From Granulicella sp. (GTDB taxonomy: Bacteria > Acidobacteriota > Terriglobia > Terriglobales > Acidobacteriaceae): a stretch of DNA of 64,000 nucleotides. The DNA lies in assembly GCA_035568455.1 (NCBI GenBank), contig DATMOB010000022.1, positions 4,733 to 68,732 on the forward strand. The letters run 5' to 3'. Both the position numbers and the translations under genes were made by a program. The stretch's first letter is position 1. Each line of letters opens with the position of its first letter. The notes under the pieces were generated by a model. That model was given only the letters and a program-made list of their open reading frames with translations. It was not told where the DNA came from and ran no database searches. Shown piece after piece: positions 1 through 64,000 of the stretch.

Positions 1-150
1 ATGACAACCAAGAAAAAGACCTTGCGGAATGACAACCAAAAAGACGCTGCGGAATGACAAGCGAAGGGCGCGGCGGTATGGAATGACAAAAAAGATGGTC
101 TTAAAAGGGAAACCCACGCAGCGCGGTGGGGGCTGATGCGTGGGTATTCC
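1..150. repeat. REP/BIME-like intergenic repeat cluster
   Basis: GGAATGACAA at 26-35, 51-60 and 80-89 plus a partial copy at 1-7; hairpin ACCCACGCA/TGCGTGGGT at 112-145. The core resembles the reverse complement of TTGTCATCCCC at 46991. Confidence 0.6.
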
Positions 151-281
151 GTTTATGCAACGAAGTGGGTGGACTTCGTTATGACCGACTCAACCCGAAG
201 GGAGTCTTGCCACTCCGTTAATTTACGATAGAAGGCGACCAAAGTCAAGATTCCGGCCCCAGGAAACTCGATTTTTGGGGA

Positions 282-2141
282 TCACAGGCGGCAGATGAGC
301 AGCTCCCGCTCGTAGATCATCTCCGGGGGCAGGTGGTCGTGGAGGAGGAGAAAGAGCTCCTCGTGGCCCATGACCTCCTGCCGCCATTGCGCCCGGTCGA
401 CGGTCTGCAGCTCCTCGAAGGTCTCCTTGGGGAAGGGCAGCCCCTTCCAGTTGATGTCCTCGTAGTAGGGGGTCCAGCCGATGGGCGTCTCCTTGCCCAG
501 GGCGCGGCCGCGCACGCGGTCGACGATCCACTTGAGCACCCTCATGTTCTCGGAGTATCCCGGCCAGAGGAACTTGCCGTCGGAGCCCTTGCGAAACCAG
601 TTGACATGGAAGATGCGCGGCGTAGCCGACAGATTGCGCTGCATCTTCAACCAATGCCGGAAGTAGTCGCCCATGTGGTAGCCGCAGAAGGGAAGCATGG
701 CCATGGGGTCGCGGCGGACCTTGCCGAGCACGCCCCCGGCGGCGGCGGTGGTCTCAGAGCCCATGGTGGCGCCGACGTAGGTTCCCGCCGACCAGTTGAA
801 GGCCTGATAGACCAGCGGCATGGTGGTCGACCTGCGGCCGCCAAAGATGAAGGCCGAGATGGGCACCCCGTGCGGGGACTCCCAATCGGGGTCGATGGTG
901 GGACACTGGCTGGCGGGCGCGGTGAAGCGTCCGTTGGGATGGGCAGCGGTGGCTCCGGTGGCCTTGCCGATCTCCGGGGTCCAGCGCTGGCCGCGCCAGT
1001 CCATGCATTCGGCGGGGGGCGTGTCGGTCATCCCCTCCCACCACACGCCACCGTCGGGGGTGAGCGCTACGTTGGTGAAGATGGTGTTGCGCGCGAGCGT
1101 CGCCATGGCGTTGGGGTTGGTCTTGGCGCTGGTGCCGGGAGCGACCCCGAAGAACCCGGCCTCGGGGTTGATGGCGCGCAGGCGCCCGTCGGCGTCGGGC
1201 TTGATCCAGGCGATGTCGTCGCCGACCGTCCACACCTTCCAGCCGTCGAAGCCCTCGGGCGGAATCATCATGGCGAAGTTGGTCTTGCCGCAGGCTGAAG
1301 GAAACGCCGCGGCCACATAGGTCTTCTCGGTCTGGCCGTGGGCGTCGGCGGGCGATTCGACACCGAGGATGAGCATGTGCTCGGCCATCCAGCCCTCGTC
1401 GCGGGCGATGTTGGAGGCGATGCGCAGGGCAAAGCACTTCTTGCCCAGCAGAGCATTACCGCCGTAGCCGGAGCCATAGCTCCAGATCTCGCGGGTCTCG
1501 GGGAAGTGGACGATGTACTTCTCGTCGTTGCAGGGCCAGGCGACGTCCTTCTGTCCCGGGGCCAGGGGAGCTCCCACGCTGTGCAGGCAGGGGACCACGC
1601 GCTTCTCGTCCTTGTCGATCTCGGCGAAGACGGGGGCGCCGATGCGCGCCATGATGCGCATGTTGACCACGGCGTAGGCCGAGTCGGTCAGCTGTACGCC
1701 GATCTGCGACATGGGCGAGCCGACCGGTCCCATGGAGTAGGGCAGAACATACATGGTGCGCCCGCGCATGGAGCCGCGAAACAGCTGTTTCAGCTTGCGC
1801 CGCATGGCGAAGGGATCTTCCCAGTTGTTGGTCGGCCCGGCGCTGTCCTTCGACAGCGAGCAGATGAAGGTACGGTCCTCGACGCGGGCGACGTCGTTGG
1901 GGGCGGAACGGGCGTAGAAACAGCCGGGCCAGAGGTCCTCATTGAGAGGGAAAAAGGTTCCGGCCTCGACCAACTGATCACACAGCCGCTCATACTCCTG
2001 CTCGGAGCCGTCGATCCAATGCACCGCAGCGGGCTGGCAGAGCTCGGCCATCTTCTCCACCCAGCGGATCAGGTGCTTATTGGTGGTGAGAGGGGTGGGC
2101 GAGGAGGCGCCTGCTGCTTGCTCTAAAACAGTCTTGGTCAT
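282..2141 (-). CDS. pckG: Phosphoenolpyruvate carboxykinase (GTP)
   Basis: 619 aa with motifs [58 protein letters not shown] and HPNGRF. Confidence 0.97.
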
Positions 2142-2159
2142 CGGATACTTCCTTCCTAG

Positions 2160-2252
2160 CTATCCAGTCTTCCCCGCCTGCCGCCCCCTGTCAAACCGTC
2201 TCGGGAACGGTTTGGTGGCGAGATTGTCCGGAACGGGGTTGCCCTCAGGCAT
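2160..2252 (-). pseudogene. 5' relic of an Fpg/Nei-family DNA glycosylase gene
   Basis: The ATG overlaps the lhr stop (ATGCCTGA) and reads MPEGN, the Fpg/Nei N-terminal catalytic motif. Similarity ends at once and the ORF stops after 30 codons. lhr-nei coupling is a common arrangement. Confidence 0.6.
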
Positions 2253-5200
2253 GCGCCCGCATCTCCTGTCCCGGCAGCGGCAGCAGATTGCGGCGAACAT
2301 TGAAGCCCATTGGCGCGGCGTGGAATCCCGCATCGAGCAGGAAGCGGGCCAGCGGATGCGCGGCGACGGAAATGCCATTCACGGAGGCAATCAGCAGTCC
2401 GGCGCGCTCGCCGGGGTCTTCGCTGGGGCGGTGTACGCGCTGCACCAGGAACTCGGCCAGAGCACGAGAGACATGCCCGCACGCCGGCTCCTCCTCCGGG
2501 AGAAACACCTGCAGGTTGGGATTGCCGCGGCGCAGATACGCGACCAGAGCGCCATCGCATAGGATCACGCGCGCCCCTACGCTGCGGGCTAGCGAGGATG
2601 CTGTGTCCGGGGGCTCCGGCCAGCGCAGCAGAGCTCCGTAGGGATTGGCGGGATCGGTGGCGGCCAACTGCAGCATCTCGGGCTCGCCGGGTTCTGGTGC
2701 CGTGCGCAGCGATCGCAGCAGATCGACCGCAGCGGGCAGGGCGAACTGGGTCGCGCTGAGGTCGGCGGCGAAGTAGCCGCGACGAATCTTGCCGGACTCC
2801 TCGAGCGCCTTCATCACGTCGTAGATTGCGGAGAAGCCTCCGGGCAGATCTTCGGCGTGGGCGGTCTCGCGAAAGACCACGCCGTAGCGATGCAGCAGCT
2901 GATGGGCGATGGCGTGCGCCCAGGCGGTGGCCGATCGCTCCGGCTCGAAGGCCGGCGCATTCAGAGCCCAACGGCCCTGCGCGGTGGGTGGCGTGGTGCG
3001 CCGCGAGCGGAATCCCGCGGGCTGGTTCTGATGCAGCTTGCGCGAGGGCTTCGTGCTGTGCGATCCCGAGAGCGACGGACGCTGGCAGTAGGCACGCAGC
3101 GCGGCGAGGCCGTCGTTGCGCAGATGTCCGCGCCAGACCAGGTTCCAGATTGCAGCGATGGTCTCGCCGGGAAAGCCTCCGCCGACCGCGTCATGGATGT
3201 CGGCAAAGAAGGAGGCTCCGTGGTTCTGCAGATAGGTAACGATGGCGGTCTCTTTTTCCGCGGTGGGCGAGGCTTGGGGCTCGGGGGGGCGGGCAGGCAG
3301 CGGCGGCCAGAGAGCGGTCAGCTTGTCAGCAAGATACAGGCCGATGCGGCCGTCGCGTTCGCCCAGTGGCTCCAGACCGGCCCATACGACCTCGCCGGCG
3401 GCGATCAGGGTGTCGAGGTCTTCGGGCTTGTAGTTGGCGATGCGCGCGGGCAGGATCTCGGTTTCGAGGATGGAGGCGGGCAGCGGAGCGCCCTGCAGGT
3501 TCTCGATGACGTCGAGCAGAGCATCGAGGCCGCGTCGCGGCTGGACCACTCCCTGCCAGCGAGTGAAAAGGCGGGCGAGGGTCCTCTGCTCGACCGGCTC
3601 GACCTCTTTACGAAGACGCGCCAGCGACCTTCTGCGGACCGCGCGCAGCACCTCGGCGTCGCACCACTCGCGATGTACGCCTCCCGGGCGAAAGCCGCCC
3701 TCAACGATACGCCCGGTGCTGACGAGATGGTTGAGCGTCGACTCCACGGTCGCGAGCGGCAGGGCAAAGCGCTGTGCAGGCTCATGCGTGGTGAACGGTC
3801 CATGGGTGCGTGCATAGCGGCGCAGCAGATCGAGCGTCGCGTCGGGGACGGGCGCTAGAAACGGCGGTGGAATGCCGGGCGGCAGCGGCGTGCCCAGAGC
3901 GTCGCGGTACCGGCCTGCATCCTCTACGGCGATCAGGCGACTCTGCCTTGCGACGGTGACCTCAACCACGCGCCGGGCGTGGAGGAGTTTGGTGATGCTG
4001 CTTTCTGCAACTGTTTCGGTTACGCATCGCTGCTGGAGCTCCTCGCGTGTGAGGTCGCCCAGTCGCAGCAGGAGATCGTGCACTCCGTCCGGGTTGCGCG
4101 CGCGGTAGCCCTCAGCCAGGCATTGCAACTGCTCTTCGGTCTCTTCGATGGCGTTGGGGTCGAGCAGTTCGCGCAGGTCGGCGTCGCCCATCAGTTCGCG
4201 GAGCTGGTCCTGGTCGATTGCGAGCGCCTGCGCGCGGCGCTCGGCCAGGGGAGCATCGCCATCGTAGATGTAGTTGGCGACGTAGCTGAACAGCAGCGCG
4301 GAGGCAAAGGGAGAAGGCGTGCGCGAGTCCACCGTGTGCACATGGAGTGAGCGGTTCGTGATCAGGCGCAGCGTCTCCATCAGGGCCGGCATGTCGAAGA
4401 CATCGCGCAGGCACTCGCGATAGGTCTCAAGCAGAATGGGGAAGGAGGCGTACTGCGCGGCCACGGAGAGCAGGTCGGAGGCGCGCTTACGCTGCTGCCA
4501 CAGCGGGGTGCGGCCGGCGGCGCGGCGGCGTGGCAGCAGCAGCGCGCGGGCGGCGTTCTCGCGAAACTTGGCGGCGAAGAGGGCGGTGGCTCCGAGCTGG
4601 CGCTGCACCAGCTCGGCGGCCTCCTCGGGCTCGGGCAGAAGCTGGGCTACGTCGGGGGCGGTGTCGGTCTCGGGGAAGCGCAGCACAAAGCCGTCTTCGC
4701 TCCACATGGTCTCGACCTCGGGGCCGCCGCCTGCGCGGATTTTGGCGGTCGCGGCCATCGCCCAAGGAGCGTGAACGCGGCTGCCGAAGGGCGTCAGCAC
4801 GCAGACGCGCCAGTCGCCGAGCTGGTCGCGAACACGCTCGATCACAAGGTTGCGGTCATCTGGAACCGTGACGGTTGCAATCTGCTGATCGGCCAGGTAG
4901 CGCAAGGCGTTCTCTGCAGCGGTGGGGTCGAGATCGTGGTGATGGGTGAGGGTGGCGGCGGCGGCGCTCGGCGGCATCTCCCGCAGGCTGCGGATCAGGG
5001 CGCCGATGCGCCGGCCAAACTCGATGGGGCGGCCGGCCTGATCGCCATGCCAGAAGGGCATCTTGCCGGGGGCGCCGGGCGCGGGCGAGACGAGGACGCG
5101 GTCGTGGGTGATCTCCTCGATGCGCCAGGTGGAGGCTCCGAGGATAAAGGTGTCGCCGGTGCGCGATTCGAAGACCATCTCCTCGTCGAGCTCGCCCACG

Positions 5201-7062
5201 CGAACCGGTTTGCCCTGCTTGCCGGCGAGGAAGACGCCGTAGAGGCCGCGATCGGGAATGGTGCCGCCGTTGAGGATGGCGATGTGCTTGGCCCCGGAGC
5301 GCGGCGTGATCCAGTTGCGAGTGCGGTCCCAGGTGATGCGAGGCCGCAGCTCCGCGAACTCGTCGGAGGGATAGCGGCCGGCGAGCATGTCGAGCACGCC
5401 GTCGAAGGCGTTCTGGCTCAGGGCCGCAAAGGGAGCCGCACCGCGGACGATGCGGAGGAGCGCGGCGTAGCTGAGGCCGGGACTCTCGGCCTCGGGAGTC
5501 CTGCGGTCGCGGCGTCTTTCTGCAGCGACGAGCTCCAGCGGAGGATGGGCGACGATGGCGACGATCTGCTGCGCCAGCACATCCAGCGGATTGCGCAGGA
5601 AGCGGGTCGATTCGACGTGGCCCTCATGCATGGCTCGCGTGACCGCGGCGCAGGCGATCAGATCGGCGCGGTACTTGGGGAAGAGGATGCCGTTCGAGGG
5701 AGCGCCGACGTGATGGCCCGCGCGGCCGATCCGCTGCATGCCACTGGCGACCGAGGGCGGCGCCTCGATCTGGATGACGAGATCGATGGCGCCCATGTCG
5801 ATGCCGAGTTCGAGCGAGGAGGTGGCGACGAGAGCCTTGATCTCGCCGGCCTTCAGCAGCTCTTCGATCTCCTTGCGCTGCGCGGCGGCGAGCGAGCCGT
5901 GATGGGCGCGGGCGATCGGCTCGCCGGCGAGATCGTTCAGCGCTCCGGCCATACGTTCCGCGATGCGACGGGCGTTCACGAAGATCAGCGTGGAGGTGCG
6001 CTCGCGGACGATCTCGAGCAGGCGCGGATGAATGGATTGCCAGATGGAGGTCCGCTTCGGCGTTTGAGCGGTCGCGCCGTTTTCCTTCTCTTCAGCAACG
6101 TCGGGCTCTCCGAGTCTCGCCATGTCTTCGACCGGGACCTCGACCTTCAGATCGAGGAGCTTGCGCGTTCCCGCGTTCACGATGGTGACGGGTCGATAAC
6201 GAGCGTCACTGCGCGCCGGCTCCGGCTCAATCGGTGGGAGATCCTGAAATGTTGGCGCGGCCTCTGCGGCTTCAGTCCCTGCTGCGTCAACCTCTGCTCC
6301 GCCCAGAAAGCGCGCTACCTCTTCGAGTGGTCGCTGCGTTGCGGACAGGCCGATGCGCTGCAATGGGCGTCCGGTCAGGGCCTCCAGGCGCTCGAGCGAA
6401 AGCGCCAGGTGGGCTCCGCGCTTGCTGGGTACCAGAGCGTGAATCTCGTCGACGATGACGGTCTCGACGGAGCGCAGCGACTCTCCTGCCTCGGATGTGA
6501 GCAGAAGGTAGAGCGACTCGGGGGTGGTGATGAGGATGTCGCCGGGATGGCGGCGGAAACGGGCTCGCTGCTGGGGCGAGGTGTCTCCGGTGCGGATGCT
6601 GATTTCGGGCATGCGGACGTGCACGCCCTCGCGCTCGGCCATCGCGGCGATGCCCTCGAGCGGAGTGCGCAGGTTGCGCTCGACGTCGACGGCGAGCGCC
6701 TTCAGGGGCGAGAGGTAGACGACGCGACAGCCATGCGGGGCCCTGTCGGTTGCGTCGGCCGGCGACTGCAGCGTCAACCTGTCGATGCACCAGAGGAAGG
6801 CGGTCAGGGTCTTGCCGGTGCCGGTGGGCGCGAGGATTAGAGTGGATTCGCCGCGGGCGATCGCCGGCCAGCCTTCGCGCTGCGGCGCGGTCGGGGCGCC
6901 AAAGACGCTGCGGAACCAGGCAGCGGTGATGGGATGGAAGAGCGCGAGTGGGTCGGCTGTGGCCTGCGTGTCACCAAGGTTTCGGGCCTTTGCCCGAGCC
7001 GGCCTGGCCGCAGGTGGGCGCGTCGATTTGGAGGCGCCGGGTTGCAAGGGAGGTCGTGGCAT
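2245..7062 (-). CDS. lhr: Lhr family ATP-dependent DEAD/DEAH-box helicase (long form)
   Basis: APTGTGKT Walker A, TTPESL, VDEIH, GLSAT, HHGSL, ATSSLELGID, QRIGRAGH and C-terminal AATDPANPYG. Start placed at ATG 7062 (the ORF extends to 7203). Confidence 0.95.
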   Translation of the reverse strand: MPRPPLQPGASKSTRPPAARPARAKARNLGDTQATADPLALFHPITAAWFRSVFGAPTAPQREGWPAIARGESTLILAPTGTGKTLTAFLWCIDRLTLQSPADATDRAPHGCRVVYLSPLKALAVDVERNLRTPLEGIAAMAEREGVHVRMPEISIRTGDTSPQQRARFRRHPGDILITTPESLYLLLTSEAGESLRSVETVIVDEIHALVPSKRGAHLALSLERLEALTGRPLQRIGLSATQRPLEEVARFLGGAEVDAAGTEAAEAAPTFQDLPPIEPEPARSDARYRPVTIVNAGTRKLLDLKVEVPVEDMARLGEPDVAEEKENGATAQTPKRTSIWQSIHPRLLEIVRERTSTLIFVNARRIAERMAGALNDLAGEPIARAHHGSLAAAQRKEIEELLKAGEIKALVATSSLELGIDMGAIDLVIQIEAPPSVASGMQRIGRAGHHVGAPSNGILFPKYRADLIACAAVTRAMHEGHVESTRFLRNPLDVLAQQIVAIVAHPPLELVAAERRRDRRTPEAESPGLSYAALLRIVRGAAPFAALSQNAFDGVLDMLAGRYPSDEFAELRPRITWDRTRNWITPRSGAKHIAILNGGTIPDRGLYGVFLAGKQGKPVRVGELDEEMVFESRTGDTFILGASTWRIEEITHDRVLVSPAPGAPGKMPFWHGDQAGRPIEFGRRIGALIRSLREMPPSAAAATLTHHHDLDPTAAENALRYLADQQIATVTVPDDRNLVIERVRDQLGDWRVCVLTPFGSRVHAPWAMAATAKIRAGGGPEVETMWSEDGFVLRFPETDTAPDVAQLLPEPEEAAELVQRQLGATALFAAKFRENAARALLLPRRRAAGRTPLWQQRKRASDLLSVAAQYASFPILLETYRECLRDVFDMPALMETLRLITNRSLHVHTVDSRTPSPFASALLFSYVANYIYDGDAPLAERRAQALAIDQDQLRELMGDADLRELLDPNAIEETEEQLQCLAEGYRARNPDGVHDLLLRLGDLTREELQQRCVTETVAESSITKLLHARRVVEVTVARQSRLIAVEDAGRYRDALGTPLPPGIPPPFLAPVPDATLDLLRRYARTHGPFTTHEPAQRFALPLATVESTLNHLVSTGRIVEGGFRPGGVHREWCDAEVLRAVRRRSLARLRKEVEPVEQRTLARLFTRWQGVVQPRRGLDALLDVIENLQGAPLPASILETEILPARIANYKPEDLDTLIAAGEVVWAGLEPLGERDGRIGLYLADKLTALWPPLPARPPEPQASPTAEKETAIVTYLQNHGASFFADIHDAVGGGFPGETIAAIWNLVWRGHLRNDGLAALRAYCQRPSLSGSHSTKPSRKLHQNQPAGFRSRRTTPPTAQGRWALNAPAFEPERSATAWAHAIAHQLLHRYGVVFRETAHAEDLPGGFSAIYDVMKALEESGKIRRGYFAADLSATQFALPAAVDLLRSLRTAPEPGEPEMLQLAATDPANPYGALLRWPEPPDTASSLARSVGARVILCDGALVAYLRRGNPNLQVFLPEEEPACGHVSRALAEFLVQRVHRPSEDPGERAGLLIASVNGISVAAHPLARFLLDAGFHAAPMGFNVRRNLLPLPGQEMRAHA

Positions 7063-7171
7063 GTCGGTTGGCTCCCTTAGCCTACATCGGTATGAGATGC
7101 AGGCTCGAGTTAGTGGCTGGCTTGACCGGCTAGCTTGACCGGCGAGGACGGCCGCCGCTAGTCTCAGCTTC

Positions 7172-7621
7172 ATGATTGAGCATGGACATCCCAGCGGCCT
7201 CAACCCGCGGGAGATTGAAGACCTGCGGCACCGCGCAGAGCAGGTAGCGCGGAACTCGCACTCTCCTTACAGTAGGTTCCGCGTCGGCGCGTCCATTTTA
7301 CTTTCGGTCGACGGCCACAGCGAACCGGTGATCGTGACCGGATGCAATGTGGAGAATGCGTCGTTCCGGCTGACCACGTGCGCGGAGCAGGCGGCGATCG
7401 CGACCGCAGTGGGACTGCACGGGCCGTCGATCCGAATTCGTGCGGTGGCGGTTGCAAATTTGAACGCGGCGGCCAGTATGCCGTGCGGTGCGTGCCGGCA
7501 GACGATTCTGGAGTTCAGCACGCCCGATACCTGGGTGTTCTATCCCGCAGAGGGTGGAGCGGCTGCGGAGGCTCCGTTAGCGGCGTTGATTCCTGCGGCG
7601 TTTCGTTTCGAGCAGCAGTAG
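7172..7621 (+). CDS. cdd: Cytidine deaminase (homotetrameric type)
   Basis: PYSRFRVGA, GCNVENAS, CAEQAAI and PCGACRQ zinc-binding motifs. Confidence 0.93.
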   Translation: MIEHGHPSGLNPREIEDLRHRAEQVARNSHSPYSRFRVGASILLSVDGHSEPVIVTGCNVENASFRLTTCAEQAAIATAVGLHGPSIRIRAVAVANLNAAASMPCGACRQTILEFSTPDTWVFYPAEGGAAAEAPLAALIPAAFRFEQQ

Positions 7622-7664
7622 CTATGACCAGCTTGCGGCACAATTGTCTGTCGACGATTGGGCC

Positions 7665-8162
7665 TCAGGGCAGGGAGTAGGGGAGGGTGAAGCGGCCGAA
7701 CTGGATGACGGAGAGGGCGTCCGGGGGCGAGATGTGGAAGGACTCGACGTGGCGGACGGCGGGGTTGCGGACGGCGGTGGCCTCGACGACGGACTTGCCG
7801 GTGCTGGCTTCGGAGAGGGTGACGTGGAGCTCGTTTTCGCCGCGCGTCCAGCCGATGAGGTAGTTGCCGGGAGCGAGGACGGTGCTGCCAATCCGGATGG
7901 GGACCTGAGTGAGCAGGAAGTAGGAGTACTTGCCGTTGGCGGAGTAGCCGGCGGTGATGAGCAGGACGCCGGCCACGACGTGGCCCCGGCCGTCGGAGAT
8001 GCCGGAGGCGGTGCGGGACTCGGTCTCGATGCGCTCGTCGACGACGGGGGCGCGGGCAGGGATGACCTGCTTGAGTTCGGCCTCGGTTGCGGGCCGCCAG
8101 TGGGAGTCGCGCTGGGCGAGGGCGGGGGTGGCGAGGAGAAGAAGCAGCAGGAGTCGGATCAT
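7665..8162 (-). CDS. Secreted hypothetical protein
   Basis: Signal peptide MIRLLLLLLLATPALA followed by a beta-rich domain; lies downstream of the response regulator. Start placed at ATG 8162. Confidence 0.7.
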   Translation of the reverse strand: MIRLLLLLLLATPALAQRDSHWRPATEAELKQVIPARAPVVDERIETESRTASGISDGRGHVVAGVLLITAGYSANGKYSYFLLTQVPIRIGSTVLAPGNYLIGWTRGENELHVTLSEASTGKSVVEATAVRNPAVRHVESFHISPPDALSVIQFGRFTLPYSLP

Positions 8163-8238
8163 GGGTTTCTCGTAATTCTTCGTTTGACGGCAGAAACAAG
8201 ACATCGGCGAGAACAGCAGAACAGCAACGACCACAAAG

Positions 8239-8907
8239 CTAGTCGAGGTGGACGATGCCGCGCTGCAGGGCCATGGTGGCGGCTTGGGTGCGGTCGGCGG
8301 CGCCGAGTTTGCTGAGCAGGTTGTTGATGTGGGTTTTGACGGTGGCCTCGGAGATGAAGAGGGCGGCGGCGATCTCCTTGTTGCTTTTGCCGGCGACGAT
8401 GGTCTTGAGCACCTCGGTCTCGCGCTCGGTCAGGGCGTTTCCGGAGAGGCGTTCGGCGAGGCGCTCGGCGACGGCTGCGGGAATGCGGGATTTGCCGCGG
8501 TGTACGGTCTGGATGGCGTCGATCAGTTCGTCGGCGCTCATGCCCTTGAGCAGATAGCCGCGGGCGCCAGCCTGGATGGCGCGGAAGATGTCCTCGTCGC
8601 CGTCAAAGGTGGTGAGGACGATGATGCGGGCGTCGGGAAACTCCCTGCGGATGGCGGTGATGGCCTCGACGCCGCCCTGGACGCGGCCGGGCCCGGGCAT
8701 GCGAAGGTCCATGAGCGTGATGTCGGGACGATGTTGGCGGAAGAGCGCGATGGCCTGGTCGCCGTCGGCGGCCTCGGCGACGACCTCGAAGCCCTCGACC
8801 ATGCGGAGCAGGGCGATGAAGCCCTGGCGGACGACGTGATGGTCCTCGGCGATGAGGATGCGGACGTGTGTGGGGTCGTGGGCGGGGTTGTGGGCGGGGT
8901 CGCTCAT
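8239..8907 (-). CDS. NarL/LuxR-family response regulator
   Basis: Receiver domain (IAEDH, LMDLRMP, LTTFD, YLLK) plus LuxR HTH (LTERETEVL...SNKEIA...TVKTH); ATGA overlap with the kinase stop. Confidence 0.95.
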   Translation of the reverse strand: MSDPAHNPAHDPTHVRILIAEDHHVVRQGFIALLRMVEGFEVVAEAADGDQAIALFRQHRPDITLMDLRMPGPGRVQGGVEAITAIRREFPDARIIVLTTFDGDEDIFRAIQAGARGYLLKGMSADELIDAIQTVHRGKSRIPAAVAERLAERLSGNALTERETEVLKTIVAGKSNKEIAAALFISEATVKTHINNLLSKLGAADRTQAATMALQRGIVHLD

Positions 8908-11900
8908 GATACCTCTTTCCTCTCGATGCGGGGCGGCCGGCGTTCGGTGGGGGTGCGTTCGGTGCCGTTCCTGGTTGTCTGACCGGAGGCGCGCGCCCCG
9001 CGGAGATCACAGGTGAGGCTGATGGTGGTTCCCTGGCCGGGTTCGCTGCGGATGTGGAGCTGGGCTCCGATGTCGGCGGCGCGCTCTTCCATGCCTTTCA
9101 GGCCGAAGTGGCCGGTGGCGACCAGGCCGCCGGGCGCTGGGGTGAAGCCGGTGCCATCATCGTCGATCTGCAGGCGGAGGCGTTCGGTGTCGTAGCTGAG
9201 GGTGACCACGATCTGCCGGGCGCCGGAGTGGCGAATGGAGTTGGTGACCGCCTCCTGGGCGATGCGCAGGAACTCGTTCTCGATGCGGGGTGCGAGGCTG
9301 CGGAAGGCGCCGCGCACGTCGAGCCGGATGGCCGGGCCGTCGGCGTGGCGGCGGGTCTCGATGGCGCTGGCGATGCGCAGCGGGAGGGTGTCGGGCTCGG
9401 TGCCGTTGGCGGAGAGCGGAGAGCGCAGGTTCCAGATGGAGCTGCGCGCCTCGGTGAGCGAGGAGCGGACCAGCTGCTGGGTGATCTCGAGCTGACTGGC
9501 GGCGGCTTCGGGAGAGGTCTTGAGCAGGCGGGAGGTGACCTCGAGCTGCACTGAGACGCCGACGTAGCCCTGGGCGAGGGTGTCGTGAATCTCGCGGGCG
9601 ATGCGGCTGCGCTCGTGCAGCACGGCCTGGTACTGCGCCGCGAGGAAGCGCAGGCGGGAGCGGTAGACCAGATAGCCGAGGCCGAGAAGGGCGACGGCGA
9701 TGAGGAGAAGAAACCAGCTCGTCTGATAGAGGTGGGGTTCGAGGGTGAGCGGAAGCGCAGCGGGGGCGAGGCTCCACACGCCGTCGTTGTTCGCCGCGGA
9801 GACCAGAAAGCGGTAGCTGCCGGGCGGGAGGTTGGTGTAGTAGGCGGTGCGGCGGGTGCCGGCGTCGATCCAGTCGTGGTCGAAGCCCTCGAGCTTATAG
9901 CGGAAGTGGACCTTCTGCGGGGCAGCGAAGCTGAGGCCGGCGTAGTGGAGGGTGAGGCGCTCGGTGCCGGGGGGGAGGGTGAGGCTGCCGCCGGGATGAT
10001 CGTCGCCGCTGGAATGGCCGGTGGCGTCGTCGTCGTTTGTGTCGCCGTTGCCGGCAATCTTCTGGCTAATGCTGTCGATTCTGTCGCCGCTGGAATCGAT
10101 CTTCTCGCTGTTGTTTTCGACCTTCTCGCCATTGCCGTCGATCAGGACCTGTTCGATGGCGGTGAGCGGGGGCACGGGATTGTCGAATCCGGAGCCGGGT
10201 TTGACCTTGGCGACGCCTTTGAGGGTGCTGAACCAGAGGCTGCCATCCTGCGAGCGCCAGGCGGCGGGATGACCGCCGCTGCTGCACTCGGAGATCCTCA
10301 TGCCGTCGGCGATGCCGAAGACGGCGGTGGGAAGCGACGCGGTCTGTTGGTCGGCGAGGGCGTTGAGTGCGGCGATGCCGACCCGGTAGATGCCGCGGCT
10401 GGAGCCGAGCCAGAGGTTCGGAGAGGGTGCGCTGGACCCCTGGCTGGAGTCTTCAAGGATGCTGAAGATCTCCTGCGGAAGATTGCCCTCGGTCGGGTGA
10501 ATGGCGGTGAAGACGCCGTTGCGCAGGCGGGTGAGGCCGGCGGCGTGAGCGGCGATCCAGAGCGTGCCCTGGGAGTCTTCGTGGAGCGTGGTGATGGCGT
10601 CGCCAGCGAGGCCGCCGGGCGCCTGCGGGCTGTGAGTGTAGTTGTGGAAGCCGCGGCCGTCGAAGCTGCTGAGGCCGCCGAGCGTGCCGACCCAGAGCGT
10701 TCCGGAGCGGCTGCGGAGAATGGCGCCGATGACGTCGGAACCTAGGCCGTCCAGCCGGGAGTAGGTGGTAAAGGCTCCTCCGGAGTAGTGGGCGAGGCCG
10801 TTGCGGGTGCCGACCCAGAGCGAGCCGTCGCGATCGGTGTAGAGGGAGCGAACGAAGTCGTCGGGCAGGCCGTCGGCGCTGGTGAGCAGGGTGAGGTTGC
10901 CGTCGTGCAGGCGGCTGAGGCCGTCGGGGGTGCCGATCCAGAGATCGGGATGGCCGGTGGCGGCGGCGGTCTCCGCCAGGGCGAGGACGACGTGGCCGGC
11001 GAGGCTCGGGAGCGAGGAGACACTGCCGTCGCGCAGCCTGTTCAGGCCGCGGTTGGTGCCGATCCAGAGCGTGCCGGCGTGGTCCTGGAAGACGGCGCGG
11101 ACGAAGTCTCCAGAGAGTCCATCGGTGGAGGTGAGGGTGGAGAAGGCCTGTTCGCGCAGGACGGTGAGGCCGCCGGTGTCGGTGCCGAACCACATGTCAC
11201 CCTCGCGGTCTTCGACGACGGAGAGGACGCCGGGAAGGGGGATGGGGGATTGCAGGATCTCTCGGGCGCTGGCTGCGGCCGCGGCGGTGGTGCTCGCGGA
11301 GGTGAGCCGGGCGAGGCCGAGCTCATAGGCGATCCAGAGCGCGCCGGAGCGGTCCTGAAAAAGCTGCAGGACGCGGCCGGAGGTGATGGCGTGGCTGCTG
11401 GGCTGGGCGGCTGCGGGGACAGCTCGCAGCGTCCCGTTGCTGTACTGGGCGAGGCCGGCTGCGGTGCCGATCCAAAGCGTGCCGTTGGGCTCAAGCGCGA
11501 GCGCGGTGATGTTGGCCGAGGGAGTGGGGTGCAGGATCAGGAGCTTGCGGTTGTAGCTGAGCAGGGCGAGGCCGTCGTGGCCGCCGACCCAGAGCTCGCC
11601 CTGGGCGGTGGCGGCGATGGTTTGGAGGGAGCCGATGCCGGCGGGAATCTTCGTGTCGGAGAAGGCGGGGGTGAGGGCGGTGGCGCTGGCGGCGAGGGAG
11701 AGGATCTGGCGGCCGTTGGCGATCCAGAGGGCGCCGTTGGGGCCCTCGGTGACCAGAGCAGGGGAGAGCTCGGCGGTGAGCCCGGGGAGCGGCTGCAGGC
11801 GGCCGGAGAGCAGCAGTGCGGCGCCGCCGGAGGTGAGTACGAGCAGGCCGCCGCCGCGTCTGCGCAGCGTCTGGACGTTGTTCGAGGGCAGGCCGTCGGC

Positions 11901-12323
11901 GGTGGTGTAGCGGGTGAAGCGGGGGTGCAGGGGATCGGCCGTGAGCGCGAGCAGGCCGTCGCTGGTGGCGACCCAGAGCACGCCGCGGTCGTCCTCGGCG
12001 AGGTCGCTGATGAGGTTGCTGTGCAGCTGGGGGAGGTTGGTGGTGTCAAAGGTGAGGAGGTCCTGGCCGTCGAAGCGGACGAGGCCGCCCTCGGTGGCGA
12101 TCCAGAGGAAGCCGTCGCGTGTCTGGAGGACGGCGTGGACGGTGTTCTGCGGCAGGCCGGATTCGGTCTGCCAGGTCTGGCGGCCGTACTCGCGGAGCGG
12201 TTTGGCGGCGGTGAGCGCACGGGCTCTTCCACAACTCGGTGCCGCGAGGATGGTGAGGACGGCAATGAGGAAGAGGCGGAATGGAGAAGAGCTGCGCGTC
12301 ACGGCAGGTGGTCCGAGTTTCAC
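8904..12323 (-). CDS. Sensor histidine kinase with two-component regulator propeller repeats, Y_Y_Y, HisKA_3 and HATPase domains
   Basis: Repeated (D)GxLWIGT units, YTNLPPGSYRFLV, a TM helix, ERSRIAREIHDTLAQG, RIAQEAVTNSIRHS, DDGTGF and GHFGLKGM. Confidence 0.93.
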   Translation of the reverse strand: MKLGPPAVTRSSSPFRLFLIAVLTILAAPSCGRARALTAAKPLREYGRQTWQTESGLPQNTVHAVLQTRDGFLWIATEGGLVRFDGQDLLTFDTTNLPQLHSNLISDLAEDDRGVLWVATSDGLLALTADPLHPRFTRYTTADGLPSNNVQTLRRRGGGLLVLTSGGAALLLSGRLQPLPGLTAELSPALVTEGPNGALWIANGRQILSLAASATALTPAFSDTKIPAGIGSLQTIAATAQGELWVGGHDGLALLSYNRKLLILHPTPSANITALALEPNGTLWIGTAAGLAQYSNGTLRAVPAAAQPSSHAITSGRVLQLFQDRSGALWIAYELGLARLTSASTTAAAAASAREILQSPIPLPGVLSVVEDREGDMWFGTDTGGLTVLREQAFSTLTSTDGLSGDFVRAVFQDHAGTLWIGTNRGLNRLRDGSVSSLPSLAGHVVLALAETAAATGHPDLWIGTPDGLSRLHDGNLTLLTSADGLPDDFVRSLYTDRDGSLWVGTRNGLAHYSGGAFTTYSRLDGLGSDVIGAILRSRSGTLWVGTLGGLSSFDGRGFHNYTHSPQAPGGLAGDAITTLHEDSQGTLWIAAHAAGLTRLRNGVFTAIHPTEGNLPQEIFSILEDSSQGSSAPSPNLWLGSSRGIYRVGIAALNALADQQTASLPTAVFGIADGMRISECSSGGHPAAWRSQDGSLWFSTLKGVAKVKPGSGFDNPVPPLTAIEQVLIDGNGEKVENNSEKIDSSGDRIDSISQKIAGNGDTNDDDATGHSSGDDHPGGSLTLPPGTERLTLHYAGLSFAAPQKVHFRYKLEGFDHDWIDAGTRRTAYYTNLPPGSYRFLVSAANNDGVWSLAPAALPLTLEPHLYQTSWFLLLIAVALLGLGYLVYRSRLRFLAAQYQAVLHERSRIAREIHDTLAQGYVGVSVQLEVTSRLLKTSPEAAASQLEITQQLVRSSLTEARSSIWNLRSPLSANGTEPDTLPLRIASAIETRRHADGPAIRLDVRGAFRSLAPRIENEFLRIAQEAVTNSIRHSGARQIVVTLSYDTERLRLQIDDDGTGFTPAPGGLVATGHFGLKGMEERAADIGAQLHIRSEPGQGTTISLTCDLRGARASGQTTRNGTERTPTERRPPRIERKEVS

Positions 12324-12559
12324 TTCAGTTCGAGAATTCTATGCTTTATGGATTGTCAAGGATGGTACAGGAAGTGGAGTGGCAGAGGGAAGGCAGAAAG
12401 GCGCTTCGCACCGGAGGGTGATGCGAGGTCCGGGGCCGGTGGGCTCCTCCGAGGAGAATGGCGCAACTGCGCGAGAGGAGGCAGAGACGAATAGAGGCCT
12501 CTCCACTGCGCGGCGGACGGGATGACGTCTTCTATTGCTTGCCTTGCGTTGGGGAACTG

Positions 12560-13036
12560 CTATTTGGAGGAGCCGCCGTAGACGGCGGGTTCGCCCAGGC
12601 TGCCGGCCTTGGGCAGGTGGCGGATGTAGAGCACCATGTGCCAGATCTCGCGCTCGGAAAAGTCGCCCTTCGAGGGCGGCATGCCGGAGGGCGAGATGCC
12701 GTTCTCGATGATCCACTTGAGCTGGCCGTCGGTGTAGGACTGGACCTCGGCGCTGGCGAGTGAGGGCACGGGCGGGGAGACGGTGGCGGCGAAGGGGACG
12801 CCGGTGTTCTGGCCGTCGAGGCCGTGGCACACCATGCAGTAGGAGGTGAAGAGCTGCTTGCCGTCGTCGATGTTGTCGGCGGCGGGCGGCTCGGGATTGA
12901 TGTCTTTCTTGCCGCCGATGGTGACGTGGTGCTTGGTCCACGAGATGGCTTTGGTCTCGGTGGGGGAGGGTGGCGTGGAGCGACAGCCGGACAGGAGAGT
13001 GACGGCGAGCAGAAGTAGAAATGCGGTGATCTTCAT
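12560..13036 (-). CDS. Monohaem c-type cytochrome (lipoprotein)
   Basis: Lipobox LLSGC, CMVCH haem motif and distal GMP; start at ATG 13036. Confidence 0.88.
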   Translation of the reverse strand: MKITAFLLLLAVTLLSGCRSTPPSPTETKAISWTKHHVTIGGKKDINPEPPAADNIDDGKQLFTSYCMVCHGLDGQNTGVPFAATVSPPVPSLASAEVQSYTDGQLKWIIENGISPSGMPPSKGDFSEREIWHMVLYIRHLPKAGSLGEPAVYGGSSK

Positions 13037-13253
13037 GGATTGGTAATCGGGGGTCGCTACGAGCAAAAGGACAGAGGTAACGGTAAAGGCGAATACAGGG
13101 GCCTCTCCACTCCAGTGCGAGACTGCCCGCTGCTTCGGTCGAGCTGATGTGCTTGTTGCTCGAACTGGTCGTGTCAGAGCGCTGATCGTTAGAGTGCTTG
13201 TCCCCCATCCTATCGCAGCGAGCTTGCGCTCAGATGGGGGACTTGAGGTGGGG

Positions 13254-14732
13254 TCAGGCGATGATGTCGTGAATGACGTTGCCGGCGACGTCGGTGAGGC
13301 GGAAGTCGCGGCCGCTCGAGCGGAAGGTGAGTTTGGTGTGGTCGATGCCCATCAGATAGAGAATGGTGGCGTGGATGTCGTGGACGTGGGCCGGCTTGTC
13401 GACGACCTTCCAGCCGAAGTCATCGGTGGCGCCGTAGGTGATGCCGCCCTTGATGCCGCCGCCGGCGAGCCACATGCTGAAGCCGTGCGGGTTGTGGTCG
13501 CGACCGGCGTGGGTGCCGGCACCGCCGAGTTCGACCACCGGGGTTCGGCCGAACTCCGAGCCGCAGACGATGATGGTCTCGTCGAGCAGGCCGCGCGCCT
13601 TGAGGTCCTTGATCAGTGCGGCGAAGGGCTGATCGGAGTCCTTGGCGTTCTTGCGATGGGCCTGGATGTCCTGGTGCGCGTCCCAGGGATCGCCCTGGGA
13701 GTAGTAGACCTGCACCATGCGCACGCCCTTCTCGATGAGGCGGGCGGCGGTGAGGCAGCCGCGGGCGGTTGAGCCCTCGCCGTACATCTTGATGGTGGCC
13801 TCGGTCTCCTTGCGCACGTCGAAGACGTCGGGCGCCTCGGTCTGCATGCGGTAGGCGGTCTCCATGGAGCCGATGGTGGCCTCGAGCTGAGGATCTGCCG
13901 GGGCGTCGCCGTAGGTCTCGGCCTCGTTGAGCGCGTCGAGCTTCTTGATCAGGTCCAGCTCCTTGCGCTGCTGCTGGATGTCGAAGCGATCGTTGTGAAT
14001 GTTGGGGATCAGCTTGTAGGGGTCGAAGTCCTTTTGTTTGGTGTCGGTGGTGACGTAGGTGGCCTGGTTCACCGCAGGCAGGAAGCCGGCGCTCCAAAGC
14101 GGCGGCCCGACGGTGGTCGGCACCTGCGGGCAGAGCACGACGAAGCCGGGAAGATTTTTGTTCTCTGTGCCGAGGCCGTAGGTGAGCCATGAGCCCATGG
14201 AGGGCCGGCCGATGATGTTGGCGCCGGTGTTCATCATGATGAGGGCGGGCTCGTGGTTGGGGATCTCCGTGTAGACGGAGCGGACAACGCAGATGTCGTC
14301 GGCGCAGGCGCCCACGTTGGGGAAGAGCTCGGAGACCTCGAGGCCGCTCGAGCCGTAGCGTTTGAACTCGAAGGGCGACTTCATCAGGGTGCCGGTCTTG
14401 CGCTCGTGGCCGAGGTCGCCGCCGGGCATCGGCTGGCCGTGGTATTTGGTCAGCATCGGTTTGTTGTCGAAGCTGTCGATGTGCGAGAGGCCGCCGTTCA
14501 TGAACAGGAAGATGACGTGCTTGGCCTTGGGCTTGAAGTTGGGATCCTTGATCATCCAGGGATTGGTCGCGGCGGTGGTGGCTGCGACCGAGCCTGGGTT
14601 GGCGGCGTCGAGGGCCTCGGCCTGGGCGAGCGACTCGCCGATCATGCTGGCGAAGCTCATCATGGCGAAGCCGCCGCCGATCTTGCGCAGGGCGTCGCGG
14701 CGAGTGACGGGTTTCGGCTTTTGACAGGGCAT
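13254..14732 (-). CDS. DUF1501 family Tat-exported protein
   Basis: Tat motif TRRDAL; KAKHVIFLFMNGGLSHIDSFD, RPSMGSWLTYGLG, SEFGRTP, GRDHNP, LAGGGIKGG and RLTDV are typical of DUF1501. Confidence 0.9.
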   Translation of the reverse strand: MPCQKPKPVTRRDALRKIGGGFAMMSFASMIGESLAQAEALDAANPGSVAATTAATNPWMIKDPNFKPKAKHVIFLFMNGGLSHIDSFDNKPMLTKYHGQPMPGGDLGHERKTGTLMKSPFEFKRYGSSGLEVSELFPNVGACADDICVVRSVYTEIPNHEPALIMMNTGANIIGRPSMGSWLTYGLGTENKNLPGFVVLCPQVPTTVGPPLWSAGFLPAVNQATYVTTDTKQKDFDPYKLIPNIHNDRFDIQQQRKELDLIKKLDALNEAETYGDAPADPQLEATIGSMETAYRMQTEAPDVFDVRKETEATIKMYGEGSTARGCLTAARLIEKGVRMVQVYYSQGDPWDAHQDIQAHRKNAKDSDQPFAALIKDLKARGLLDETIIVCGSEFGRTPVVELGGAGTHAGRDHNPHGFSMWLAGGGIKGGITYGATDDFGWKVVDKPAHVHDIHATILYLMGIDHTKLTFRSSGRDFRLTDVAGNVIHDIIA

Positions 14733-14777
14733 GGGCGGATCTCCTGTGGGCGCGATGTACTTAGTTCAAAAAACGGC

Positions 14778-17700
14778 TTAGTTCAGAAACTCGAATTCGT
14801 TGGAGCTGAAGAGGACACGAGCATACTGCTTCCAGGCGGTGAGCGGCTCCTGGTTGACCAGGTAGCCGGGCTTCTCCGGGGTGTTCTTGAGGAAGTCGAG
14901 GCCGGCCTGCAGCTCGGCCGGAGTGGGCACGCGGCCGAAGAGCAGGCGGTAGGCCTCGGTGATGCGGGCGGTGTCGTCGCCCTTGGGGTAGACGCGCGCG
15001 GCGAACTCGCCGGCCTGCTTGTAGACGAAGGAGTTGTTCATGAAGTAAAGCCGCTGCACCGGCACGTTGGTGGAGAAGCGCTGCTCGGCGGTGAAGGTCG
15101 GATTCGGAAAGTCGAAGGCCTGCAAGAACGAGTCGATGCGGAAGCGGCTGACCTTGGCATAGACCGTGCGGCGGTCGTTGTCGAGGCCGAGCTCCTTGGC
15201 CGGGCCGCCGGCATCTTTGGTGTTGAGATCGCCGGCGACGAAGAGCATGGAGTCGCGCAGCTGCTCGGCGTCGAGCCGCTGCAGCGAGAAGTGGGAGTAG
15301 TAGCGGTTGAGGGGATCCTTGACGTGCGCGTCGGCGGTCTCCTTGCTGCTCTGCTGGTAGACCGCGGAGAGCATGATCCTGCGCTGCAGCTGCTTGAGCG
15401 ACATGCCATCCTTCTCGAAGCGGACGGCAAGGTAGTCGAGCAGCTCGGGGTTCGAGGGCGGATCGCCGACCGCGCCGAAGTTGTCGGCGGTGTTGACGAT
15501 GCCGGTGCCGAAGTGCCACTTCCAGACGCGGTTAACCAGGACCCGGCTGGCCAGCGGGCTGGCGACGATGTCGTTGGCCAGCTCGAGCCGGCCGCTGCCC
15601 TGGGTGTAGGGCTTCTTGTCGGGTGCGCCGAGCACGGTGAGGAAGCCGCGAGGGATCATGTCGCCGTGGGCGTGCGGGTTGCCGCGCAGGTCGAGTGCGA
15701 TGTTGACCGCCTGGGGCTTGTCCGCCAGGCCGTGGACGAAGGGATAGATCTCGTCGACCTTCTTGACGTTCGAGCCGCCGCTCTGCAGGGCGGTGAGGTA
15801 GGCCTGTTCGGCGGGGCCGAGGCGGCGGACCAGCTCCCAGCCGCGGAAGACGAAGAGGCCGGGCAGGCCGCGCTCCTCGAAGATGCCGGTGCCCAGCTGG
15901 CGCACGAAGAGATCCTCGTAGAGGTTGGCCTTCTCCGGGGCGATGACCTTGAGCTCGAGCGTGCAGCCGGGGCAGAACTGGTCGTAGGTGTCGAAGTCGG
16001 AGGGCTTGACATCCTTGGCGCGCTCGGTGGGGACGCCGGCCTTGGCTTTGATCTTCTCGTTCTCGTCGTCGACGGCCTTCTCTTCGACCTCAAGGTCGAG
16101 GATGCGCTGCTGGAAGGAACTGGCGAGGAATTTGGCCTGATCCTCGGTGCCGCCCTGGGCGATCATGAGCTGCCAGTCCTTCAGGTAGGGATAGAAGAGC
16201 GGCTTCTTGGCGAGGAAGGCGATCCAGCGATCGAGCAGCTCGGGATCGAGACGGTCTTTATCCGCGGCCTCGTCCACCTTCATCTTGGGCTTGCCGGCGA
16301 CCCTCCAGGCCGCGACCATGTAGGCGGAGGACTGGGCGGCGAGCGCCTTGGCCAGCTGCTGGGCGGCGGTCTTGGTGTACTCCTGGGCGGCCTCATCCTT
16401 GTCGTTGGCCTGCTTGAAGCGCTGACGCCAGAACTCGACCTCGGAGTCGGGGACGAAGTTGTACTCCTTGTAGGTGGAGCTGGCGAAGACGCCGCCGAGC
16501 GCGTAGTAGTCCTTGGCCAGGATGGGATCGTACTTGTGATCGTGGCAGCGGGCGCAGGCAACGGTCAGGCCGAGGAAGCCGCGGGTGACGGCGTCGATGC
16601 GCTCGTTGCGCTCGTCGGCGCGGCCCTGGATGGGCTCGGCCTGATCCCAGATCCAAGGTGCTCCGCCGAGGAAGCCGGTCCCCTTAAGATCGTCGGCGGT
16701 GGGGTTCTTGCTCAGCAGGTCGCCGGCGAGCTGCATCTTCACGAACTTGTCGTAGGGGACGTCGTCGTTGATCTGTTTGATGACCCAGTCGCGGTAGACC
16801 CAGGCGCCGTCGAGCGGCATGTAGCCGCGGCCGCGGGGATCGAGGCCGCGGATGTCGTCGTCGCCGTAGCGGGCGACGTCGAGCCAGTGCCGGCCCCAGC
16901 GCTCGCCGTAGGCCGGGGAGGCGATCAGGCGGTCGACCACCTTGGCGAAGGCGTCGGGCGAGGGGTCCTTCTCGAAGGCTGCAATCTCCTCGGGCGTGGG
17001 CGGCAGGCCGGTCAGATCGAGCGTCGCCCGGCGGATCAGGGTGCGCTTGTCGGCCATGGGAGCGGGCGTCAGGCCCTTCTCGGCGAGGTTGGCCAGGACA
17101 AAGCGGTCGATGTCGGTTTTTGCCCAGGACTTCGAGGCAGGGTCCTTGAGGACGGGGACGGCGGGGTCCTGAAGCGGAACGAAGGACCACCACTTGCGCA
17201 TGTCGGGCGTGATCTGTTTGCCGGTGCGGACAGGGGTGGTGCTCTGCGGCCAGGGCGCGCCCATGCGGACCCAGTCGGAGAGCGCCTGGATCTCGTCGGC
17301 GGAGAGCTTGGCTCCCTTGGGGGGCATCTTGAGGTCGCCGGTCTGGTGGACAGCGGTGAGCAGAAGGCTCTTTTCGGGGTCGCCGGGCACGATGGCGGGG
17401 CCGGAGTCGCCGCCCTTGAGGATGGAGGCGCGGGAGGTGAGGCTGAGGCCGCCCTTGGCGGCGTCCTGGTGGCAGCTGCCGCAGGAGTTGGCGAAGATGG
17501 GGCGGATCTTGTTCTCGAAGTAGTCGTCGCCGGGCGTACCTTTGGCCTGGGCGGAGGTGAGCAGCGCGACCACCGGCTGGGCAGCCTCTGCGCTATCCCA
17601 GGCAGCGCCGCGACGGACCCACTCGACTAGATTGGCGATGTCGCCGTCGGCGAGCTTCTCGCCCTTGGGGGGCATCTTGAGGTCGCCGGTCTGCTGGATG

Positions 17701-18071
17701 GCCTCGATGAGCAGGCTCTTCTCGGGCTTGCCGGGAACCACCACCGGGCCGGAATCGCCTCCCTTGAGCAGAGCGGCGTGGGAGTCGAGCCGGAGGCCGC
17801 CGGCGGCCTCGGTGGTATGGCAGCGGTAGCAGCTCTGGGCCAGGACGGGGCGAACCTTCTGGGTGAAGAACTGGGTGCTGTCCTCGGCCCCGGAGTCAGC
17901 TGCGGATGGGCTTGTGGCTGTGCTCCGCGCTGCGGCTGAACTGGAGGCGGCTGCGGTCGTCTTCTCCTGCGCAGAGGCCGTCGTGGAGTGGCTCTCGGTC
18001 GAAGCCACGGTGGCGAATGCGGCCAAAGCACAGAGGGCGAGAGTGCGGGCAGAGTTCGAGATAGGACTCAC
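14778..18071 (-). CDS. PSD1/planctomycete cytochrome C protein (two PSCyt1 domains, DUF1549, DUF1553)
   Basis: CxxCH motifs CYRCH, CGSCH and CARCH; LIRRATLDLTGLPPT, YGERWGRHWLD, RVLVNRVWKWHFGTG, RLDAEQLRDSML and RVLFSSNEF. The GTG start at 18071 overlaps the ATPase TGA and is followed by a signal peptide. Confidence 0.9.
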   Translation of the reverse strand: MSPISNSARTLALCALAAFATVASTESHSTTASAQEKTTAAASSSAAARSTATSPSAADSGAEDSTQFFTQKVRPVLAQSCYRCHTTEAAGGLRLDSHAALLKGGDSGPVVVPGKPEKSLLIEAIQQTGDLKMPPKGEKLADGDIANLVEWVRRGAAWDSAEAAQPVVALLTSAQAKGTPGDDYFENKIRPIFANSCGSCHQDAAKGGLSLTSRASILKGGDSGPAIVPGDPEKSLLLTAVHQTGDLKMPPKGAKLSADEIQALSDWVRMGAPWPQSTTPVRTGKQITPDMRKWWSFVPLQDPAVPVLKDPASKSWAKTDIDRFVLANLAEKGLTPAPMADKRTLIRRATLDLTGLPPTPEEIAAFEKDPSPDAFAKVVDRLIASPAYGERWGRHWLDVARYGDDDIRGLDPRGRGYMPLDGAWVYRDWVIKQINDDVPYDKFVKMQLAGDLLSKNPTADDLKGTGFLGGAPWIWDQAEPIQGRADERNERIDAVTRGFLGLTVACARCHDHKYDPILAKDYYALGGVFASSTYKEYNFVPDSEVEFWRQRFKQANDKDEAAQEYTKTAAQQLAKALAAQSSAYMVAAWRVAGKPKMKVDEAADKDRLDPELLDRWIAFLAKKPLFYPYLKDWQLMIAQGGTEDQAKFLASSFQQRILDLEVEEKAVDDENEKIKAKAGVPTERAKDVKPSDFDTYDQFCPGCTLELKVIAPEKANLYEDLFVRQLGTGIFEERGLPGLFVFRGWELVRRLGPAEQAYLTALQSGGSNVKKVDEIYPFVHGLADKPQAVNIALDLRGNPHAHGDMIPRGFLTVLGAPDKKPYTQGSGRLELANDIVASPLASRVLVNRVWKWHFGTGIVNTADNFGAVGDPPSNPELLDYLAVRFEKDGMSLKQLQRRIMLSAVYQQSSKETADAHVKDPLNRYYSHFSLQRLDAEQLRDSMLFVAGDLNTKDAGGPAKELGLDNDRRTVYAKVSRFRIDSFLQAFDFPNPTFTAEQRFSTNVPVQRLYFMNNSFVYKQAGEFAARVYPKGDDTARITEAYRLLFGRVPTPAELQAGLDFLKNTPEKPGYLVNQEPLTAWKQYARVLFSSNEFEFLN

Positions 18072-19099
18072 GGTGTCTCTCCGTCGTGTCGGTCTTGTCC
18101 GTCTTGTCTGTATTGGGGGCCCTGAGTCTCGTCGATTTCTGATGCGCGATCGCCGCGGGAGAAGTGCTCGATGTGGTCGACCAGGTTGAGAAACTCCTCG
18201 CCGTGGGTGCGCAGGCTCATGCCGCCTGCGGCCGGGTTGTTGTTGGGAAGCTTCAGATCGAGCGCGACGCGGGAGCCGCAGTGGTCCTCGCGGCCGGTGC
18301 GGGCGAGCACGATCACCCGGGTGCCGAGGAAGAGCGCCTCGGCGGTGTTGTGGGTGACGAAGACCACCGTCGGGCGGGTCTCGCTCCACACCGAGCGCAG
18401 CAGCCGCTGCAGGCTGGCGCGGGTGGCGGGATCGAGCGCACTGAATGCCTCGTCCATGAGCAGAACGCGGGACTGCATCATCAGCGCCTGGGCGATGGCC
18501 ACGCGCTGCTGCATGCCGCCGGAGAGCTGGTGTGGATACTTGTGCGCGTCGGAGGGCTCGAGTCCCATGTGGGCGAGCTGCCGGTAGGCCTCCTCGTGAA
18601 TGCGGCGGCGGAAGGCGCGGAAGCTCGGGCGCAGCCGGCCGAGGATGTGATACTTCGAGGTCTCGGGCCCCATGGCCAGGTTCTCGAGCACGGTGCGGTC
18701 GGGGAAGAGGGAGTACCGCTGCGGCACGTAGCCGGAGCGGGCATCGACGCGTTCGACGGGCGATCCGGCGACGTGAATCTGACCGGAGGTCGGGCGCTCC
18801 TGGCCGAGGATCATGCGCAGCAGCGTGCTCTTGCCGCAGCCGGTCTCGCCGAGCAGGACGACGAACTCGCCCGGCTCGATGTCGAGCGAGATGTCTTCGA
18901 GCACGGTGCGTCGGGCGTTCTTCTTACCGCCGCGGGCGCTCTTCAGTGCGTAGGAGACGACTACATTCTGGATGCGGATGGCGGCGGCGCCTTCTGGCTG
19001 GACGTGGGGATTCGCCCCCGCGACCTCGACCCTGGGATTGGTCTCCGGGAGGTCCTCATTGGGGCTCTTCAACTCGGGCGCGCTCAAGCCTGAAACCAT
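18068..19099 (-). CDS. ABC transporter ATP-binding protein (TauB/SsuB-like)
   Basis: GETGCGKS Walker A, LSGGMQQR signature and LLMDEAF Walker B. Confidence 0.93.
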   Translation of the reverse strand: MVSGLSAPELKSPNEDLPETNPRVEVAGANPHVQPEGAAAIRIQNVVVSYALKSARGGKKNARRTVLEDISLDIEPGEFVVLLGETGCGKSTLLRMILGQERPTSGQIHVAGSPVERVDARSGYVPQRYSLFPDRTVLENLAMGPETSKYHILGRLRPSFRAFRRRIHEEAYRQLAHMGLEPSDAHKYPHQLSGGMQQRVAIAQALMMQSRVLLMDEAFSALDPATRASLQRLLRSVWSETRPTVVFVTHNTAEALFLGTRVIVLARTGREDHCGSRVALDLKLPNNNPAAGGMSLRTHGEEFLNLVDHIEHFSRGDRASEIDETQGPQYRQDGQDRHDGETP

Positions 19100-19947
19100 G
19101 GATGTAACCTCCTATTGAGAACACGCAGCGACCAGTCGATAAGGAAGAGCAGCAGGGCCACCCAGAGCACGTAAGGCAGAATGACGTCCATGCCCATGTG
19201 GCGGCGCATGATGGCGATGCGGTAGGCCAGACCATCCGAGGCGGCGATCATCTCGCCGGCGAACAGAAACAGCATCATGGGCTTCAGATTCAGCCTCAGG
19301 CTGTTGATGACCTGCGGGAGGATCTGGCGGAAGACGACGCGATAGGCGACGTCGAAGTTGTTGGCGTCGAGCGTGAAGGCCTTGACGATCTGCTCCTCGG
19401 GGACGGCCTTCACCATCTGGGTGACGTCGAGGATCATGGTGGGAGCGACACCGATGACGATCAGCGCGATCTTCGACCACTCCTCGATGCCGAAGACGAT
19501 GAACAGAATCGGAAGCAGAGAGAGCGCGATGATCTTGTCGAAGAAGAGCACGAAGCGCAGGAAGCCGGCGCCGAACCAGGGGAAGAGGCCGATGTGCAGC
19601 GCGAGGATCACAGCCGGAACCAGAAGGCAGAGGCTGATGAGGAAGCGGCGCCCGCTCGAGGCGGTGTCCTTCCAGATCATGGAGTGGTGCAGCCGCTCCC
19701 AGGTGCTGGCGTCCTCGGCGGGGATGTAGTCGTCCTCCTCGGCGGGCTCAAGCACGGCGGAGCGAATGCCGGCGGCGAGCTGGCGGGCGTTGGGGACGAC
19801 GCGGTCCTCAGGATTCTCGCGATGACGGCTGATCGAGGTCTGCGTGTACAGGCCGATGCAGACGACGAAGAGCAGGCAGGAGAGCGCCTGGGCGAACAGC
19901 CGGTTCGGCCGCGTTTGAATGTCGAAGGGATTCGCTAGATTCGCCAT
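19084..19947 (-). CDS. ABC transporter permease of the urea-carboxylase-associated type
   Basis: Multiple TM helices; lies between the SBP and ATPase; C-terminal GEMIAASDGLAYRI...RRHMGMDVILPYVLW. Confidence 0.9.
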   Translation of the reverse strand: MANLANPFDIQTRPNRLFAQALSCLLFVVCIGLYTQTSISRHRENPEDRVVPNARQLAAGIRSAVLEPAEEDDYIPAEDASTWERLHHSMIWKDTASSGRRFLISLCLLVPAVILALHIGLFPWFGAGFLRFVLFFDKIIALSLLPILFIVFGIEEWSKIALIVIGVAPTMILDVTQMVKAVPEEQIVKAFTLDANNFDVAYRVVFRQILPQVINSLRLNLKPMMLFLFAGEMIAASDGLAYRIAIMRRHMGMDVILPYVLWVALLLFLIDWSLRVLNRRLHPWFQA

Positions 19948-19953
19948 GGCGAG

Positions 19954-21048
19954 TTAGAGCTTCCCCTGTTGGGCAGCCTGCATATAGGCTGCGTTGAAGC
20001 GCAGACGGACGCGATCCTTCTTTCCCTGGACGGCGCCGTTGGGATAGGCGATGGCTACGTCGTCGACCGACTTGACGCCCTGTCCGAGCAGGCCGTGGGC
20101 GAAGCAGAACTGGCGGACCAGGTCCATCTTCTGCTCGAGACCCGGGCTGGTGGCGAAGTCGGCAGCGGCCTTGGGGGTGCTGAACAGGGCGGTGGTCTTG
20201 AGCTGCTCCTGATAGGAGGCGACCGTATCGCCGGAGGCGGCGGCCGAGTACTTGATGGCGTTGGCCTGGCCGGCGGCGAGCTGCGCGACCGTCTCGTACC
20301 AGGCACCGGTGATGGCCTTGGCGAACTTCTGGCCGTCGGGGCGGTTGAGAACCTCGGTGCGCACCACCAGAAGGTCCAGAATCTCGCCGGGGATCTTGGA
20401 CGAGTCGAAGATGGAGTGGACGCTCTTGTCGGTGGCGATCTGCGAGACCAGCGGCTTCCAGGTGACGACCGCCTGGTTGGACTTGTTGTTGAGGAAGGCG
20501 GCGGCGATGTCGGAGTCCGAGGTGTTGATCAGGTGCAGCTTGGCCAACTGGGACTGCTGGCCGTTCAGCACCATGCCGCGTTCCAGCAGATACTCGGATA
20601 CGGTCTTCTCGACCAGCATGACGGGCTTGCCGGGCAGCGTGGAGAAGTTGAGGCCGTTGCGCACCAGCACGGCGTCGTTGCCGTTGGAGTAGTCGCCGAC
20701 GATGATGGCGGTGGAGTCGACGCCGGCGGCGGCGGGCATGTCGAGCGCCTCCATATTGGTCATGGTGCAGGCGTCGATGTTCTTGGCGACGAAGGAGTCG
20801 AGCGAGGCGGCGTAATCGAAACGCTGCACCTTGATCGCGATGCCGTACTTGTCCGCCCACTTCTTCAGAATGCCGGACTTCTGCATGTAGAAGTAGGGGT
20901 TCCAACCGGCGTACACCGACCAGCCGACAGTGAAGGTCGGGACATCGGCCCGCGCCGCGGCAGGGGAGATCGTCCCCAGGACGAGAAGGAGCAGAAAAGA
21001 CACACAGACTGCGGGGCTCAAACGGGACTTCTTGGATCTCATGGGCAC
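19954..21048 (-). CDS. ABC substrate-binding protein of the urea-carboxylase-region family
   Basis: Signal peptide; WSVYAGWNPY, CTMTNMEAL, GDYSNGNDA, LINTSDSD and SKIPGEILDL match the SBP family usually found beside uca. Confidence 0.88.
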   Translation of the reverse strand: MPMRSKKSRLSPAVCVSFLLLLVLGTISPAAARADVPTFTVGWSVYAGWNPYFYMQKSGILKKWADKYGIAIKVQRFDYAASLDSFVAKNIDACTMTNMEALDMPAAAGVDSTAIIVGDYSNGNDAVLVRNGLNFSTLPGKPVMLVEKTVSEYLLERGMVLNGQQSQLAKLHLINTSDSDIAAAFLNNKSNQAVVTWKPLVSQIATDKSVHSIFDSSKIPGEILDLLVVRTEVLNRPDGQKFAKAITGAWYETVAQLAAGQANAIKYSAAASGDTVASYQEQLKTTALFSTPKAAADFATSPGLEQKMDLVRQFCFAHGLLGQGVKSVDDVAIAYPNGAVQGKKDRVRLRFNAAYMQAAQQGKL

Positions 21049-21197
21049 CTAAAAGTTCAACAGCGGGTGATGGTCAATCTCTTTCAGGGTCGTCTGAATG
21101 GATTGTTGGGAGAGTGCTCGGCTACCGGAGTGAGTGGCTCGAGTTTAGACTGGAGCCGTTCCGGAGCGATGTCGTATAGCGGTGTCCAATCGGGTTT

Positions 21198-21252
21198 ATA
21201 GAGAATGCCTATGGAAAAGGATTTGTCTATCGGGAGAATAGAAAAATTCAAT
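21198..21252. promoter_or_regulatory. Three LysR-type ATAG-N7-CTAT boxes in the divergent intergenic region
   Basis: ATAGAGAATGCCTAT (21198-21212), AAAGGATTTGTCTAT (21216-21230) and ATAGAAAAATTCAAT (21238-21252). Confidence 0.55.
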
Positions 21253-21418
21253 GGCAAGCTCGGAAGAGGAGTTTTTTTGTTCTAGTAGGAGCTGCACCGT
21301 TCCTCCAGGCTTTCTCTCTCTTCAACCGACTCAAGCGATCGCGCTGAGCATCGCCGGGCGCGCTCGCCTTGGCGATCACCGCCAACATCACTCGGAGCGC
21401 CAGGCTCGCAGGGAAATC

Positions 21419-22477
21419 ATGTCTTCTTGGATCGACGATTGCAGGCGGTATACGGGTTGGGTACGGGCTGGTGCAGTCCTCGCGACGGCCGCCTTGGTTC
21501 TGGCAGGGTTCGCAGACGCGCAGCAGCAGGCTGCCGCTCCGGCAACGCCCGAGGCTACCCGCGTTCGGCCGCCCCGGGTGGTGAAGCCCGGGGTGAAGAC
21601 GCCGGGCGTGCAGCGTCCCTTGAGCGAACTGCATCCGCAGGTGGTGTTTCCGGTGGCGGGCTCGCCGGACTGGTCGGTGATGACCAAGGACGCGGTCTGG
21701 ATCACCAGTGCGCGCGCAAACCAGGTGGTGCAGCTGCTGCCGGCGACGGGCAAACCGGGCCTGATGGTAGACATTCCGCGTCCCTGCTCGGGGCTGGCCT
21801 ATGGCTGGGGCTCGGTGTGGGTGCCGAGCTGCGGGTCGCACAAGCTGCTGCGTTTGGATGAGTCGACGGGCAAGGTGACAGCGGAGATTCCGGCCGATCC
21901 GGCGAACTCCGAGGGCGGGATCGCGGTCGGTGCGGGCTCGGTGTGGCTGGTGGCAAAGCCGAGCACGCTGCTGCGTATTGACCCCGAGAAAAATGCCGTG
22001 GTCGCGAGCCTGGAGCTGCCTTCCGAGTCGGAGAACCCAGCCTTCGGCGATGGATATATCTGGGTGTCGTCCTTCGGACATGGACAGCTCTTGAAGGTCG
22101 ACCCGAAGAGCAATCGCGTAGTCGACAGCATTGCCGTGGGGCCGCAGCCGCGCTTCCTCACGGTCGGTGCGGGCGCGGTGTGGACGTTGAACCAGGGCGA
22201 TGGCACGATCTCGCGGGTCGACATGAAGACCGATAAGCTGGTGGCGACCATTGTGTGCGGCATCCCGGGCACGGGCGGCGATATCACCTTCGGCGCTGGC
22301 TCTGTGTGGGCTACGCTGTATGACTTTCCCCTGACCCAGGTCGACGCCAAGACGAACCTGCCGGTGAAGCAGTGGGCGGGCAAGGGCGGGGATGGATTGC
22401 GCTTCGGATTCGGATCATTGTGGCTTTCGAACGGCGGCCAGCAGAACGTCTGGCGTATTTCACCGGAACAGAAATAA
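21419..22477 (+). CDS. Secreted beta-propeller protein (Vgb lyase/YVTN-like)
   Basis: Signal peptide and repeated GxGSVW/GxGAVW blades; first gene of the uca operon. Start placed at ATG 21419. Confidence 0.8.
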   Translation: MSSWIDDCRRYTGWVRAGAVLATAALVLAGFADAQQQAAAPATPEATRVRPPRVVKPGVKTPGVQRPLSELHPQVVFPVAGSPDWSVMTKDAVWITSARANQVVQLLPATGKPGLMVDIPRPCSGLAYGWGSVWVPSCGSHKLLRLDESTGKVTAEIPADPANSEGGIAVGAGSVWLVAKPSTLLRIDPEKNAVVASLELPSESENPAFGDGYIWVSSFGHGQLLKVDPKSNRVVDSIAVGPQPRFLTVGAGAVWTLNQGDGTISRVDMKTDKLVATIVCGIPGTGGDITFGAGSVWATLYDFPLTQVDAKTNLPVKQWAGKGGDGLRFGFGSLWLSNGGQQNVWRISPEQK

Positions 22478-22528
22478 GCTGTACCGTCTTTGGGCCAGTA
22501 GAACAGCCGGCAATCGTGCCGGGGAAGG

Positions 22529-23266
22529 TTGGATCGGTTGAGTTCTGAAGGAGTGGGATCTGAAGTGTTGTGGAAGGAGACGCTGCAGGGAGCGTCGACG
22601 TGGTCGCATGTCTTGAAGCGGGGAACCGCGCTGCGCATTACCGCCGGTGGCGAGCACGCCAACGTGGGTGCGCTGTTTCTGAACGCCGACAATCCCTCGG
22701 AGCGGCTGAACCTGCCGGATACGTTGAAGGCGCAGCATATCGCGCGGCTGACGACAGGGGCAGTGCTCTACTCGGATATGGGCCGGATCCTGTGCTCGAT
22801 CACCGACGACACGCTGGGCTGGCATGATCCGCTCGGCGGCTGCTCGGACGCGGTCATGGTGGCGGCCAAATACGGTGTGCTCAGCTACCAGCAGGCGCAC
22901 AACCACTGGCATCAGAATGCGCTCGACGGCTTCCTGATTGAGTTGGAGAAGCACGGTCTGAGTGGCCGCGATCTGATGATGAATGTGAACTTCTTCAGCA
23001 AGGTCGAGGTGGGCGGGGACGGCGGCATGCGTTTTGTTCCCGGCCACGCGCAGGCAGCAAGCGCGGTCGAGCTGCGCGCGGAGATGAACACGCTGGTGAT
23101 CCTCAACACCTGCCAGCACCCCATGGACCCCGATCCCGAGTACCGGCAGGTTCCGGTGGAGTTGACCGTGAAGCGTGTGCCTGCGCCCGGGCCGGAGGAT
23201 CTCTGCCGCCGGTTTCGGCCCGAGAACGAGCGCGGGTTTACCTTGACCGAGCGCTACTTCCTGTAA
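22529..23266 (+). CDS. cgdA: Urea carboxylase-associated protein (DUF1989), carboxyguanidine deiminase subunit A
   Basis: [58 protein letters not shown]; upstream of uca. Confidence 0.85.
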
Positions 23267-23312
23267 ACCGCAGCCATCCCTCTTTGAGCCATTCCATCAG
23301 GAGTCATTTTCG

Positions 23313-23987
23313 ATGCCAGAAGCAGTATTAGTCGAGAGCCCGCGCGTTGCGGAGAAGGCGATCTTCTCGGCCGACGTCCTCGCCGGCGACTCGTTCGTGC
23401 ACGAGGTCAAGCGCGGTCAGTTCATCCGCGTCGTCGATCTCGAAGGCAACCAGGCCGTCGACACGCTGTTCTACAACGCCAACGACTACACCGACCGCTA
23501 CAGCGCGCAGGACACGATTCGCACGCAGGCGAATATCTACCTGACCACCGGGACGAAGCTCATCTCGACGGGGCGGAATCTGCTGCTGACGATCGTGGCC
23601 GATACCTGCGGCCGCCATGACACGCTGGGTGGCGCCTGTGCGACCGAAAGCAACATGGTGCGCTATGCGATCGAAAAGCGGCATATGCATGCCTGCCGGC
23701 AGAGCTTTCTCCAGGGCGCGCTGGCGTGGTCGCGGCAGACCGGGAGCGAGTTGGGTAAGCGGGATCTGACGGCGAATATCAACTTCTTCATGAATGTTCC
23801 GGTAACCCCGGCGGGCGGGCTGACCTTTGAGGACGGCGTCTCCGATGCAGGCAAGTATGTGGAGCTGCGGGCGGAGATGGATGTGCTCATCGTGATCTCG
23901 AACTGCCCACAGTTGAATAATCCGTGCAACGCCTATAACCCGACGCCGGTGCGAGTACTGGTGTGGAACGCGGAAGAGATCGGCTAA
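23313..23987 (+). CDS. cgdB: Urea carboxylase-associated protein (DUF1989), carboxyguanidine deiminase subunit B
   Basis: [43 protein letters not shown] and [18 protein letters not shown]. Confidence 0.88.
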
Positions 23988-23997
23988 AAGGAGCTTG

Positions 23998-26900
23998 ATG
24001 TTTAAGAAGGTATTGATTGCGAATCGCGGGGCCATTGCGTGCCGGATTGAACGCACGCTGAAGAGGATGGGGATCGGTTCGGTCGCGGTGTACTCGGCGG
24101 CGGACGCGAACTCGCTGCATGTATTTGAAGCCGATGAGGCAGTGGCGATCGGGCCGGCTCCGGCGGCGCAGAGCTATCTTTCATTCGACGCGATCTTCGC
24201 GGCGGCGGAGCAGAGCGGTGCGGAGGCGATCCATCCCGGATACGGCTTCCTCAGCGAGAATGTAACCTTTGCGCGAGCATGTGCCGAGCGCGGCATTCGC
24301 TTCATCGGACCGCATCCGGAGCACATCGAGGCCTTCGCGCTGAAGCATACGGCGCGCGAGACCGCCAAGCGCTGCGGCGTTCCGCTGCTTCCCGGCACCG
24401 GTCTGCTGAGCGATCGCGACGACGCGCTGCGGCAGGCGGAGACGCTGCGCTACCCGGTGATGCTGAAGAGCTCGGGCGGCGGCGGCGGCATCGGCATGCG
24501 GGTCTGCGCCTCTGCGGCAGAGCTGACCGAGGCGTACGAGTCGGTGCTGCGCCTGAGCAAGGCGAACTTCGGCGACTCCGGCGTGTATCTCGAAAGGTAT
24601 GTCGCGCAGGCGCGGCACATCGAGGTGCAGATCTTCGGCGACGGCAAGGGCGGCGTGATTGCGCTCGGCGAGCGGGACTGCTCGGCGCAGCGGCGCCACC
24701 AGAAGGTGCTCGAAGAGACGCCTGCGCCAGGGCTGACGGAGCCCACACGGCGGCATTTATATGATGCGGCGATCCTGTTGGGCAAGGCGGTACACTATGC
24801 CTCCGCGGGCACAGTGGAGTTTATCTACGACGATGCCACGGGAGAGTTCTACTTCCTCGAGGTCAACACCCGCCTGCAGGTAGAGCATGGCATCACCGAG
24901 CAGGTCACCGGCGTCGATCTCGTGGAGTGGATGGTGCTCGAGGCCTCGGGCGACCTGGCGCCGCTCGACTCATTTGCGATCACGCCCAGGGGCGCTTCGA
25001 TCGAGGCGCGTGTGTATGCGGAGGACCCGGCGCAGCAGTTCCAGCCCTCTCCCGGCAAGCTGTCGCTGGTTCGCTTCCCGGAGCCGGAGCTGGCGCGGGT
25101 AGAGACCTGGATCGAGTCCGGCGCGACGGTTACGCCGTTCTACGATCCGATGATCGCGAAGATTATTGTGACTGGAAAGGATCGTGCCGAAGCGCTGGCA
25201 AAGCTCGATGCAGCGCTGGCTGCGAGCGCCATCGATGGAACCGAGACCAATCTGCGCTATCTGCGCAAGGTTGCGGCCACTCCGGAGTTTGTGTCGGGTA
25301 AGGTTACAACCTCATTTTTGGGCAAGTTTGCGTTTGCTCGCAACGCGGTCGAGGTGCTCGAAGGCGGAACGCAGACGACGATTCAAGACTATCCCGGACG
25401 CACGGGGTACTGGCACATCGGCGTTCCACCCTCGGGGCCGATGGACCATCTCTCCTTCCGCATCGCCAACCGCCTGGTCGGCAACGACGAAGGCGCGGCG
25501 GCCATCGAGTTTGCCACGATGGGCGGTCGGCTCCGCTTCCATGCGGACACGACGATCGCGCTGACCGGCGCCGACATGGGGGCGAAGCTCAACGGCAAGC
25601 CTGTGGCTCGCTGGACGGCGATCGCGGTGAAGGCCGGCAGCGTGCTCTCGCTGGGCGCCGCGTCGAAGGAAGGCATTCGCGCCTACCTGGCGCTGCGAGG
25701 AGGCGTCGATTCGCAGCCCTATCTGGGCAGCCGCAGCACCTTCATGCTGGGCGGATTTGGCGGCGTCTCGGGACGGGCGCTGCGCGCGGGCGATGTACTG
25801 CATCTGCTCGACGCAGACGCGTCTGCATTGCCGAAGCCGGCGGCGCTGCCAGCGAAGTTCGTGCCCGAACTCACGCGGGCGTGGGAGATCGGGGTGCTCT
25901 TCGGGCCGCATACGGCGCCGGACTTCTTCACCGAAGAAGACATCCAGATGCTCTTCGCGACCCACTGGAAGGTGCACTACCAGAGCGACCGCACCGGCGT
26001 TCGTCTGGTGGGTCCGAAGCCAAAGTGGGCGCGGTCGGATGGCGGCGAGGCGGGCTTGCATCCCTCGAACATCCACGACAACGCCTATGCCATCGGAACC
26101 ATCGACTTCACTGGCGACATGCCGATCCTGCTCGGACCCGACGGACCCAGCCTGGGCGGGTTCGTCTGTCCCGCAACGATCGTACAGGCGGAGCTGTGGA
26201 AGCTTGGCCAGTTGAAGGCTGGCGACACAGTGCACTTCCAGCGCGTGACGCTGGCTGAGGCCGAGGCGATGGAGCGCGCACAGGACAGCTTCCTCGAGAG
26301 CTTCCGGACTGCGCCAGCCGCGCTTCCCGTTTCATCAAAGCCAGAGCCTGCAGTGATTGCTGCCTTCACGGACCGGCCGCAGAAGATGGTCTTTCGCGCC
26401 GATGGAGACAAGTACCTTCTGGTCGAGTACGGCGAACTGGAGCTGGACCTCTATCTTCGCTTCCGCGTGCATGTGCTCGAGCAGAAGCTGCGCGCCGAGC
26501 AACTGGTTGGGATCATCGACATCACTCCGGGCATCCGTTCGTTACATATTCATTACGACAGTCGCGTGCTCGCGCGGGCGAAGCTCATCGATCTGCTCGA
26601 TGAGATCGACCGCACGATGCCGGAGCTGACCGACATCACCGTGCCCTCGCGCATCGTGTATCTGCCGCTCTCCTGGGACGATCCGCAGGCCAAGCTGGCG
26701 CAGCAGAAGTACATGCAGGCAGTGCGGCCGGATGCGCCGTGGTGCCCGTCGAACATCGAGTTCATCCGCCGCATTAATGGGCTGAATTCGATCGACGACG
26801 TGTACCGCATCGTGCACGAGGCGAGCTACCTGGTGCTAGGTCTCGGCGACGTCTACCTGGGCGCACCGGTGGCTACGCCGGTCGACCCCAGGCACCGGCT

Positions 26901-27597
26901 GGTGACCACCAAGTACAACCCGGCGCGAACCTGGACGCCGGAGAACGCGGTTGGCATCGGCGGAGCCTACATGTGCGTGTATGGCATGGAGGGGCCGGGC
27001 GGCTATCAGCTCGTGGGCCGTACCATCCAGGTGTGGAACACCTGGAAGTCGACCGAGGCCTTTGCGCCGGGCACGCCCTGGTCGCTGCGCTTCTTCGACC
27101 AGATTCGCTTCTACCCGGTAAGTGCGGAGGAGCTGCTGCAGGCGCGGGAAGACTTTCCCCATGGCCGCTACGAGCTGCGCGTGGAGGAGACGAGCTTCAA
27201 CCTGAAGGAGTACCAGGCGTTTCTCGATTCGATCAGCGAGGAGGCGGCGGCGTTCAAGAAGCATCAGCGGGCGTCGTTCAACGCGGAGCGCGAGCGTTGG
27301 GTGCAGGCGGGGCTGATGACGGTCGCCGAACCCGAAACGGCGCCGGAGGAGGATGCAGCGGCGCTGGTGGCCGATGGCTGCGAGGGTGTCTCATCGCCGT
27401 TGACTGCGAGCGTGTTTCAGATCGCGGTCGAACAGGGCCAGCGCGTGACCGACGGGCAGAAGCTGATCGTACTCGATGCCATGAAGACGGAGATTGTCGT
27501 CGCATCGCACGTCGATGGCATCGTCGAAGAGCTGCATTGCGTGCCGGCGGCGCTGGTGCAGGGCGGCCAGCTGCTGGTATCGGTGCGGCCGGACTAG
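23998..27597 (+). CDS. uca: Urea/guanidine carboxylase
   Basis: Biotin carboxylase (IANRG, HPGYGFLSEN, FLEVNTRLQVEH), CT domains (HPSNIHD, TKYNPARTWTPE) and biotinyl domain DAMKTE. Confidence 0.96.
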   Translation: MFKKVLIANRGAIACRIERTLKRMGIGSVAVYSAADANSLHVFEADEAVAIGPAPAAQSYLSFDAIFAAAEQSGAEAIHPGYGFLSENVTFARACAERGIRFIGPHPEHIEAFALKHTARETAKRCGVPLLPGTGLLSDRDDALRQAETLRYPVMLKSSGGGGGIGMRVCASAAELTEAYESVLRLSKANFGDSGVYLERYVAQARHIEVQIFGDGKGGVIALGERDCSAQRRHQKVLEETPAPGLTEPTRRHLYDAAILLGKAVHYASAGTVEFIYDDATGEFYFLEVNTRLQVEHGITEQVTGVDLVEWMVLEASGDLAPLDSFAITPRGASIEARVYAEDPAQQFQPSPGKLSLVRFPEPELARVETWIESGATVTPFYDPMIAKIIVTGKDRAEALAKLDAALAASAIDGTETNLRYLRKVAATPEFVSGKVTTSFLGKFAFARNAVEVLEGGTQTTIQDYPGRTGYWHIGVPPSGPMDHLSFRIANRLVGNDEGAAAIEFATMGGRLRFHADTTIALTGADMGAKLNGKPVARWTAIAVKAGSVLSLGAASKEGIRAYLALRGGVDSQPYLGSRSTFMLGGFGGVSGRALRAGDVLHLLDADASALPKPAALPAKFVPELTRAWEIGVLFGPHTAPDFFTEEDIQMLFATHWKVHYQSDRTGVRLVGPKPKWARSDGGEAGLHPSNIHDNAYAIGTIDFTGDMPILLGPDGPSLGGFVCPATIVQAELWKLGQLKAGDTVHFQRVTLAEAEAMERAQDSFLESFRTAPAALPVSSKPEPAVIAAFTDRPQKMVFRADGDKYLLVEYGELELDLYLRFRVHVLEQKLRAEQLVGIIDITPGIRSLHIHYDSRVLARAKLIDLLDEIDRTMPELTDITVPSRIVYLPLSWDDPQAKLAQQKYMQAVRPDAPWCPSNIEFIRRINGLNSIDDVYRIVHEASYLVLGLGDVYLGAPVATPVDPRHRLVTTKYNPARTWTPENAVGIGGAYMCVYGMEGPGGYQLVGRTIQVWNTWKSTEAFAPGTPWSLRFFDQIRFYPVSAEELLQAREDFPHGRYELRVEETSFNLKEYQAFLDSISEEAAAFKKHQRASFNAERERWVQAGLMTVAEPETAPEEDAAALVADGCEGVSSPLTASVFQIAVEQGQRVTDGQKLIVLDAMKTEIVVASHVDGIVEELHCVPAALVQGGQLLVSVRPD

Positions 27598-27665
27598 ATC
27601 CGGACTGGGCGAACAAAGCAGCTCCTTGCGCTAGCGGAAGGACGGCAGGACCTCTGAGGAGAGCA

Positions 27666-29471
27666 ATGGATATTGCGGCGTTGCAGGCAGCGTATACGAC
27701 CGGGCAGACGGGCCCTGAGGCTGTGGTCGCGGAGGCTTACGATCGCATCGAGCGCGAGGGGCTGCGCCCGGTGTGGATCTCCCTGGTGCCGCGCGAGCAG
27801 GCGCTTGCGCGGGCAGCAGCGTTGGCCGGTCAAGACCGGAGCAAGCTGCCGCTCTACGGCATTCCGTTCGCGGTGAAGGACAACATCGACGTTGCGGGGA
27901 TGGAGACCACTGCGGCGTGTCCGGCCTACGCGTACACGGCCGAGTCGTCGGCCACCGTGGTAACACGGCTCGAAGCGGCCGGCGCGATTCTGATCGGCAA
28001 GACGAATATGGATCAGTTCGCCACCGGGCTGGTGGGGACGCGTTCGCCGTACGGCATCTGCTCGAGTGTGTTCGATTCGCGGTACATATCGGGCGGATCG
28101 AGCGCGGGCTCGGCGGTTGCGGTGGCCAGCGGGGTGGTCTCCTTCTCTCTGGGGACGGATACCGCGGGCTCAGGACGCGTACCGGCGATGTTCAACAATC
28201 TCGTAGGTCTGAAGCCGACACGCGGCGTTGTCAGCACGCACGGCGTCGTGCCGGCCTGCCGCACGCTCGACTGCGTCTCCGTCTTTGCCGAGACCGCGCA
28301 CGATGCCGCGCTGGTGCTGGCGGCGGCGCAGGGCTTCGACGAGAAAGACCCTTACTCGCGCGAGCCTGGCGCGGGCGCGGGCGCGGCTCCGTGGCAGCTC
28401 AACGGGGCTGGAGGATTTCGCTTCGGAGTGCCCGCGGCGGAGACACTGGAGTTCTTCGGCGATGCCTACAACCCGGCGCTCTACGCGGCGGCGGTCGAGG
28501 CGCTGGTCGCGCTGGGAGGCAAGCCGGTTGAGGTGGATCTGAAGCCGCTGCTGGACGCCGCGCAGCTGCTCTATAAGGGACCGTGGCTGGCGGAGCGCTA
28601 TGCGGCGATCGCTGGATTCCTCGGCAGCAACAAGGCCGAGATGGATCCTACGGTCGAGACGATCATCTCAAGCGCGGCCGACTACTCGGCTGCGGATGCC
28701 TTCGCGTCGGCCTACAAGCTGGAGGCGCTCAAACGCTCGATCCGGCCGGCATGGAGTGCGATGGACGCTCTGCTCTTGCCCACCGCGCCGCGCACCTACA
28801 CCATCGACGAGATTGCGGAGAAGCCCATCGAGCGCAACAGTCACCTTGGGCAGTACACCAACTTCGTCAACCTGCTGGATCTGGCGGCCGTGGCGCTGCC
28901 TGCGGGAATGCGTCCCGACGGACTTCCATTTGGTGTGAGCCTCATCGGTCAGGCGTTCACCGAGACGGCGCTGCTGGCTGTCGCCGATAAGCTGCATCGC
29001 AGGCTGGCAACGACGCTCGGAGGATCGCAGCGATCCTTGGCCTCGACCCCGGAGCTTGCGGCGATGCAGCCGCCGCAGGGCTGCCTACTGATGGCCGTTG
29101 TGGGCGCGCACCTCTCCGGGCAGCCGCTCAACTGGCAGCTGACCCAGCGCCGCGGCCGGCTAGTCAAGACCTGCCGCACCAGTGCGCAGTACCGCTTCTA
29201 TGCATTGAAGAACACAACGCCGCCCAAGCCGGGGCTGGTTCGTGTGCCGGGATTTGCCGGACCCGGTATCGAGGTCGAGGTATGGGCGCTTCCGGCAGAC
29301 ACCGTGGGCAGCTTCGTCGACGGCGTGCCGCAGCCGCTCGCGATCGGCACGCTGGAGCTGGAGGATGGCAGCCTGGTGAAGGGCTTCCTGGTGGAACCCG
29401 CTGGAGTTGAAGGCGCGGCAGAGATAACCGGGCTCGGGGGATGGCGGCGCTATCTGGCAAGTTTGCAGTAG
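27666..29471 (+). CDS. atzF: Allophanate hydrolase
   Basis: Amidase signature KDNID, GGSSAGS, SLGTDTAGSGRVP; C-terminal AVVGAHLSGQPLNWQL...KPGL domain. Start at ATG 27666. Confidence 0.95.
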   Translation: MDIAALQAAYTTGQTGPEAVVAEAYDRIEREGLRPVWISLVPREQALARAAALAGQDRSKLPLYGIPFAVKDNIDVAGMETTAACPAYAYTAESSATVVTRLEAAGAILIGKTNMDQFATGLVGTRSPYGICSSVFDSRYISGGSSAGSAVAVASGVVSFSLGTDTAGSGRVPAMFNNLVGLKPTRGVVSTHGVVPACRTLDCVSVFAETAHDAALVLAAAQGFDEKDPYSREPGAGAGAAPWQLNGAGGFRFGVPAAETLEFFGDAYNPALYAAAVEALVALGGKPVEVDLKPLLDAAQLLYKGPWLAERYAAIAGFLGSNKAEMDPTVETIISSAADYSAADAFASAYKLEALKRSIRPAWSAMDALLLPTAPRTYTIDEIAEKPIERNSHLGQYTNFVNLLDLAAVALPAGMRPDGLPFGVSLIGQAFTETALLAVADKLHRRLATTLGGSQRSLASTPELAAMQPPQGCLLMAVVGAHLSGQPLNWQLTQRRGRLVKTCRTSAQYRFYALKNTTPPKPGLVRVPGFAGPGIEVEVWALPADTVGSFVDGVPQPLAIGTLELEDGSLVKGFLVEPAGVEGAAEITGLGGWRRYLASLQ

Positions 29472-29476
29472 CGGAA

Positions 29477-29524
29477 GGCTGTCGCGACGGAGGGAGGCAT
29501 TGGCATCCTTCCATCGTGACAGCC
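29477..29524. terminator. Hairpin between the convergent atzF and gpx-like genes
   Basis: GGCTGTCGCGACGGAGGGAGGC pairs imperfectly with GCATCCTTCCATCGTGACAGCC. Confidence 0.5.
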
Positions 29525-29534
29525 GATGGCTGAG

Positions 29535-30257
29535 TTACTGCTCATCCTCCCCGTCGTCCTTGTCCGCCGGTTTTTCATGCGCCTTCTTTGGCTTGTAGCG
29601 GCCGGCGAGGACGGCATCGAGGGTGGAGAGCATCTCCGGCGAATCGGGCGTGACGTCGGGGTCAAGTCGGGCGATGACCTTGCCATTCTTATCGACGAAG
29701 AACTTGGTGTAGTTCCAGTGCACGTCGCCCCCGGCCGGTGCACCCTTGCTCTTGGTGAGATAGAGATAGAAGGGAATTGCCTCCTCTCCAGTCAGCTTCG
29801 AGACTGCCATCACGGGGAAGTTGATCTTGGCATCGGCGTAGGCCTTCTGAATCTCGGCCTCGGTGCCGGGTTCGGAGGCGCCGAAGTCATTCGACGGAAC
29901 TCCTAGGACGACGAGGCCCTTATCTTTAAATGTTTCACTCAGTTTGACCAGAGCCGGAAGCTGGGCGCTGTAACTCGAACCGCGCGCCAGGTTCACGACC
30001 AGCAGGTACTTGCCTTTGAAGTTGGCGAGAGGAACGTCTTTGCCGTCGGCGCCAGGGAGGTTGTAGTCGGAGGCGGTCTTTTCGGGCTTGGCGGCCTTTA
30101 CCGCATCTCCCGGTGCCGTCGCATGCTTCTCTTTTCCTTGCGGCTCGGAATCATGCGTGGGTTTGGGCTGCGAGCAGAGGCCCTGGCTCGCAGCGAGTGC
30201 GAGCAGCAGGCATAGTTTGTACGCTCCATGCGATCGCTTCCCCAGCTGGTTTGGCAC
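29535..30257 (-). CDS. Exported glutathione-peroxidase-like protein lacking the catalytic cysteine
   Basis: GPx fold motifs VVNLARGSSYSAQL, GVPSNDFGASEPG and WNYTKFFVDKNGKV; signal peptide; Cys occurs only in the N-terminal signal region. Confidence 0.85.
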   Translation of the reverse strand: MPNQLGKRSHGAYKLCLLLALAASQGLCSQPKPTHDSEPQGKEKHATAPGDAVKAAKPEKTASDYNLPGADGKDVPLANFKGKYLLVVNLARGSSYSAQLPALVKLSETFKDKGLVVLGVPSNDFGASEPGTEAEIQKAYADAKINFPVMAVSKLTGEEAIPFYLYLTKSKGAPAGGDVHWNYTKFFVDKNGKVIARLDPDVTPDSPEMLSTLDAVLAGRYKPKKAHEKPADKDDGEDEQ

Positions 30258-30436
30258 TTGGTTGCTCCTGATGCGGATGATCGAATCTCCTATGGATCGA
30301 GCTCTCGTCTTCCAAATAGCAGACTGGATGTTGCGAACGTCACTTCGAGAGCGCTCGACCGGCTGGAGTTTGTGTTAGAGGTAGTATCCGCTAGTCGGCG
30401 GCATTCTGCGAACTGAAATACGAAGGTTGAGGCTTT

Positions 30437-30473
30437 ATGTGTTTCCTCTATCTGCAGCATGAAAACTGTCTAT
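30437..30473. promoter_or_regulatory. Two LysR-type boxes between the gpx-like gene and lysR
   Basis: ATGTGTTTCCTCTAT (30437-30451) and ATGAAAACTGTCTAT (30459-30473), 22 bp apart; TGTCTATCG is shared with the 21216 box. Confidence 0.45.
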
Positions 30474-30629
30474 CGCACTGCCCAGTGAATTCAGGGGCTC
30501 CTTGTCCTCTTCTCGATGCAAACCAGTGAATCGCAAGCGGTTGCCCGCGCTCTGTAAGTGAGACTTGGCGGCTGCTAGAATCGTCTCCATACCCGTACCC
30601 CGCATCTCAAAAAAAACATACAGGCGAAA

Positions 30630-31529
30630 ATGGACATTGATCAGCTGAAGACTTTCCTTGAGGTCTCCCGTCAGAAGAGCTTTTCGCGTGCTGCGGAGAA
30701 GCTGTACATTACGCAGCCCTCCATCTCGGCCCAGATCCGCGCACTCGAGACCTATCTGGGGCATCGGCTGTTCGAGCGTGGTGGCGGCAAGGTGACCTTG
30801 ACGGCGGCGGGACGGGTGTTTGAGCCCTTTGCCGAAGATTGCCTGTCGCGCTTGAATCACATGGTGTTGGCGATGGCGGACCTGGAGCGATCGCCGCGCG
30901 GCGCCCTGAGCGTGAGCGCAAACGATTCGACCGCGCTGTATGTGCTGCCCGTGTTCTTCAGTAAATTTCGCAAGCAGTACCCACGGGTCGCGCTGAATAT
31001 CGTGCGCGCGGAGCGCACCAAATCGCTCGAACTGGTGCTCGACCGTGAGGTGGACTTCGGTGTGGTCTCTCTACCGCTCAAAGACCAGCGTCTTCATGTC
31101 GAGGTCGTCCATAAGGATGAACTGGTTCTGACCGTTCCGGCGGGCCACCCGTTGGCGAGTCATGAAATCGCCTCCTTGCAACAGGTGGCGCAGCACCGGC
31201 TACTGCTGCCGAAGCAAGGTCGGCGTCGCGAGCAGCTCGATGATCTGTTTGCGCAGCAGAAGCTGATCCCTCGCATCGGCATGGAGCTGGATTCGAACGA
31301 ACTTTTGAAACGTCTGATCTTGAAGGAGATGGGCATCGGATTTCTGCCCAAGATCAATGTGCTGGAGGAGTTGCGCGCCGGTACGTTGAAGGTTATTCCA
31401 ATCGAAAACGTCGAGATATCCCGCGATCTGGCGCTGATCAGCCGCAAGGATCGCGAACTGACGCGTGCCGGCAACGCCTTTTTTACCTTCGCAACCGGGA
31501 ATGTCCGGCCAGCGCCGAACGAGCTCTAG
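30630..31529 (+). CDS. LysR-family transcriptional regulator
   Basis: HTH SFSRAAEKLYITQPSISAQIRALE...LFER plus an effector-binding domain; 299 aa. Confidence 0.95.
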   Translation: MDIDQLKTFLEVSRQKSFSRAAEKLYITQPSISAQIRALETYLGHRLFERGGGKVTLTAAGRVFEPFAEDCLSRLNHMVLAMADLERSPRGALSVSANDSTALYVLPVFFSKFRKQYPRVALNIVRAERTKSLELVLDREVDFGVVSLPLKDQRLHVEVVHKDELVLTVPAGHPLASHEIASLQQVAQHRLLLPKQGRRREQLDDLFAQQKLIPRIGMELDSNELLKRLILKEMGIGFLPKINVLEELRAGTLKVIPIENVEISRDLALISRKDRELTRAGNAFFTFATGNVRPAPNEL

Positions 31530-32061
31530 TCTAGAGTCGCCACCAAATTAGTGCGGCAGAGTAGCTCTCTGGGCATGCCTGTCGCCCCGCGGCGGTTAAT
31601 CACCAAGAGCGCGAAGTGCGGCACCGTTTGAACTGTCCCGCAGTTGGATGGCGCTGCGGTCCTCGATCGTAACGCCATCGAAATCTTCTATGAGCGCGAT
31701 AGGGCGGGCGCGGATGCGATTGCTATGTCCGTAGTTCCTGCGCATAATCGACCTCGCAACCCTGCACCCATCAAGCCTCGCACGAGCCTCGCATAATCCT
31801 CGACACAACGCAGGAGCAAGCTTCTCTATGTAAGTGGGCCAATATTATTTGTTCCATCACCATTCCCTGGGCTCGCGCTCAAGGTTTCGGTCTCTTTCTG
31901 TCTCTCTGTGTTGCAGTGCGATCGGTTACCGACGCATCTGCGCTTTCCCGGCCTGATTTACAGCTCTCGAGCGGAACTAGCGTTCCTCTTGAAGCCCCAA
32001 ATCGAACACGCGCCCTCCGGTGTGAGACCGGATCGGGCAGCGATGTCGAAGTCGAAGTTAG

Positions 32062-35000
32062 ATGGAGATAATCTTGAGAATCTTCCGTGTACTCGCTTCC
32101 TGGGCAGTTTTCTTGTTGATGCCGTCCGCTTTGTTTGCTCAAGGCAATACGACATCTCTAAGTGGTGTTGTCACCGATCCTTCGGGTGCAGCCATCGCCG
32201 GTGCCTCCGTCACGATTCTCGATTCGGCGATGGGCACAAGCAAGAACGAGTTAAGCAAGTCGCATGGAGAGTTCGAGTTTCCCCAGATTGCTCCAGGTCA
32301 CTATGCCCTGACCGTCAGTTTTCAGGGTTTCTCCGATCAGCAGCAGAATCTGGAGTTACTGGTGGCATCACCATTGAAGGTGAATATCAAGATGAGCGTC
32401 GGTGCTGTGGAGACGGTCAGCGTCGAGGCCGCGGCGATGACGGTCAACACCACGGACGCGACCCTGGGAAAGGCGTTCAACAGCGCTCAGGTGCAGAATC
32501 TGCCGTACCTCGCTAACAATGTCACGTACTTGCTCTCGCTGCAACCTGGCGTGCTTGCGCTCGACAGCGGCGCGCAGACCGGCGGACTCAATACAGATAC
32601 ACGCACCGGTATCGTGAATGGTGCACGGCAGGACCAGACCAACATCTCGCTGGACGGCGTGGATAACAATGACCAGATCTTCGGCTATGCCTTCAATGGC
32701 GCATTGCGCTCGACACGCGACTCGGTGGAGGAGTTCCGGGTCACCACGACCAATGCCAATGCGGACTCCGGACGCTCCTCAGGGGCCCAGGTCTCGCTGG
32801 TTACGCGTAGCGGAACTAACACCATCCACGGAAGCGCATATGAGTATTATCGCGATCCTGGCACGACCTCCAATAACTGGTTCATTAAGCAGGCGCAACT
32901 GAGTTCAGGGCAGCCCAACATCGCGGCCAAGGTCTTGCAGCATACCTATGGCGGATCGCTGGGACTTCCAATCATCAAAGATAAGCTGTTCTTCTTCGGG
33001 GCATATGAGGGGTTCAAGCAGGCGAGTGATATTCCGGTCGGCGAAGTCGTGCCATCGATCATGGGCGGCGGCGGTCTCGTTACCGGCAATGTAACCTACG
33101 AGGCTTGCCCCACCTCCGCCACCTGTCAGAACGGAACCACCTATAAAACGCTCACACCGGCAGACATCGCACAGCTGGACGGGCGATCTTCCGACCCAGC
33201 CTGCGCGAACGCGACCTGCTACGCCCCGAGCACCAACGCCGCAGCGCTCGCCTATTTCAAGCAGTTCCCCCTGTCGAACTCGAACGGAGCGGGCGACGGG
33301 TATAACACTGGGGGTTACAACTTCACGTCGCCGGCGCCGCTGCACCAGATTACGAACATCGCTCGCGTGGACTACAACATTAATCGGAAACAGTCGCTCT
33401 TTGTGCGGGGTAACCTGCAGAGTGACAATCAGGCGACAGCGCTTCAGTTTCCCGGTCTGCCCGCCGCCGCCAACATCTTCGGGAATAACAAAGGCATTGC
33501 AGTCGGCCATATCTGGTCGATCAATGACCGGATGACGAACAACGCACGCTATGGCTTTACCCGCCTGGGCAACGCATCCCGGGGTACCGGAAGTCAGCCC
33601 TACATCAGTTTCGCTGCCTTCAGCACTCTCACCGCGGCGACGACTACGACCCTTTATAAGGTCACGACCAACAACTTCTCCGACGACTTTACCTACACCA
33701 AGGGAAGACATACGATCCAGGCCGGCGCGAACCTTTACTTGCTGTCGAACGGGCAGTACTTTGACGCGCCTTTGCTCTCGTACGCGAATGTAAGCCCCAA
33801 CCTGTTGGCGACCGCTGCCATCGCGAATCAGGGCGGAAGTCTGGACCCGGGCGCCTTCAACTGCGCCAATTGCGGGACGGTCTCCGCTGGCTTCTCGAAC
33901 TTCTACAATCAGGCGATCATCTCCAACGTCGGCGCGATCGAGACCGCCAACTCCGGGACAGAGTTTAGTGTGCAGAACAACACGCTTGCTCCTCTGGGGG
34001 CGGGTGTCGTGCCAACCCACACCTTCCGCAACGTCGAGCAGGAGTATTACCTGCAGGACCAGTGGAAGGCCACCTCGCAGTTCACGTTGACCTTCGGTCT
34101 GCGCTATGTCTATCTCGGTGTTCCCTACGAGAAGAACGGGCAGCAGATCGCGCCCACCATCCCGCTCGACACCTTCCTTGCAAATCGCGCAACTGCAGCT
34201 GCCGCCGGTACCTCATATGACACGCGCGTCTCCTTCCGCGCCTCCGGTTCTCCGAATGGCCAGCCGAACTTCTGGAACGCGCAGAAACTCAACCTCGCTC
34301 CACGCATTGCGTTCGCGTATGCCACGCGGGACAACAAGACCTCAGTTCGCGGCGGCTTCGCTCTCTCGTTCGACCATTTTGGCGGGGCCGTAATCGACTC
34401 CTACCAGTCGAACCCACAGTCGCTGCTGTCGCTTTCGCAAACCAATCTTGCGCCCTACACGGATATCAATTCGAATCCACGTTTTACCGGCTATCATAAC
34501 GTTCCGGCGGTGGCCGGAGCCACTGGCGCGCTGCAGTTGCCGTATACGCCCGTGGATAGCCCGTTCACCTTCGACTACAGCATCAACGACCAGCAGAAGA
34601 CTCCCTACGCGGAGACCTTCAACCTTACTCTTGAGCACCAACTGCCGCACAATCTGGCGATCACCGCCTCCTACGTCGGACGCCTGGGACGCCATCTTAT
34701 CGAGAACCTCGACGTCGCCCAGCCCACCAATCTGTACGACCCAAAGAGCGGCCAGACCTACTTCCAGGCGGCCACTGCCTTCGACAAGATGGTTGACGCG
34801 GGGATCTCTCCCGGGAATGTTCCTGACACCGGCTACTTTCACAACATCTTTCCGAACTTTAGCTATGGCAGTTATGTAGGCGCCCAGGCCTACTATGCTG
34901 TCTTTGCGAACAACCGTGGCAACGAAACCAATGCGCTTTACGCTGCGGATACTGACCCGACCGTCTCTCCGGGGGGGCAGAGCAACCGCTTCTTCTTTCC

Positions 35001-35832
35001 CCAGACCTCCTCGATCTACGCTCAGTCCAGCATTGGGACCAGCAACTACCACGCCTTGCAACTTTCGATCCGCCAGGCTCTGCGGCATGGCCTGGAGTAT
35101 GACGTGAACTACACTTACTCCAAGTCGATGGACGAAGGCTCTGATCCAGAGCGGGGCGCAAGCACCAGTGGTCCCAATAACGGAAGTCTGATCATCAATA
35201 CCTTTGGTCAGCATCAGATGTACGCGGTATCTGACTTCGATGTCCGCCACAACATCACCGCCAACTACACTGCGCCGCTTCCCTTCGGCAAAGGAGCGTT
35301 GCTGCTGAACAAGGGCGGTCTGCTGGACATGTTCGTGGGTGGATTTCAGTTGAATGGAGTCGTCCACTACAGCACCGGATTTCCGTTCAGCGCCGTGGCC
35401 CAAAACACCTACGGAACCAACTTCGCGTTCTCCAGCAACATGGTCGCGACCGGACCGATTCCAACCGGTGGACATCACTATGTGGCAGGCAATCAGACCG
35501 AGACCTCTCTGAAGGGAATCACCTCTGCCCAGGCGCACGCGAACCTGCGTTTCGCCTATGTCGGGGACAGCGGCCAGCGCAACAACTTCCGCTCTGACGG
35601 CTATCTGTCGCTGGACGATGGATTGGCAAAGTCGTTCCACACCTTCGGCGAACAACAGCTGCGACTCTCGGTCGAGGTCTTCAACGTGCTCAACACCAAC
35701 CGCTTTGCGATTGTGCAAAACGACGGCACCAGCGGCAACTTTGGGGTGTATCAGAATGGAACACCCTCCAACCCAAACGCTCTCCTGGTGCAGCCGCGCC
35801 AGATGCAGTTCTCGGGTAAGTACATCTTCTAA
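32062..35832 (+). CDS. TonB-dependent receptor (Oar-like, N-terminal carboxypeptidase-regulatory-like domain)
   Basis: Signal peptide, LSGVVTDPSGAAIAGASVT, LDGVDNND, VEEFRVTT, TRSGTNTIHGSAYEY, YLQDQWK, NLAPRIAFAY and terminal PRQMQFSGKYIF. Confidence 0.92.
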   Translation: MEIILRIFRVLASWAVFLLMPSALFAQGNTTSLSGVVTDPSGAAIAGASVTILDSAMGTSKNELSKSHGEFEFPQIAPGHYALTVSFQGFSDQQQNLELLVASPLKVNIKMSVGAVETVSVEAAAMTVNTTDATLGKAFNSAQVQNLPYLANNVTYLLSLQPGVLALDSGAQTGGLNTDTRTGIVNGARQDQTNISLDGVDNNDQIFGYAFNGALRSTRDSVEEFRVTTTNANADSGRSSGAQVSLVTRSGTNTIHGSAYEYYRDPGTTSNNWFIKQAQLSSGQPNIAAKVLQHTYGGSLGLPIIKDKLFFFGAYEGFKQASDIPVGEVVPSIMGGGGLVTGNVTYEACPTSATCQNGTTYKTLTPADIAQLDGRSSDPACANATCYAPSTNAAALAYFKQFPLSNSNGAGDGYNTGGYNFTSPAPLHQITNIARVDYNINRKQSLFVRGNLQSDNQATALQFPGLPAAANIFGNNKGIAVGHIWSINDRMTNNARYGFTRLGNASRGTGSQPYISFAAFSTLTAATTTTLYKVTTNNFSDDFTYTKGRHTIQAGANLYLLSNGQYFDAPLLSYANVSPNLLATAAIANQGGSLDPGAFNCANCGTVSAGFSNFYNQAIISNVGAIETANSGTEFSVQNNTLAPLGAGVVPTHTFRNVEQEYYLQDQWKATSQFTLTFGLRYVYLGVPYEKNGQQIAPTIPLDTFLANRATAAAAGTSYDTRVSFRASGSPNGQPNFWNAQKLNLAPRIAFAYATRDNKTSVRGGFALSFDHFGGAVIDSYQSNPQSLLSLSQTNLAPYTDINSNPRFTGYHNVPAVAGATGALQLPYTPVDSPFTFDYSINDQQKTPYAETFNLTLEHQLPHNLAITASYVGRLGRHLIENLDVAQPTNLYDPKSGQTYFQAATAFDKMVDAGISPGNVPDTGYFHNIFPNFSYGSYVGAQAYYAVFANNRGNETNALYAADTDPTVSPGGQSNRFFFPQTSSIYAQSSIGTSNYHALQLSIRQALRHGLEYDVNYTYSKSMDEGSDPERGASTSGPNNGSLIINTFGQHQMYAVSDFDVRHNITANYTAPLPFGKGALLLNKGGLLDMFVGGFQLNGVVHYSTGFPFSAVAQNTYGTNFAFSSNMVATGPIPTGGHHYVAGNQTETSLKGITSAQAHANLRFAYVGDSGQRNNFRSDGYLSLDDGLAKSFHTFGEQQLRLSVEVFNVLNTNRFAIVQNDGTSGNFGVYQNGTPSNPNALLVQPRQMQFSGKYIF

Positions 35833-35851
35833 ACACGATCGTCGAGAAAGG

Positions 35852-35888
35852 CTGGCGCGCTCCTGAACTGAGGAGCGCGCCAGTTCTT
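35852..35888 (+). terminator. Intrinsic terminator after the TonB receptor
   Basis: 13-bp perfect stem CTGGCGCGCTCCT/AGGAGCGCGCCAG with a 6-nt loop, followed by TTCTT. Confidence 0.7.
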
Positions 35889-35935
35889 GTTAGATGGCTT
35901 GTCACCTCGTATATTCAACTGATACTTGTAAGCAT

Positions 35936-35971
35936 TACTTCCAACCACTACTTCCAACGATTACTTCCAAC
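35936..35971. repeat. Three TACTTCCAAC direct repeats with 13-bp period
   Basis: Copies start at 35936, 35949 and 35962, just upstream of the MBL hydrolase RBS. Confidence 0.8.
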
Positions 35972-35988
35972 CTAGGACTGAGGGACAC

Positions 35989-37008
35989 ATGTCGAAAGTT
36001 TCTATCGTAAGAGCCAGCATGGTGGCGATGCTCTGCCTGTCTTCGTGCGTGGCAACCTTGGCGCAGCTTCCGGAACCGGATGGAGGGACGATTGAGCGCG
36101 GCACGCTGCCCGCCCGCTGGCTCTCCCAGGGTTCGAAGTGCATGGAGATTCCCGAGTGGCAGGTGCATGAGTACAACCCGAACTTCTTCATCCTGCGGCA
36201 GTCCCCCTGCACCGACTACGAGAAGCCGTTCGTGTTCCTCTTCTTCGGCAAGGACAAGGCATTGCTGGCGGATACCGGATCGCGCAACGGCAACATTGTT
36301 CCTGCGATTCAACTCACGGTCAAGAACTGGTTGGCACGCAACGGGCGCACAAGTATTCCTCTGCTTGTGGTGCATACCCACGAGCACGGAGACCATATCT
36401 GGGGCGACAAGGCGCTGCAGGCGATGAACGATCCTGCGATCCCGGTCACATTCCTGCCGGCGGAGGTCGAAGCCAGCAAAAAATTCTACGGCATCGAGCA
36501 CTGGCCAACCGACATCGGCCATGTCGATCTGGGCGGCCGCGTGATCGACGTGATTCCCATTCCAGGACACAGCGTGGCCAGCGTGGCCTTCTATGACCGG
36601 AATACGGCCGTCCTGCTCTCTAGCGACAGCCTCTATCCCGGCCGCCTTTACGTGCAGGACTTTGCCGCCTTCCAGGCCAGCACGGAGCGGTTGATCGAGT
36701 TCACCAAGGACAAGCCGGTGGCCTACGTTCTGGGCAATCATATCGAGGAGACCAGCACGCCGTTTCTCGACTATCCGGTGGGCACGATGTATCAACCGCA
36801 CGAACATGAACTCGCCCTATCGCGCGGAGCGCTGCTGGAGTTGGAGGATGCTCTGCTGTCCATGCACGGCGAGCCGCAAAGGGTGGCGCTGCGCGACTTC
36901 TCGGTCTGGCCCAGGGGAGCGAAGTTCTCTAAGCCCGGCGACAAGGCGAGCTTCGAGCAGCATGTGAAGGAAGAGAAGGAGCACATGTGGGACCACTCCG
37001 CCCAGTAG
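35989..37008 (+). CDS. Secreted MBL-fold metallo-hydrolase
   Basis: Signal peptide; DTG, HTHEHGDH, PGHS, SDSLY and GNH metal ligands. Confidence 0.88.
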   Translation: MSKVSIVRASMVAMLCLSSCVATLAQLPEPDGGTIERGTLPARWLSQGSKCMEIPEWQVHEYNPNFFILRQSPCTDYEKPFVFLFFGKDKALLADTGSRNGNIVPAIQLTVKNWLARNGRTSIPLLVVHTHEHGDHIWGDKALQAMNDPAIPVTFLPAEVEASKKFYGIEHWPTDIGHVDLGGRVIDVIPIPGHSVASVAFYDRNTAVLLSSDSLYPGRLYVQDFAAFQASTERLIEFTKDKPVAYVLGNHIEETSTPFLDYPVGTMYQPHEHELALSRGALLELEDALLSMHGEPQRVALRDFSVWPRGAKFSKPGDKASFEQHVKEEKEHMWDHSAQ

Positions 37009-37229
37009 GCCACTGCGATTGGCTGGGCAACCGCCAACCGCAGCGCAACACGTGACGATCCGATCACCACGATCACTCCTCCGGAGCGGCCGCCCAGACG
37101 GCGCCGCTCCGGAAAGCACTTAAAGCCATGCGCTCTCCGGAACAATGAAGACAGAGGATTGGTTCGCTGCGCGCTCCGGTCTACCGGCCCACAGGCTCCG
37201 GACGTAGAGATTCTGAGTTGTTGTTTTGT

Positions 37230-37251
37230 AAGGTGATGGCGGAGAGGGGGG
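37230..37251. repeat. att-site duplication of the tRNA-Ser 3' end
   Basis: 21/22 nt identical to 41967-41988, including the CCA end (TGG on the + strand). Confidence 0.85.
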
Positions 37252-37405
37252 CCGTGAAGCCCCTTTATCCTTCAATAATTTAGGGTCCGGTACCCATCGT
37301 GACAACTGCTCTTTTACGCCCACTTTCGATCTGCAGGTCGCTTCTTGCTGACGCAGGTCCACATCGAGTCGTCCCATCTCGTGCTTCATTGAATCCCCCG
37401 ACTCC

Positions 37406-37590
37406 GGGGAATACGCCGACATCCCACGACCGTCCTTCTCGCTGTACGACGCGTAGATCGCCTCCAGATCCAGCGCGTTCACCACGTCCGACAAAAAACG
37501 CGCCAAATGATCTTCCGGAAGCCAATCATGCAAAGAAGAAGGAAACAGCAGCGACTGATTCAGATCATCAGCACGGAAACTCTTACTCAT
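37406..37590 (-). pseudogene. IS1182-family transposase N-terminal fragment
   Basis: MSKSFRADDLNQSLLFPSSLHDWLPEDHLARFLSDVVNALDL...GRGMSAYSP, after which similarity ends. Confidence 0.75.
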
Positions 37591-38227
37591 CAACCCGATT
37601 CTAAAGCCGGTCCGCTCCAAAGAAATCGTCCGATCGTCGCCGCCCCCGAAGGGCAGCCGCTTTTTAGTTCGCGCAAATCTTCCATGCGAGAAGGAAACCC
37701 CCCTCGCACCGAGCCACATCTAAGCAATTCTTAGGAACCGTAAGAGCCGATCCTAACCAGCGGCAAGACGCGCGCCTTTGTAGTCGTTTTTGACTATGAA
37801 CGCCCAGTCGGATCAGGGTATACCTTCTCGGCAGAGGCAGGCTTGGGCGCCTAGCTTGTAGCGACTGGCATCAATGGTTGCAGGGTCTCTTTGTGGCCCC
37901 TCTGTTCTCGATCCTTGCATTGCGCAAGATCTGGCTCGCGCGGAAGCGAACAGTGCGCCTGTTAGATCTACTTCCCTCTTTGGAGGTAGAGATGCGTCCA
38001 GAAGAAGCCGCCGGAGCGACGTCCGGCTTTCGGCTTGCTGTTCCACTCCACTCACTCCTTGCCAAGCCTTCCGCCCCACCCCTGGGGCTATACCCGCAAG
38101 GCGAACCGCAGGTGTTTCCCGATCCTGTCTTTCCGCAGCGCGCTGAACTACTCGGACCGGTCGACTTCGATGCGCCCATGCGCAAGCGCAAGTGGACTCC
38201 GCCGCGGGAGTTCTTCAGAGGGACGTC

Positions 38228-38941
38228 ATGCTCTTTCGTCTTGCTGGCTCGATCAGCCTGCTGTTGACGCTGGCTCACGCTCAAAGCCCCCCTCCTCCTC
38301 TTTCGACCGACGAGATTGTCGCGCGGATGGAGGCGATGAATGAACAACGAGCCCTCACACAACCTCGGTGTGAATGTGAGCGCGCCTATACACTCGACTA
38401 CCACGGGTTCCCTGAGTCGAAGCATGCTGAGATGGAGGTGCGCTCGATGCAAGATGGGGTCCGGAAAGAGTTCACGATCCTCAGGGAATCAGGATCGACC
38501 GCATTACGCTCCAAGGTTCTCCACAAGATGCTCGACACGGAACGTGAAGTTTCAGCCGGCCCGCTGCATGAGGAAAGTCGGCTAATGCGCAAGAACTACG
38601 ACTTTACCATGGTCGGCACGGAGACCAGCAAGGATGGTCCGGTGTACGTGTTCTCCATCAAGCCACGGGTTAAGAGCAAGGTCACCTGGTCGGGTCGAGT
38701 ATGGGTGGACGCCAAAGACTACGCCGTAGTTCGGGCCGAAGGAAAGCCCGACAAAATGCCATCGTGGTGGACGAGGGATTCCAAGTTCATCTCGACCTAT
38801 CAGAAGGTGGACGGCAGGTGGCTGCCGAAACAGAATGTGTCTGAGACGCAAGTGCGATTTGGTGGGCAGGCTCATCTCGTTATTGACTACAAGAAGTGCT
38901 CGCCAACCAACAACGAGCGTGCTAGCTCAGTGCCTCCATAG
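38228..38941 (+). CDS. Secreted protein of the LolA/RseB-like (lipoprotein-sorting-like) family
   Basis: Signal peptide; YDFTMVG...YVFSIKPR...GRVWVDAKDYAVVRAEG...WLP pattern. Start placed at ATG 38228. Confidence 0.65.
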   Translation: MLFRLAGSISLLLTLAHAQSPPPPLSTDEIVARMEAMNEQRALTQPRCECERAYTLDYHGFPESKHAEMEVRSMQDGVRKEFTILRESGSTALRSKVLHKMLDTEREVSAGPLHEESRLMRKNYDFTMVGTETSKDGPVYVFSIKPRVKSKVTWSGRVWVDAKDYAVVRAEGKPDKMPSWWTRDSKFISTYQKVDGRWLPKQNVSETQVRFGGQAHLVIDYKKCSPTNNERASSVPP

Positions 38942-39127
38942 AAGGGCGTCAGCCTTACTCCAGAGCACAGAAGATCGATTCCTGGGAACTCTCTGGTGCG
39001 GAGGGCGCGCGGTGCCGAATGCTGCCGGAGGCGGCTACGGAGTTAGCAAGTGCTCTGACAAATGTGATTCGGCTTGGCTTCGTCCTTGGCACAGAGAGGA
39101 TCGCTTACGACCATATGACGCGCCAAA

Positions 39128-39345
39128 ATTCGCGCCCCGGCGAGCTGAGCACGGAACTTGATGCGAACCCCGTCATACTCATCATCTTCTTTGATTCTCG
39201 TTCCTTCGACAGACTGGCTATCAAAGAGAATGCCGTCATCTTCCGCGACTTCGCAGATTGCACGGACAACCTGTTCTACGTCGGCGATGGCAGAGGAGCC
39301 CCAGCCAAGCAAGTCCAGGTCTCTGGTGGGTCGATGGCTCCGGAC
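39128..39345 (-). pseudogene. Internal fragment of an AbiEii-family nucleotidyltransferase toxin
   Basis: HRPTRDLDLLG...RAICEVAEDDGILFD...IKEDDEYDGVRIKFRAQLAGARI; both ends missing. Confidence 0.7.
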
Positions 39346-39514
39346 TGCTTCCACTTCGAGCTGCTCGACCGTAAGTTTGAGCAGCGTTTCAAGGACCCGA
39401 ACGACGTGCTCATTGACGCGAAGCGCCTCCAAGAACGACGGGCTGCTGAGGAGCACGACGTACTCAGCGAAGCTGACCGTATCCGCAAGCAACGTGCCGC
39501 CGAAAGCGACGCGC

Positions 39515-39803
39515 TACTACGACAGCCTGATCCATCGTGCAGTCCCTTTGAACAACAACGTGCTGGGCGCACTGAAGGGCAGCTCGCTGGCGCTGGGTGT
39601 GTACTCCTGGCTGGCCAACCGCCTCCGTCGCGTCTACAACCGCACTGGTACAGGGACGTAAGAACTTCAAGAAGAAGTTCGAGATTGCCCTTGCAGATGT
39701 CCTGAAGCTCTACCCAGCCGCGCGGATCGAGCCGTGCATCCGTGACGGGGAGAACATCGGCAAGCGGCTCCGGCTGTCTACTCCCCCGGTTGCCGAGGGT
39801 TGA
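39515..39803 (+). pseudogene. Plasmid-type RepA C-terminal relic
   Basis: YYDSLIHRAVPL...ALKGSSLALGVYSWLANRL, then a frame change to NFKKKFEIALADVLKLYPAA...RLSTPPV. Confidence 0.65.
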
Positions 39804-40079
39804 ACTTAGGGAGGGGCGGTGCTCATGACCAAGATGAAGCACCGCCTCACTTTAGCCATGCTGAATCGGGACACCGTACCTCAGTTTTCGACGCCTGACA
39901 AATGTGGAATTTTGATCTGTAGCGCCCACCCATGATGAATCGCCCCCCGTCTAGGCCTTCTAGGGCAGTTCCGCGTCTACGGGCACCTAAACGCGTTTTA
40001 GCCTTTTGGATGCCTAGAACTATCGGCAAAGCGTCCATAAAACCCCTGAAAATACCCAGTAAAACCGGGTGTTTTGATC

Positions 40080-40355
40080 CTATCGAAGTTTTGAAACCTG
40101 ATCTTGGGTCAACCGGAGGAAGATCCCGCCGCGTCCGGCCTTGATACCCATCTCCAACATCTGGCGACTCTCGAGCGTAGAAAGTCCATCGCCGCGCTCA
40201 GCCAGCTCCGTGATCTTGGCCGGATCGGAGAAGCGGAGGATGCGAGGCAGGGGCGAGCCAGCTCCATCCGGAAGGAACACGCAACGCCAGGACGAACCGT
40301 CGAGACGGAACCGGAGGTACACGCGGGTGTAGCCGTCATGTCGCTGGGGTCGCAT
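40080..40355 (-). CDS. Small hypothetical protein (91 aa)
   Basis: Globular-looking ORF (VYLRF...WRCVFL...PLPRILRFSDPAKITELAERG...GRGGIFLRLT), divergent from brnT. Confidence 0.6.
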   Translation of the reverse strand: MRPQRHDGYTRVYLRFRLDGSSWRCVFLPDGAGSPLPRILRFSDPAKITELAERGDGLSTLESRQMLEMGIKAGRGGIFLRLTQDQVSKLR

Positions 40356-40450
40356 GATGCCAGTCTACCGGGGAAAGCGATTAAAAAGCGAAAGTCCAGG
40401 GCGATCCGATTTCCGTTGACGCAAGCCAAATCGTATATACACTTGGGACA

Positions 40451-40795
40451 ATGGAAGTCACCTACGCCCCGGCGAAGAGTGAACGGAACATCAAAGAGCG
40501 CGGGCTTTCATTCGAGCGTGCCGCAGATTTCGATTTCGATAGCGCAGTCTTCGGTACAGAGATCCGCAAGGGAGAGACTCGGCGGGTTGCAGTTGGGTAT
40601 CTAGACGGAAGACTGCACCTGCTCTGCTACATCCCCACGGCGGAAGGAATCCGCGTAATCAGTTTCAGAAAGACCAACGCAAGGGAGGCGAAACGATATG
40701 GCAAACCGCAAACCACTGACTACTGCAGCGGGCGAGGTTCGCGAACTCACCAAGAAAGACTTCGCTGGCTTCGTTCCGTTCTCGGCGCTGCCTGA
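40451..40795 (+). CDS. brnT: BrnT-family toxin
   Basis: AKSERNIKERGLSFE...ETRRVAVGYL...IRVISFRKTNARE, paired with brnA. Confidence 0.88.
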   Translation: MEVTYAPAKSERNIKERGLSFERAADFDFDSAVFGTEIRKGETRRVAVGYLDGRLHLLCYIPTAEGIRVISFRKTNAREAKRYGKPQTTDYCSGRGSRTHQERLRWLRSVLGAA

Positions 40796-40997
40796 GAATG
40801 AGCGGGCTGTGCTCTCATCCCGTAAACGCGGAGCGCAGCTCGTCCCGAAGAAGGTTCCCGTCTCGATCAGATTGTCACCTGATGTGGTCGAGGGACTGCG
40901 TGCCACTGGCGAGGGCTGGCAGACGCGAGCTGATGAAGCCCTTAGGCTGTGGCTGGCGACAGGTACGACGAAGGGGAAGAAGACTGCTGCAAGGTAG
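40698..40997 (+). CDS. brnA: BrnA-family antitoxin
   Basis: RGAQLVPKKVPVSIRLSPDVVEGLRATGEGWQTRADEAL RHH-type C-terminus. Confidence 0.9.
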   Translation: MANRKPLTTAAGEVRELTKKDFAGFVPFSALPENERAVLSSRKRGAQLVPKKVPVSIRLSPDVVEGLRATGEGWQTRADEALRLWLATGTTKGKKTAAR

Positions 40998-41023
40998 GCT
41001 GATAGGCATCTCACGGAGGCTGC

Positions 41024-41233
41024 ATGGATCGCGAACCGACCGAATATGAACGCTCGGGCATGGACTGGTGGAACGGTCTGGGCGAACTAGACCGTAAGTT
41101 CTGGATGATGAAGGCTGGGGATACCGGGGTGGTAGCAGACGCCTGGGCCGCATACCAGCGAGGGCTAAAGCCTGTGGCCGATATCGAGCTGACAGCAACC
41201 ATGACGGAATGGGAAGCACTAGCACTCGCTTAG
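41024..41233 (+). CDS. Small hypothetical protein (69 aa)
   Basis: GGAGG RBS upstream; Trp-rich ORF GMDWWNGLGELDRKFWMMKAGDTGVVADAWAAY. Confidence 0.55.
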   Translation: MDREPTEYERSGMDWWNGLGELDRKFWMMKAGDTGVVADAWAAYQRGLKPVADIELTATMTEWEALALA

Positions 41234-41519
41234 CTCCTCAAGCGGATCGGGTTCAATGATGGCCGAGCAGCTTAACCGCGAGTACGGCGACCCCAAGTTA
41301 TCCGGGTGTGTTCATCCGCACCGCGCACCTGGCTATGAGAACCGGAAGCCCAAACACGAGCGGGAGGACGGCAGTTACCCAGAGGCGCGCTTGCTCAAGG
41401 CCGAGCGCCGCGAGTGTGGCAAGACCTTGGAGCTTGCCCGCATGATCGAGGCCGACTATGCGCAGCGGAACGCGGCAGCTGGTCAAGAAGGAACTGTGCT
41501 ACCACTTGACCACCAGGCC

Positions 41520-41839
41520 TCGTACGAATGCGACGAAGGTCTTGTTTACCTACGCCCGGGTCTTCTCGCTCTTGTCATCACTCGCGGCCAGATATCGCAG
41601 AGTTGTTTCCAAATCCGAGTGCCGAAGCCAGCGCGAGATAGTTCGAACAGGCAGATGCGTTTGCCGTCCAGGCGATATCGAAGGTGATAGACGCCCTCGG
41701 CGCAGTAAACAGGCTTCCCATTGATGAGAGCGTGGAGTGGCCGGAGGCGGCCATTCGGTGCGGTTATGGACCGGGCGTATAGCCAAGATCCTTCAGGCGA
41801 TCGGACGCGCAGGCAGAGAGAGACAGGTGACGACCTCAT
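41520..41839 (-). pseudogene. Tyrosine integrase with a large internal deletion
   Basis: N-terminal NGRLRPLHALINGKP...EGVYHLRYRLDGKRI is fused out of frame to C-terminal VRTISRWLRHSDLETTLRYL; lies next to the tRNA att site. Confidence 0.75.
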
Positions 41840-41973
41840 GGATTAACCCCTCGGGGGCTAATGCCCAACTGCTCTCGGCAATTCCGACTATGTCTGGAAG
41901 ATTTGGTAGCACGGCTGGTAGCATCGATCGCCGTCTACCGCAAGCCATTGATTATGAATGCTTTAGAAGGTGC

Positions 41974-42065
41974 TGGCGGAGAGGGGGGGATTCGAACCCC
42001 CGATACCCTTACAGGTATGTCTGATTTCGAGTCAGGTGCATTCAACCGGGCTCTGCCACCTCTCC
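41974..42065 (-). tRNA. tRNA-Ser(CGA)
   Basis: GGAGAGGTGGCAGAGCCCGGTTGAATGCACCTGACTCGAAATCAG...GGTTCGAATCCCCCCCTCTCCGCCA; long variable arm, anticodon CGA, encoded CCA. Confidence 0.96.
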
Positions 42066-42250
42066 GTTTTGTAAGCTGTCCGACGCTCGTCCGGCAACAC
42101 CCGGAACCGGGCTGCGTGCGGCGTCGCCGATAGGACCGTCGCCGAGGCGCCAGCCTCAAAGCAACTCATCGGAACAACCTTGTACAGTCTACCGGTCCAA
42201 CCCCCGAGATGGCAACGCCAGAAGCGTTACCCTGAATACGAGAGTTCTTT

Positions 42251-43468
42251 ATGCAGCGCCTGTCCCACTGGACCCCCCAACTCGAAGACCTAATCCACAG
42301 CGAGGCTCTGGCGGCTGGCTTCCATCGTGCAGGGGTGACGAGCGCCGATCCAGACACCTCTCCGGACAGCGACCGCGAACGCTTTTCCGCCTGGATCGAA
42401 GACGGTCGCGCCGGCGAGATGGAGTATCTCAAGCGCCGCGATCCCTCCGGCGCCTTCCTGCGCAGCCATCTGCAGACCGCGATCCCTTGGGCGCAATCGA
42501 TCCTGGTCTGCGCGCTCAACTACAACGCTGCCGCCCCGCGATCGATCGATCCCGCCCCACGCACCAGCGGCTGGATCGGCCGCTATGCCTGGAGCGGCAG
42601 GAGCGGGGCCAACGCCAACCCGCCAGAAAACGCAGCCTCAGGCGCCAGCCCGCAGACCGGCGCTTCAGGGAAGGGAATTGCGCCGCCCGATCACTCCCTG
42701 ATCCCCACCGACTACCACAACGAGATGCTCGCCCGCCTACGCCTGCTTGAGACCCGCCTGCACGCCCGTGCCGACTGCGAGACGCGCTGCTACGTCGACA
42801 CCGGCCCGATCCTCGAGCGCGCCTTCGCCGCCCGCGCCGGCGTCGGCTGGATCGGCAAAAACACCTGCGTGATCAACCAGCAACTCGGCTCCTGGCTGCT
42901 GCTCGGAGTCATCGTAACCTCCCTGCCGGTCACTCCGGCTCAAGCCGGCCCATCCCTCGCCCTCGCCGCAGACCGCTGCGGCAGCTGCACCCGTTGCATC
43001 GACGCCTGCCCCACCGGCGCTCTGGTCGCGCCCCGTCAGATGGATGCCTCCCGCTGCATCTCCTATCTCACCATCGAGAAGAAGGGAAGCATCGCCGAGG
43101 AGCTGCGCGCGTCCATGGGCCGCCAGGTCTTCGGCTGCGATATCTGCCAGGACGTTTGTCCCTGGAACCGCAAGGCTCCCATCGCCGTAACTCCCGGCAT
43201 GGAGCCGCGCACAGAGCTGGTCAACCCCGAGCTCGAGGCTCTGGCGCAGTTGGATTCAGCCGGCTTCAAGCGCCGCTTCAAAGGCTCTCCGCTCGAACGC
43301 ACCGGCCGCAAGCGGCTGCAGCGCAACGTCGCCATTGCCATGGGCAACAGCGGAGGAGCGCAGTTTCTTTCCCAGCTGGAGGCCTGGGCCGGGAGCGAGG
43401 ACGTTGTGCTTGCCGATGCCGCCCAGTGGGCCATCGACCGCATCGGGACACTGCAAGCCGCTCCCTGA
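42251..43468 (+). CDS. queG: tRNA epoxyqueuosine(34) reductase
   Basis: YVDTGPILER, AGVGWIGKN, CGSCTRCIDACPTGAL, RCISYLTIE and FGCDICQDVCPWN. Confidence 0.95.
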   Translation: MQRLSHWTPQLEDLIHSEALAAGFHRAGVTSADPDTSPDSDRERFSAWIEDGRAGEMEYLKRRDPSGAFLRSHLQTAIPWAQSILVCALNYNAAAPRSIDPAPRTSGWIGRYAWSGRSGANANPPENAASGASPQTGASGKGIAPPDHSLIPTDYHNEMLARLRLLETRLHARADCETRCYVDTGPILERAFAARAGVGWIGKNTCVINQQLGSWLLLGVIVTSLPVTPAQAGPSLALAADRCGSCTRCIDACPTGALVAPRQMDASRCISYLTIEKKGSIAEELRASMGRQVFGCDICQDVCPWNRKAPIAVTPGMEPRTELVNPELEALAQLDSAGFKRRFKGSPLERTGRKRLQRNVAIAMGNSGGAQFLSQLEAWAGSEDVVLADAAQWAIDRIGTLQAAP

Positions 43469-43659
43469 GGGCCCCTCCGGCACGAACCCAGGCGCGAGCC
43501 CTCACTCTGCTAGCATCGAGGGCAGAAACTCCAGGCCCATTCGCTCCGGTGAGCAAGACCTGCCGGGGTAATCCACCCGCAAGCGGCCGGCAATTGAGAC
43601 GGGCTCCTGGGATAGGGATACTCGACAGAAATTCAGCGATCGTGCCCAAGCCGATCACC

Positions 43660-44634
43660 ATGATGGAGATGATGGAGAAGATGCAGAATACGACAGCGCC
43701 GGCCAACCCCGACCAAGCCGCTCCCCGCTCGCTCGCGACGCTGCGCCCGTCGGTGCCCTCAGGCCTCGGCAGCCAGCTCCTCGAGCTCGCCCGCTACCTG
43801 GGTCGGACCGAGGTCCACACCTACGCCTTCAGCGTCGCCGCCAACGTCATTCTTTCGCTCTTTCCCTTCATCGTGCTTCTGCTCACCATCACCCGCCAAG
43901 TCTTCCACTCTCGTTCCATGGAAGCGGTCGTCGGCGACATGATGCACAGCTTCCTGCCGGTCGGCCAGGACTTCATCATGCGCAACATGCAGCTGCTGGC
44001 GCATCCCCACAAAGGCACCCAGCTCTTCCTCCCCATGATTATGCTGCTGATCACCTCGACCGGGGTCTTTCTTCCCCTCGAGGTGGCCCTCAATCACGTT
44101 TGGGGAGTGAAAAAAAACCGCTCCTACCTGCACAACCAACTGATCTCCCTCGGTCTGGCCTTCGCTGCCGGCGCGCTCGCCATGTTCTCCGTCGCCTGCA
44201 GTACCGGCCAGAAGTCCTTGGTCACCGGGATCTTCCTGGGCCACGTCGACAACTTCGCCTTCAAGTTCCTGGCCTTCTCCTTTCTTAAGACCGTCGGCGG
44301 CATCACCAGCGTCCTGCTCTTCTTTCTCATCTACTGGATCCTGCCCAACCGCTCTGTGCCTGCGCGCGCCGTTATGCCCACCGCCATCATGGCCGGCATC
44401 CTCTGGGAGATCGCCAAGCATCTCTACATCCTCGCGCTCCCCTGGCTTGACTTCCAGTCCGTCTACGGCCCGTTCTACATCTCTGTCGGCTTGATGATGT
44501 GGGCCTTTCTCTCCGGTCTGTTGCTGCTGGCGGGCGCGCACTTCTCCGCCACCCGCTACACCCTCAAACTCGCCAGGCAGGCCGAGGCGGAGTCCGCCCA
44601 GGCCGCGGCTTCATCCATGCCGCAGAAAGCCTGA
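43660..44634 (+). CDS. YihY/virulence factor BrkB family membrane protein
   Basis: SVAANVILSLFPF, IYWILPN, WEIAK, YGPFYISVGLMMWAFLSG...LAGA; start uncertain (43642-43681). Confidence 0.85.
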   Translation: MMEMMEKMQNTTAPANPDQAAPRSLATLRPSVPSGLGSQLLELARYLGRTEVHTYAFSVAANVILSLFPFIVLLLTITRQVFHSRSMEAVVGDMMHSFLPVGQDFIMRNMQLLAHPHKGTQLFLPMIMLLITSTGVFLPLEVALNHVWGVKKNRSYLHNQLISLGLAFAAGALAMFSVACSTGQKSLVTGIFLGHVDNFAFKFLAFSFLKTVGGITSVLLFFLIYWILPNRSVPARAVMPTAIMAGILWEIAKHLYILALPWLDFQSVYGPFYISVGLMMWAFLSGLLLLAGAHFSATRYTLKLARQAEAESAQAAASSMPQKA

Positions 44635-44651
44635 GAGAGGCGAAGATTTCC

Positions 44652-46949
44652 ATGCCCAACCTCCTGCAGATGGCGTCGGAAAGGCTCGAACGATGGCTGC
44701 GAACCCCCCTGCCCCGGGGCATGACCGGCGCCGTCATCTGGCTCGTCCTCTGCTTCTTCCTCTTCTGGGCGCTGCGCTTGGTCTCCGGCGGTTGGGGAAG
44801 TCTCTTTCTCGTCCTGCAGATCTTCACCGCCCTCGCACTCGTCGCCATCGTGACACCGCTCCTGCTGCGCTTCGTCCACTCCCGGCTGCTGTGGAGCCTC
44901 AGCAGCCGTCTCGTCCTCACCTATCTGCTCTTCGGACTAGCGCCCATCGTGCTGTTCGCCACGCTGGTCTTCTTCGCCGCCTACCTGGCCGCGGGACAGT
45001 TCGCCATCCACCTCGCCGATTCCCGCATCCAGGCCGAGCTCGCCCAGATGAGCACCGCCAACAACCACCGCATCACGCAGTTGATCATGGCCATGCAGCA
45101 GCAGCGAGCGGAGGCCGAAGAGCGCTCCTCGTCGGAGCGGCGCGGAAAACTGGCTCCTCCCGTTGCCCGCGCTCTGCTCGCCGAGACCGACAGCCCCATC
45201 GCCGACGCCCTCGCTCCCGTTCTGGTCGACTCACCGCACAACCATCTCCGCCTGCACACGTCGCTCTTCCTTGACGGTGCCCCGCTGCTCGTCAATCCAT
45301 CCGACCAGGCGACCAGCTCCGCCCAAGCCCGAACCCAATCCCGATCTCAGCCCGAATCCGACGCCCCGCTCGGCCTGCCCCCCTGGGCCGTCGACCTTCC
45401 CGGAGGCCGGTTCAGCGGCCTCGTCCTCGACGACGGAGCACTCTTCCTGGTCGCCGTCGATCAGCACAGCGTCGACATGAGCCCCAATCACAGCGGCCGT
45501 AGATTGGTCGGCCGCCACCGCCTCACTCTGGAGGAATGCGTTCTCGTCGACGAGCCGCTGATGTCCATCATCGCCTCCGACCTGGGCCGCGCCACCCTCA
45601 CGCCTATCCTCACCTCGACCAAGCCTGCCGCGCATCCCCGCACCCATCTGATCTCCAGCGGCGTCCTCCCCCCGCCCGCCAATCTGATCGACATCCCGGA
45701 GCGCTTTCCCTCCGCTCTCAGCATCGTCGATTGGGACAACGGCCAGCACGCTGACATACCCATCGAGGTGCTCACGCGCCCCTCGCTCATCTCGCGCCAG
45801 CTCTTCGGCGGCTCGGTGGGAGGCATCTACACCAGCGTTTACCTGATCCTTCTCGCCGCCCTCGTGCTGATCTTCGCCCTGATTGAGGTCTTCGCGCTCT
45901 ACCTGGCCCTGCGCGTCAGCCACTCCATCACCTCCTCGGTCACCGATCTCTACGCCGCCACCCAACGCATCGACCGCGGCGACCTCAGCCCCCGCATCCG
46001 TGTCCATGGCGCCGACCAGCTCTCCGAACTCGCGCGCTCCTTCAACGACATGACCGGCTCGCTCCAGCGCCTGCTCCAGGAACAGAAGGAGAAGGAGCGC
46101 CTCCAGAACGAGCTCAGCATCGCCCAGGAGGTCCAGGCCAACCTCTTCCCCCGCGGCGACTGCGACCTCGTCTCCCTCCAGCTGCACGGCGTCTGCCGCC
46201 CCGCCCGCTCCGTCAGCGGCGACTACTACGACTTTCTCGTCTTCCACAAGGAGGCCGCCGACGGCCGTCCCTTCCGCACCAAGACCGGCGTCGGCATCGC
46301 CCTCGGCGACATCAGCGGCAAAGGCATCTCCGCCGCTCTGCTCATGGCCACCCTGCACTCCGCCGTCCGCGCCTACCGCTTCGCCAGCGAAGAGCTCGTC
46401 TACTCCGAATCGTCGCTTGCCGGCCTCACCGCCCGCCGCGAGAACACCATCGTGAGCACCTCCGAGGAGTGCGGCGAACTCTTCCAATCCCCCGGCCGCA
46501 TCCTCTCCCTGCTCAACCGCCACCTCTACCGCTCCACCCAGCCGGAGAAGTACGCCACCCTCTTCCTCGCCCACTACGACGTCCAGTCCTCCTGGCTCAC
46601 CTACGCGAACGCCGGCCAGCTCCCGCCGCTCGTGCTCGGCCGCGACGGCAGCATTCGCCGCCTCGACAAGGGCGGCACCGTCGTCGGCCTCATGGACGGC
46701 ATGCGCTACGAGGAAGATGGCTTCCGCATGCACCCCGGCGACATTCTGGTCGCCTACTCCGACGGGGTCACCGAGCCCGAGAACGACTTCGGCGACTTCG
46801 GCGAAGCCCGCCTCATCGAGGTCGTCCAGCGCTACCGCGACGAGCCCCTCCACGTCATCTCCACCCAGGTCATGCTCGCCCTCGACGCCTGGATCGGCGC
46901 CGAAGAGCAGCCCGACGACATCACCCTGGTCCTGGCCCGCCAAATCTAG
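44652..46949 (+). CDS. Membrane HAMP plus SpoIIE/PP2C phosphatase (RsbU-like)
   Basis: TM helices, HAMP (DQLSELARSFNDM), ELSIAQEVQ, SGDYYDF, GDISGKG, YSDGVTE and DDITLV. Confidence 0.92.
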   Translation: MPNLLQMASERLERWLRTPLPRGMTGAVIWLVLCFFLFWALRLVSGGWGSLFLVLQIFTALALVAIVTPLLLRFVHSRLLWSLSSRLVLTYLLFGLAPIVLFATLVFFAAYLAAGQFAIHLADSRIQAELAQMSTANNHRITQLIMAMQQQRAEAEERSSSERRGKLAPPVARALLAETDSPIADALAPVLVDSPHNHLRLHTSLFLDGAPLLVNPSDQATSSAQARTQSRSQPESDAPLGLPPWAVDLPGGRFSGLVLDDGALFLVAVDQHSVDMSPNHSGRRLVGRHRLTLEECVLVDEPLMSIIASDLGRATLTPILTSTKPAAHPRTHLISSGVLPPPANLIDIPERFPSALSIVDWDNGQHADIPIEVLTRPSLISRQLFGGSVGGIYTSVYLILLAALVLIFALIEVFALYLALRVSHSITSSVTDLYAATQRIDRGDLSPRIRVHGADQLSELARSFNDMTGSLQRLLQEQKEKERLQNELSIAQEVQANLFPRGDCDLVSLQLHGVCRPARSVSGDYYDFLVFHKEAADGRPFRTKTGVGIALGDISGKGISAALLMATLHSAVRAYRFASEELVYSESSLAGLTARRENTIVSTSEECGELFQSPGRILSLLNRHLYRSTQPEKYATLFLAHYDVQSSWLTYANAGQLPPLVLGRDGSIRRLDKGGTVVGLMDGMRYEEDGFRMHPGDILVAYSDGVTEPENDFGDFGEARLIEVVQRYRDEPLHVISTQVMLALDAWIGAEEQPDDITLVLARQI

Positions 46950-47063
46950 CCCGCATCACCGCAGCGACCAGGCTGTAGTTGCCTTTTTGGTTGTCATCCC
47001 CGAAGCGTGATAACGATTTCCTATCACAATGATTTAATTGGATATACGTCTATGATTTTGAAT

Positions 47064-47081
47064 TGTGCAGGAACTGTGCAG
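47064..47081. repeat. Putative integrase arm-type sites (left)
   Basis: TGTGCAG at 47064 and 47075, 11 bp apart. Confidence 0.6.
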
Positions 47082-47419
47082 GCAAACCGTGTAAATTTCA
47101 GCCAACCCTAAACCGCTATAGGGTCTCCTCCGTGGCTGGCAATCACTCGGGACTCAGCCATCAGTTAAGGCCGCGCCTGCGCCACGCGGTCGGAAGTGAA
47201 AGCGAAGAGCCCTCCAAGAGAAGGCCATCTGGAATTTTAAGGGTGTTGCGGTTGCCGATAAATAACTGAAAAAAGGCGTGTTGCTTCAAGTCGCTGTGAA
47301 AGTGTGTAAGCGAGTGTGCAAGTTGGCGCTGCAGGGGGCCGTAGCTGCCGCGTGCCTGCGGTGCGCCTTTCCCCCTCTGATTCGCTAACCCTGACGATCG
47401 GCGTAATGACGCGATAATC

Positions 47420-47701
47420 AGCGCGGGCGCTTCTCAGCACGGCGGAAAGCATCACCACCCCATGTTCCGTAAATGCAAGTGGTTGAAATGTCACACGTCT
47501 TTTCGATGTGGTCGCAATTTGCGACCACATCCTGTTTGCCTCCTCTGCTGAGAGCTGGAACATGAATCTGGCCGGAAACCTGTTCAGGTTTCGTTTCACG
47601 GCTTCATTGAGGCGCTTTGTCGGCACGCCATACAACTGTGCCAAATCCATATCGAGCATGACCTTCTGGCCGCGAATGACATGGATTAAAGGCTCCACCA
47701 C
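47420..47701 (-). pseudogene. ORF6N-domain protein, 3'-truncated
   Basis: IRGQKVMLDMDLAQLYGVPTKRLNEAVKRN...FPARFMFQL...AFTEHGVVMLSAVLRS; similarity is lost afterwards (the ORF runs on to 47237). Confidence 0.8.
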
Positions 47702-48053
47702 GGGGTGAACCGCTGCGAGAAAGTTTACCGGAATGTCTTTTTGCTTTTGTCATCCTGATCGCTGTAACGGTTTGTGGTCAGGCGGTCAAGACAGCCCCCG
47801 ACTGCGGCTCAAAGGGCAAGCTGCGCGCCCGCGATCTGGGATGCCGTGCTTGCCGCGTAAGAGCCAGAAGACCCGCTTCACCTCCCATCATCTGGCCATT
47901 CTGGCTATTTGCACCACAGCCTCCTCGGCTTCCCGAAAGGCCACTGTACCCGATCGGCCTTGGCTATTTGCATCAGAGCCGGAGTTACGAGCACCACGCA
48001 GCAAAAAGGCCCCAGCGCTGCAATGTCGTGGCCTTTCCTATTGCGGAAAAACT

Positions 48054-49649
48054 CTAGACCGCCAGCATGCCCGTCCGATTCCCCAGCCTGGCCAGCTTCA
48101 CCTTCTCGCTGATCATCCCCACCGCGCGCCGCGCGCTCAATGCCGCGCCCTCCTGCCAGCCCACGATATTGCTGATCGTATCTCCCGCCAGGTAGATCGG
48201 CCCATCCGGCTCGATCACCACGTCATAGCCGCTGGTCCCGCCGCCATAGGTCTCGATCCACGAACCTTCATTCCACTTCACGTGCTTCCAGCCGCAGAAC
48301 GCCGGCTTGGTCAGCTCCTTGCCGTGTCCCGGGTGGATCTTCTCGACCCCCGCCCGCGACGCGGCCAGCTTCTGCTCCAGGGTCATCTCCGCGAACCCCG
48401 GCAGCTCGGTCTCATCCATCATGTAGCCCCCGACCACGATTCCCGTCGGGTGCATCAGCCGCGCGCTCGGATACCAGATCGGACTTGGCGCCTGCGACAC
48501 AAACGACAGCCCCCCGTAGATGTTGTAGTCCTGCTCCCAGAACCGCCGGCTCTCCCATGCGATCTTGAACGACGTCCCCATCGTGCAGCCCTCGATCACC
48601 CGCTTGTACGGCTCCGAGAGATCATTCGGAATCTTTTTCAGCATCGAGAACGGCAGTGCGCACACGCAGTAGGCCGCCTCGATCTGCTTCTTCTCCCCGC
48701 CCTGTTCATACCCGATCCGCACGCCATTGGCGGTCTTGCGGATCTCCGTCACCGGCGCGCCGTACTGCACCACCTGACCCAGCGCCTTCGCAAACGCATA
48801 CGGGATGCGGTCCATCCCACCCACCGGCTGCATCATCGTCGCCTGCCACTCCAGCACCTCCTCATACAGCATCGCGTCCCAGAAGTTCGCATCGAGCAGC
48901 GTGTGCATGTCCAGCGGAACCTCATCCACCTCTACCTGCCGGCCCGCGCCCGGCGACACCTTCATCCCCGCCCGCCCCGAGCCAACATACGCGCCCGACT
49001 TGTCCAGCGGCCCATACACCTTCAGAAACTCCGTCATCCGCTCGCGGTCTTCCCTGGACAGCTCCCGGTCCAGCGCCCCCTGCGCGATGCACTTCGACAG
49101 CAGCTCGGAGACCCTTCCCCGCGTATCGTTGATCGCCTTGCGCTGCACCACCGGCTCGCCGCCGTTGGCCTTATCGTTCTGCAGCAACGTCGAGCGCGAG
49201 GTGTTGATCTCCACCTCCAGCGCCACGCCCAGCTCGCGGCAGTAGTTGAGCATCGTCGTGTGCGTGCTCGGCAGCCGCGCCGGACCGAGATTCTGGTAGT
49301 TCCCTTCCTCCCACTCAATCGCCTGAGAAGTTCCATCCACAAACTCGATCTTCGTTCCCTTGCGTCCGGTCCAGTTGCGTCCGCCCGGCCGCTCCCGCGC
49401 CTCCAGCAGCGTCACCTCGTACCCCAGCTTGCGCAGCTCATACGCCGAGACCAGTCCCCCGATCCCGCCGCCCAGCACCACCACCTTCACGCCCGAGCCC
49501 ACGCCCGCAGCCGCCGCGATCGGCTCCATCGCCATCGCCCGCATCGGCATCAGACCCAACGACTGCATGGTCGCGAAGGTCGCGCCAAACCCACCCACCT
49601 GGCCAACGCGCAGCAGAAAATCACGCCTGGAGACTCCCAACTTACCCAT
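48054..49649 (-). CDS. Tat-exported flavin monoamine oxidase/L-amino-acid-oxidase-like protein
   Basis: SRRDFL Tat motif, GGGIGGL dinucleotide fold, LEARERPGGR, QPVGGMD and YLAGD...WQEGA. Start placed at ATG 49649. Confidence 0.9.
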   Translation of the reverse strand: MGKLGVSRRDFLLRVGQVGGFGATFATMQSLGLMPMRAMAMEPIAAAAGVGSGVKVVVLGGGIGGLVSAYELRKLGYEVTLLEARERPGGRNWTGRKGTKIEFVDGTSQAIEWEEGNYQNLGPARLPSTHTTMLNYCRELGVALEVEINTSRSTLLQNDKANGGEPVVQRKAINDTRGRVSELLSKCIAQGALDRELSREDRERMTEFLKVYGPLDKSGAYVGSGRAGMKVSPGAGRQVEVDEVPLDMHTLLDANFWDAMLYEEVLEWQATMMQPVGGMDRIPYAFAKALGQVVQYGAPVTEIRKTANGVRIGYEQGGEKKQIEAAYCVCALPFSMLKKIPNDLSEPYKRVIEGCTMGTSFKIAWESRRFWEQDYNIYGGLSFVSQAPSPIWYPSARLMHPTGIVVGGYMMDETELPGFAEMTLEQKLAASRAGVEKIHPGHGKELTKPAFCGWKHVKWNEGSWIETYGGGTSGYDVVIEPDGPIYLAGDTISNIVGWQEGAALSARRAVGMISEKVKLARLGNRTGMLAV

Positions 49650-50206
49650 TTGTTCAACCCTCATTTGTTCCGCGAGCGCAGCCAGCCAGCCGCGGCGAGT
49701 GCGCGATATCCGCCCACCCATCCCCACGCAACAGGGGGCCGCCGCAACCAGCCTCACTCGGTTCTTCCATCACCTAAGGAGTGCACCACAGGCGCAGCCA
49801 TCTCGCCTCGGCAAGCAAGCCAACCGAGCACGCAGACAGCAACCTGCAATGCAGGAACAGCCAGAGAGGCACAAGAGCCCCGTCGTGGGGACGTCCAACC
49901 CGATACGACCTCGCGCCGGGCTCGAAGTTGTTGATATGAATCGGACCCAAGCCACAACGCGTAAGCTGGAACTCGGTAGCTCCATCTTCAAAGCGGCTTC
50001 TGCTTTTGTCAATCCAGACTGTTATCAACCGGTGCGCAAGCATCCTCAATCCGTGTAGCCCCGAAGGGGCGGAAAGAGACACCGCCAGGATCGGGGCTCC
50101 GTGCTCCTTGAAATAGCACGGAAGCGACACGCTAGCTGTCGTTATTCCTAAACTAGTAGAAGAGATTCGCCGAAAGCAAAGGGCTTGCTCGTTCCCTAAA
50201 CTGCGC

Positions 50207-50244
50207 AGCCGCACGGGAGAGCCTGGTGATTGGGCAGGCATGAG
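50207..50244. repeat. 38-bp direct repeat, copy 1
   Basis: AGCCGCACGGGAGAGCCTGGTGATTGGGCAGGCATGAG; 37/38 identical to 53371-53408. Confidence 0.9.
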
Positions 50245-50573
50245 CCCTATTGATAGGCTGTATCCAACGTTTCCAGCCCACAGTGCGCTCTAGCCCAAGA
50301 TGAGTTTTTTGAGCGGAATGGCGTGACGGGCTGTGTGCATGGGTTTGCAAACAGGAATAGAACCTCTCATGAATAGAAGGTCACGATACCTCTCAGGTAT
50401 GCCAACTATCCGGTCGCGTTATGTCTCTCTCGCAAAGGGCGACCGTACACCCTATTATCAAGATAAAATTATCGGGTCTTCGTCTCATCCCATTGGCGGC
50501 TTTGAAGTGACTACAAGCGGTTGCTTCCTGCGACCACCTAGACTCCATACTGAAAACGAGTGCCCGAGAGTAT

Positions 50574-53192
50574 ATGCGTCAGATCCTATTCTGCCTTCTC
50601 CTGCTGGTTGTCCCTGCGTCCTCTTTTGCTCAATCTGAGTCGCGTCAGGTATTGCCGTCGACCATGGTTCCGCTCCACTATGATCTGGCGATCGCGCCTG
50701 ATGCCCAGAACCTGACATTTAAGGGCACGGTGAAGATCACGGTGAACGCAACGACCTCCACACGAGAGGTTGTGCTGAACGCGAAAGGGCTCACTCTCGA
50801 TCGCGTCCTGCTGGATGGCGCGGTGGCCCAGTCCGTCTCGATGGACGAGACGCTTGGCCATGCCACGTTGCAGTTTGTAAATCCGGTGAGTATCGGAGAA
50901 CATGAGCTGGCAATCAGCTACCACGGCCCAATTCTTCAGGGAACCTTCGGATTCTTTGCCATGGATTACGACAGTCCGACCGGGAAGCAAAGGACGCTAG
51001 CGACCAACTTCGAGCCAGCCGGCGCACGCATGTTGCTTCCTTGCTGGGATGAGCCGGCGCGCAAAGCGACCTTTACCATCACTGTGGATGCGCCCAAGGA
51101 CAGAGTCGCCGTGTCGAACATGCCTATAGCGCGGGTGACTGCGCTGGACGATCGATATCAGCGGGTTCAGTTCGCGACAAGTCCGAAGATGTCCACGTAT
51201 TTGCTTTTTCTCAGTATCGGGGACTACGAGCGCGTGCATCGTACGGTGGACGGGACGGACGTCGGCATTTTAGTGAAGCGTGGGGACCTTCCCAAAGCTG
51301 CCTACGCTCTGGAGCAGGCCACTGCGCTCCTGCATTACTACAACACGTACTTCGGCATCGAGTATCCTCTGCCGAAACTCGATTTGATCGCAGCCCCTGG
51401 CGGGATCACCGGGGGATCGATGGAGAACTGGGGAGCGATCTTCTACTCACAGAATCATCTACTGTTCGACCCGCAGAAATCGACTGAGGCGGACCGCCAG
51501 TGGGTCTTTCTGGTCGTTAGCCACGAAATGGCGCACCAGTGGTTTGGGGATCTCGTCACCATGGCGTGGTGGGACAATCTTTGGCTCAACGAGGGCTTCG
51601 CTCGCTGGATGCAAACTCATGCTGCGGATGCGCTGCATCCCCAGTGGCGCACCGGGCTTCAGGCGGCAGCGATCTTCGAGGGCGGCAAGCGCGCCGATGC
51701 GCAGTCCTCGAGCCATCCAGTGCTGCAACCCATCAATAGCGCCGAGCAAGCAGCTCAGGCCTTTGACGAGATCACGTACGACAAGGGAGCCGCTGTCATC
51801 ACCATGCTGGAGGCATACATAGGCCCCGATGCCTTCCGCGAGGGAGTGGATCGCTACATGCATGCCCACGCTTATGGCAACACCGTGGACAGCGACCTAT
51901 GGGGCGAGATGCAGGCCGTGGCGGGCAAGCCGATCCTCGATATCGAAAGTGACTTCACGCGACAGACGGGGCTCCCGCTCATTCAGGTGACAAGCAAGGG
52001 AAAGAGCACCGAGCTCCAAGTCAGCCGTTTCTATGAGGATCCCACGTCTGCCCCACCGCTGACGCAATCCTGGCGCATGCCAGTCGCCGTTGCCGACTCC
52101 GCGCGGCCTGTGCAGACGCTGCTGCTGACGCGCAACGCTGTGATTGCAGATGCAGAGCCCCTGGTCAATGTCGGTGCCCTCAGTTATGCGCGGGTGTCGT
52201 ACGCTCCGGCTCAGGTTCGATTGCTCCAGTCCCGCATGGCCGCGCTGTCTGCCGCTGACCAGCTCAATCTCTTGAACGATGCCTGGGCGCTCGGCCAGTC
52301 CGGCTATACTTCGGCTGGCGACCTGCTCGGCTACATAAACCATCTTCCGTCGAGTGCCGACCCCATCGTTTGGGCCCGCGCCATCGACCTACTCGTGACC
52401 ATCGATCGGGCACATCGTCCCACACCAGAGCGCACCGCGTTTCGCCGTTTCGCCTTGACCCTGCTGGAGCCGATCGCTCTCCGGATCGGCAGTTCCGGGG
52501 TTAGCGACGAAGATCCGGCGGTGACTTCTCTGCGCAATCAGATCTGGCAAACGCAGGCCCGGTTCGGCGATCCTCGCGCGCTTGCAAGGGCGAGAGAACT
52601 TTACGCCTCGCATAGCGGTTCGCCTGACGAACGCAGAACGTCCTTGGCGATCATCGCACAGACCGCGGACGCCGCCACCTTCGAGGCGCTGCTATCGCAG
52701 GCGCGAGCCTCCACCGACCCCTTGGAGCGAAGCCATCTTCTCCGCGCTCTCGCCAGTGCTGTGGACCCCGCGTTATCCGCGCGTTTGGTCGGTGTGGCGC
52801 TCAGTGGAGATGCTCCATCCGGGACCGCGCCTTCGCTCCTTTGGTTTGCCGCCGCGGAGAATCCAGACGCTGTTTGGGCTGCTCTTTCTCCCCACTTTGA
52901 CGATGCAAATCTGCCCATCGACGAGCAGGCGCGCGCCTGGATCATTCCTGCTATCGCAGGACAATCCTGCCAGCACGATCGGGTGGCCGACCTTCAGCGC
53001 TATGCGGACCACCATTTACCGGCCGATGCAAGGCAGCCAGTGGAGGCCGCGGTAGCTTCCATCCAACTGAACCTGCGCGTTCGAGAGGCTGCCGTCCCGC
53101 AGATCGATAATTGGGTCGCACAACAGTCGCGCACTCAATCTGCGTCTGTTTCGCGGCCCAGCCGGATCGCTAGCCGTTCAGTGATACATTGA
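50574..53192 (+). CDS. Secreted M1-family aminopeptidase with ERAP1-like C-terminus
   Basis: Signal peptide; PCWDEP, GSMENW, HEMAHQWFG...WLNEG and YDKG. Confidence 0.95.
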   Translation: MRQILFCLLLLVVPASSFAQSESRQVLPSTMVPLHYDLAIAPDAQNLTFKGTVKITVNATTSTREVVLNAKGLTLDRVLLDGAVAQSVSMDETLGHATLQFVNPVSIGEHELAISYHGPILQGTFGFFAMDYDSPTGKQRTLATNFEPAGARMLLPCWDEPARKATFTITVDAPKDRVAVSNMPIARVTALDDRYQRVQFATSPKMSTYLLFLSIGDYERVHRTVDGTDVGILVKRGDLPKAAYALEQATALLHYYNTYFGIEYPLPKLDLIAAPGGITGGSMENWGAIFYSQNHLLFDPQKSTEADRQWVFLVVSHEMAHQWFGDLVTMAWWDNLWLNEGFARWMQTHAADALHPQWRTGLQAAAIFEGGKRADAQSSSHPVLQPINSAEQAAQAFDEITYDKGAAVITMLEAYIGPDAFREGVDRYMHAHAYGNTVDSDLWGEMQAVAGKPILDIESDFTRQTGLPLIQVTSKGKSTELQVSRFYEDPTSAPPLTQSWRMPVAVADSARPVQTLLLTRNAVIADAEPLVNVGALSYARVSYAPAQVRLLQSRMAALSAADQLNLLNDAWALGQSGYTSAGDLLGYINHLPSSADPIVWARAIDLLVTIDRAHRPTPERTAFRRFALTLLEPIALRIGSSGVSDEDPAVTSLRNQIWQTQARFGDPRALARARELYASHSGSPDERRTSLAIIAQTADAATFEALLSQARASTDPLERSHLLRALASAVDPALSARLVGVALSGDAPSGTAPSLLWFAAAENPDAVWAALSPHFDDANLPIDEQARAWIIPAIAGQSCQHDRVADLQRYADHHLPADARQPVEAAVASIQLNLRVREAAVPQIDNWVAQQSRTQSASVSRPSRIASRSVIH

Positions 53193-53370
53193 GGCGCGTC
53201 TCCTTCGTGATCAGTTCTGTCTTTTCCGGAACTACAGTTGTTCACGTTAACGTGGGCGTGGCTTCGCCGGTGACTCGGGCTAAGCCACGCCCCGAAAAGG
53301 TTCTGAGCGGCGGCTGTCGGCATCCGGACATTATCCCGCACAAGCAGGTGACGGTGATCGAGGTTGGCAA

Positions 53371-53408
53371 AGCCGCACGGGAGAGCCTGGTGATTCGGCA
53401 GGCATGAG
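53371..53408. repeat. 38-bp direct repeat, copy 2
   Basis: AGCCGCACGGGAGAGCCTGGTGATTCGGCAGGCATGAG. Confidence 0.9.
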
Positions 53409-53417
53409 GCCCGGCCA

Positions 53418-53498
53418 CTACAGCCCGAGGGTATCGTTGACCGCGACGGCGATCTCCTGCTCCGATCCCAGGTAGCGTTCGGTGGTCTCGATCGAGCT
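53418..53498 (-). pseudogene. C-terminal tail of a tyrosine recombinase
   Basis: Reads SSIETTERYLGSEQEIAVAVNDTLGL-stop, containing the S-I-x-T-T-x-R-Y catalytic-Tyr motif; everything upstream is missing. Below the ORF-track size cutoff. Confidence 0.7.
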
Positions 53499-53832
53499 GA
53501 TAGATACTGGACGAGACATGAGCATAGCGGATGAGAACGCAAACCTAGTTTTGGCCGACATAGAACGGGCAGAACGTGAAATCCTCGCCCTCTACAAAGG
53601 GCATGTATCCACGCCTGGTCCGGTAGGTTGGCGGGAGAAAGACGGGTGTGGGTCGGAATCAAGAGACTGCGTCAAGATCGCCTTTGTTGCGGCGAAAGGC
53701 GCGCAGGAGGCGTTACAGCCGGCAATCGTAGGCGCCAACGGTGAACGGCGGGACGACGTGCCGGCATTGCAGGGAATATTTGAGGCAAAAATTGTTTGCG
53801 GGCGCATAGCATCAGGGAAGAGGATTTAACTG

Positions 53833-53858
53833 ATGTGCGGACGCTACGGCCGGCGCGG
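53833..53858 (+). pseudogene. First codons of an SRAP (SOS response-associated peptidase) gene
   Basis: ATG TGC GGA CGC TAC GGC CGG CGC = MCGRYGRR, the MCGRY start motif, cut by the IS5 relic. Confidence 0.45.
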
Positions 53859-54017
53859 CGTCGCCGACCCCGCCGGGGACCCGTTTCGATCATGAACGGC
53901 GCGAAGAACGCCCATTCCTCATCCGACATCAGACCCCGAACCAAGGCCGCTCTCCCCAAAGAGCAGCCTTGAATCATTCCTTAGCCGATTTGGGAATCCA
54001 CTTCGTCAACAGAGCCT
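53859..54017 (-). mobile_element. IS5-family left-end relic
   Basis: LMSDEEWAFFAPFMIETGPRRGR transposase start, preceded by a probable terminus CTAG-GCTCTGTTGACG on the - strand. Confidence 0.65.
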
Positions 54018-54025
54018 AGGCGCCG

Positions 54026-55207
54026 TCACAGCTCGGGGTGGACCAGGGCCGCCCGGATGCGCCGGGTGAGTTCTTCCCCGCTGAGGGGCGACCCGTCGAG
54101 GATGTTCCATCCGTTGGCGACGATGACGATGTCCTCGTCCCGAAGCACGAGGGGCCGTTGCCCGCCGAAGCCCGCGCCGCCGAAAGCGAGCCGCGAATCG
54201 CCGTCGCCATATGGAAAGAACCACCAGAGGTAAGCGTAATACCGGCCCGGAAACTCCTTGTCCTCGACCTTGATCGCGGGCGTCAGGGAGGCCTTGACCC
54301 ACTCGGGGCTGACGATCTGCGTCCCGTTCCAGGCCCCGTTGTGCAGATAGAGCAGCATCAGCTTCGCCAGATCGTGTCGGTCGAGGTAAAGGCCGCCTTC
54401 ACCGTCTGGCACGCCTTGGGGCGTCCGCTTCCAGAACCAGGACGTGATGCCCAGCGGCGCAAAAAGATGTTCCGCCGCATACTCCTCGAGGTCCTGGCCC
54501 GTCGCCTTTCGGAAGATGTAGGCTAGCGCCTGCGGCGCGCCGTCGTTGTAATTGAAGTGCGTCCCCGGCTCCTCGGCCATCGGTTGGTCGATGAAGTATT
54601 TCTGCCAGTCGAACGACTCCTCCAACTGCGTCGCGCTGTTACTGGCGTCGCTGTAGGGAACGTCGCTGTTCCACGTCACGCCCGTGGTCATATTGAGGAG
54701 ATGACGGATCGTAAGGTGCCGCTTACGGTCGTCGACGTTGGCGACGGTCCCGGCGTCGAAGAACTTCAGAACCGGCGTGTCGATGGAGGGAAACTCGCCC
54801 CGCGTGAGGGCGATCCCGATGATGATCGAGTCCACGGTCTTGGTGACCGATTGCAGCGTGTGCAGCTGGCCCTGATTGCGATAGTAGGGATACCACCAAG
54901 GATTGAAATAATTCGACGCCCCTCCGGGGTCGAGCCCGTTCAGCGCTTGGGCCTTTCGCGCCTCTGCGCCGTAGATCGCCCTGTAATCCTGCTGATAGAC
55001 GTGGTCGAAGGTTGTCTTTCCATGACGAAGGATGAGAAGACTGTCGACGTGGCCGTACTTTCCGGCGGAGATGTCCGCGTCCAGACGCGCGAGAGCCGCC
55101 GCGTCGAAGCCGAGCGAGGCCGGGGCGGAGGCGGCAGACGCCACAGGAGACAGCGAGACGCAGCCTGCAAGGCAGAGAGCAAGGATGTCGGGGCGCATGT
55201 AGAGCAA
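54026..55207 (-). CDS. Secreted serine hydrolase (beta-lactamase class C/NylB-like)
   Basis: SVTK SxxK motif, LTIRHLLNMTTG, FNYND, YAYLWW and GFGGQ; signal peptide. Confidence 0.9.
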   Translation of the reverse strand: MLYMRPDILALCLAGCVSLSPVASAASAPASLGFDAAALARLDADISAGKYGHVDSLLILRHGKTTFDHVYQQDYRAIYGAEARKAQALNGLDPGGASNYFNPWWYPYYRNQGQLHTLQSVTKTVDSIIIGIALTRGEFPSIDTPVLKFFDAGTVANVDDRKRHLTIRHLLNMTTGVTWNSDVPYSDASNSATQLEESFDWQKYFIDQPMAEEPGTHFNYNDGAPQALAYIFRKATGQDLEEYAAEHLFAPLGITSWFWKRTPQGVPDGEGGLYLDRHDLAKLMLLYLHNGAWNGTQIVSPEWVKASLTPAIKVEDKEFPGRYYAYLWWFFPYGDGDSRLAFGGAGFGGQRPLVLRDEDIVIVANGWNILDGSPLSGEELTRRIRAALVHPEL

Positions 55208-55245
55208 GGATAGCAGAGAGACGACGGGCAGGGTACAGGAAAGGA

Positions 55246-55273
55246 ACAGGGGACAGGGGACAGGGGACAGGGG
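55246..55273. repeat. Heptamer tandem repeat (ACAGGGG)x4
   Basis: Four perfect copies, followed at 55299-55322 by partly complementary CCCTACT/CCCTGAT/CCCTATT heptamers. Confidence 0.85.
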
Positions 55274-55341
55274 ACTAGGAAAGATGTTGGCGACGGATCC
55301 CTACTCCCTGATCCCTATTCCCGAAGGTTCTCGCCGATAAG

Positions 55342-55908
55342 TTGGCAAAGATGCCAAATAGCGAGGAAAACTATTACAAAGTCCGTGAGACTCGGCCCAC
55401 CTCGGAAGTAGGGCGAGCAGCACGTTTTGTTTACCTGACAAGTCTCTCTTTCAATGGAATTTATAGACAGAATTTGAAAGGCGTCTTCAATGTTCCTTAT
55501 GGGTATAAGGCGACAAAGCAACTCCCTACTTACGACGAGTTGTTAGCTGCCAGTGTCGCGCTCAAGGGAGCAACGCTCATGAGTACGGATTTTGAGGAAG
55601 CCACGGCTTCGGCCGAATCGGGCGATACGGTTTATTTCGATCCGCCCTACACCGTAGCGCATAACAACAACGGCTTCGTAAAGTACAACGCCTCAATTTT
55701 TTAGTGGGAAGATCAGCGCCGCCTGGCCGCTCATGCGTCGCGGCTAGCAGCCCGTGGCTGTCATGTCTTTGTAAGCAATGCGGACCATTATTCACTACGA
55801 GACTTGTACTGCTCTTTCCGGACCAAGGTTGTTCACCGGAATTCCGTGGTCGCGGCAAATACTGCCAATCGAGGCAAAATTACAGAGTGTCTGTTCATTT
55901 CGCGATGA
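55342..55908 (+). pseudogene. Dam-family DNA adenine methyltransferase, 5'-truncated with an in-frame TAG
   Basis: AARFVYL...FNGIYRQNLKGVFNVPYG, VYFDPPY; TAG at 55702-55704; same-frame continuation WEDQRRLA...VSNAD...RGKITECLF to TGA 55908. Confidence 0.85.
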
Positions 55909-55977
55909 GCTGTGACGGCTGTAGATGCCTCCACTTCTCAAGCGCGTGAAACGCAGAGAAGGTCATTGATTGTGCCG

Positions 55978-56677
55978 CTAAATTTCGGCAGCCGGCCAGT
56001 CCGTTAAAAGCAGCTGGCGGCTTAGCTGTGTTAGTTCCGGGTCTGGATGTGGGTCCATTTCAAACCGGATGGTGGAATCACTGATAAAAGGAACCACCCG
56101 TTCTTCGGAAGGTTTGACTTCAATCGGCTTCAACACTCTGATGCCCAGGGTTTGCTGAACCTTGGTGCGGCGCTCGGCTTCCTTATCCGCAAAGGCTTGC
56201 GTCATCTCGCCGCTGACTTCCCGAACGCCGTTGCGCCTGTTGCGGCCCGCTCCGTTCTCCCGCCGCCATGCCGGATAGCCACCCCAAAGCTCGTCACCGA
56301 TAAGGTGAACCTGAGTTGAACCGACATATCTGTCTAAAGCGCCTTCGATAATGGCGCGAACTTTCTTGGGCCGCGCGGCGCTGATTTCTCCACGTTTCGC
56401 TCGCGCCTCCTGGGTCAGGAGATATTCTCTCCCTACCTCTCGGAAAGGATGGTTGAACACAGGAACGTCATGCTTTAAACGAAACCGGATGTCTGCGTCC
56501 TGGTCGAAGGCGCGTTCCCGCGCCACATCGATGTCGGTCGTCTTAAGAGAAATAGTTCTTGTAGCGGTCGGCCTTGGGTATCTTCACACGGCAATACCAC
56601 ATCCGATGATCCACGTCGCCACGCCGGAAGAGAACCAAGCCCGGCTTGAGTTCCGATTTGTCCGTGACGAATGCCAT
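55978..56677 (-). pseudogene. Tyrosine integrase, frameshifted and 3'-truncated
   Basis: MAFVTDKSELKPGLVLFRRGDVDHRMWYCRVKIPKADRYK; removing one A near 56558 restores TISLKTTDIDVARERAFDQDADIRFRLKH. No catalytic domain follows. Confidence 0.75.
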
Positions 56678-56705
56678 ATTCGCCTCTATATCGTTTGACG
56701 CGTCC

Positions 56706-56762
56706 TGTGCAGATTCCGTGCAGATTTTTCTAGCAAGCCATTTAGTCTGCGCATCTGTGCAG
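56706..56762. repeat. Putative integrase arm-type sites (right)
   Basis: TGTGCAG at 56706, CGTGCAG at 56717 (11 bp apart) and TGTGCAG at 56756. Confidence 0.6.
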
Positions 56763-56824
56763 GGCTCGTATAGGGAATAGCCAAACAATATGTTGTTTAT
56801 TTATATTTATTTACGATATATTTC

Positions 56825-56916
56825 TCATCCCCGAAGGGATCTGCTTCTGCTGTTGTCGGTTTTCGCCAAGACCCGGGTGCCCCATCCTTCGCAGCCTCAC
56901 CGCGAAGGGTGGGATC
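56825..56916. repeat. Right half of the interrupted REP/BIME-like element
   Basis: TCATCCCCGAAGGGATCTGCTT followed by hairpin CCCATCCTTCGC...GCGAAGGGTGGG. Confidence 0.6.
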
Positions 56917-56923
56917 GAAACCC

Positions 56924-58177
56924 TTACTTCGCCGGAATCGCCTTCACCACAATCGCATTCGGCTTCGCCCCGGCCGGCAGGATCGTCAACAGCGCCGGCC
57001 CCGTCTTGGCCTGAGTCCGGATGACGCTCACGTCGCCCGAGTGCGCATCCGCCGCCAGCAGCAGATGCTCGTCTGCCGAGAACGCCAGCGCGTCGGGCCC
57101 GGATCCCGAAACCAGGCTGGCCACCACCTTGCCATCGTCGATGCTGTACAGGCTCAGAGAGTTCGCCCCAAAGTTCGACACCCACAGCGTGGAGTTGTCC
57201 CCGCTCACGACCCCGTGCACCGGCCCCTTGCCGATCGTGTACGTCCCACCCACCTCATTGGTCCAGGTCGAGATCTCCGAGACGCTGTCCGATCCGAAGT
57301 TGGAGCAGAAGATCTCGCCTCCATCCGGCTTCAGCGCCAGATGCATCGGCGTCTTCCCCACATCAAGCAGCGCCAGCAGATGATCGGTCATCAGCGAGGG
57401 GTTCTGCTTGGCCGCCCAGGAATCCGGCGCCGCCGCCAGGTTGATCGCCATCACCTGGTGTCCTCCCGAGCACGCCACAAACGCCTTCGACGAATCCGGC
57501 AGAATCACCGCATCGGTCGCGCCCGGACACCCCGGAAACGCCGCCCGCAGATGCAAGGGGGACGGAGCCGCGCCGCGCCTCGTCCTGCGATCAGCCTGGC
57601 TCGCCTCCGTCTCCGCATCGACCCCGAACACCGACACGCTGCCGCTGCCATAATTCGTTACCACCAGAGACCGCCCGTCCGGCGCGATCTTCGCCTCCCC
57701 AGGCTGCTCGCCCGTCCCGGCCACCGCAATCTCGCGGCGGTTCGCGAGATCGATCACGCTCACCGAGTTCGATCCCGAGTTCGCCACATACGCGCGCCGC
57801 CCCGCCGCATCCACACTGATCGCATACGGCTGCTTGTGCACGCCCACGGTGGCCACCACGGCGTTGCGATTGGCGTCGATCACCGACACCGTCCCGCTGC
57901 CCGTATTCACCACATAAACCTCGTCGCGCACCGGATTGACGGCCATCCCCGACGGCTGCAAGCCCACCGGCAGCGTGCGATCCGGGCGCAGATACACCAG
58001 GTCCAGCACGCTCACCGTGTTCGCTCCGCCGTTGCTCACATAGGCAAACTCGCGATAGCCCGCCGGAGCATCCGGAAAGCCGCTTTGGCGGCAACCCGCC
58101 GCTCCCACCAGCAAGACCAGCATCAGGGCAACGGCCGCGCGGCCGACAGGAAATCGAGGTTCAAACAGGGAGGTCAC
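56924..58177 (-). CDS. YncE/YVTN beta-propeller lipoprotein
   Basis: Lipobox GAAGC; repeated AYVSN/VYVVN/AYVAN...VSV(I)D blades; start uncertain (58177 or 58237). Confidence 0.85.
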   Translation of the reverse strand: MTSLFEPRFPVGRAAVALMLVLLVGAAGCRQSGFPDAPAGYREFAYVSNGGANTVSVLDLVYLRPDRTLPVGLQPSGMAVNPVRDEVYVVNTGSGTVSVIDANRNAVVATVGVHKQPYAISVDAAGRRAYVANSGSNSVSVIDLANRREIAVAGTGEQPGEAKIAPDGRSLVVTNYGSGSVSVFGVDAETEASQADRRTRRGAAPSPLHLRAAFPGCPGATDAVILPDSSKAFVACSGGHQVMAINLAAAPDSWAAKQNPSLMTDHLLALLDVGKTPMHLALKPDGGEIFCSNFGSDSVSEISTWTNEVGGTYTIGKGPVHGVVSGDNSTLWVSNFGANSLSLYSIDDGKVVASLVSGSGPDALAFSADEHLLLAADAHSGDVSVIRTQAKTGPALLTILPAGAKPNAIVVKAIPAK

Positions 58178-58280
58178 CTCAGCGAGTCTAGCGGCGGCTG
58201 CCGCCACCCGCAAGTCCATGGAATTTCTGTGCCACAATCAGGGCAGAATTCGCGAAACTTTTTTCTAGACCTGACGTTTA

Positions 58281-58414
58281 GGAGATCAGAGCGGCGCGTC
58301 GTTAAGCTACGTTCTCGCAGCCCTCCCTTCCTCGACAACGAGGTCGATCGATCTTCAGAGTTGGATTCGACCTCGTTGTTTCTTTCTTGAAAGGCCTTAC
58401 CGCCGCTGAATCCC
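58281..58414. ncRNA. Candidate structured ncRNA with a 6S-like rod shape
   Basis: Outer stem GATCAGAGCGGCG/CGCCGCTGAATC, asymmetric internal bubble and perfect 13-bp inner stem ACAACGAGGTCGA/TCGACCTCGTTGT (58335-58379). Family and strand unresolved. Confidence 0.35.
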
Positions 58415-58608
58415 GCCCCGCGTGGCAGTGAGGGCTCCAGTGCTGCTTCATCTCTGAGGGAAGCAGGCAATGCCTGGATTTACTGGTCGTTGTTTTTAGG
58501 TAAGCCAAGGCTTCAGCCTTGGTATTCAGGGCTTAACGGGACGCAGGGCTTTAGCCCCCGGGGGTATGCTCTTCCCTCCCTATGCTGCCAAACCGCACAG
58601 CGAGCGTG

Positions 58609-58755
58609 TTAGCCCCGCGAATCCGGCGTACGCCACCACTGCACCGCCAGCCAGCCGAGATAGCCTGCCTGCACAACCCAGACCGTAACAAACGCGGTCG
58701 GAAGATACCACAGCTTCGGGTCGGCAAACGCGCCAACAAACGAGTGCCACGTCAT
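58609..58755 (-). CDS. ccmD: Probable heme exporter protein D (48 aa, not in the ORF track)
   Basis: MTWHSFVGAFADPKLWYLPTAFVTVWVVQAGYLGWLAVQWWRTPDSRG: one TM helix with a charged tail, purine-rich RBS region, directly after ccmC. Confidence 0.65.
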   Translation of the reverse strand: MTWHSFVGAFADPKLWYLPTAFVTVWVVQAGYLGWLAVQWWRTPDSRG

Positions 58756-58788
58756 CGCGCCATCTCCATCATCCTTTGAAAACTTCCG

Positions 58789-59541
58789 TTAGTGTGTGGT
58801 TTCCAGCGACGCCTCGATTGCCAGCAGCGCCGCCTCCTGCTCCGCCCGCTGCCGCCGCCGCTCGAGGCCGTAGCGCAGCGCCAGCAGCAGCACCCCCCAC
58901 ATCGCCCATCCCGCCAGATTCCACCACAGCGCGGGATAAAAACTCGCATCCAGCTGCCCGTCTCCGCGCAGCACCGGCGAAGGATGCTGGGTGCGCCACC
59001 AGCTGATCGACATGAACGTGATCGGCACGTCGATCGCCGCAAACACCGAGATCACCGCCGCCAGCGTGTGCCCCTGCCCGGTCGAGGAGAAGCGCCGCGT
59101 AATCAGGTAGCTCACATACAGCAGCCACAGCAGCAGGAAGGTCGTCAGCCGCGCGTCCCAGGTCCACCAGATGCCCCAGATCGGCCGCGCCCACAGCATC
59201 CCGGTAATCAGGCCGATGCTGGAGTAAAGAATCGATACCTCCGCCGAAGCCAGCGCCCAGGCATCCGCCGCCAGCGCCTTCAACGGATCGCGCCGCCGCC
59301 AGTAAAGGTACGCGAGCGAGGCCGCGCAGTTGAGGTACGGAAACACCAGCGCCAGAATGGCGTGGTTCACATGGTAGTAGAAGACGCGCTGCATGTTGCC
59401 CATGGTGGCTTCGGTCGGCACCAGGAAGATCGCCTGCCGGAAGCCGAGCGCCAGCACAACCAGTGTGGCCGCGGTCCAGAGCGCCGCAATCACCATCAGA
59501 CCGCGTGACCGGGTTGGAACTGAGCTTTGCATTGCGACCAT
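58789..59541 (-). CDS. ccmC: Heme exporter protein C
   Basis: WWD motif WGIWWTWDARLT with flanking histidines (YYHV, TQHP). Confidence 0.93.
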   Translation of the reverse strand: MVAMQSSVPTRSRGLMVIAALWTAATLVVLALGFRQAIFLVPTEATMGNMQRVFYYHVNHAILALVFPYLNCAASLAYLYWRRRDPLKALAADAWALASAEVSILYSSIGLITGMLWARPIWGIWWTWDARLTTFLLLWLLYVSYLITRRFSSTGQGHTLAAVISVFAAIDVPITFMSISWWRTQHPSPVLRGDGQLDASFYPALWWNLAGWAMWGVLLLALRYGLERRRQRAEQEAALLAIEASLETTH

Positions 59542-59596
59542 TCTACCCCCCTAAACCCATGCCGCACTATCCGCCGAAAGGCGGAAAATCCAATTC

Positions 59597-60286
59597 CTAC
59601 TCGGCGTTCAAAATCGTACCGAACAGCAGCAGGCAGACCGTCGTGAACACAATGTCGTACGCCCCCAGCAGCCGGATCCATAGATGGATCTGGATCGGGT
59701 CCAGCTCGCCCGTCAAAATCCCGCTCGTCGCGTTGACCATCGCCAGCAGCGCTGGCACCGAGATGGGAAACAGCAGCAGCGGCAGCAGCAGCTCGCGATT
59801 GCGCGTCCGCAGCCCCAGCGCCGCGAAGAACGTCCCATTCACCACCAGCGCCCATGTCCCCAGCGGCAGCACCGCCAGCAGCAGCCAGCCATTTCCCAGA
59901 GCGTGCAGGTTGTAGAAGATGACGAACAGCGGTCCCAGCACCACCTCCACCAACGTCACGAACAGCAGGTTCGCCAGCGCCTTGCCCACAAACAGCGCCG
60001 AAGGCGGCGCCGGCGACATCCGCTGTGCGTCCAGCACCGAGTTGCGCAGCTCCCGCGTCCACGACTGGTTCAGCGCCGTCACCGAGGCGAACAGCAGCGA
60101 GATCCACAGAATCCCCCCCGAGATCTGCCGCGTCATCGCCGGATTTCCCGTCGGATCGAAGGCCAGCGAGAACACCACCACCACCAGCAGCGAGAAGAAC
60201 AGCATGCCGTTGATGGAATCCCGCGACCTCCACTCCAGCCGCAGGTCTTTCTTCAAATGGTTCAGCACGTGCCGAGCGTAGATCAT
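59597..60286 (-). CDS. ccmB: Heme exporter protein B
   Basis: KDLRLEWRS, GGILWISLLFAS, LFVGKALAN and RELLLPLLLFPISVP. Confidence 0.93.
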   Translation of the reverse strand: MIYARHVLNHLKKDLRLEWRSRDSINGMLFFSLLVVVVFSLAFDPTGNPAMTRQISGGILWISLLFASVTALNQSWTRELRNSVLDAQRMSPAPPSALFVGKALANLLFVTLVEVVLGPLFVIFYNLHALGNGWLLLAVLPLGTWALVVNGTFFAALGLRTRNRELLLPLLLFPISVPALLAMVNATSGILTGELDPIQIHLWIRLLGAYDIVFTTVCLLLFGTILNAE

Positions 60287-60819
60287 GCCCCCGGCCTCGC
60301 ATCCGGAGCTCCCGGAAGGAAGGCTTTGGTCAGATCCGCCAGCACCGCCTCCGCCGCCCGCAGATAGTCCCCCGGCGCCAGCACCAGCTGCAGCCCCCGC
60401 TGCCCCGCCGACACCGAGATCGCATCGAACAGCTCGATCGTCTCGTCCGCAAACGCCCGGAACGGCTTCCGCGCCGCCATCACCGTCACCCCGCCGCGTA
60501 TGTACCCGGTCAGCGGCTCGACCTCCTTCAGCGACGCCAGCTCCGCCTTCTTCGCACCCGAGGCCTGCGCCAGCTTCTTCAAATCCAGTTCGGCGTCTCC
60601 CGGAATCACGGCAAACACATGCTCGCCCGAGCCCGTATGCGCCAGCAGCGTCTTGAACACCTGCTCCGCAGGCATCCCAATCTTCTTCGCCACCGAGATC
60701 GCCGTCAGATCCTCCGGGTCGACCTCATACGCCCGCAGCTCATACTCGATCCCCAGCGAATCCAGCAGTCGCGCCGCATTCGTCTTGGTCGCTGTTTTGC
60801 TCGCCTTGCCTGCGCTCAA
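60283..60819 (-). CDS. ybaK: Cys-tRNA(Pro) deacylase
   Basis: KTNAARLLD, QVFKTL, LDLKKLA and GYIRGGVT motifs; ISVSAGQRG. Confidence 0.93.
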   Translation of the reverse strand: MSAGKASKTATKTNAARLLDSLGIEYELRAYEVDPEDLTAISVAKKIGMPAEQVFKTLLAHTGSGEHVFAVIPGDAELDLKKLAQASGAKKAELASLKEVEPLTGYIRGGVTVMAARKPFRAFADETIELFDAISVSAGQRGLQLVLAPGDYLRAAEAVLADLTKAFLPGAPDARPGA

Positions 60820-61559
60820 ACCGTCGCCCCCAAAGCCACATCGCCCGCCTGCCTGGCCACGATCCGCCCATCCCGCATAGTCAGCGTCTCATCGGCGATC
60901 GGTGTTCCCAGGTGCGCCTGGTGCGTCGTCAACAAAATCGTCCGCCGTCCTCCGCCGGTCACCGGCCATGTACGAAAGTCCGCGAGCAGATCCACCATCT
61001 GCTGCGCCGAGCCCACATCCAGATTCGAGAACGGCTCATCCAGCAGCAGCAACTCCGGATCGCTCTGCAACACCCGCGCCAGCGCCGTCCGCTGCCGCAT
61101 CCCTTGCGAGTACTGCCCCACCGGCCGCGTCAGCTTCGGGTCCAGACCCACCGCCCGCAGCGCCATCTCCGGGCTGCCCACGCAATTGCAGCTATCCGCG
61201 CAGTTCAGGCTGTTGAAGTACTTCAGATTCTCCATCGCTGAAAGCTCGTCGTACAGCATCGGAGCATGGCTCATATACGCAATCCTTCTGCGCAGCTCCG
61301 GACTCTCGCCCGGAGTCGCCGCAAACGCCTCCACCGTCCCCTGCGTCGGAACGATCAGCCCCGCCACCAGCCGCAGCAGCGTCGACTTGCCCGCGCCATT
61401 CTCGCCCAGCAGCATCGTGCAGCTTCCGGCCGCAAACTCCACCGAGACATTCTTCAGCGCTGCAAAGTTCCCATACAGCTTCGAGACCCCGCGCAGCCGC
61501 ACCACGGCCTCGGCCCCAGCCGTCTCCCCCACCCCGGATTGAAGTCCCTGAGCCTGCAT
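60816..61559 (-). CDS. ccmA: Heme exporter ATP-binding protein A
   Basis: GENGAGKS, YSQGMRQR and LLLDEPF; upstream of ccmB/ccmC. Confidence 0.9.
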   Translation of the reverse strand: MQAQGLQSGVGETAGAEAVVRLRGVSKLYGNFAALKNVSVEFAAGSCTMLLGENGAGKSTLLRLVAGLIVPTQGTVEAFAATPGESPELRRRIAYMSHAPMLYDELSAMENLKYFNSLNCADSCNCVGSPEMALRAVGLDPKLTRPVGQYSQGMRQRTALARVLQSDPELLLLDEPFSNLDVGSAQQMVDLLADFRTWPVTGGGRRTILLTTHQAHLGTPIADETLTMRDGRIVARQAGDVALGATV

Positions 61560-61672
61560 GCGTCCCCTGCGAGTATAGAGCCTCAGGCCGCCAGGAGTCC
61601 TCGTGGCTCGCCCTCTAAAGCAAAGAGGCAGCCCGCAAAGGCTGCCTCTCTTGGTTGGTTTCGCTGCGCCGT

Positions 61673-63595
<1,923 letters not shown>

Positions 63596-63902
63596 TTCCT
63601 CGTTTTCCTACCTCTATGTCCGACGTATTCCAGAAGCTACGTCAGAGCTGGCCGACGGGATGACGCACGTCAGGGTTGGCTAGCCTTTAGACGGTGTTGC
63701 TGTGCGAAAGTTCTGCGCGTGGCATATGGGACCGGAGGCGGCCACGAGCGATACCGTCAATTAGATAAGATTCTACTCTGTGCGCGCAGGATTCAGCACT
63801 CCCGCTTTGCAACATGTTTGTCATATGCACCCTTTGCTGTGCCGGAGTAGGCTATAGGCAGCAGGGGCTGAAATCTGCTCGAAGGCAACCCGACTGCAAT
63901 CC

Positions 63903-64000
63903 TCAGACCGCCTCCCGCGAGAGACGAAGCTCCCGTAGCGAACGCTCCGCGCGCAGCCCCTGCGCCAGCTCGAGCGTAGCTCCATTGCGCGGGGTCACGG
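63903..64000 (-). CDS. 3' end of a gene running off the window, possibly tilS
   Basis: Frame reads VTPRNGATLELAQGLRAERSLRELRLSREAV-stop; tilS commonly lies upstream of ftsH (inferred from synteny only). Confidence 0.35.
   Translation of the reverse strand, partial: VTPRNGATLELAQGLRAERSLRELRLSREAV

Follow-up and report, generated by a model that had tools for sequence, protein, structure and literature searches.

Why would a bacterium keep genes for the cytoplasmic breakdown of guanidine side by side with genes for an outer-membrane barrel, secreted proteins and exported haem proteins? This question is raised by positions 12560 to 37008 of a 64,000-nucleotide stretch of DNA from Granulicella sp. 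(the window), which an earlier note had interpreted as guanidine scavenging wired to an envelope module. That interpretation is partly supported by our analysis. The best explanation, to which we give a probability of roughly 55% as a whole, is that the region represents a single conserved accessory gene cluster of Acidobacteriota, in which an envelope front end would turn a precursor, whose chemistry we infer, into free guanidine for import and breakdown.

A cluster of cytoplasmic and envelope genes

Every gene named in the earlier note is an intact open reading frame (ORF) and no housekeeping gene lies within positions 12560 to 37008, so that the original inventory stands with small corrections. 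The cluster joins two units. Unit A, which is cytoplasmic, is the established guanidine carboxylase route, composed of an ABC importer that depends on a substrate-binding protein (SBP), a guanidine carboxylase, CgdAB and an allophanate hydrolase:

18068..19099, minus strand: ABC importer ATPase, NitT/TauT-type (PF00005, NCBIfam)
19084..19947, minus strand: ABC importer permease (PF00528)
19954..21048, minus strand: SBP of the carboxylase-associated importer (TIGR03427, 455 bits versus a cut-off of 334)
22529..23266, plus strand: carboxyguanidine deiminase subunit, CgdA-type, DUF1989 (TIGR03425, 318 bits versus a cut-off of 206)
23313..23987, plus strand: carboxyguanidine deiminase subunit, CgdB-type, DUF1989 (TIGR03424, 326 bits versus a cut-off of 285)
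23995..27597, plus strand: biotin-dependent guanidine carboxylase with Asp704 and Asp952 (TIGR02712, 1807 bits)
27666..29471, plus strand: allophanate hydrolase (TIGR02713, 807 bits; PF21986), start reassigned to the ATG at 27666

Unit B is the envelope unit and consists of seven proteins:

12560..13066, minus strand: small mono-haem cytochrome c, probable lipoprotein with an LSGC lipobox (Pfam Cytochrome_CBB3/Cytochrom_C; single CxxCH, CMVCH)
13254..14732, minus strand: Tat-exported DUF1501 protein, alkaline-phosphatase/sulfatase-type fold (PF07394, E 2e-138)
14778..18071, minus strand: exported tri-haem-motif protein, PSCyt1-PSCyt1/cbb3-like-PSCyt2(DUF1549)-PSD1(DUF1553), here PSD1; its GTG start overlaps the TGA stop of the ATPase gene
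21419..22477, plus strand: secreted YVTN/NHL beta-propeller of seven blades, encoded at the head of the cgdAB operon and containing a conserved Cys pair (AF2 pLDDT 92)
29535..30257, minus strand: exported GPx-fold protein, peroxidatic Cys replaced by Ser and catalytic Gln by Asp (PF00255)
32062..35832, plus strand: large outer-membrane beta-barrel, TonB-receptor-like, with N-terminal CarboxypepD_reg (PF25183, PF13620)
35989..37008, plus strand: secreted metallo-beta-lactamase-fold (MBL) hydrolase, HxHxDH intact (PF00753)

Given that DUF1501 occurs only once in its own genome and that the edges of the block match the limit of conserved synteny, the grouping of these genes is more than chance. 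Eight genes flanking the cluster are unconserved in the loci that hold PSD1 orthologues. As a separate observation, the part of the window between 30 and 42 kb has a lower GC content and ends at a RepB fragment and a tRNA-Ser.

The carboxylase carries the guanidine signature

The earlier note had left the pathway as one for guanidine or urea; the carboxylase now identifies it as being of the guanidine rather than the urea type. The protein scores 1807 bits against TIGR02712 (cut-off, 1304), its residues 3-1197 covering profile positions 1-1200 with the BC, CT and BCCP domains. The criterion for guanidine carboxylases is Asp at both of two HMM positions, 701 and 956, which correspond to K. lactis 1330 and 1584, respectively (PMC11410670), and by fragment mapping D704 and D952 of the window protein fall on exactly these two positions. 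All 40 carboxylase orthologues share this Asp/Asp signature. CgdA, CgdB, the allophanate hydrolase and the importer with its TIGR03427 SBP are encoded next to it, all above their curated cut-offs, which reproduces the enzyme set and importer type of the guanidine carboxylase operons of Pseudomonas syringae, Raoultella terrigena and Klebsiella michiganensis (PMC12186494). The present cluster differs from those operons in that it conserves seven proteins that are exported or lie in the outer membrane, and in that its importer is, as judged from the gene overlap described below, translationally coupled to a haem protein.

The two units are inherited together

To see how widely the two units occur together, we compared 80 loci of Acidobacteriaceae and Bryobacterales in which a PSD1 orthologue (53-91% identity) is encoded; 56 of these loci have full 10-kb flanks. 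Importer or guanidine-pathway genes lie within 10 kb of PSD1 in 49 of these 56 loci, in at least eight gene orders, so that the linkage is clearly not confined to one genome. In Bryobacterales, the order on one strand is PSD1, DUF1501, barrel, GPx, SBP, permease, ATPase; in a genome from another class (G343), it is barrel, PSD1, DUF1501, propeller, MBL, a sodium:solute symporter (SSS), a further propeller, cgdA, cgdB, carboxylase and atzF. In the latter, the symporter replaces the ABC importer and both modules are kept. The neighbourhood search proposed in the earlier note is thus positive, with the exported module and the carboxylase pathway found together in two orders and a distant class of Acidobacteriota. 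The stop codon of the ATPase gene and the start codon of PSD1 overlap by 4 nucleotides in the window and in 38 of the 44 loci with that order, a conserved arrangement that argues for translational coupling of importer and PSD1 at this junction.

The same association appears at the level of genomes. Among 401 sampled family genomes, nine hold the SBP and eight a DUF1501 orthologue, all eight within those nine (both, 8; SBP only, 1; DUF1501 only, 0; neither, 392; Fisher p = 6e-16, a value inflated by physical linkage and calculated with kinship ignored). In six of the seven other positive genomes, a single contig carries both SBP and DUF1501, with about 6.5 kb between them; G485 has them on separate short contigs. 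The distribution of the cluster is accordingly patchy (about 2% of family genomes). Units A and B are co-inherited and stay adjacent through many rearrangements, and the PSD1/DUF1501 pair thereby gains the defined context that the earlier note had anticipated. This has some exceptions: in seven of the 56 loci, no pathway gene lies within 10 kb, and cgdB is absent genome-wide from five of those seven assemblies, suggesting that, unless these metagenome-assembled genomes (MAGs) are incomplete, a GPx-PSD1-DUF1501 core can exist without the pathway. Moreover, G279 holds a paralogous MBL-barrel-DUF1501-PSD1-propeller module unlinked to its guanidine genes.

Proteins of the envelope unit

The tri-haem PSD1 and Tat-exported DUF1501 proteins of the earlier note are confirmed: the two genes are adjacent, PF07394, PF07635, PF07583 and PF07587 all score above cut-off, DUF1501 has a twin-arginine signal (TRRDAL) and PSD1 three CxxCH motifs, as in the module defined by Kamneva 2012. 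Such PSCyt/PSD1-DUF1501 pairs have been known since 2004-2012 and, in bacteria of soil and water, are one of the largest protein families still without an explanation; no experiment on them is reported in the searchable literature. Planctomycetes, Verrucomicrobia and Lentisphaerae likewise have twin-arginine DUF1501 proteins adjoining PSCyt1-PSCyt2-PSD1 proteins that bear CxxCH motifs, commonly with a propeller as partner (Kamneva et al. 2012, PMC3542564; He et al. 2017, PMC5615132). There, however, the copies of the module number tens to hundreds and have either a carbohydrate or sulfatase context or none, whereas here, in cultured Acidobacteria, each genome has one copy, which is tied to a defined nitrogen pathway for a small molecule. 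Since pairs elsewhere lie in carbohydrate contexts (PMC5615132), the pair as such is not guanidine-specific.

The description of the unit as a periplasmic redox module needs correction for DUF1501, which itself has an alkaline-phosphatase/sulfatase fold. Its profile matches only sulfatases and LtaS in the PDB, weakly, and Foldseek with a low-confidence model (pLDDT 57) likewise returned nothing but these; the formylglycine motif [CS]xPxR of type I sulfatases is absent from the protein, and the likeness is one of fold only. For PSD1, no relative with a solved structure was found. The GPx-fold protein is indeed Cys-less, the window protein and all 52 of its orthologues carrying the Ser and Asp substitutions. 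It retains the Trp and Asn of the glutathione peroxidase tetrad, lacks the complete tetrad and scores 102 bits against a cut-off of 270; its gene shows the tightest linkage to PSD1-DUF1501, as in locus L082. Cytochrome c follows DUF1501 in 25 of the 56 full-flank loci. Some loci add a small cytochrome-like ORF with a PSCyt-like CxxCH (seven loci) or a small exported ORF that is cupredoxin-like by eye only (five loci).

The propeller, present in 46 of the 56 loci and mostly adjoining PSD1, had been called Vgb-like. This label is not borne out: it has no match to PF24684, and a profile search of the PDB ranks Vgb (E 2e-6) below YVTN propellers and designed NHL propellers. Foldseek matches include 1l0q, BamB, BtuG and YncE, the top ones being non-enzymatic. 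The protein is a generic 7-bladed YVTN/NHL propeller. The supposed TonB receptor (38 of 56 loci) is an outer-membrane barrel by PF25183, with no match to the Plug domain in residues 100-330, even at E<=5. In the MBL protein, which is very highly conserved, the metal ligands typical of the superfamily (H131-E-H133-G-D135-H136, H194, D213 and H251) show no variation among 22 orthologues; its PDB relatives are weak and glyoxalase-II-like, none of them close and characterised. Neither the propeller nor the MBL protein yields a clue to the substrate from its family or fold, and none of these results points to a guanidine-releasing activity.

Taken as a whole, the cluster resembles TonB-receptor-centred loci such as the PULs of Bacteroidota or BtuB-BtuG for B12 capture, in which a single regulator governs a barrel, periplasmic or surface accessories, an inner-membrane importer and genes for catabolism in the cytoplasm; BtuG is a propeller partner as well. 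In contrast to those systems, no SusD-like protein and no Plug were detected here, the propeller is not a lipoprotein, and the end pathway is nitrogen mineralisation instead of glycan or cofactor use.

Predicted LysR boxes in place of a riboswitch

Three features of the window bear on regulation:

30630..31529, plus strand: LysR-family regulator (HTH_1 and LysR_substrate)
21198..21212, no strand: ATAGAGAATGCCTAT, predicted T-N11-A box of LysR type in the promoter region between the divergent SBP and propeller genes (exact ATAG-N7-CTAT)
31677..31691, no strand: ATCGAAATCTTCTAT, 1-mismatch copy of ATAGAAATCTTCTAT upstream of the barrel gene, where relatives have ATAGAAATCTTCTAT

The regulator gene is found in 16 of the 56 loci and, with both domains and putative T-N11-A operators near promoters, has the makings of a LysR-type regulator. 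The ATAGAGAATGCCTAT box is the sole exact match within 64 kb, and in relatives 33 of 35 exact boxes lie in the homologous intergenic regions, concentrating in the propeller/SBP and barrel/LysR promoter regions. Similar boxes had been claimed for both divergent regions; the claim holds for SBP/propeller, while the GPx/LysR region has no exact ATAG-N7-CTAT box and the second, 1-mismatch copy lies upstream of the barrel. A promoter-like site just downstream of ATCGAAATCTTCTAT (31720-31748) is no better than chance.

Riboswitch control is typical of guanidine carboxylase operons, without being obligatory. No guanidine riboswitch was matched with Rfam in the window or in six representative related loci, and where the operons mentioned above (PMC12186494) have guanidine-I or -II riboswitches, we find a LysR gene and T-N11-A boxes. 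Among the SBP-positive family genomes, only G531, which supplied a control locus, lacks the module, and it has a canonical Guanidine-I riboswitch cluster (95 bits). Conserved, predicted LysR-type boxes thus occupy the promoter regions in place of the usual riboswitch.

A possible role for the envelope unit

In the reading that we favour, the barrel would take up a guanidine-containing or guanidine-yielding compound, which would be processed in the periplasm by hydrolysis (MBL and/or DUF1501) and by haem-mediated electron transfer from PSD1 to cytochrome c. The free guanidine released would be brought in by the SBP-dependent ABC importer and mineralised by carboxylase, CgdAB and allophanate hydrolase to 3 NH3 + CO2; LysR may sense the precursor and not guanidine itself. 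Release from a larger nitrogen-rich compound is what we infer, as no fold or family result names the substrate. The same logic is seen in Vreelandella boliviensis, where additional operon genes, mgdH/mgdL, convert methylguanidine, a substituted guanidine, to free guanidine (PMC12508155). The products of these riboswitch-controlled genes are a 2-oxoglutarate dioxygenase and a lyase; the accessory proteins here, by contrast, are exported members of unrelated families, an outer-membrane barrel among them. It is tempting to speculate further, if with considerable doubt, that PSCyt/PSD1, DUF1501, the propeller and the Cys-less GPx-fold protein form an undescribed periplasmic enzyme complex, in which an alkaline-phosphatase-fold metalloenzyme coupled to c-type haems frees guanidine from substituted guanidines by breaking their C-N (or P/S-N) bond.

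Other readings deserve consideration. Barrel, propeller and SBP might simply capture free guanidine with high affinity, with no precursor involved and with PSD1-DUF1501, the GPx-like protein and MBL as accessories, for instance structural ones or ones conditioning or detoxifying the periplasm. The guanidine-type carboxylase and SBP, the likeness of the propeller to ligand-capturing partners of TonB transporters such as BtuG, and the nitrogen-poor settings suggested by the record titles of related MAGs (lichen, peat, acid soil) would fit. However, guanidine (59 Da) should pass porins, making a 1256-amino-acid barrel unneeded; the catalytic metal motif of MBL is intact and strongly conserved; a protein regulator replaces the guanidine riboswitch; and binding alone hardly explains haem proteins and a Tat-exported metalloenzyme-like protein. 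We therefore hold this reading to be unlikely. About equally unlikely is that PSD1, cytochrome c and DUF1501 act on the other half of the substrate, oxidising or hydrolysing a leftover carbon skeleton or reactive by-product for energy or detoxification, while another protein frees guanidine. The c-type haem motifs and separate cytochrome c, which suggest electron flow to the respiratory chain, the extra cytochrome-like or cupredoxin-like ORFs and the carbohydrate contexts of PSD1-DUF1501 elsewhere (PMC5615132) speak for it; yet the cluster conserves no candidate for releasing guanidine besides MBL, propeller and DUF1501, and the predicted coupling ties PSD1 specifically to the guanidine importer.

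Alternatively, two unrelated modules may have been acquired as one block and not yet separated, with no functional coupling. This would account for the patchy distribution, the low-GC part with its RepB fragment and tRNA-Ser, the five assemblies with module and no pathway, and the unlinked paralogue in G279. We consider it distinctly improbable, given that adjacency is kept over at least eight gene orders, two orders and one further class, that the importer/PSD1 start-stop overlap persists at 53-91% protein identity, that both modules were retained when the importer type was swapped, and that they share promoter boxes and flanking genes are unconserved. That urea is the product fed to the cytoplasm is very improbable. 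NCBIfam does name a urea carboxylase and a urea ABC binding protein, and SSS transporters, one of which replaces the ABC importer in G343, include urea carriers, but urea enzymes have Asn at position 701, whereas Asp at both signature positions marks guanidine carboxylases, and CgdAB is needed for the guanidine route only.

If guanidine is indeed released from a precursor, the cluster points to an unrecognised nitrogen route for bacteria of nitrogen-poor peat, lichen and acid soils, and bears on the open question of which natural sources of guanidine feed the widespread carboxylase pathway (PMC12186494). Should the periplasmic cleavage complex be real, the hundreds of PSD1-DUF1501 paralogues of Planctomycetes and Verrucomicrobia would represent a large family of periplasmic enzymes that couple cleavage to haems, each with its own substrate. 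Being single-copy here and beside a pathway with known input and output, the pair acquires a testable role in culturable strains. The cluster is present in the cultured, sequenced Granulicella sp. 5B5, G. mallensis X5P3, G. paludicola DSM 22464, G. rosea DSM 18704 and Silvibacterium bohemicum S15, which makes growth tests, knockouts and biochemistry straightforward. The published proteome of Granulicella sp. 5B5 (PMC7315648, supplement) contains the products of cgdA, cgdB, the carboxylase gene and atzF, as well as PSD1 and LysR, the latter two at the limit of detection.

Results

The segment at 12560-37008 carries 15 genes without interruption, as judged by Pfam and NCBIfam scans, and the inventory given for it in the earlier note was borne out with minor corrections.

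Genes of the cluster (window coordinates, strand, assignment)
12560-13066, minus, cytochrome c (Pfam/NCBIfam scans)
13254-14732, minus, DUF1501 protein (Pfam/NCBIfam scans)
14778-18071, minus, PSCyt1-PSCyt1/cbb3-like-PSCyt2-PSD1 protein, here PSD1 (Pfam/NCBIfam scans)
18068-19099, minus, ABC ATPase (Pfam/NCBIfam scans)
19084-19947, minus, permease (Pfam/NCBIfam scans)
19954-21048, minus, substrate-binding protein, SBP (TIGR03427, 455 bits versus a cut-off of 334)
21419-22477, plus, secreted propeller, heading the plus-strand genes and divergent from the SBP gene
between propeller and cgdB, plus, cgdA (TIGR03425)
between cgdA and carboxylase, plus, cgdB (TIGR03424)
after cgdB, plus, carboxylase (TIGR02712, 1807 bits)
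start re-set to 27666, plus, allophanate hydrolase, atzF (TIGR02713)
29535-30257, GPx-fold gene, convergent to the allophanate hydrolase gene
30630-31529, LysR
32062-35832, CarboxypepD_reg/OMP_b-brl_4 barrel, 1256 aa
35989-37008, MBL-fold gene

PSD1 and the ABC importer are joined by translational coupling: the GTG start of PSD1 overlaps the TGA stop of the ATPase gene as GTGA (18068-18071), with GGAG upstream, and this 4-nt overlap is kept in 38 of the 44 related loci having that gene order. CxxCH motifs number three in PSD1 and one in the small cytochrome, and the DUF1501 protein begins with a twin-arginine signal (TRRDAL). GC content falls from ~0.65 to ~0.57-0.58 between 30 and 42 kb (30000-42100), where LysR, barrel, and MBL are located. 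This low-GC stretch closes with small hypothetical ORFs, a RepB-primase fragment (41256-41687), and tRNA-Ser(CGA) (41974-42065), followed by queG, and a horizontally acquired segment may have its border here. An Lhr-type large helicase gene (1673 aa, 2245-7266, minus strand) bears no relation to the cluster.

The window's own 4.0-Mb genome holds a single DUF1501 gene, the cluster copy, so that the adjacency is not a by-product of many paralogues; chance adjacency within a genome rich in PSD1/DUF1501 pairs is thereby ruled out. Scanning one genome per species for PSD1 orthologues yielded 80 loci (53-91% identity) from Granulicella, Edaphobacter, Silvibacterium, Terracidiphilus, Sulfotelmatobacter-type MAGs, and Bryobacterales, many of them from lichen, peat, and soil MAGs. 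When the window proteins were compared by tblastn with the 56 loci having full 10-kb flanks, 49 proved to hold one or more genes of the importer or pathway, and the linkage, for which the earlier note had proposed a gene-neighborhood search, is thus not peculiar to one genome. Counts per 56 loci were 49 for the SBP, 46 each for permease and ATPase, 46 for the propeller, 42 for the GPx-like gene, 38 for the barrel, 34 for cgdA, 32 for MBL, 25 for cytochrome c, and 16 for LysR. These genes occur in at least eight distinct orders, e.g., prop<->GPx-SBP-perm-ATPase-PSD1-DUF1501-cytc-MBL-barrel<->LysR, barrel-MBL-GPx-prop<->PSD1-DUF1501-cgdA-cgdB-carboxylase-atzF-SBP, or, all on one strand, PSD1-DUF1501-barrel-GPx-SBP-perm-ATPase.

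None of the eight genes flanking the cluster occurs in these related loci, so that 12560-37008, the span given in the earlier note, matches the conserved unit. One of the eight encodes a sensor kinase (8904-12323, minus strand; Reg_prop propellers, Y_Y_Y, HisKA_3, and HATPase). It follows immediately after the cytochrome c gene, in the same orientation, and was ruled out as a member, being present in 0/56 loci. Candidates for further conserved members, missing from the window, never exceeded 7 of the 80 loci. Between the DUF1501 and cytochrome c genes, seven loci carry an additional small PSCyt1-like cytochrome and five a small exported ORF that is cupredoxin-like by eye alone; such extra ORFs lie, for example, at 15256-15666 in locus L004 and 14608-15051 in L017.

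Among 401 genomes of the family, TIGR03427 was present in nine and a DUF1501 orthologue (E<=1e-150) in eight, all eight within the nine, and no genome had the orthologue without TIGR03427 (Fisher P = 6e-16, a value that ignores phylogeny and physical linkage). Of the other seven positive genomes, six have the two genes ~6.5 kb apart on one contig, and the seventh has them on separate short contigs. The sole SBP-positive genome without DUF1501 (G531) has a more divergent, differently arranged cluster. In a phylum sample of 401 genomes, cgdB was found in five, adjoined by the PSD1 module in four. A genome from another class (G343) carries a one-strand array of barrel, PSD1, DUF1501, propeller, MBL, SSS-family transporter, second propeller, cgdA, cgdB, carboxylase, and atzF, in which a sodium:solute symporter-family transporter, unrelated to the ABC importer, stands in its stead. 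The propeller after DUF1501 in this array (L088, G343:C2:74000-93999, 6711-9041) has ~250 extra C-terminal residues, for which no Pfam match was found.

The linkage has limits. Seven full-flank loci have no pathway genes within 10 kb, and two more (L009 and L044) have ABC importer genes but no other pathway genes within that distance. Whole-assembly searches for these nine placed cgdAB ~15-20 kb away in two and on another contig in two, and found it nowhere in the remaining five assemblies. GPx-like, PSD1, and DUF1501 genes are kept in the carboxylase-less loci inspected gene by gene (L081 also retains the barrel) and hence form the tightest core. Moreover, genome G279 (8.8 Mb, 12 DUF1501 paralogues) carries a paralogous MBL-barrel-DUF1501-PSD1-propeller module that shows no linkage to the cgdAB-carboxylase-atzF genes of that genome. 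Together, these cases indicate that the envelope module (barrel, MBL, propeller, PSD1, DUF1501, GPx-like protein, and cytochrome c) is self-contained, with guanidine assimilation as its usual but not its obligatory partner. A paralogous version ending in two propellers (MBL-barrel-DUF1501-PSD1-propeller-propeller) was seen in L087 (G279:C1:6588000-6607999), L068 (1584-6272), and L074 (2204-6815), either by itself or placed back-to-back beside the guanidine-linked copy (identity ~60% for DUF1501, 45-50% for PSD1); the envelope module has undergone duplication and diversification as a unit.

Guanidine carboxylases are distinguished from urea carboxylases by Asp at TIGR02712 HMM positions 701 and 956 (PMC11410670; also PMC12186494). 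Scanning carboxylase fragments that start or end exactly at D704 or D952 placed these residues at profile positions 701 and 956, respectively, and both Asp are present in 40/40 orthologues from related loci. Given this signature and the presence of CgdA and CgdB, the cytoplasmic unit is a guanidine carboxylase pathway; where the earlier note had "guanidine or urea", the pathway is of the guanidine type.

This pathway lacks the usual riboswitch: Rfam searches detected none in the window, and none was found in six PSD1-linked loci standing for the main architectures. The G531 cluster lies behind a Guanidine-I riboswitch (95 bits), so that two regulatory types of guanidine cluster coexist in one family; the canonical element (L086, G531:C1:704000-723999, 3830-3932) precedes cgdA-cgdB and an SBP importer, without PSD1/DUF1501. 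The exact LysR-type box ATAG-N7-CTAT has a single copy in the 64-kb window, between the divergent SBP and propeller genes at 21198-21212 (14 of 100 shuffles gave at least one match). Over 1.6 Mb of related loci, 33 of 35 exact boxes lie in the propeller/GPx-or-SBP or barrel/LysR intergenic region. The barrel-side box that recurs in relatives, ATAGAAATCTTCTAT, is matched in the window at 31677-31691, ahead of the barrel gene, with a single mismatch, and no copy was found in the GPx/LysR divergent region; of the two divergent regions previously said to carry LysR boxes, only the SBP/propeller one does. Judging from these boxes, a shared LysR regulon plausibly would place barrel and MBL under common control with the operons of the importer and the pathway. 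Promoter and terminator counts in the window were no better than in shuffled sequence, and operons were not defined from them. From the same chance-level scan, a sigma-70-like site (TTGCTA-17-CATAAT, 31720-31748, plus strand) lies ~30 nt downstream of the one-mismatch box, which would thus sit near -70 of a possible barrel-gene promoter.

As for the exported proteins, PDB sequence and profile searches with PSD1, DUF1501, and the SBP gave nothing useful; PSD1 has no solved relatives beyond its cytochrome-like N terminus, and the DUF1501 profile retrieved sulfatases and LtaS alone, weakly (E 0.06-1.3), over the conserved C-terminal metal-site region. A low-confidence AlphaFold model of DUF1501 (pLDDT 57, pTM 0.65; 20 mostly orthologous input sequences) matched in Foldseek exclusively the alkaline-phosphatase superfamily, including sulfatases and LtaS, and the fold class is all that such a model yields. 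DUF1501 has no formylglycine motif; its many invariant His, Asp, and Arg residues, together with the Tat signal, suggest a metal cofactor. The propeller, modeled as a 7-bladed YVTN/NHL protein (pLDDT 92), has as nearest structures an archaeal S-layer propeller, BamB, BtuG, and YncE, with no specific enzyme among them; profile-versus-PDB, Foldseek, and family searches rule out the Vgb-type lyase family, and the "Vgb-like" label falls in favor of a generic propeller. The MBL protein is very conserved, keeps all metal ligands, and is distantly glyoxalase-II-like. In the GPx-fold protein of the window, as in all 52 orthologues, the peroxidatic residue is Ser and the catalytic Gln has become Asp; the protein is not a peroxidase. 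The barrel showed no match to a Plug domain.

Discussion

Conserved and co-inherited as a unit, the genes make up a guanidine carboxylase cluster that a PSD1-DUF1501-centered envelope module extends, and we found no description of such a cluster in the searchable literature. Comparative genomics delineated the DUF1501-PSCyt/PSD1 module in 2012 (PMC3542564) and again in 2017 (PMC5615132), with function unknown, and no paper in the literature searched ties it to guanidine or urea carboxylase. We propose that free guanidine would be generated in the periplasm by the envelope proteins from an imported precursor, and that this precursor would be what LysR responds to. To this reading as a whole we assign a probability of roughly 55%. 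That the cytoplasmic unit and the envelope module serve one physiological process is quite probable; the precursor-to-guanidine step itself we put forward tentatively. A published precedent for this logic is a carboxylase operon whose accessory enzymes turn methylguanidine into guanidine (PMC12508155). The interpretation first offered for this locus is therefore partly supported, in its linkage and its guanidine substrate, with periplasmic release kept as a proposal.

Several rivals have to be weighed against it. A co-transferred island without functional coupling would fit the five assemblies without cgdAB and the unlinked module of G279; the G343 array, where the importer is replaced and both the envelope module and the pathway are kept, is not easily accounted for unless the two are functionally connected. 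Import of urea rather than guanidine is opposed by the Asp/Asp signature and CgdAB. The cluster might serve direct high-affinity capture of guanidine; this leaves the retained MBL, DUF1501, and PSD1 proteins to be accounted for. Alternatively, the envelope module might have the carbon moiety or a by-product as its target, in keeping with its heme proteins.

An old unknown family, PSD1-DUF1501, thus becomes testable in cultured strains, G. mallensis X5P3 among them. For another, Granulicella sp. 5B5 (CP046444.1, locus G5B5_06620-06690), locus tags and masses in the published proteome agree with the gene order recovered for that genome. The detections show that the cluster is expressed in culture and have no bearing on co-induction: carboxylase, CgdB, and allophanate hydrolase were found in all replicates, CgdA in most, and PSD1 and the LysR protein once each (PMC7315648 supplement).

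Follow-up and report, generated by a model that had tools for sequence, protein, structure and literature searches.

In the 64,000-nt stretch analyzed here from the genome of a Granulicella sp., a soil acidobacterium (the window; contig DATMOB010000022.1, assembly GCA_035568455.1), the genes of a uca-type (guanidine/urea-carboxylase-associated) ABC importer run directly into those of an exported PSD1-DUF1501 pair. We consider it rather probable that these genes form a single operon, itself part of an extended locus for guanidine acquisition, and that the exported module acts before, or together with, guanidine import. The evidence comes from the anatomy of the genes, the conservation of the junction between them, their linkage by both phyletic distribution and position, and the guanidine signature seen in the catabolic enzymes encoded alongside.

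All genes of the importer half lie on the minus strand. The periplasmic SBP (19954..21048), which carries a signal peptide, scored 455 bits against the TIGR03427 ABC_peri_uca equivalog model (cut-off, 333.9). Its stop is separated by a 6-nt gap from the start of a NitT/TauT-type permease (19084..19947; PF00528), for which the best NCBIfam matches, TauC and SsuC, were under the cut-off. The permease gene overlaps by 16 nt that of the ATPase (18068..19099; PF00005, E value of 6.5e-36), whose C-terminal tail is poorly conserved. A TIGR03427 SBP with an adjoining PF00528 permease and PF00005 ATPase constitutes a uca-type importer, as the first-pass annotation of this DNA had proposed with coordinates, gap, and overlap correct to the base. 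Given this family assignment and the two guanidine routes that accompany such importers across related loci (see below), the importer probably transports guanidine.

The next gene (14778..18071) encodes an exported triheme protein of 1,097 amino acids with the Pfam architecture PSCyt1-PSCyt1-PSCyt2-PSD1 (two PF07635 domains, PF07583 [DUF1549], and PF07587 [DUF1553]). Its three CxxCH motifs (residues 81, 197, and 506) were invariant in 37 orthologs, and no PDB fold neighbor was found for the PSD1 model (best E value of 4.6). The DUF1501 gene (13254..14732; PF07394, 462 bits) starts 45 nt past the PSD1 stop, and its twin-arginine motif, TRRDALRK, predicts Tat export, so that the pair has the composition of a PSCyt/PSD1-DUF1501 module. 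Neither PSD1 nor DUF1501 has a second copy in the 4-Mb genome. The AF2 model of DUF1501 is weak (pLDDT of 52); the 50 Foldseek matches listed all belonged to the alkaline-phosphatase superfamily, at TM scores of only ~0.3. The invariant residues S83 and D412-H413 fit the metal-site pattern of alkaline phosphatases and sulfatases by sequence only, given the pLDDT of 52. DUF1501 orthologs share 71 to 93% identity, and the mean column identity of 79% points to very strong purifying selection.

A monoheme cytochrome c lipoprotein (12560..13036; PF13442 and PF00034, CMVCH motif) completes this strand. Its best start, the ATG at 13036, opens a protein with the lipobox LLSGC and leaves a gap of 217 nt after DUF1501. 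The gaps of 45 and 217 nt and the common strand agree with the first-pass annotation, which had placed all these genes on one transcript. Comparison strongly supports a translationally coupled unit from importer to DUF1501, while co-transcription of the cytochrome is doubtful: besides the long gap, RNA folding predicts an 11-bp GC-rich hairpin without a U tract directly 3' of the DUF1501 stop (13200..13242, minus strand), and the spacing between the two genes ranges from 30 to 530 nt among relatives. The cytochrome gene was found downstream in 31 of the 43 loci of arrangement type A and was absent from the other arrangements. Several relatives have comparable, non-homologous hairpins.

At the ATPase-PSD1 junction (18068..18082, minus strand; GGAGAGACACCGTGAGTCC), an SD-like GGAGAG (18082-18077) is followed, after a 5-nt spacer, by the PSD1 GTG (18071-18069), which overlaps the ATPase TGA (18070-18068) to form GTGA (18071-18068). 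The overlap, also noticed in the first pass, can be read directly, and both the SD and the signal peptide agree with it: translation from this GTG opens with MSPISNSARTLALCALAAFATVAST, a Sec-type signal peptide that would be truncated by the further-downstream in-frame starts examined. Single 4-nt gene overlaps are common in bacteria. However, a comparison with relatives, as the first pass had suggested, revealed an NTGA overlap in 42 of 47 distinct junctions (26 ATGA, 14 GTGA, and 2 TTGA), a conservation that exceeds chance, with an SD-like (GGAG-like) motif in 38 of them. The PSD1 start codon thus differs among relatives (ATG, GTG, or TTG) while the overlap persists, and the overlap and the SD-like motif inside the ATPase tail are kept across the Acidobacteriaceae, although the tail is otherwise variable. 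Given that these are also the sole PSD1 and the sole DUF1501 genes of the genome, their adjacency to the importer is not attributable to chance. Overlapping stop and start codons, with an SD located in the preceding gene, are expected of a translationally coupled operon, and translation of PSD1 would be coupled to termination on the ATPase gene. No terminator-like sites were found between the genes on the minus strand.

The genes between 12560 and 21048 described in the first pass proved to be part of a larger locus, which also includes the genes from a propeller to an outer-membrane barrel. On the plus strand, a secreted YVTN-type beta-propeller (21419..22477; DUF6923 and TIGR02276 matches) precedes the carboxyguanidine deiminase pair CgdAB (22529..23987; UAAP1 at 22529-23266 and UAAP2 at 23313-23987), a heteromeric deiminase of two DUF1989 proteins that scored 318 bits (TIGR03425) and 326 bits (TIGR03424), each over the cut-off. 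The carboxylase that follows (23995..27597) belongs to the urea/guanidine carboxylase family (TIGR02712, 1,807 bits; cut-off, 1,304). In an alignment to 3va7/5i8i, its D704 corresponds to N1330 and its D952 to D1584 of the Kluyveromyces lactis enzyme; Asp at position 1330, which is guanidine specific, together with Asp at 1584 is the signature of guanidine carboxylases (PMC11410670). The substrate theme of the locus is guanidine, not urea. Next are an allophanate hydrolase (27600..29471, start approximate; Amidase and AH_C domains), a secreted, Cys-less GPx-like protein of thioredoxin fold on the minus strand (29535..30257; PF00255), and, again on the plus strand, a LysR-family regulator (30630..31529; HTH_1 and LysR_substrate domains), also present in some related loci, and a TonB-dependent-type outer-membrane barrel (32062..35832; CarboxypepD_reg and OMP_b-brl_4 by Pfam). 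A pattern search located four ATAG-N7-CTAT-like boxes (21176..21252) in the divergent intergenic region between SBP and propeller, out of 11 matches in the window versus 4.7 expected; Granulicella-type loci have boxes in the corresponding position, and the cluster is a candidate shared operator. Neither a guanidine riboswitch nor any other Rfam element was found in 12000-24200, at the gathering threshold or at an E value of ≤5.

Across the Acidobacteriota, importer or guanidine-catabolic genes were located ≤7 kb from the PSD1 ortholog in 64 of 80 loci, in four gene orders, and most linked loci contained guanidine carboxylase, CgdAB, and allophanate hydrolase. Of 401 genomes in a phylum-wide sample, by contrast, only 5 have the uca SBP, and in a set of 61 relatives its occurrence coincides exactly with that of the PSD1 ortholog (5 genomes). 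In a DUF1501 tree, the linked proteins group as a single clade (SH-aLRT of 99) and the arrangements cluster, and the PSD1/importer neighborhood holds across families at just 53 to 60% PSD1 identity. Each of the four arrangement types has barrel homologs adjoining the module, and the GPx-like gene adjoins PSD1-DUF1501 or SBP in most related loci (in locus L016 it is directly upstream of SBP, at 3052-3798). The propeller gene is next to PSD1-DUF1501 in most related loci, even in genomes without guanidine genes, and by this constancy of position it appears to be a core partner of the pair. In one Bryobacterales clade (type D), which lacks CgdB and the carboxylase-route genes, the importer is directly followed by a GdmH-type guanidinase and then urease. 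This guanidinase is close to the Synechocystis enzyme (PDB 7esr/7oi1; E value of 4.8e-151, ~70% identity by eye from the alignment), so that one PSD1-DUF1501/importer module is accompanied, in different genomes, by either of two non-homologous guanidine routes. Two observations loosen the association. In Bryobacteraceae, PSD1-DUF1501 is an operon of its own that converges on the importer, indicating that the partnership does not depend on co-transcription. Moreover, three members of the linked clade (genomes G461, G464, and G465) and several outgroup genomes have propeller-PSD1-DUF1501 with no recognizable uca importer, CgdB, or guanidinase; the triad does not, then, strictly need these genes.

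In the mechanism that we propose, SBP, permease, ATPase, PSD1, and DUF1501 would be transcribed as a single operon, one half of a guanidine-acquisition locus whose two halves are interleaved and diverge from the box-bearing intergenic region: the exported PSD1-DUF1501 pair would be transcribed with the importer, and the exported propeller with the cytoplasmic CgdAB, guanidine carboxylase, and allophanate hydrolase. A guanidino compound would pass the outer membrane through the TonB-type barrel and be converted to free guanidine by the periplasmic triheme PSD1, DUF1501, propeller, and GPx-like proteins, with cytochrome c as the electron partner; the uca ABC system would then take up the guanidine, and the carboxylase pathway would convert it to ammonia. 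The chemistry of the periplasmic step is the most conjectural element, and that this system frees guanidine from a larger, barrel-imported guanidino compound is a tentative proposal, which we hold to be possible rather than likely. We know of no obvious guanidine-releasing precedent for an alkaline-phosphatase-type hydrolase with hemes. The cytochrome-linked systems of methylamine dehydrogenase and quinohemoprotein amine dehydrogenase, which release a nitrogen compound in the periplasm, bring together heme c domains that are exported, a subunit with a beta-propeller, and a small cytochrome that accepts electrons. No sequence or fold similarity of the module to these systems was found, and the likeness serves as a working analogy only.

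The rest of the locus can be compared with known systems. The guanidine carboxylase pathway operons of Pseudomonas syringae, Raoultella terrigena, and Klebsiella michiganensis (PMC12186494, PMC11410670) share with it the TIGR03427-type SBP importer, CgdAB, a biotin carboxylase bearing the Asp signature, and an allophanate hydrolase. Unlike them, the Granulicella locus has no guanidine riboswitch (typical there, not obligatory). PSD1, DUF1501, and perhaps cytochrome c are added to its importer operon, a secreted propeller is the first gene product of its catabolic operon, and barrel, GPx-like, and LysR genes are attached. Extra genes are also embedded in the guanidine-assimilation operon of Vreelandella boliviensis, where they widen the substrate range by demethylating methylguanidine to free guanidine (PMC12508155). 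However, those accessory proteins are cytoplasmic (a 2-OG/Fe(II) dioxygenase and a lyase), whereas those of Granulicella are exported heme and sulfatase-like proteins, and the likeness would be one of function, not homology. Loci with GdmH guanidinase, urease, and an ABC importer are known from Synechocystis (PMC8390497, PMC12186494) and resemble those of the type-D Bryobacterales, in which a close homolog of GdmH and urease genes follow the importer; the route is absent from the Granulicella window and enters here as comparative evidence tying the module to guanidine. PSCyt/PSD1 and DUF1501 proteins, known as pairs from Planctomycetes and Verrucomicrobia, reach tens to hundreds in single genomes of many PVC and acidobacterial species, with no known function (PMC3542564, PMC5615132). 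The Granulicella pair has the same PSCyt1, PSCyt2, and PSD1 architecture, adjoining Tat-signal DUF1501, and export signals. In PVC genomes, however, pairs are present in tens to >100 copies beside sulfatases and carbohydrate-binding domains, without pathway context, while here each genome has just one copy, placed within a defined nitrogen pathway. The association with a uca importer was not found in the literature searched, in line with the first-pass remark that the arrangement was not a recognized one.

Alternatively, PSD1-DUF1501, propeller, and barrel might serve general nitrogen or nutrient scavenging on an unrelated substrate, sharing a promoter or regulator with the guanidine genes only because all of them are needed when nitrogen is limiting. 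The acidobacterial genomes that have the triad without any guanidine genes, in which it sits near amidase or amidohydrolases, would fit such a role, and the shared box cluster and the LysR gene are compatible with a regulon. We nevertheless regard this as unlikely, since the linked orthologs form a distinct clade and the linkage has outlasted both four rearrangements and the exchange of the catabolic route for a non-homologous one. The survival of the linkage through this replacement is hard to explain unless guanidine is the common denominator.

Still less probable is a neighborhood inherited without function, in which adjacency and overlap are left over from one ancestral insertion of a block such as a genomic island. 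Four-nucleotide overlaps are by themselves common, and within the genus the block occurs patchily and is either complete or missing altogether, as would also be expected of an island. However, the start codon has changed repeatedly with overlap and SD retained, the genes remain neighbors across families in four orders despite PSD1 identities of 53 to 60%, and DUF1501 appears to be under very strong purifying selection. Similarly improbable, in our estimation, is that PSD1-DUF1501 is expressed mainly from a promoter of its own inside the ATPase gene, the overlap having no coupling role. In other lineages PSD1 is indeed served by a separate promoter that diverges from the propeller gene, and here the PSD1 start is not sequestered by mRNA structure, so that independent initiation at its SD is possible. 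Against this, no sigma-70-like site was found in 12000-22600 by a scan that is crude and not tuned to Acidobacteria, and the NTGA overlap is kept in 42 of the 47 junctions.

These findings show that Acidobacteria from peat, tundra, and lichens possess a locus for guanidine assimilation that lacks a riboswitch. Given that the pair is single copy, lies in a defined pathway, and has several cultured carriers (Granulicella mallensis X5P3, G. aggregans M8UP14, G. rosea DSM 18704, G. paludicola DSM 22464, and Silvibacterium bohemicum S15), what was an annotation problem becomes one of growth, knock-out, and enzyme assays. The locus also bears on the origin of environmental guanidine, an open question in guanidine biology (PMC12186494): periplasmic guanidine release, if true, would be one natural origin for a compound that so many bacteria can sense and break down. 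The recurrence of the importer-PSD1-DUF1501 partnership across the phylum offers a first testable job for an orphan pair, and such release would give a biochemical function, for the first time, to an orphan protein family that ranks among the largest in Planctomycetes, Verrucomicrobia, and Acidobacteria.

The gene set lies on the minus strand and begins with the binding protein of a uca (guanidine/urea-carboxylase-associated) importer (19954-21048; TIGR03427 ABC_peri_uca, 455 bits against a cut-off of 333.9 bits), followed by the importer permease (19084-19947) and ATPase (18068-19099), a PSCyt1-PSCyt1-PSCyt2-PSD1 protein of 1097 aa (14778-18071), a DUF1501 protein (13254-14732), and a monoheme cytochrome c (12560-13036). 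The spacings reported in the first-pass annotation (6-nt gap, 16-nt overlap, 4-nt overlap, 45-nt gap, and 217-nt gap, in this order) all matched. The minus-strand sequence of the ATPase/PSD1 junction is GGAGAGACACCGTGAGTCC, with the ATPase TGA (18070-18068) overlapping the PSD1 GTG (18071-18069). This GTG stands 5 nt after the end of a GGAGAG motif, and a typical signal peptide starts from it. Given this signal peptide, the twin-arginine motif of the DUF1501 protein, and the lipobox of the cytochrome c, all three proteins are exported; the PSD1 protein contains three CxxCH motifs. The only DUF1501 gene and the only PSD1-domain gene of the genome are those in the putative importer operon. Together, these data show that a guanidine-type importer and exported heme and sulfatase-like proteins are encoded by closely packed genes of a single unit.

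A lone 4-nt overlap is ordinary, but the conservation of this one, which bears on the translational coupling proposed in the annotation, goes beyond chance. A search for PSD1 relatives, with one genome per species, returned 80 loci (53 to 91% identity) from Granulicella, Edaphobacter, Silvibacterium, Terracidiphilus, Sulfotelmatobacter, and Bryobacterales. The overlap was present in 42 of the 47 distinct ATPase/PSD1 junctions (26 ATGA, 14 GTGA, and 2 TTGA), with a GGAG-like motif 5 to 15 nt upstream in 38 of these 42. In contrast to the overlap and the motif, the C-terminal tail of the ATPase was not conserved among relatives. An overlap maintained despite turnover of the start codon is what would be expected if selection favors coupling. 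No mRNA structure masking the PSD1 start was found (z = +0.64). In one MAG of the same genus, the ATPase (L007, 12200-12760) has an in-frame TAG in place of a Trp codon of the window, and the PSD1 frame (L007, 12623-14551) ends after 642 aa, reflecting either decay of the locus or an assembly error.

Within a set of 61 relatives (mainly of the same genus, the others of the same order), the genomes encoding the binding protein and those encoding the PSD1 ortholog were exactly the same 5, and all 4 relatives among these had the same gene order. For comparison, a phylum-wide sample of 401 genomes contained only 5 with the binding protein. Importer or guanidine-catabolic genes were present in the 7-kb flanks of 64 of the 80 PSD1-ortholog loci, in four arrangements. 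Type A (43 loci; Acidobacteriaceae) has the order of the window, that is, importer, PSD1, DUF1501, and cytochrome c. In type B (10 loci; Bryobacteraceae), a propeller gene diverges from PSD1, DUF1501, and a GPx-like gene, followed by a convergent importer and then by cgdAB (the carboxyguanidine deiminase pair) and the carboxylase. Type C (5 loci; Sulfotelmatobacter-like) has PSD1-DUF1501 adjoining cgdAB and the carboxylase, in a flank without the importer; since one locus tallied here (L067) is really type A, the true counts are 44 for type A and 4 for type C. Finally, type D (6 loci; Bryobacterales) has propeller, PSD1, DUF1501, outer-membrane barrel, GPx-like, and importer genes on a single strand. 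In a DUF1501 tree, the 76 orthologs from the 80 loci formed one clade (SH-aLRT 99), apart from homologs of genomes without guanidine genes, and the arrangements clustered within the tree. The comparative data as a whole show that the association of the exported module (PSD1 plus DUF1501) with a guanidine-type importer is selected. The uca importers of two genomes elsewhere in the phylum (G337 and G340) had no PSD1 neighbor. One contig of 3.3 kb, assigned to an "uncultured Sphingomonas sp." bin (L053), has a PSD1 gene whose product shares 75% identity with that of the window; this contig is most likely a mis-binned acidobacterial sequence.

The other half of the locus runs divergently from the binding-protein gene. 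It starts with the gene for a secreted beta-propeller of the YVTN type (21419-22477) and also encodes the DUF1989 pair (TIGR03425 and TIGR03424), a carboxylase (TIGR02712, 1807 bits), and an allophanate hydrolase, with a LysR regulator and a TonB-type outer-membrane barrel on the same side. In an alignment with the urea carboxylase of Kluyveromyces lactis (3va7/5i8i), D704 and D952 of the window carboxylase fall on N1330 and D1584, the positions whose residue signature tells guanidine carboxylases from urea carboxylases (PMC11410670). The guanidine signature, together with CgdAB, identifies the cytoplasmic pathway as the guanidine carboxylase pathway (PMC12186494). Because this pathway is encoded alongside, the predicted substrate of the uca importer is most likely guanidine. 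A GPx-like exported protein with a thioredoxin fold is encoded on the minus strand (29535-30257), opposite to the propeller-side genes. In most related loci, and in each of the four arrangements, its gene adjoins either PSD1-DUF1501 or the gene of the binding protein; in many Granulicella loci it is the first of the importer operon (for instance, L016, 3052-3798).

The strongest argument for the guanidine link came from type D, in whose genomes CgdB is absent throughout. There, the importer ATPase gene is immediately followed by genes for an arginase-family protein, for a CbiX-like protein that may be an accessory for nickel handling, and for UreF, UreD, UreC, and UreG (importer plus guanidinase/urease region at L101 4284-11676 and L102 4032-11392). 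The arginase-family protein matched "Probable agmatinase 2" (PDB 7esr/7oi1), which we take to be Sll1077 of Synechocystis, over 358 residues (E value of 4.8e-151), with ca. 70% identity as judged by eye from the printed alignment. It contains the motif GTGWPEPGG, in which agmatinases have a small residue in place of the Trp. Sll1077 has been demonstrated to be a guanidinase (PMC8390497), and the type D protein is predicted to be a guanidinase of the GdmH type. Thus, the same module and importer are joined to either of two nonhomologous guanidine-degrading routes, guanidinase/urease in type D and the carboxylase elsewhere.

The propeller-PSD1-DUF1501 triad was also found in other acidobacterial families, in genomes without importer, CgdB, or guanidinase, and these three were likewise missing from 3 genomes inside the linked DUF1501 clade. 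The triad is therefore the more ancient core, with a link to guanidine that is lineage specific or incomplete. In the lineage of the window, importer genes (and in many relatives the GPx-like gene) lie between the propeller gene and PSD1, an interval occupied in other lineages by a divergent promoter. In genomes without guanidine genes, the triad flanks shared no common theme; they encoded a peptidase, an FG-GAP protein, an amidase, and amidohydrolases. In two such genomes, the triad is near a Tat-signal amidase (L094, 5247-6791) or two amidohydrolases (L096, 13900-16799).

Four ATAG-N7-CTAT-like boxes lie close together (21176-21252) in the region that separates the two predicted divergent operons, with the LysR gene nearby, and such boxes occupy the corresponding intergenic position in Granulicella-type loci. 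Apart from a distant tRNA, Rfam at the gathering threshold gave no match, and 12000-24200 had no guanidine riboswitch or other element; a permissive threshold added only HgcC, at chance level (E value of 1.3). Matches to sigma-54 sites (TGGCAC-N5-TTGC) were also at chance level, including the single intergenic match (21428-21443, 2 mismatches). Scans for sigma-70 promoters and for minus-strand terminators within the operon, both uninformative for Acidobacteria, gave no promoter-like sites and no convincing terminator. Immediately 3' of the DUF1501 stop there is an 11-bp GC-rich hairpin lacking a U tract (13200-13242, minus strand), which may mark the end of a transcript or serve in processing or stabilization; some relatives have comparable hairpins, unrelated in sequence. 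Given this hairpin and the variable distance from DUF1501 to the cytochrome c gene in relatives (30 to about 530 nt), we count the latter as an associated gene rather than an established operon member. Just downstream of it, a Reg_prop/Y_Y_Y/HisKA_3 histidine kinase and a LuxR-type response regulator (8239-12323, minus strand) were dropped as members of the system; with no homolog in any related locus, they are probably unrelated neighbors.

Neither the PSD1 nor the DUF1501 sequence had relatives in the PDB, and the PSD1 model (pLDDT of 73.7, usable) had no PDB neighbor. The DUF1501 model was weak (pLDDT of 52; the alignment was too shallow), so that its top Foldseek matches, all alkaline-phosphatase-superfamily enzymes, are regarded as no more than compatible with that superfamily. 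We propose that a precursor compound would enter through the TonB-type barrel, periplasmic proteins would free guanidine from it, the ABC system would take up the guanidine, and the carboxylase pathway would convert it to ammonia. The heme domains, like the cytochrome c, would fit a redox step, and the modeled fold of DUF1501 would fit metal-site hydrolysis or group transfer. There is a precedent in accessory genes within a guanidine operon that yield guanidine from methylguanidine, although their products are unrelated to the exported proteins of the window (PMC12508155).

The function of PSCyt/PSD1-DUF1501 proteins has been stated as unknown (PMC3542564, PMC5615132). In a full-text literature search, guanidine or urea carboxylase did not appear together with these domains, or with Acidobacteria or Granulicella, in any paper. 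We classify the locus as one for guanidine assimilation to which a known but uncharacterized exported module has been added.

Follow-up and report, generated by a model that had tools for sequence, protein, structure and literature searches.

Anatomy of the island and its host site

We analysed a 64,000-nucleotide stretch of the Granulicella sp. assembly GCA_035568455.1 (contig DATMOB010000022.1, positions 4,733–68,732; hereafter the window). Two convergent host genes, encoding a HAMP-SpoIIE phosphatase and a beta-propeller lactonase-like protein, lie on either side of a 9.8-kb island (Table 1), and both are syntenic in many genomes of the same genus. The island has a GC content of 0.53–0.65 against 0.65–0.68 for the flanks and is bounded by a 12-bp direct repeat, TCATCCCCGAAG, which is present as two exact copies in the window and occurs five times across the 4-Mb genome. 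When the flanks are joined, CCTTTTTGGTTGTCATCCCCGAAG meets GGATCTGCTTCTG, and the reverse complement of the product, CAGAAGCAGATCCCTTCGGGGATGACAACCAAAAAGG, belongs as a short-loop member to a dispersed, genome-wide REP family with the consensus GCAGATTCCTCCGCTGCGCTGCGGAATGACAACCAAAAAG. The repeats at positions 1–95 of the window are members of the same family. A preliminary description of this DNA had proposed duplicated ends, a rebuilt REP-like unit akin to the repeats at 1–95 and a site between convergent genes, and all three are borne out.

Table 1. Features of the island, its attachment site and its flanking genes (window coordinates).
Feature	Position	Strand	Evidence or remark
HAMP-SpoIIE/PP2C phosphatase, left flank gene	44499..46949	+	Pfam SpoIIE 2.6e-40, HAMP 7e-12
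3' part of split REP, B' side of target	46982..47005	-	Minus strand CTTCGGGGATGACAACCAAAAAGG; fits family consensus ...GGRATGACAACCAAAAAG; uninterrupted here in G010
Direct repeat copy 1 (att core), integrase-distal junction	46994..47005		Exact 12-mer
Integrase-distal arm (P arm), arm-type pair 47064-47070 and 47075-47081	47006..47090	-	Aligns with distal ends of 21 other elements
ORF6N-domain protein, cargo	47237..47701	-	Pfam PF10543, 8.2e-31
Flavin amine oxidase, cargo	48054..49757	-	Pfam PF01593, 1.1e-39
M1-family aminopeptidase, cargo	50574..53192	+	Pfam Peptidase_M1 2e-70
IS remnant (IS end repeated elsewhere in genome)	53414..53977	-	blastn matches: C36 (three), C26, C93
Beta-lactamase-fold serine hydrolase, cargo	54026..55207	-	Pfam PF00144, 9.1e-24
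Dam-type (D12) adenine methyltransferase fragment, both ends truncated	55342..55704	+	Pfam PF02086, 3.8e-18, profile 82-199 of 253
Tyrosine-integrase pseudogene	55978..56677	-	Residues 1-207 match intact 473-475-aa integrases
Integrase-proximal arm (P' arm), sites 56706-56712, 56717-56723 and 56756-56762	56699..56824	-	Conserved blocks in 79-relative alignment
Direct repeat copy 2 (att core), integrase-proximal junction	56825..56836		Exact 12-mer
5' part of split REP, B side of target	56837..56849	-	Minus strand CAGAAGCAGATCC; fits family 5' box GCAGATYCC
7-bladed beta-propeller lactonase-like protein, right flank gene	56924..58237	-	Pfam PF10282, 5e-20

Within the island, the aminopeptidase gene is bracketed by 41-nt direct repeats (50207–50247 and 53371–53411; family D1 of the repeat search), and the adjoining IS remnant contains a weak IS4/5 DUF4096 fragment that falls below the cut-off (Pfam E 0.002). 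What the island has in common with intact elements is limited to its first 773 nt, at the integrase end, and weak similarity at the ends. A Pfam search of the island found neither a relaxase nor a coupling protein, so that the window copy lacks this feature of an integrative mobilizable element (IME). As only the two element ends are retained, the island is a fossil, the dead and decayed remnant of a mobilizable element.

The integrase remnant and its intact relatives

The preliminary description had a tyrosine integrase starting at 56677. An integrase-like gene does begin there on the minus strand, but it is not intact: it carries a 1-nt frameshift near codon 41 (56545–56555), and homology to intact relatives ends at residue 207 of about 475, near 56056, which means that the whole catalytic domain is missing. 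The fragments returned no Pfam match, leaving the window copy without a recognisable PF00589 domain. The remnant (residues 1–207) is nonetheless 84–95% identical to intact proteins from nine genomes and about ten Acidobacteriaceae genera. Intact relatives carry PF00589 (9.1e-13 for the protein of genome G300), and eight aligned integrases share the motifs ACNTGMRPAE, CFRHTYATLRL and HYGH without variation. These integrases fall outside all named NCBIfam families and have weak Xer-like similarity. An integron integrase acting in an attC system was considered and rejected, as the NCBIfam integron-integrase profile TIGR02249 scored 23.5 bits, where the cut-off is 265, and there is no cassette array.

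We identified 200 relatives in species-representative genomes. For more than a hundred intact relatives, from soil Acidobacteria and Alphaproteobacteria, the landing site is this same repeat end, which is present in many copies. The element family is large, recently spreading and present in more than one phylum. The elements range from 4 to 63 kb. In G300, the one intact element annotated, we found genes for the tyrosine integrase, ArdC, a NikA-like protein, a TrwB coupling protein and a TrwC relaxase together with variable cargo, and none of its 27 ORFs belongs to a type IV secretion system, as befits an IME. Restriction-modification, GmrSD and other defence genes are among the cargo of the family.

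Both ends were mapped for 24 elements (the window copy and 23 others), all of which have direct repeats of 9–16 bp that contain GGATGA or GGAATGA, with GGATGA(C) as the end. Several single genomes hold two to five copies at differing sites. At one locus (L174), a contiguous joint holds only a TCAC-type P arm, the core and a P' arm, an arrangement that is compatible with tandem integration and is no proof of excision. Intact copies are probably active at present.

Arm-type sites at both ends

The paired GTGCAG sites 11 bp apart that had been noted near each end are present in both arms, with a third site in the proximal arm. The pattern GTGCAG-N5-GTGCAG occurs at two places in the window against 0.04 expected, and two matches were reached in none of 100 shuffles. 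Across the family, CTGCAC-N5-CTGCAC hits element ends exclusively (16 against 0 in the control), the CTGCAC pairs are kept at both ends in every element examined, and the pairs stand out as conserved columns when 79 proximal and 22 distal arms are aligned. In the distal arm, an invariant TCAC box adjoins the core (GTGA on the plus strand at 47007–47010), and the CTGCACAGTTCCTGCACA of the window is identical to that of the element in genome G124; in the proximal arm, an AT-rich stretch separates the sites from the core. Alignment pairs both ends of the window island with those of intact elements. The integrase probably binds the CTGCAC sites; because neither Pfam nor NCBIfam matches its N-terminal domain, for which the AlphaFold model is too poor to use (pLDDT 35), this prediction is drawn from the architecture of the ends.

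These ends also bear on whether an integrase was involved at all. The local integrase is dead and homologous recombination is known to act on REPs, so the island might have formed by REP–REP recombination or by chance, with the 12-bp repeat a coincidence. Against this, both ends are homologous to those of more than 20 intact elements, arm-type pairs included, the remnant of the integrase occupies precisely the place of the intact ones, and the position of the direct repeat with respect to the two arms is that seen in all relatives. We give an integrase-free origin hardly any weight.

The REP family as target

This genome contains about 45 GGRATGACAA-type units, with 44 canonical cores; their intergenic position was judged by eye. 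In 12 host genomes, the core 13-mer occurs 3–104 times per genome, against 0–1 for the reversed control. The 58-nt form shows compensatory changes at seven of ten inner pairs, with 94.5% of cells paired against 86% in shuffles, and the stem covaries between ATTCC/GGAAT (32 units) and ATCCC/GGGAT (11 units). In this genome, the 44 cores include no inverted pairs within 300 bp; genome G061 has many at 60–190 bp. A Y1_Tnp gene at C68:45644–46192 has no unit of the family within 600 bp, and as no RAYT linked to the family was found in this genome, our use of the term 'REP' is descriptive.

We could use 78 integrase-side junctions. A strict REP test was passed by 59 of them and about ten more were recognised by eye as REP variants, so that about 90% abut a REP. 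The non-REP junctions (6–9 of the 78), one of them inside an SDR gene, still bear (C)AGGATGAC. The insertion loci were unrelated in all 71 flanks compared. The earlier proposal that the element family targets abundant REPs thus agrees with the mapped junctions, and the homologous integrases do not use tRNA sites, which had been named as a possible refutation. The expectation of an empty site in a close relative is borne out as well: in G010, the closest relative in which both flank genes are adjacent (flanks 81–88% identical), an uninterrupted REP, CTGGTTGTCATTCCCGAAGGGAATCTGCC, directly follows the stop codon of the left gene. This is the sole orthologous empty site recovered; other genomes of the genus have differing spacers with no REP, and searches for the empty sites of two other elements recovered nothing.

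In every mapped element, it is the integrase side that has the bulk of the REP, and the far side has only its last bases. This is also what would be seen if the element carried the REP-like sequence beside its integrase and the true target were a motif of roughly 10 bp. However, the empty orthologous site holds a complete REP, the 5' parts of junction REPs vary widely (inner hairpins, long and short forms) and follow the family of each host, and tens of the same REPs lie remote from elements, even where the sole integrase copy is dead. The tandem joint at L174 comprises just P arm, core and P' arm, not the full 5' part of a REP. An element-borne REP is accordingly improbable. The crossover would fall in the GGATGAC box, on the 3' edge of the unit, and not at the apex of the palindrome, its exact position being our best estimate.

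Copies that are 69–85% identical, several of them in Alphaproteobacteria, are inserted in the REP of that group (…CCGGCCTGCGCCGGGATGA), as is the case at seven of seven junctions of the alphaproteobacterial type. The variable stretch of attP corresponds to the dominant REP variant of the host: G124 has 17 copies of GGCCGGGATGAC and five of the canonical form, and G061 has one and 104, respectively. This match, in the stretch between the TCAC and ATGAC boxes, suggests that overlap homology selects the target.

The palindromic targets, their stems maintained by compensatory changes, and the overlap of the core with the 3' stem raise the question of whether the integrase reads a folded REP hairpin, extruded or single-stranded, as integron integrases do on attC, and not duplex sequence. 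We consider this unlikely, if somewhat less so than an element-borne REP. The inner hairpin of the long form does not include the duplicated core, which occupies the unit's 3' edge or tail, and the predicted hairpins are weak (-4 to -12 kcal/mol, z-scores around -1). The arm-type sites and the 9–16-bp direct repeats are typical of duplex, lambda-style recombination, and the integron-integrase score is far below its cut-off. Finally, about 6–9 insertions lie in non-palindromic DNA with the (C)-initial motif noted above; such occasional non-REP sites show that what is recognised is sequence or homology and not the shape of a hairpin.

Proposed mechanism of integration

Alongside the observed insertion anatomy, end homology to intact elements, REP targets and many unrelated loci, we consider it very probable that the island is a decayed IME whose tyrosine integrase recombined attP with the 3' end of a REP, a dispersed REP box serving as attB. 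A lambda/P4-style integrase would have acted on the 3' end of the single REP unit between the convergent genes, splitting it and leaving the 12-bp duplicated core. The attB would be the conserved 3' box (…GGRATGAC), which, being dispersed with the family, gives the element anywhere between a few and about 100 candidate sites in each genome. The N-terminal domain of the integrase is predicted to bind two distal and three proximal CTGCAC arm-type sites, with two invariant boxes of attP, TCAC and ATGAC, as putative core sites. Strand exchange would then take place within the roughly 9 nt between these boxes, which represent the 3' stem of the REP and match the host variant. After insertion, the window copy lost the entire transfer module (ArdC, coupling protein and TrwC relaxase) as well as the catalytic domain of its integrase, and it is now fixed.

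A broader reading, which we put forward tentatively, is that one tyrosine-integrase lineage common to Acidobacteriota and Alphaproteobacteria can land in one REP family as readily as in another. Its protein might read the TCAC and ATGAC boxes only, with the ~9-nt overlap reset to the dominant variant of the host, so that a few attP bases could retarget the element with no change in the protein, and REPs could largely determine where islands of defence and other cargo are placed.

Comparison with known systems

Site-specific integrases are usually described at one conserved gene, typically that of a tRNA. Known tyrosine-integrase islands and IMEs at tRNA or other single-copy genes include Islander-type islands (PMC4383910), SGI1 at trmE (PMC2297512) and the dusA islands (PMC4482086). 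Like lambda/P4-type islands and IMEs, the elements described here have, in their intact form, a PF00589 recombinase at one end and a relaxase-based mobilization module, as well as a duplicated short core, arm sites in both arms and variable cargo. They differ in that the target is a dispersed REP, present in tens of copies per genome, and not one conserved gene, and in that the integrase belongs to no named NCBIfam family.

By using a dispersed repeat, this well-defined integrase family is precise to the base pair and yet has dozens of alternative sites in each genome. REP targeting would explain the coexistence of several copies in a genome, the lack of island synteny between genomes, and why tRNA-based island finders miss these elements. 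It would also mean that REP-like repeats have a concrete function, that of attachment sites at which DNA transferred horizontally, defence cargo included, enters the genomes of soil Acidobacteria. Little is known about the mobile elements of this group. If confirmed, the covariation of attP cores with the host REP variant would amount to a simple natural form of retargeting by overlap homology, possibly useful for integrase engineering. We found no published description of this REP-targeting family in the literature searched, although absence there is no proof.

Nf filamentous prophages of Neisseria integrate into dRS3 repeats (ATTCCC…GGGAAT), which number 200–700 copies per genome (PMC7058167, PMC2212043). 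As in our elements, a dispersed palindromic repeat is the multi-copy integration site, and Nf insertion loci vary for this reason; the dRS3 stem even resembles the ATTCCC/GGGAAT stems of these REPs. Nf phages, however, are small and filamentous, not relaxase-bearing islands, and their recombinase is reportedly (Kawai 2005) of the Piv/IS110 type, not a tyrosine integrase with arm sites.

Insertion sequences that target REPs or BIMEs include IS1397 and ISKpn1 of the IS3 family. ISPpu9 and ISPpu10, of the IS110 family, likewise insert specifically in REP (PMC8450116), and IS110 elements choose their targets by guide RNAs, namely bridge RNA and seeker RNA (PMC11208160, PMC11187229). Specific insertion into REP/BIME palindromes at many possible sites is common to these and our elements, but the former are 1–2 kb long, with DEDD or DDE transposases and no cargo. 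We rejected an IS110- or IS3-type insertion sequence for the present family, as the mobility gene next to the end encodes a tyrosine recombinase and the elements are 4–63 kb long with cargo.

The prophage-like element phiRv1 of Mycobacterium tuberculosis reportedly has its attB in REP13E12, with several alternative sites (Bibb & Hatfull 2002). It thus also uses an attB within a repeated chromosomal element, but by means of a serine integrase and in a 1.4-kb repeat of about seven copies that is not a short palindrome, whereas here a tyrosine integrase has a short palindrome as its target. Tn916, CTnDOT and NBU1 do encode tyrosine recombinases and use many sites, with coupling sequences and with targets that are short and either degenerate or rich in AT; their junctions partly mirror the previous host site. 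The elements described here are set apart from these by a defined identity of 9–16 bp within a specific repeat family.

Anatomy of the island

The island lies between two convergent genes, spans 9.8 kb between its direct repeats (DRs) and has a GC content of 0.53–0.65, against 0.65–0.68 outside. Its DR is the 12-mer TCATCCCCGAAG, with just two copies in the 64-kb window and five in the whole genome (3.99 Mb, 163 contigs). Joining the flanks across the island gives CCTTTTTGGTTGTCATCCCCGAAG followed directly by GGATCTGCTTCTG, and on the − strand this rebuilt site reads CAGAAGCAGATCCCTTCGGGGATGACAACCAAAAAGG, a short-loop member of a family of dispersed palindromic repeats (REPs) with similar copies on contigs C14, C107 and C145. 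Pairs of GTGCAG sites 11 bp apart are confined to two positions in the window, one near each end; shuffled sequences gave an expectation of 0.04, and two matches were reached in none of 100 shuffles. The duplication, the rebuilt REP-like unit and the paired sites noted in the preliminary description are thus all present. When compared with intact elements both ends of the island align, with only the first 773 nt common internally, and a DNA search with its left 715 nt in 10 genomes holding intact relatives returned nothing useful.

Coordinates of the island and neighbouring features in the window
Feature	Position	Strand	Remark
Tandem REP 3′ boxes	1–95		several boxes (GGAATGACAA…) after a full REP unit that begins upstream of the window
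HAMP-SpoIIE phosphatase gene, left flank	ends 46949	+	convergent with right flank gene
Island	46994–56836		
Left DR	46994–47005		TCATCCCCGAAG
Left GTGCAG pair	47064/47075		11 bp spacing
First 41-nt direct repeat	50207–50247		95% identical to second
Second 41-nt direct repeat	53371–53411		
IS end	53414–53494		adjoins second 41-nt repeat; recurs on contigs C36 (three times), C26 and C93
GGGACAG heptamers	55243–55290		short run between serine hydrolase gene and methyltransferase fragment
Integrase gene	start 56677	−	
Right GTGCAG pair	56706/56717		11 bp spacing
Third GTGCAG site	56756		
Right DR	56825–56836		TCATCCCCGAAG
Second dispersed repeat, GGGTGCCCCATCCTTCGCAGCCTCACCGCGAAGGGTGGGATCGAAAC	56872–56925		just outside the island; dozens of copies, nearly identical, throughout the genus
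Beta-propeller lactonase-like gene, right flank	ends 56924	−	convergent with left flank gene

Inside the island, the 41-nt direct repeats bracket an M1 aminopeptidase gene, and this region may be an IS-mediated nested insertion.

The integrase

A tyrosine integrase had been described at the right end. Its start stands, although what follows is a dead remnant: the gene reads MAFVTDKSELKPGLVLFRRGDVDHRMWYCRVKIPKADRYK, shifts frame by 1 nt and continues to …VVPFISDSTIRFEM. A search of 301 same-family genomes found nine intact homologues, 84–95% identical over residues 1–207 and from about 10 genera, together with three more truncated copies. Homology to the intact proteins covers residues 1–207 only, and the window integrase lacks the entire catalytic domain. 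The intact proteins are 473–475 residues long (one reads 551), contain PF00589 and share the invariant motifs ACNTGMRPAE, CFRHTYATLRL and HYGH. No NCBIfam family claims the integrase, for which only weak Xer-like scores were obtained, and no Pfam family matches its N-terminal 230 residues. An AlphaFold2 model from an 8-sequence alignment had a pLDDT of 35 and was discarded.

The REP family and the empty site

The dispersed repeat has the consensus GCAGATTCCTCCGCTGCGCTGCGGAATGACAACCAAAAAG; the assembly, which is fragmented, contains about 45 units, those at the start of the window among them. Its arms covary (ATTCC…GGAAT in 32 units, ATCCC…GGGAT in 11). The sister box CGCTCAGGATGAC has 44 exact genomic copies, with none for a reversed-pattern control, and most of these boxes sit within a 58-nt nested-hairpin unit. 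Across such units (C17:419 and C83:1144 are examples), the inner hairpin varies by compensatory change, at seven of 10 inner pairs, between outer boxes that do not vary; CCTCTCGCG/CGCGAGAGG and CCTCGCACG/CGTGCGAGG are two of the variants. The hairpin thermodynamics are unremarkable (z-scores of −0.5 to −1.5), so the palindrome claim rests on covariation. Units of this REP family do not flank the RAYT-like Y1 transposase gene of this genome (C68:45644–46192, with HxH and Y motifs), which is instead flanked by a different repeat (…GGCTAAAGCTTTGGCTTACC…), and we therefore use ‘REP’ descriptively.

The two flanking genes are adjacent without the island in many genomes of the genus. In the closest of these (G010, flanks 81–88% identical) an uninterrupted REP, CTGGTTGTCATTCCCGAAGGGAATCTGCC, directly follows the stop codon of the left gene, and another copy lies 60 bp beyond it. 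This single genome provides the empty REP site expected from the preliminary description; the spacers of other relatives at the orthologous site are short and unrelated to the REP. The same gene pair is about 90 kb apart in genome G004 (C1 3265150–3354936), and in G002 (C2 94897–98606) an unrelated insert of 3.7 kb lies between the two genes; these cases mark the spacer as a recurrent variable spot. Searches for other empty sites failed for the element of G300, the upstream flank of which is itself accessory, and for two elements of G124, where other repeats crowd the flanks and relatives are too divergent.

Element family and layout

The pattern CTRCAC-N5-CTGCACA gave 16 matches in 11 genomes, all at element ends, and none for the reversed control. 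With this arm pair marking the integrase-distal end, we could delimit 24 elements on both sides; they are 4.4–63 kb long. In integrase orientation, each begins with the 5′ bulk of a host REP, the core and an AT-rich stretch containing three CTGCAC sites, continues through the integrase gene and the rest of the element, and closes with a CTGCAC pair, which a spacer of about 75 bp separates from TCAC, the core and host DNA; the order of parts is identical in every mapped element. The DRs are 9–16 bp long and almost always (C)CGCTCAGGATGAC(AA).

An intact element in Acidobacteriaceae bacterium dw_441, a member of the genus of the window, combines the integrase with ArdC, a NikA-like protein, a TrwB-type coupling protein and a TrwC relaxase. 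It also carries GmrSD, DUF6119, extra recombinases and, judged by eye, a putative type I restriction system, and no mating-pore genes were found in it. With a relaxase module and no mating-pore genes, this gene set identifies the family as probable integrative mobilizable elements, of which the window contains a fossil. At 5153–9687 of the G300 element (L046), four consecutive same-strand ORFs, one matching PF00589 and the rest with similar N-termini, look like a nested multi-recombinase module. CRISPR-like direct repeats (GAGTCGCCCCCCGCGCGGGGGCGTGGATTGAAAC) about 18.2 kb inside the element of Acidobacterium sp. S8 (G166; L054/L055) suggest a CRISPR array carried as cargo.

Target choice in Acidobacteriaceae and beyond

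A scan of one genome per species gave 200 relatives, the best 80 of which are 87–100% identical and come from Terracidiphilus, Acidipila rosea, Terriglobus albidus, Granulicella, Edaphobacter, Silvibacterium, Alloacidobacterium, Candidatus Sulfotelmatobacter and other Acidobacteriaceae; one MAG holds five copies. Cultured hosts with an intact copy include Acidipila rosea DSM 103428, Terriglobus albidus DSM 26559 and Acidobacteriaceae bacterium TAA166. A strict REP, with the 5′ box 20–75 nt upstream of GGATGA, is present at 59 of 78 usable integrase-side junctions, and about 10 more have obvious variants, including two short-loop ones like that of the window. Between six and nine junctions are not at REPs, one being inside an SDR gene, yet still have (C)AGGATGAC. 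No tRNA gene was seen at a junction in the inspected sequence, and all 71 compared flanks are mutually unrelated. These junctions support the view that REP ends at many different loci are the consistent target of homologous integrases, in agreement with the proposed family of tyrosine integrases targeting abundant REPs. A chance direct repeat was rejected as a reading, as were REP–REP homologous recombination as the origin and the REP as part of the element's own DNA.

A protein search returned 1557 integrase relatives, with copies 69–85% identical labelled Phenylobacterium, Hyphomicrobium, Alphaproteobacteria and a ‘Micavibrio’ MAG. We inspected nine junctions. Five (L171, L172, L177, L180 and L181, the first three labelled Alphaproteobacteria) end in GGATCCCGGCCTGCGCCGGGATGA or a close variant, which belongs to a REP distinct from the acidobacterial form, and one (L178) ends in GGATTCCCGCTTTCGCGGGAATGAC; the acidobacterial form is found at L176 (the ‘Micavibrio’ MAG) and L179. 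Two distal ends were recovered for these elements, with the DRs CGCGGGAATGAC and GCCGGGATGA. In the 4.26-Mb genome of L174, the distal arm pair, core and proximal arm are contiguous at ∼2780–3000, flanked upstream by ArdA and downstream by the integrase. This joint looks like two elements in tandem and is a direct reading of the attP arrangement.

Proposed mechanism of integration

The N-terminal domain of the integrase would bind the putative arm-type CTGCAC sites, and the core would be bound through the attP boxes TCAC and ATGAC, which never vary. The ∼9 nt between these boxes differ among lineages, each time matching the REP variant of the host: CCGCTCAGG in most elements, GCTTCGGGG in the window, TTGGCCGGG in G124 and TCCGCGGGA in the alphaproteobacterial G397. 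Counts of GGCCGGGATGAC and of canonical cores are 17 and only five in G124, against one and 104 in G061. Tyrosine recombinases need identity in the overlap region. Such different bases could hardly be read by integrases that are 90% identical. The pattern fits this requirement and would be explained by overlap homology between attP and the host REP variant. The crossover probably lies at the 3′ box of the REP; the shortest DRs confine it to the final 9 bp, TCAGGATGA. Recognition would be by sequence or homology; integron-like hairpin recognition was rejected, with the occasional non-REP sites arguing against it.

Comparison with known systems

Our literature search found nothing on this element family or on tyrosine integrases that target REPs. 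Functionally the element resembles a lambda/P4-type integrase island joined to a mobilization module, but differs in having a many-copy repeat as attB. Its nearest functional analogues differ in enzyme and/or element type. The site of phiRv1 in REP13E12 is likewise repeat-based, but there the enzyme is a serine rather than a tyrosine integrase. The Nf prophages of Neisseria have another type of recombinase; their insertion sites are dRS3 repeats (PMC7058167). REP-targeting IS110 and IS3 elements (PMC8450116, PMC11208160) are ISs of small size whose enzymes are of the DEDD or DDE type.
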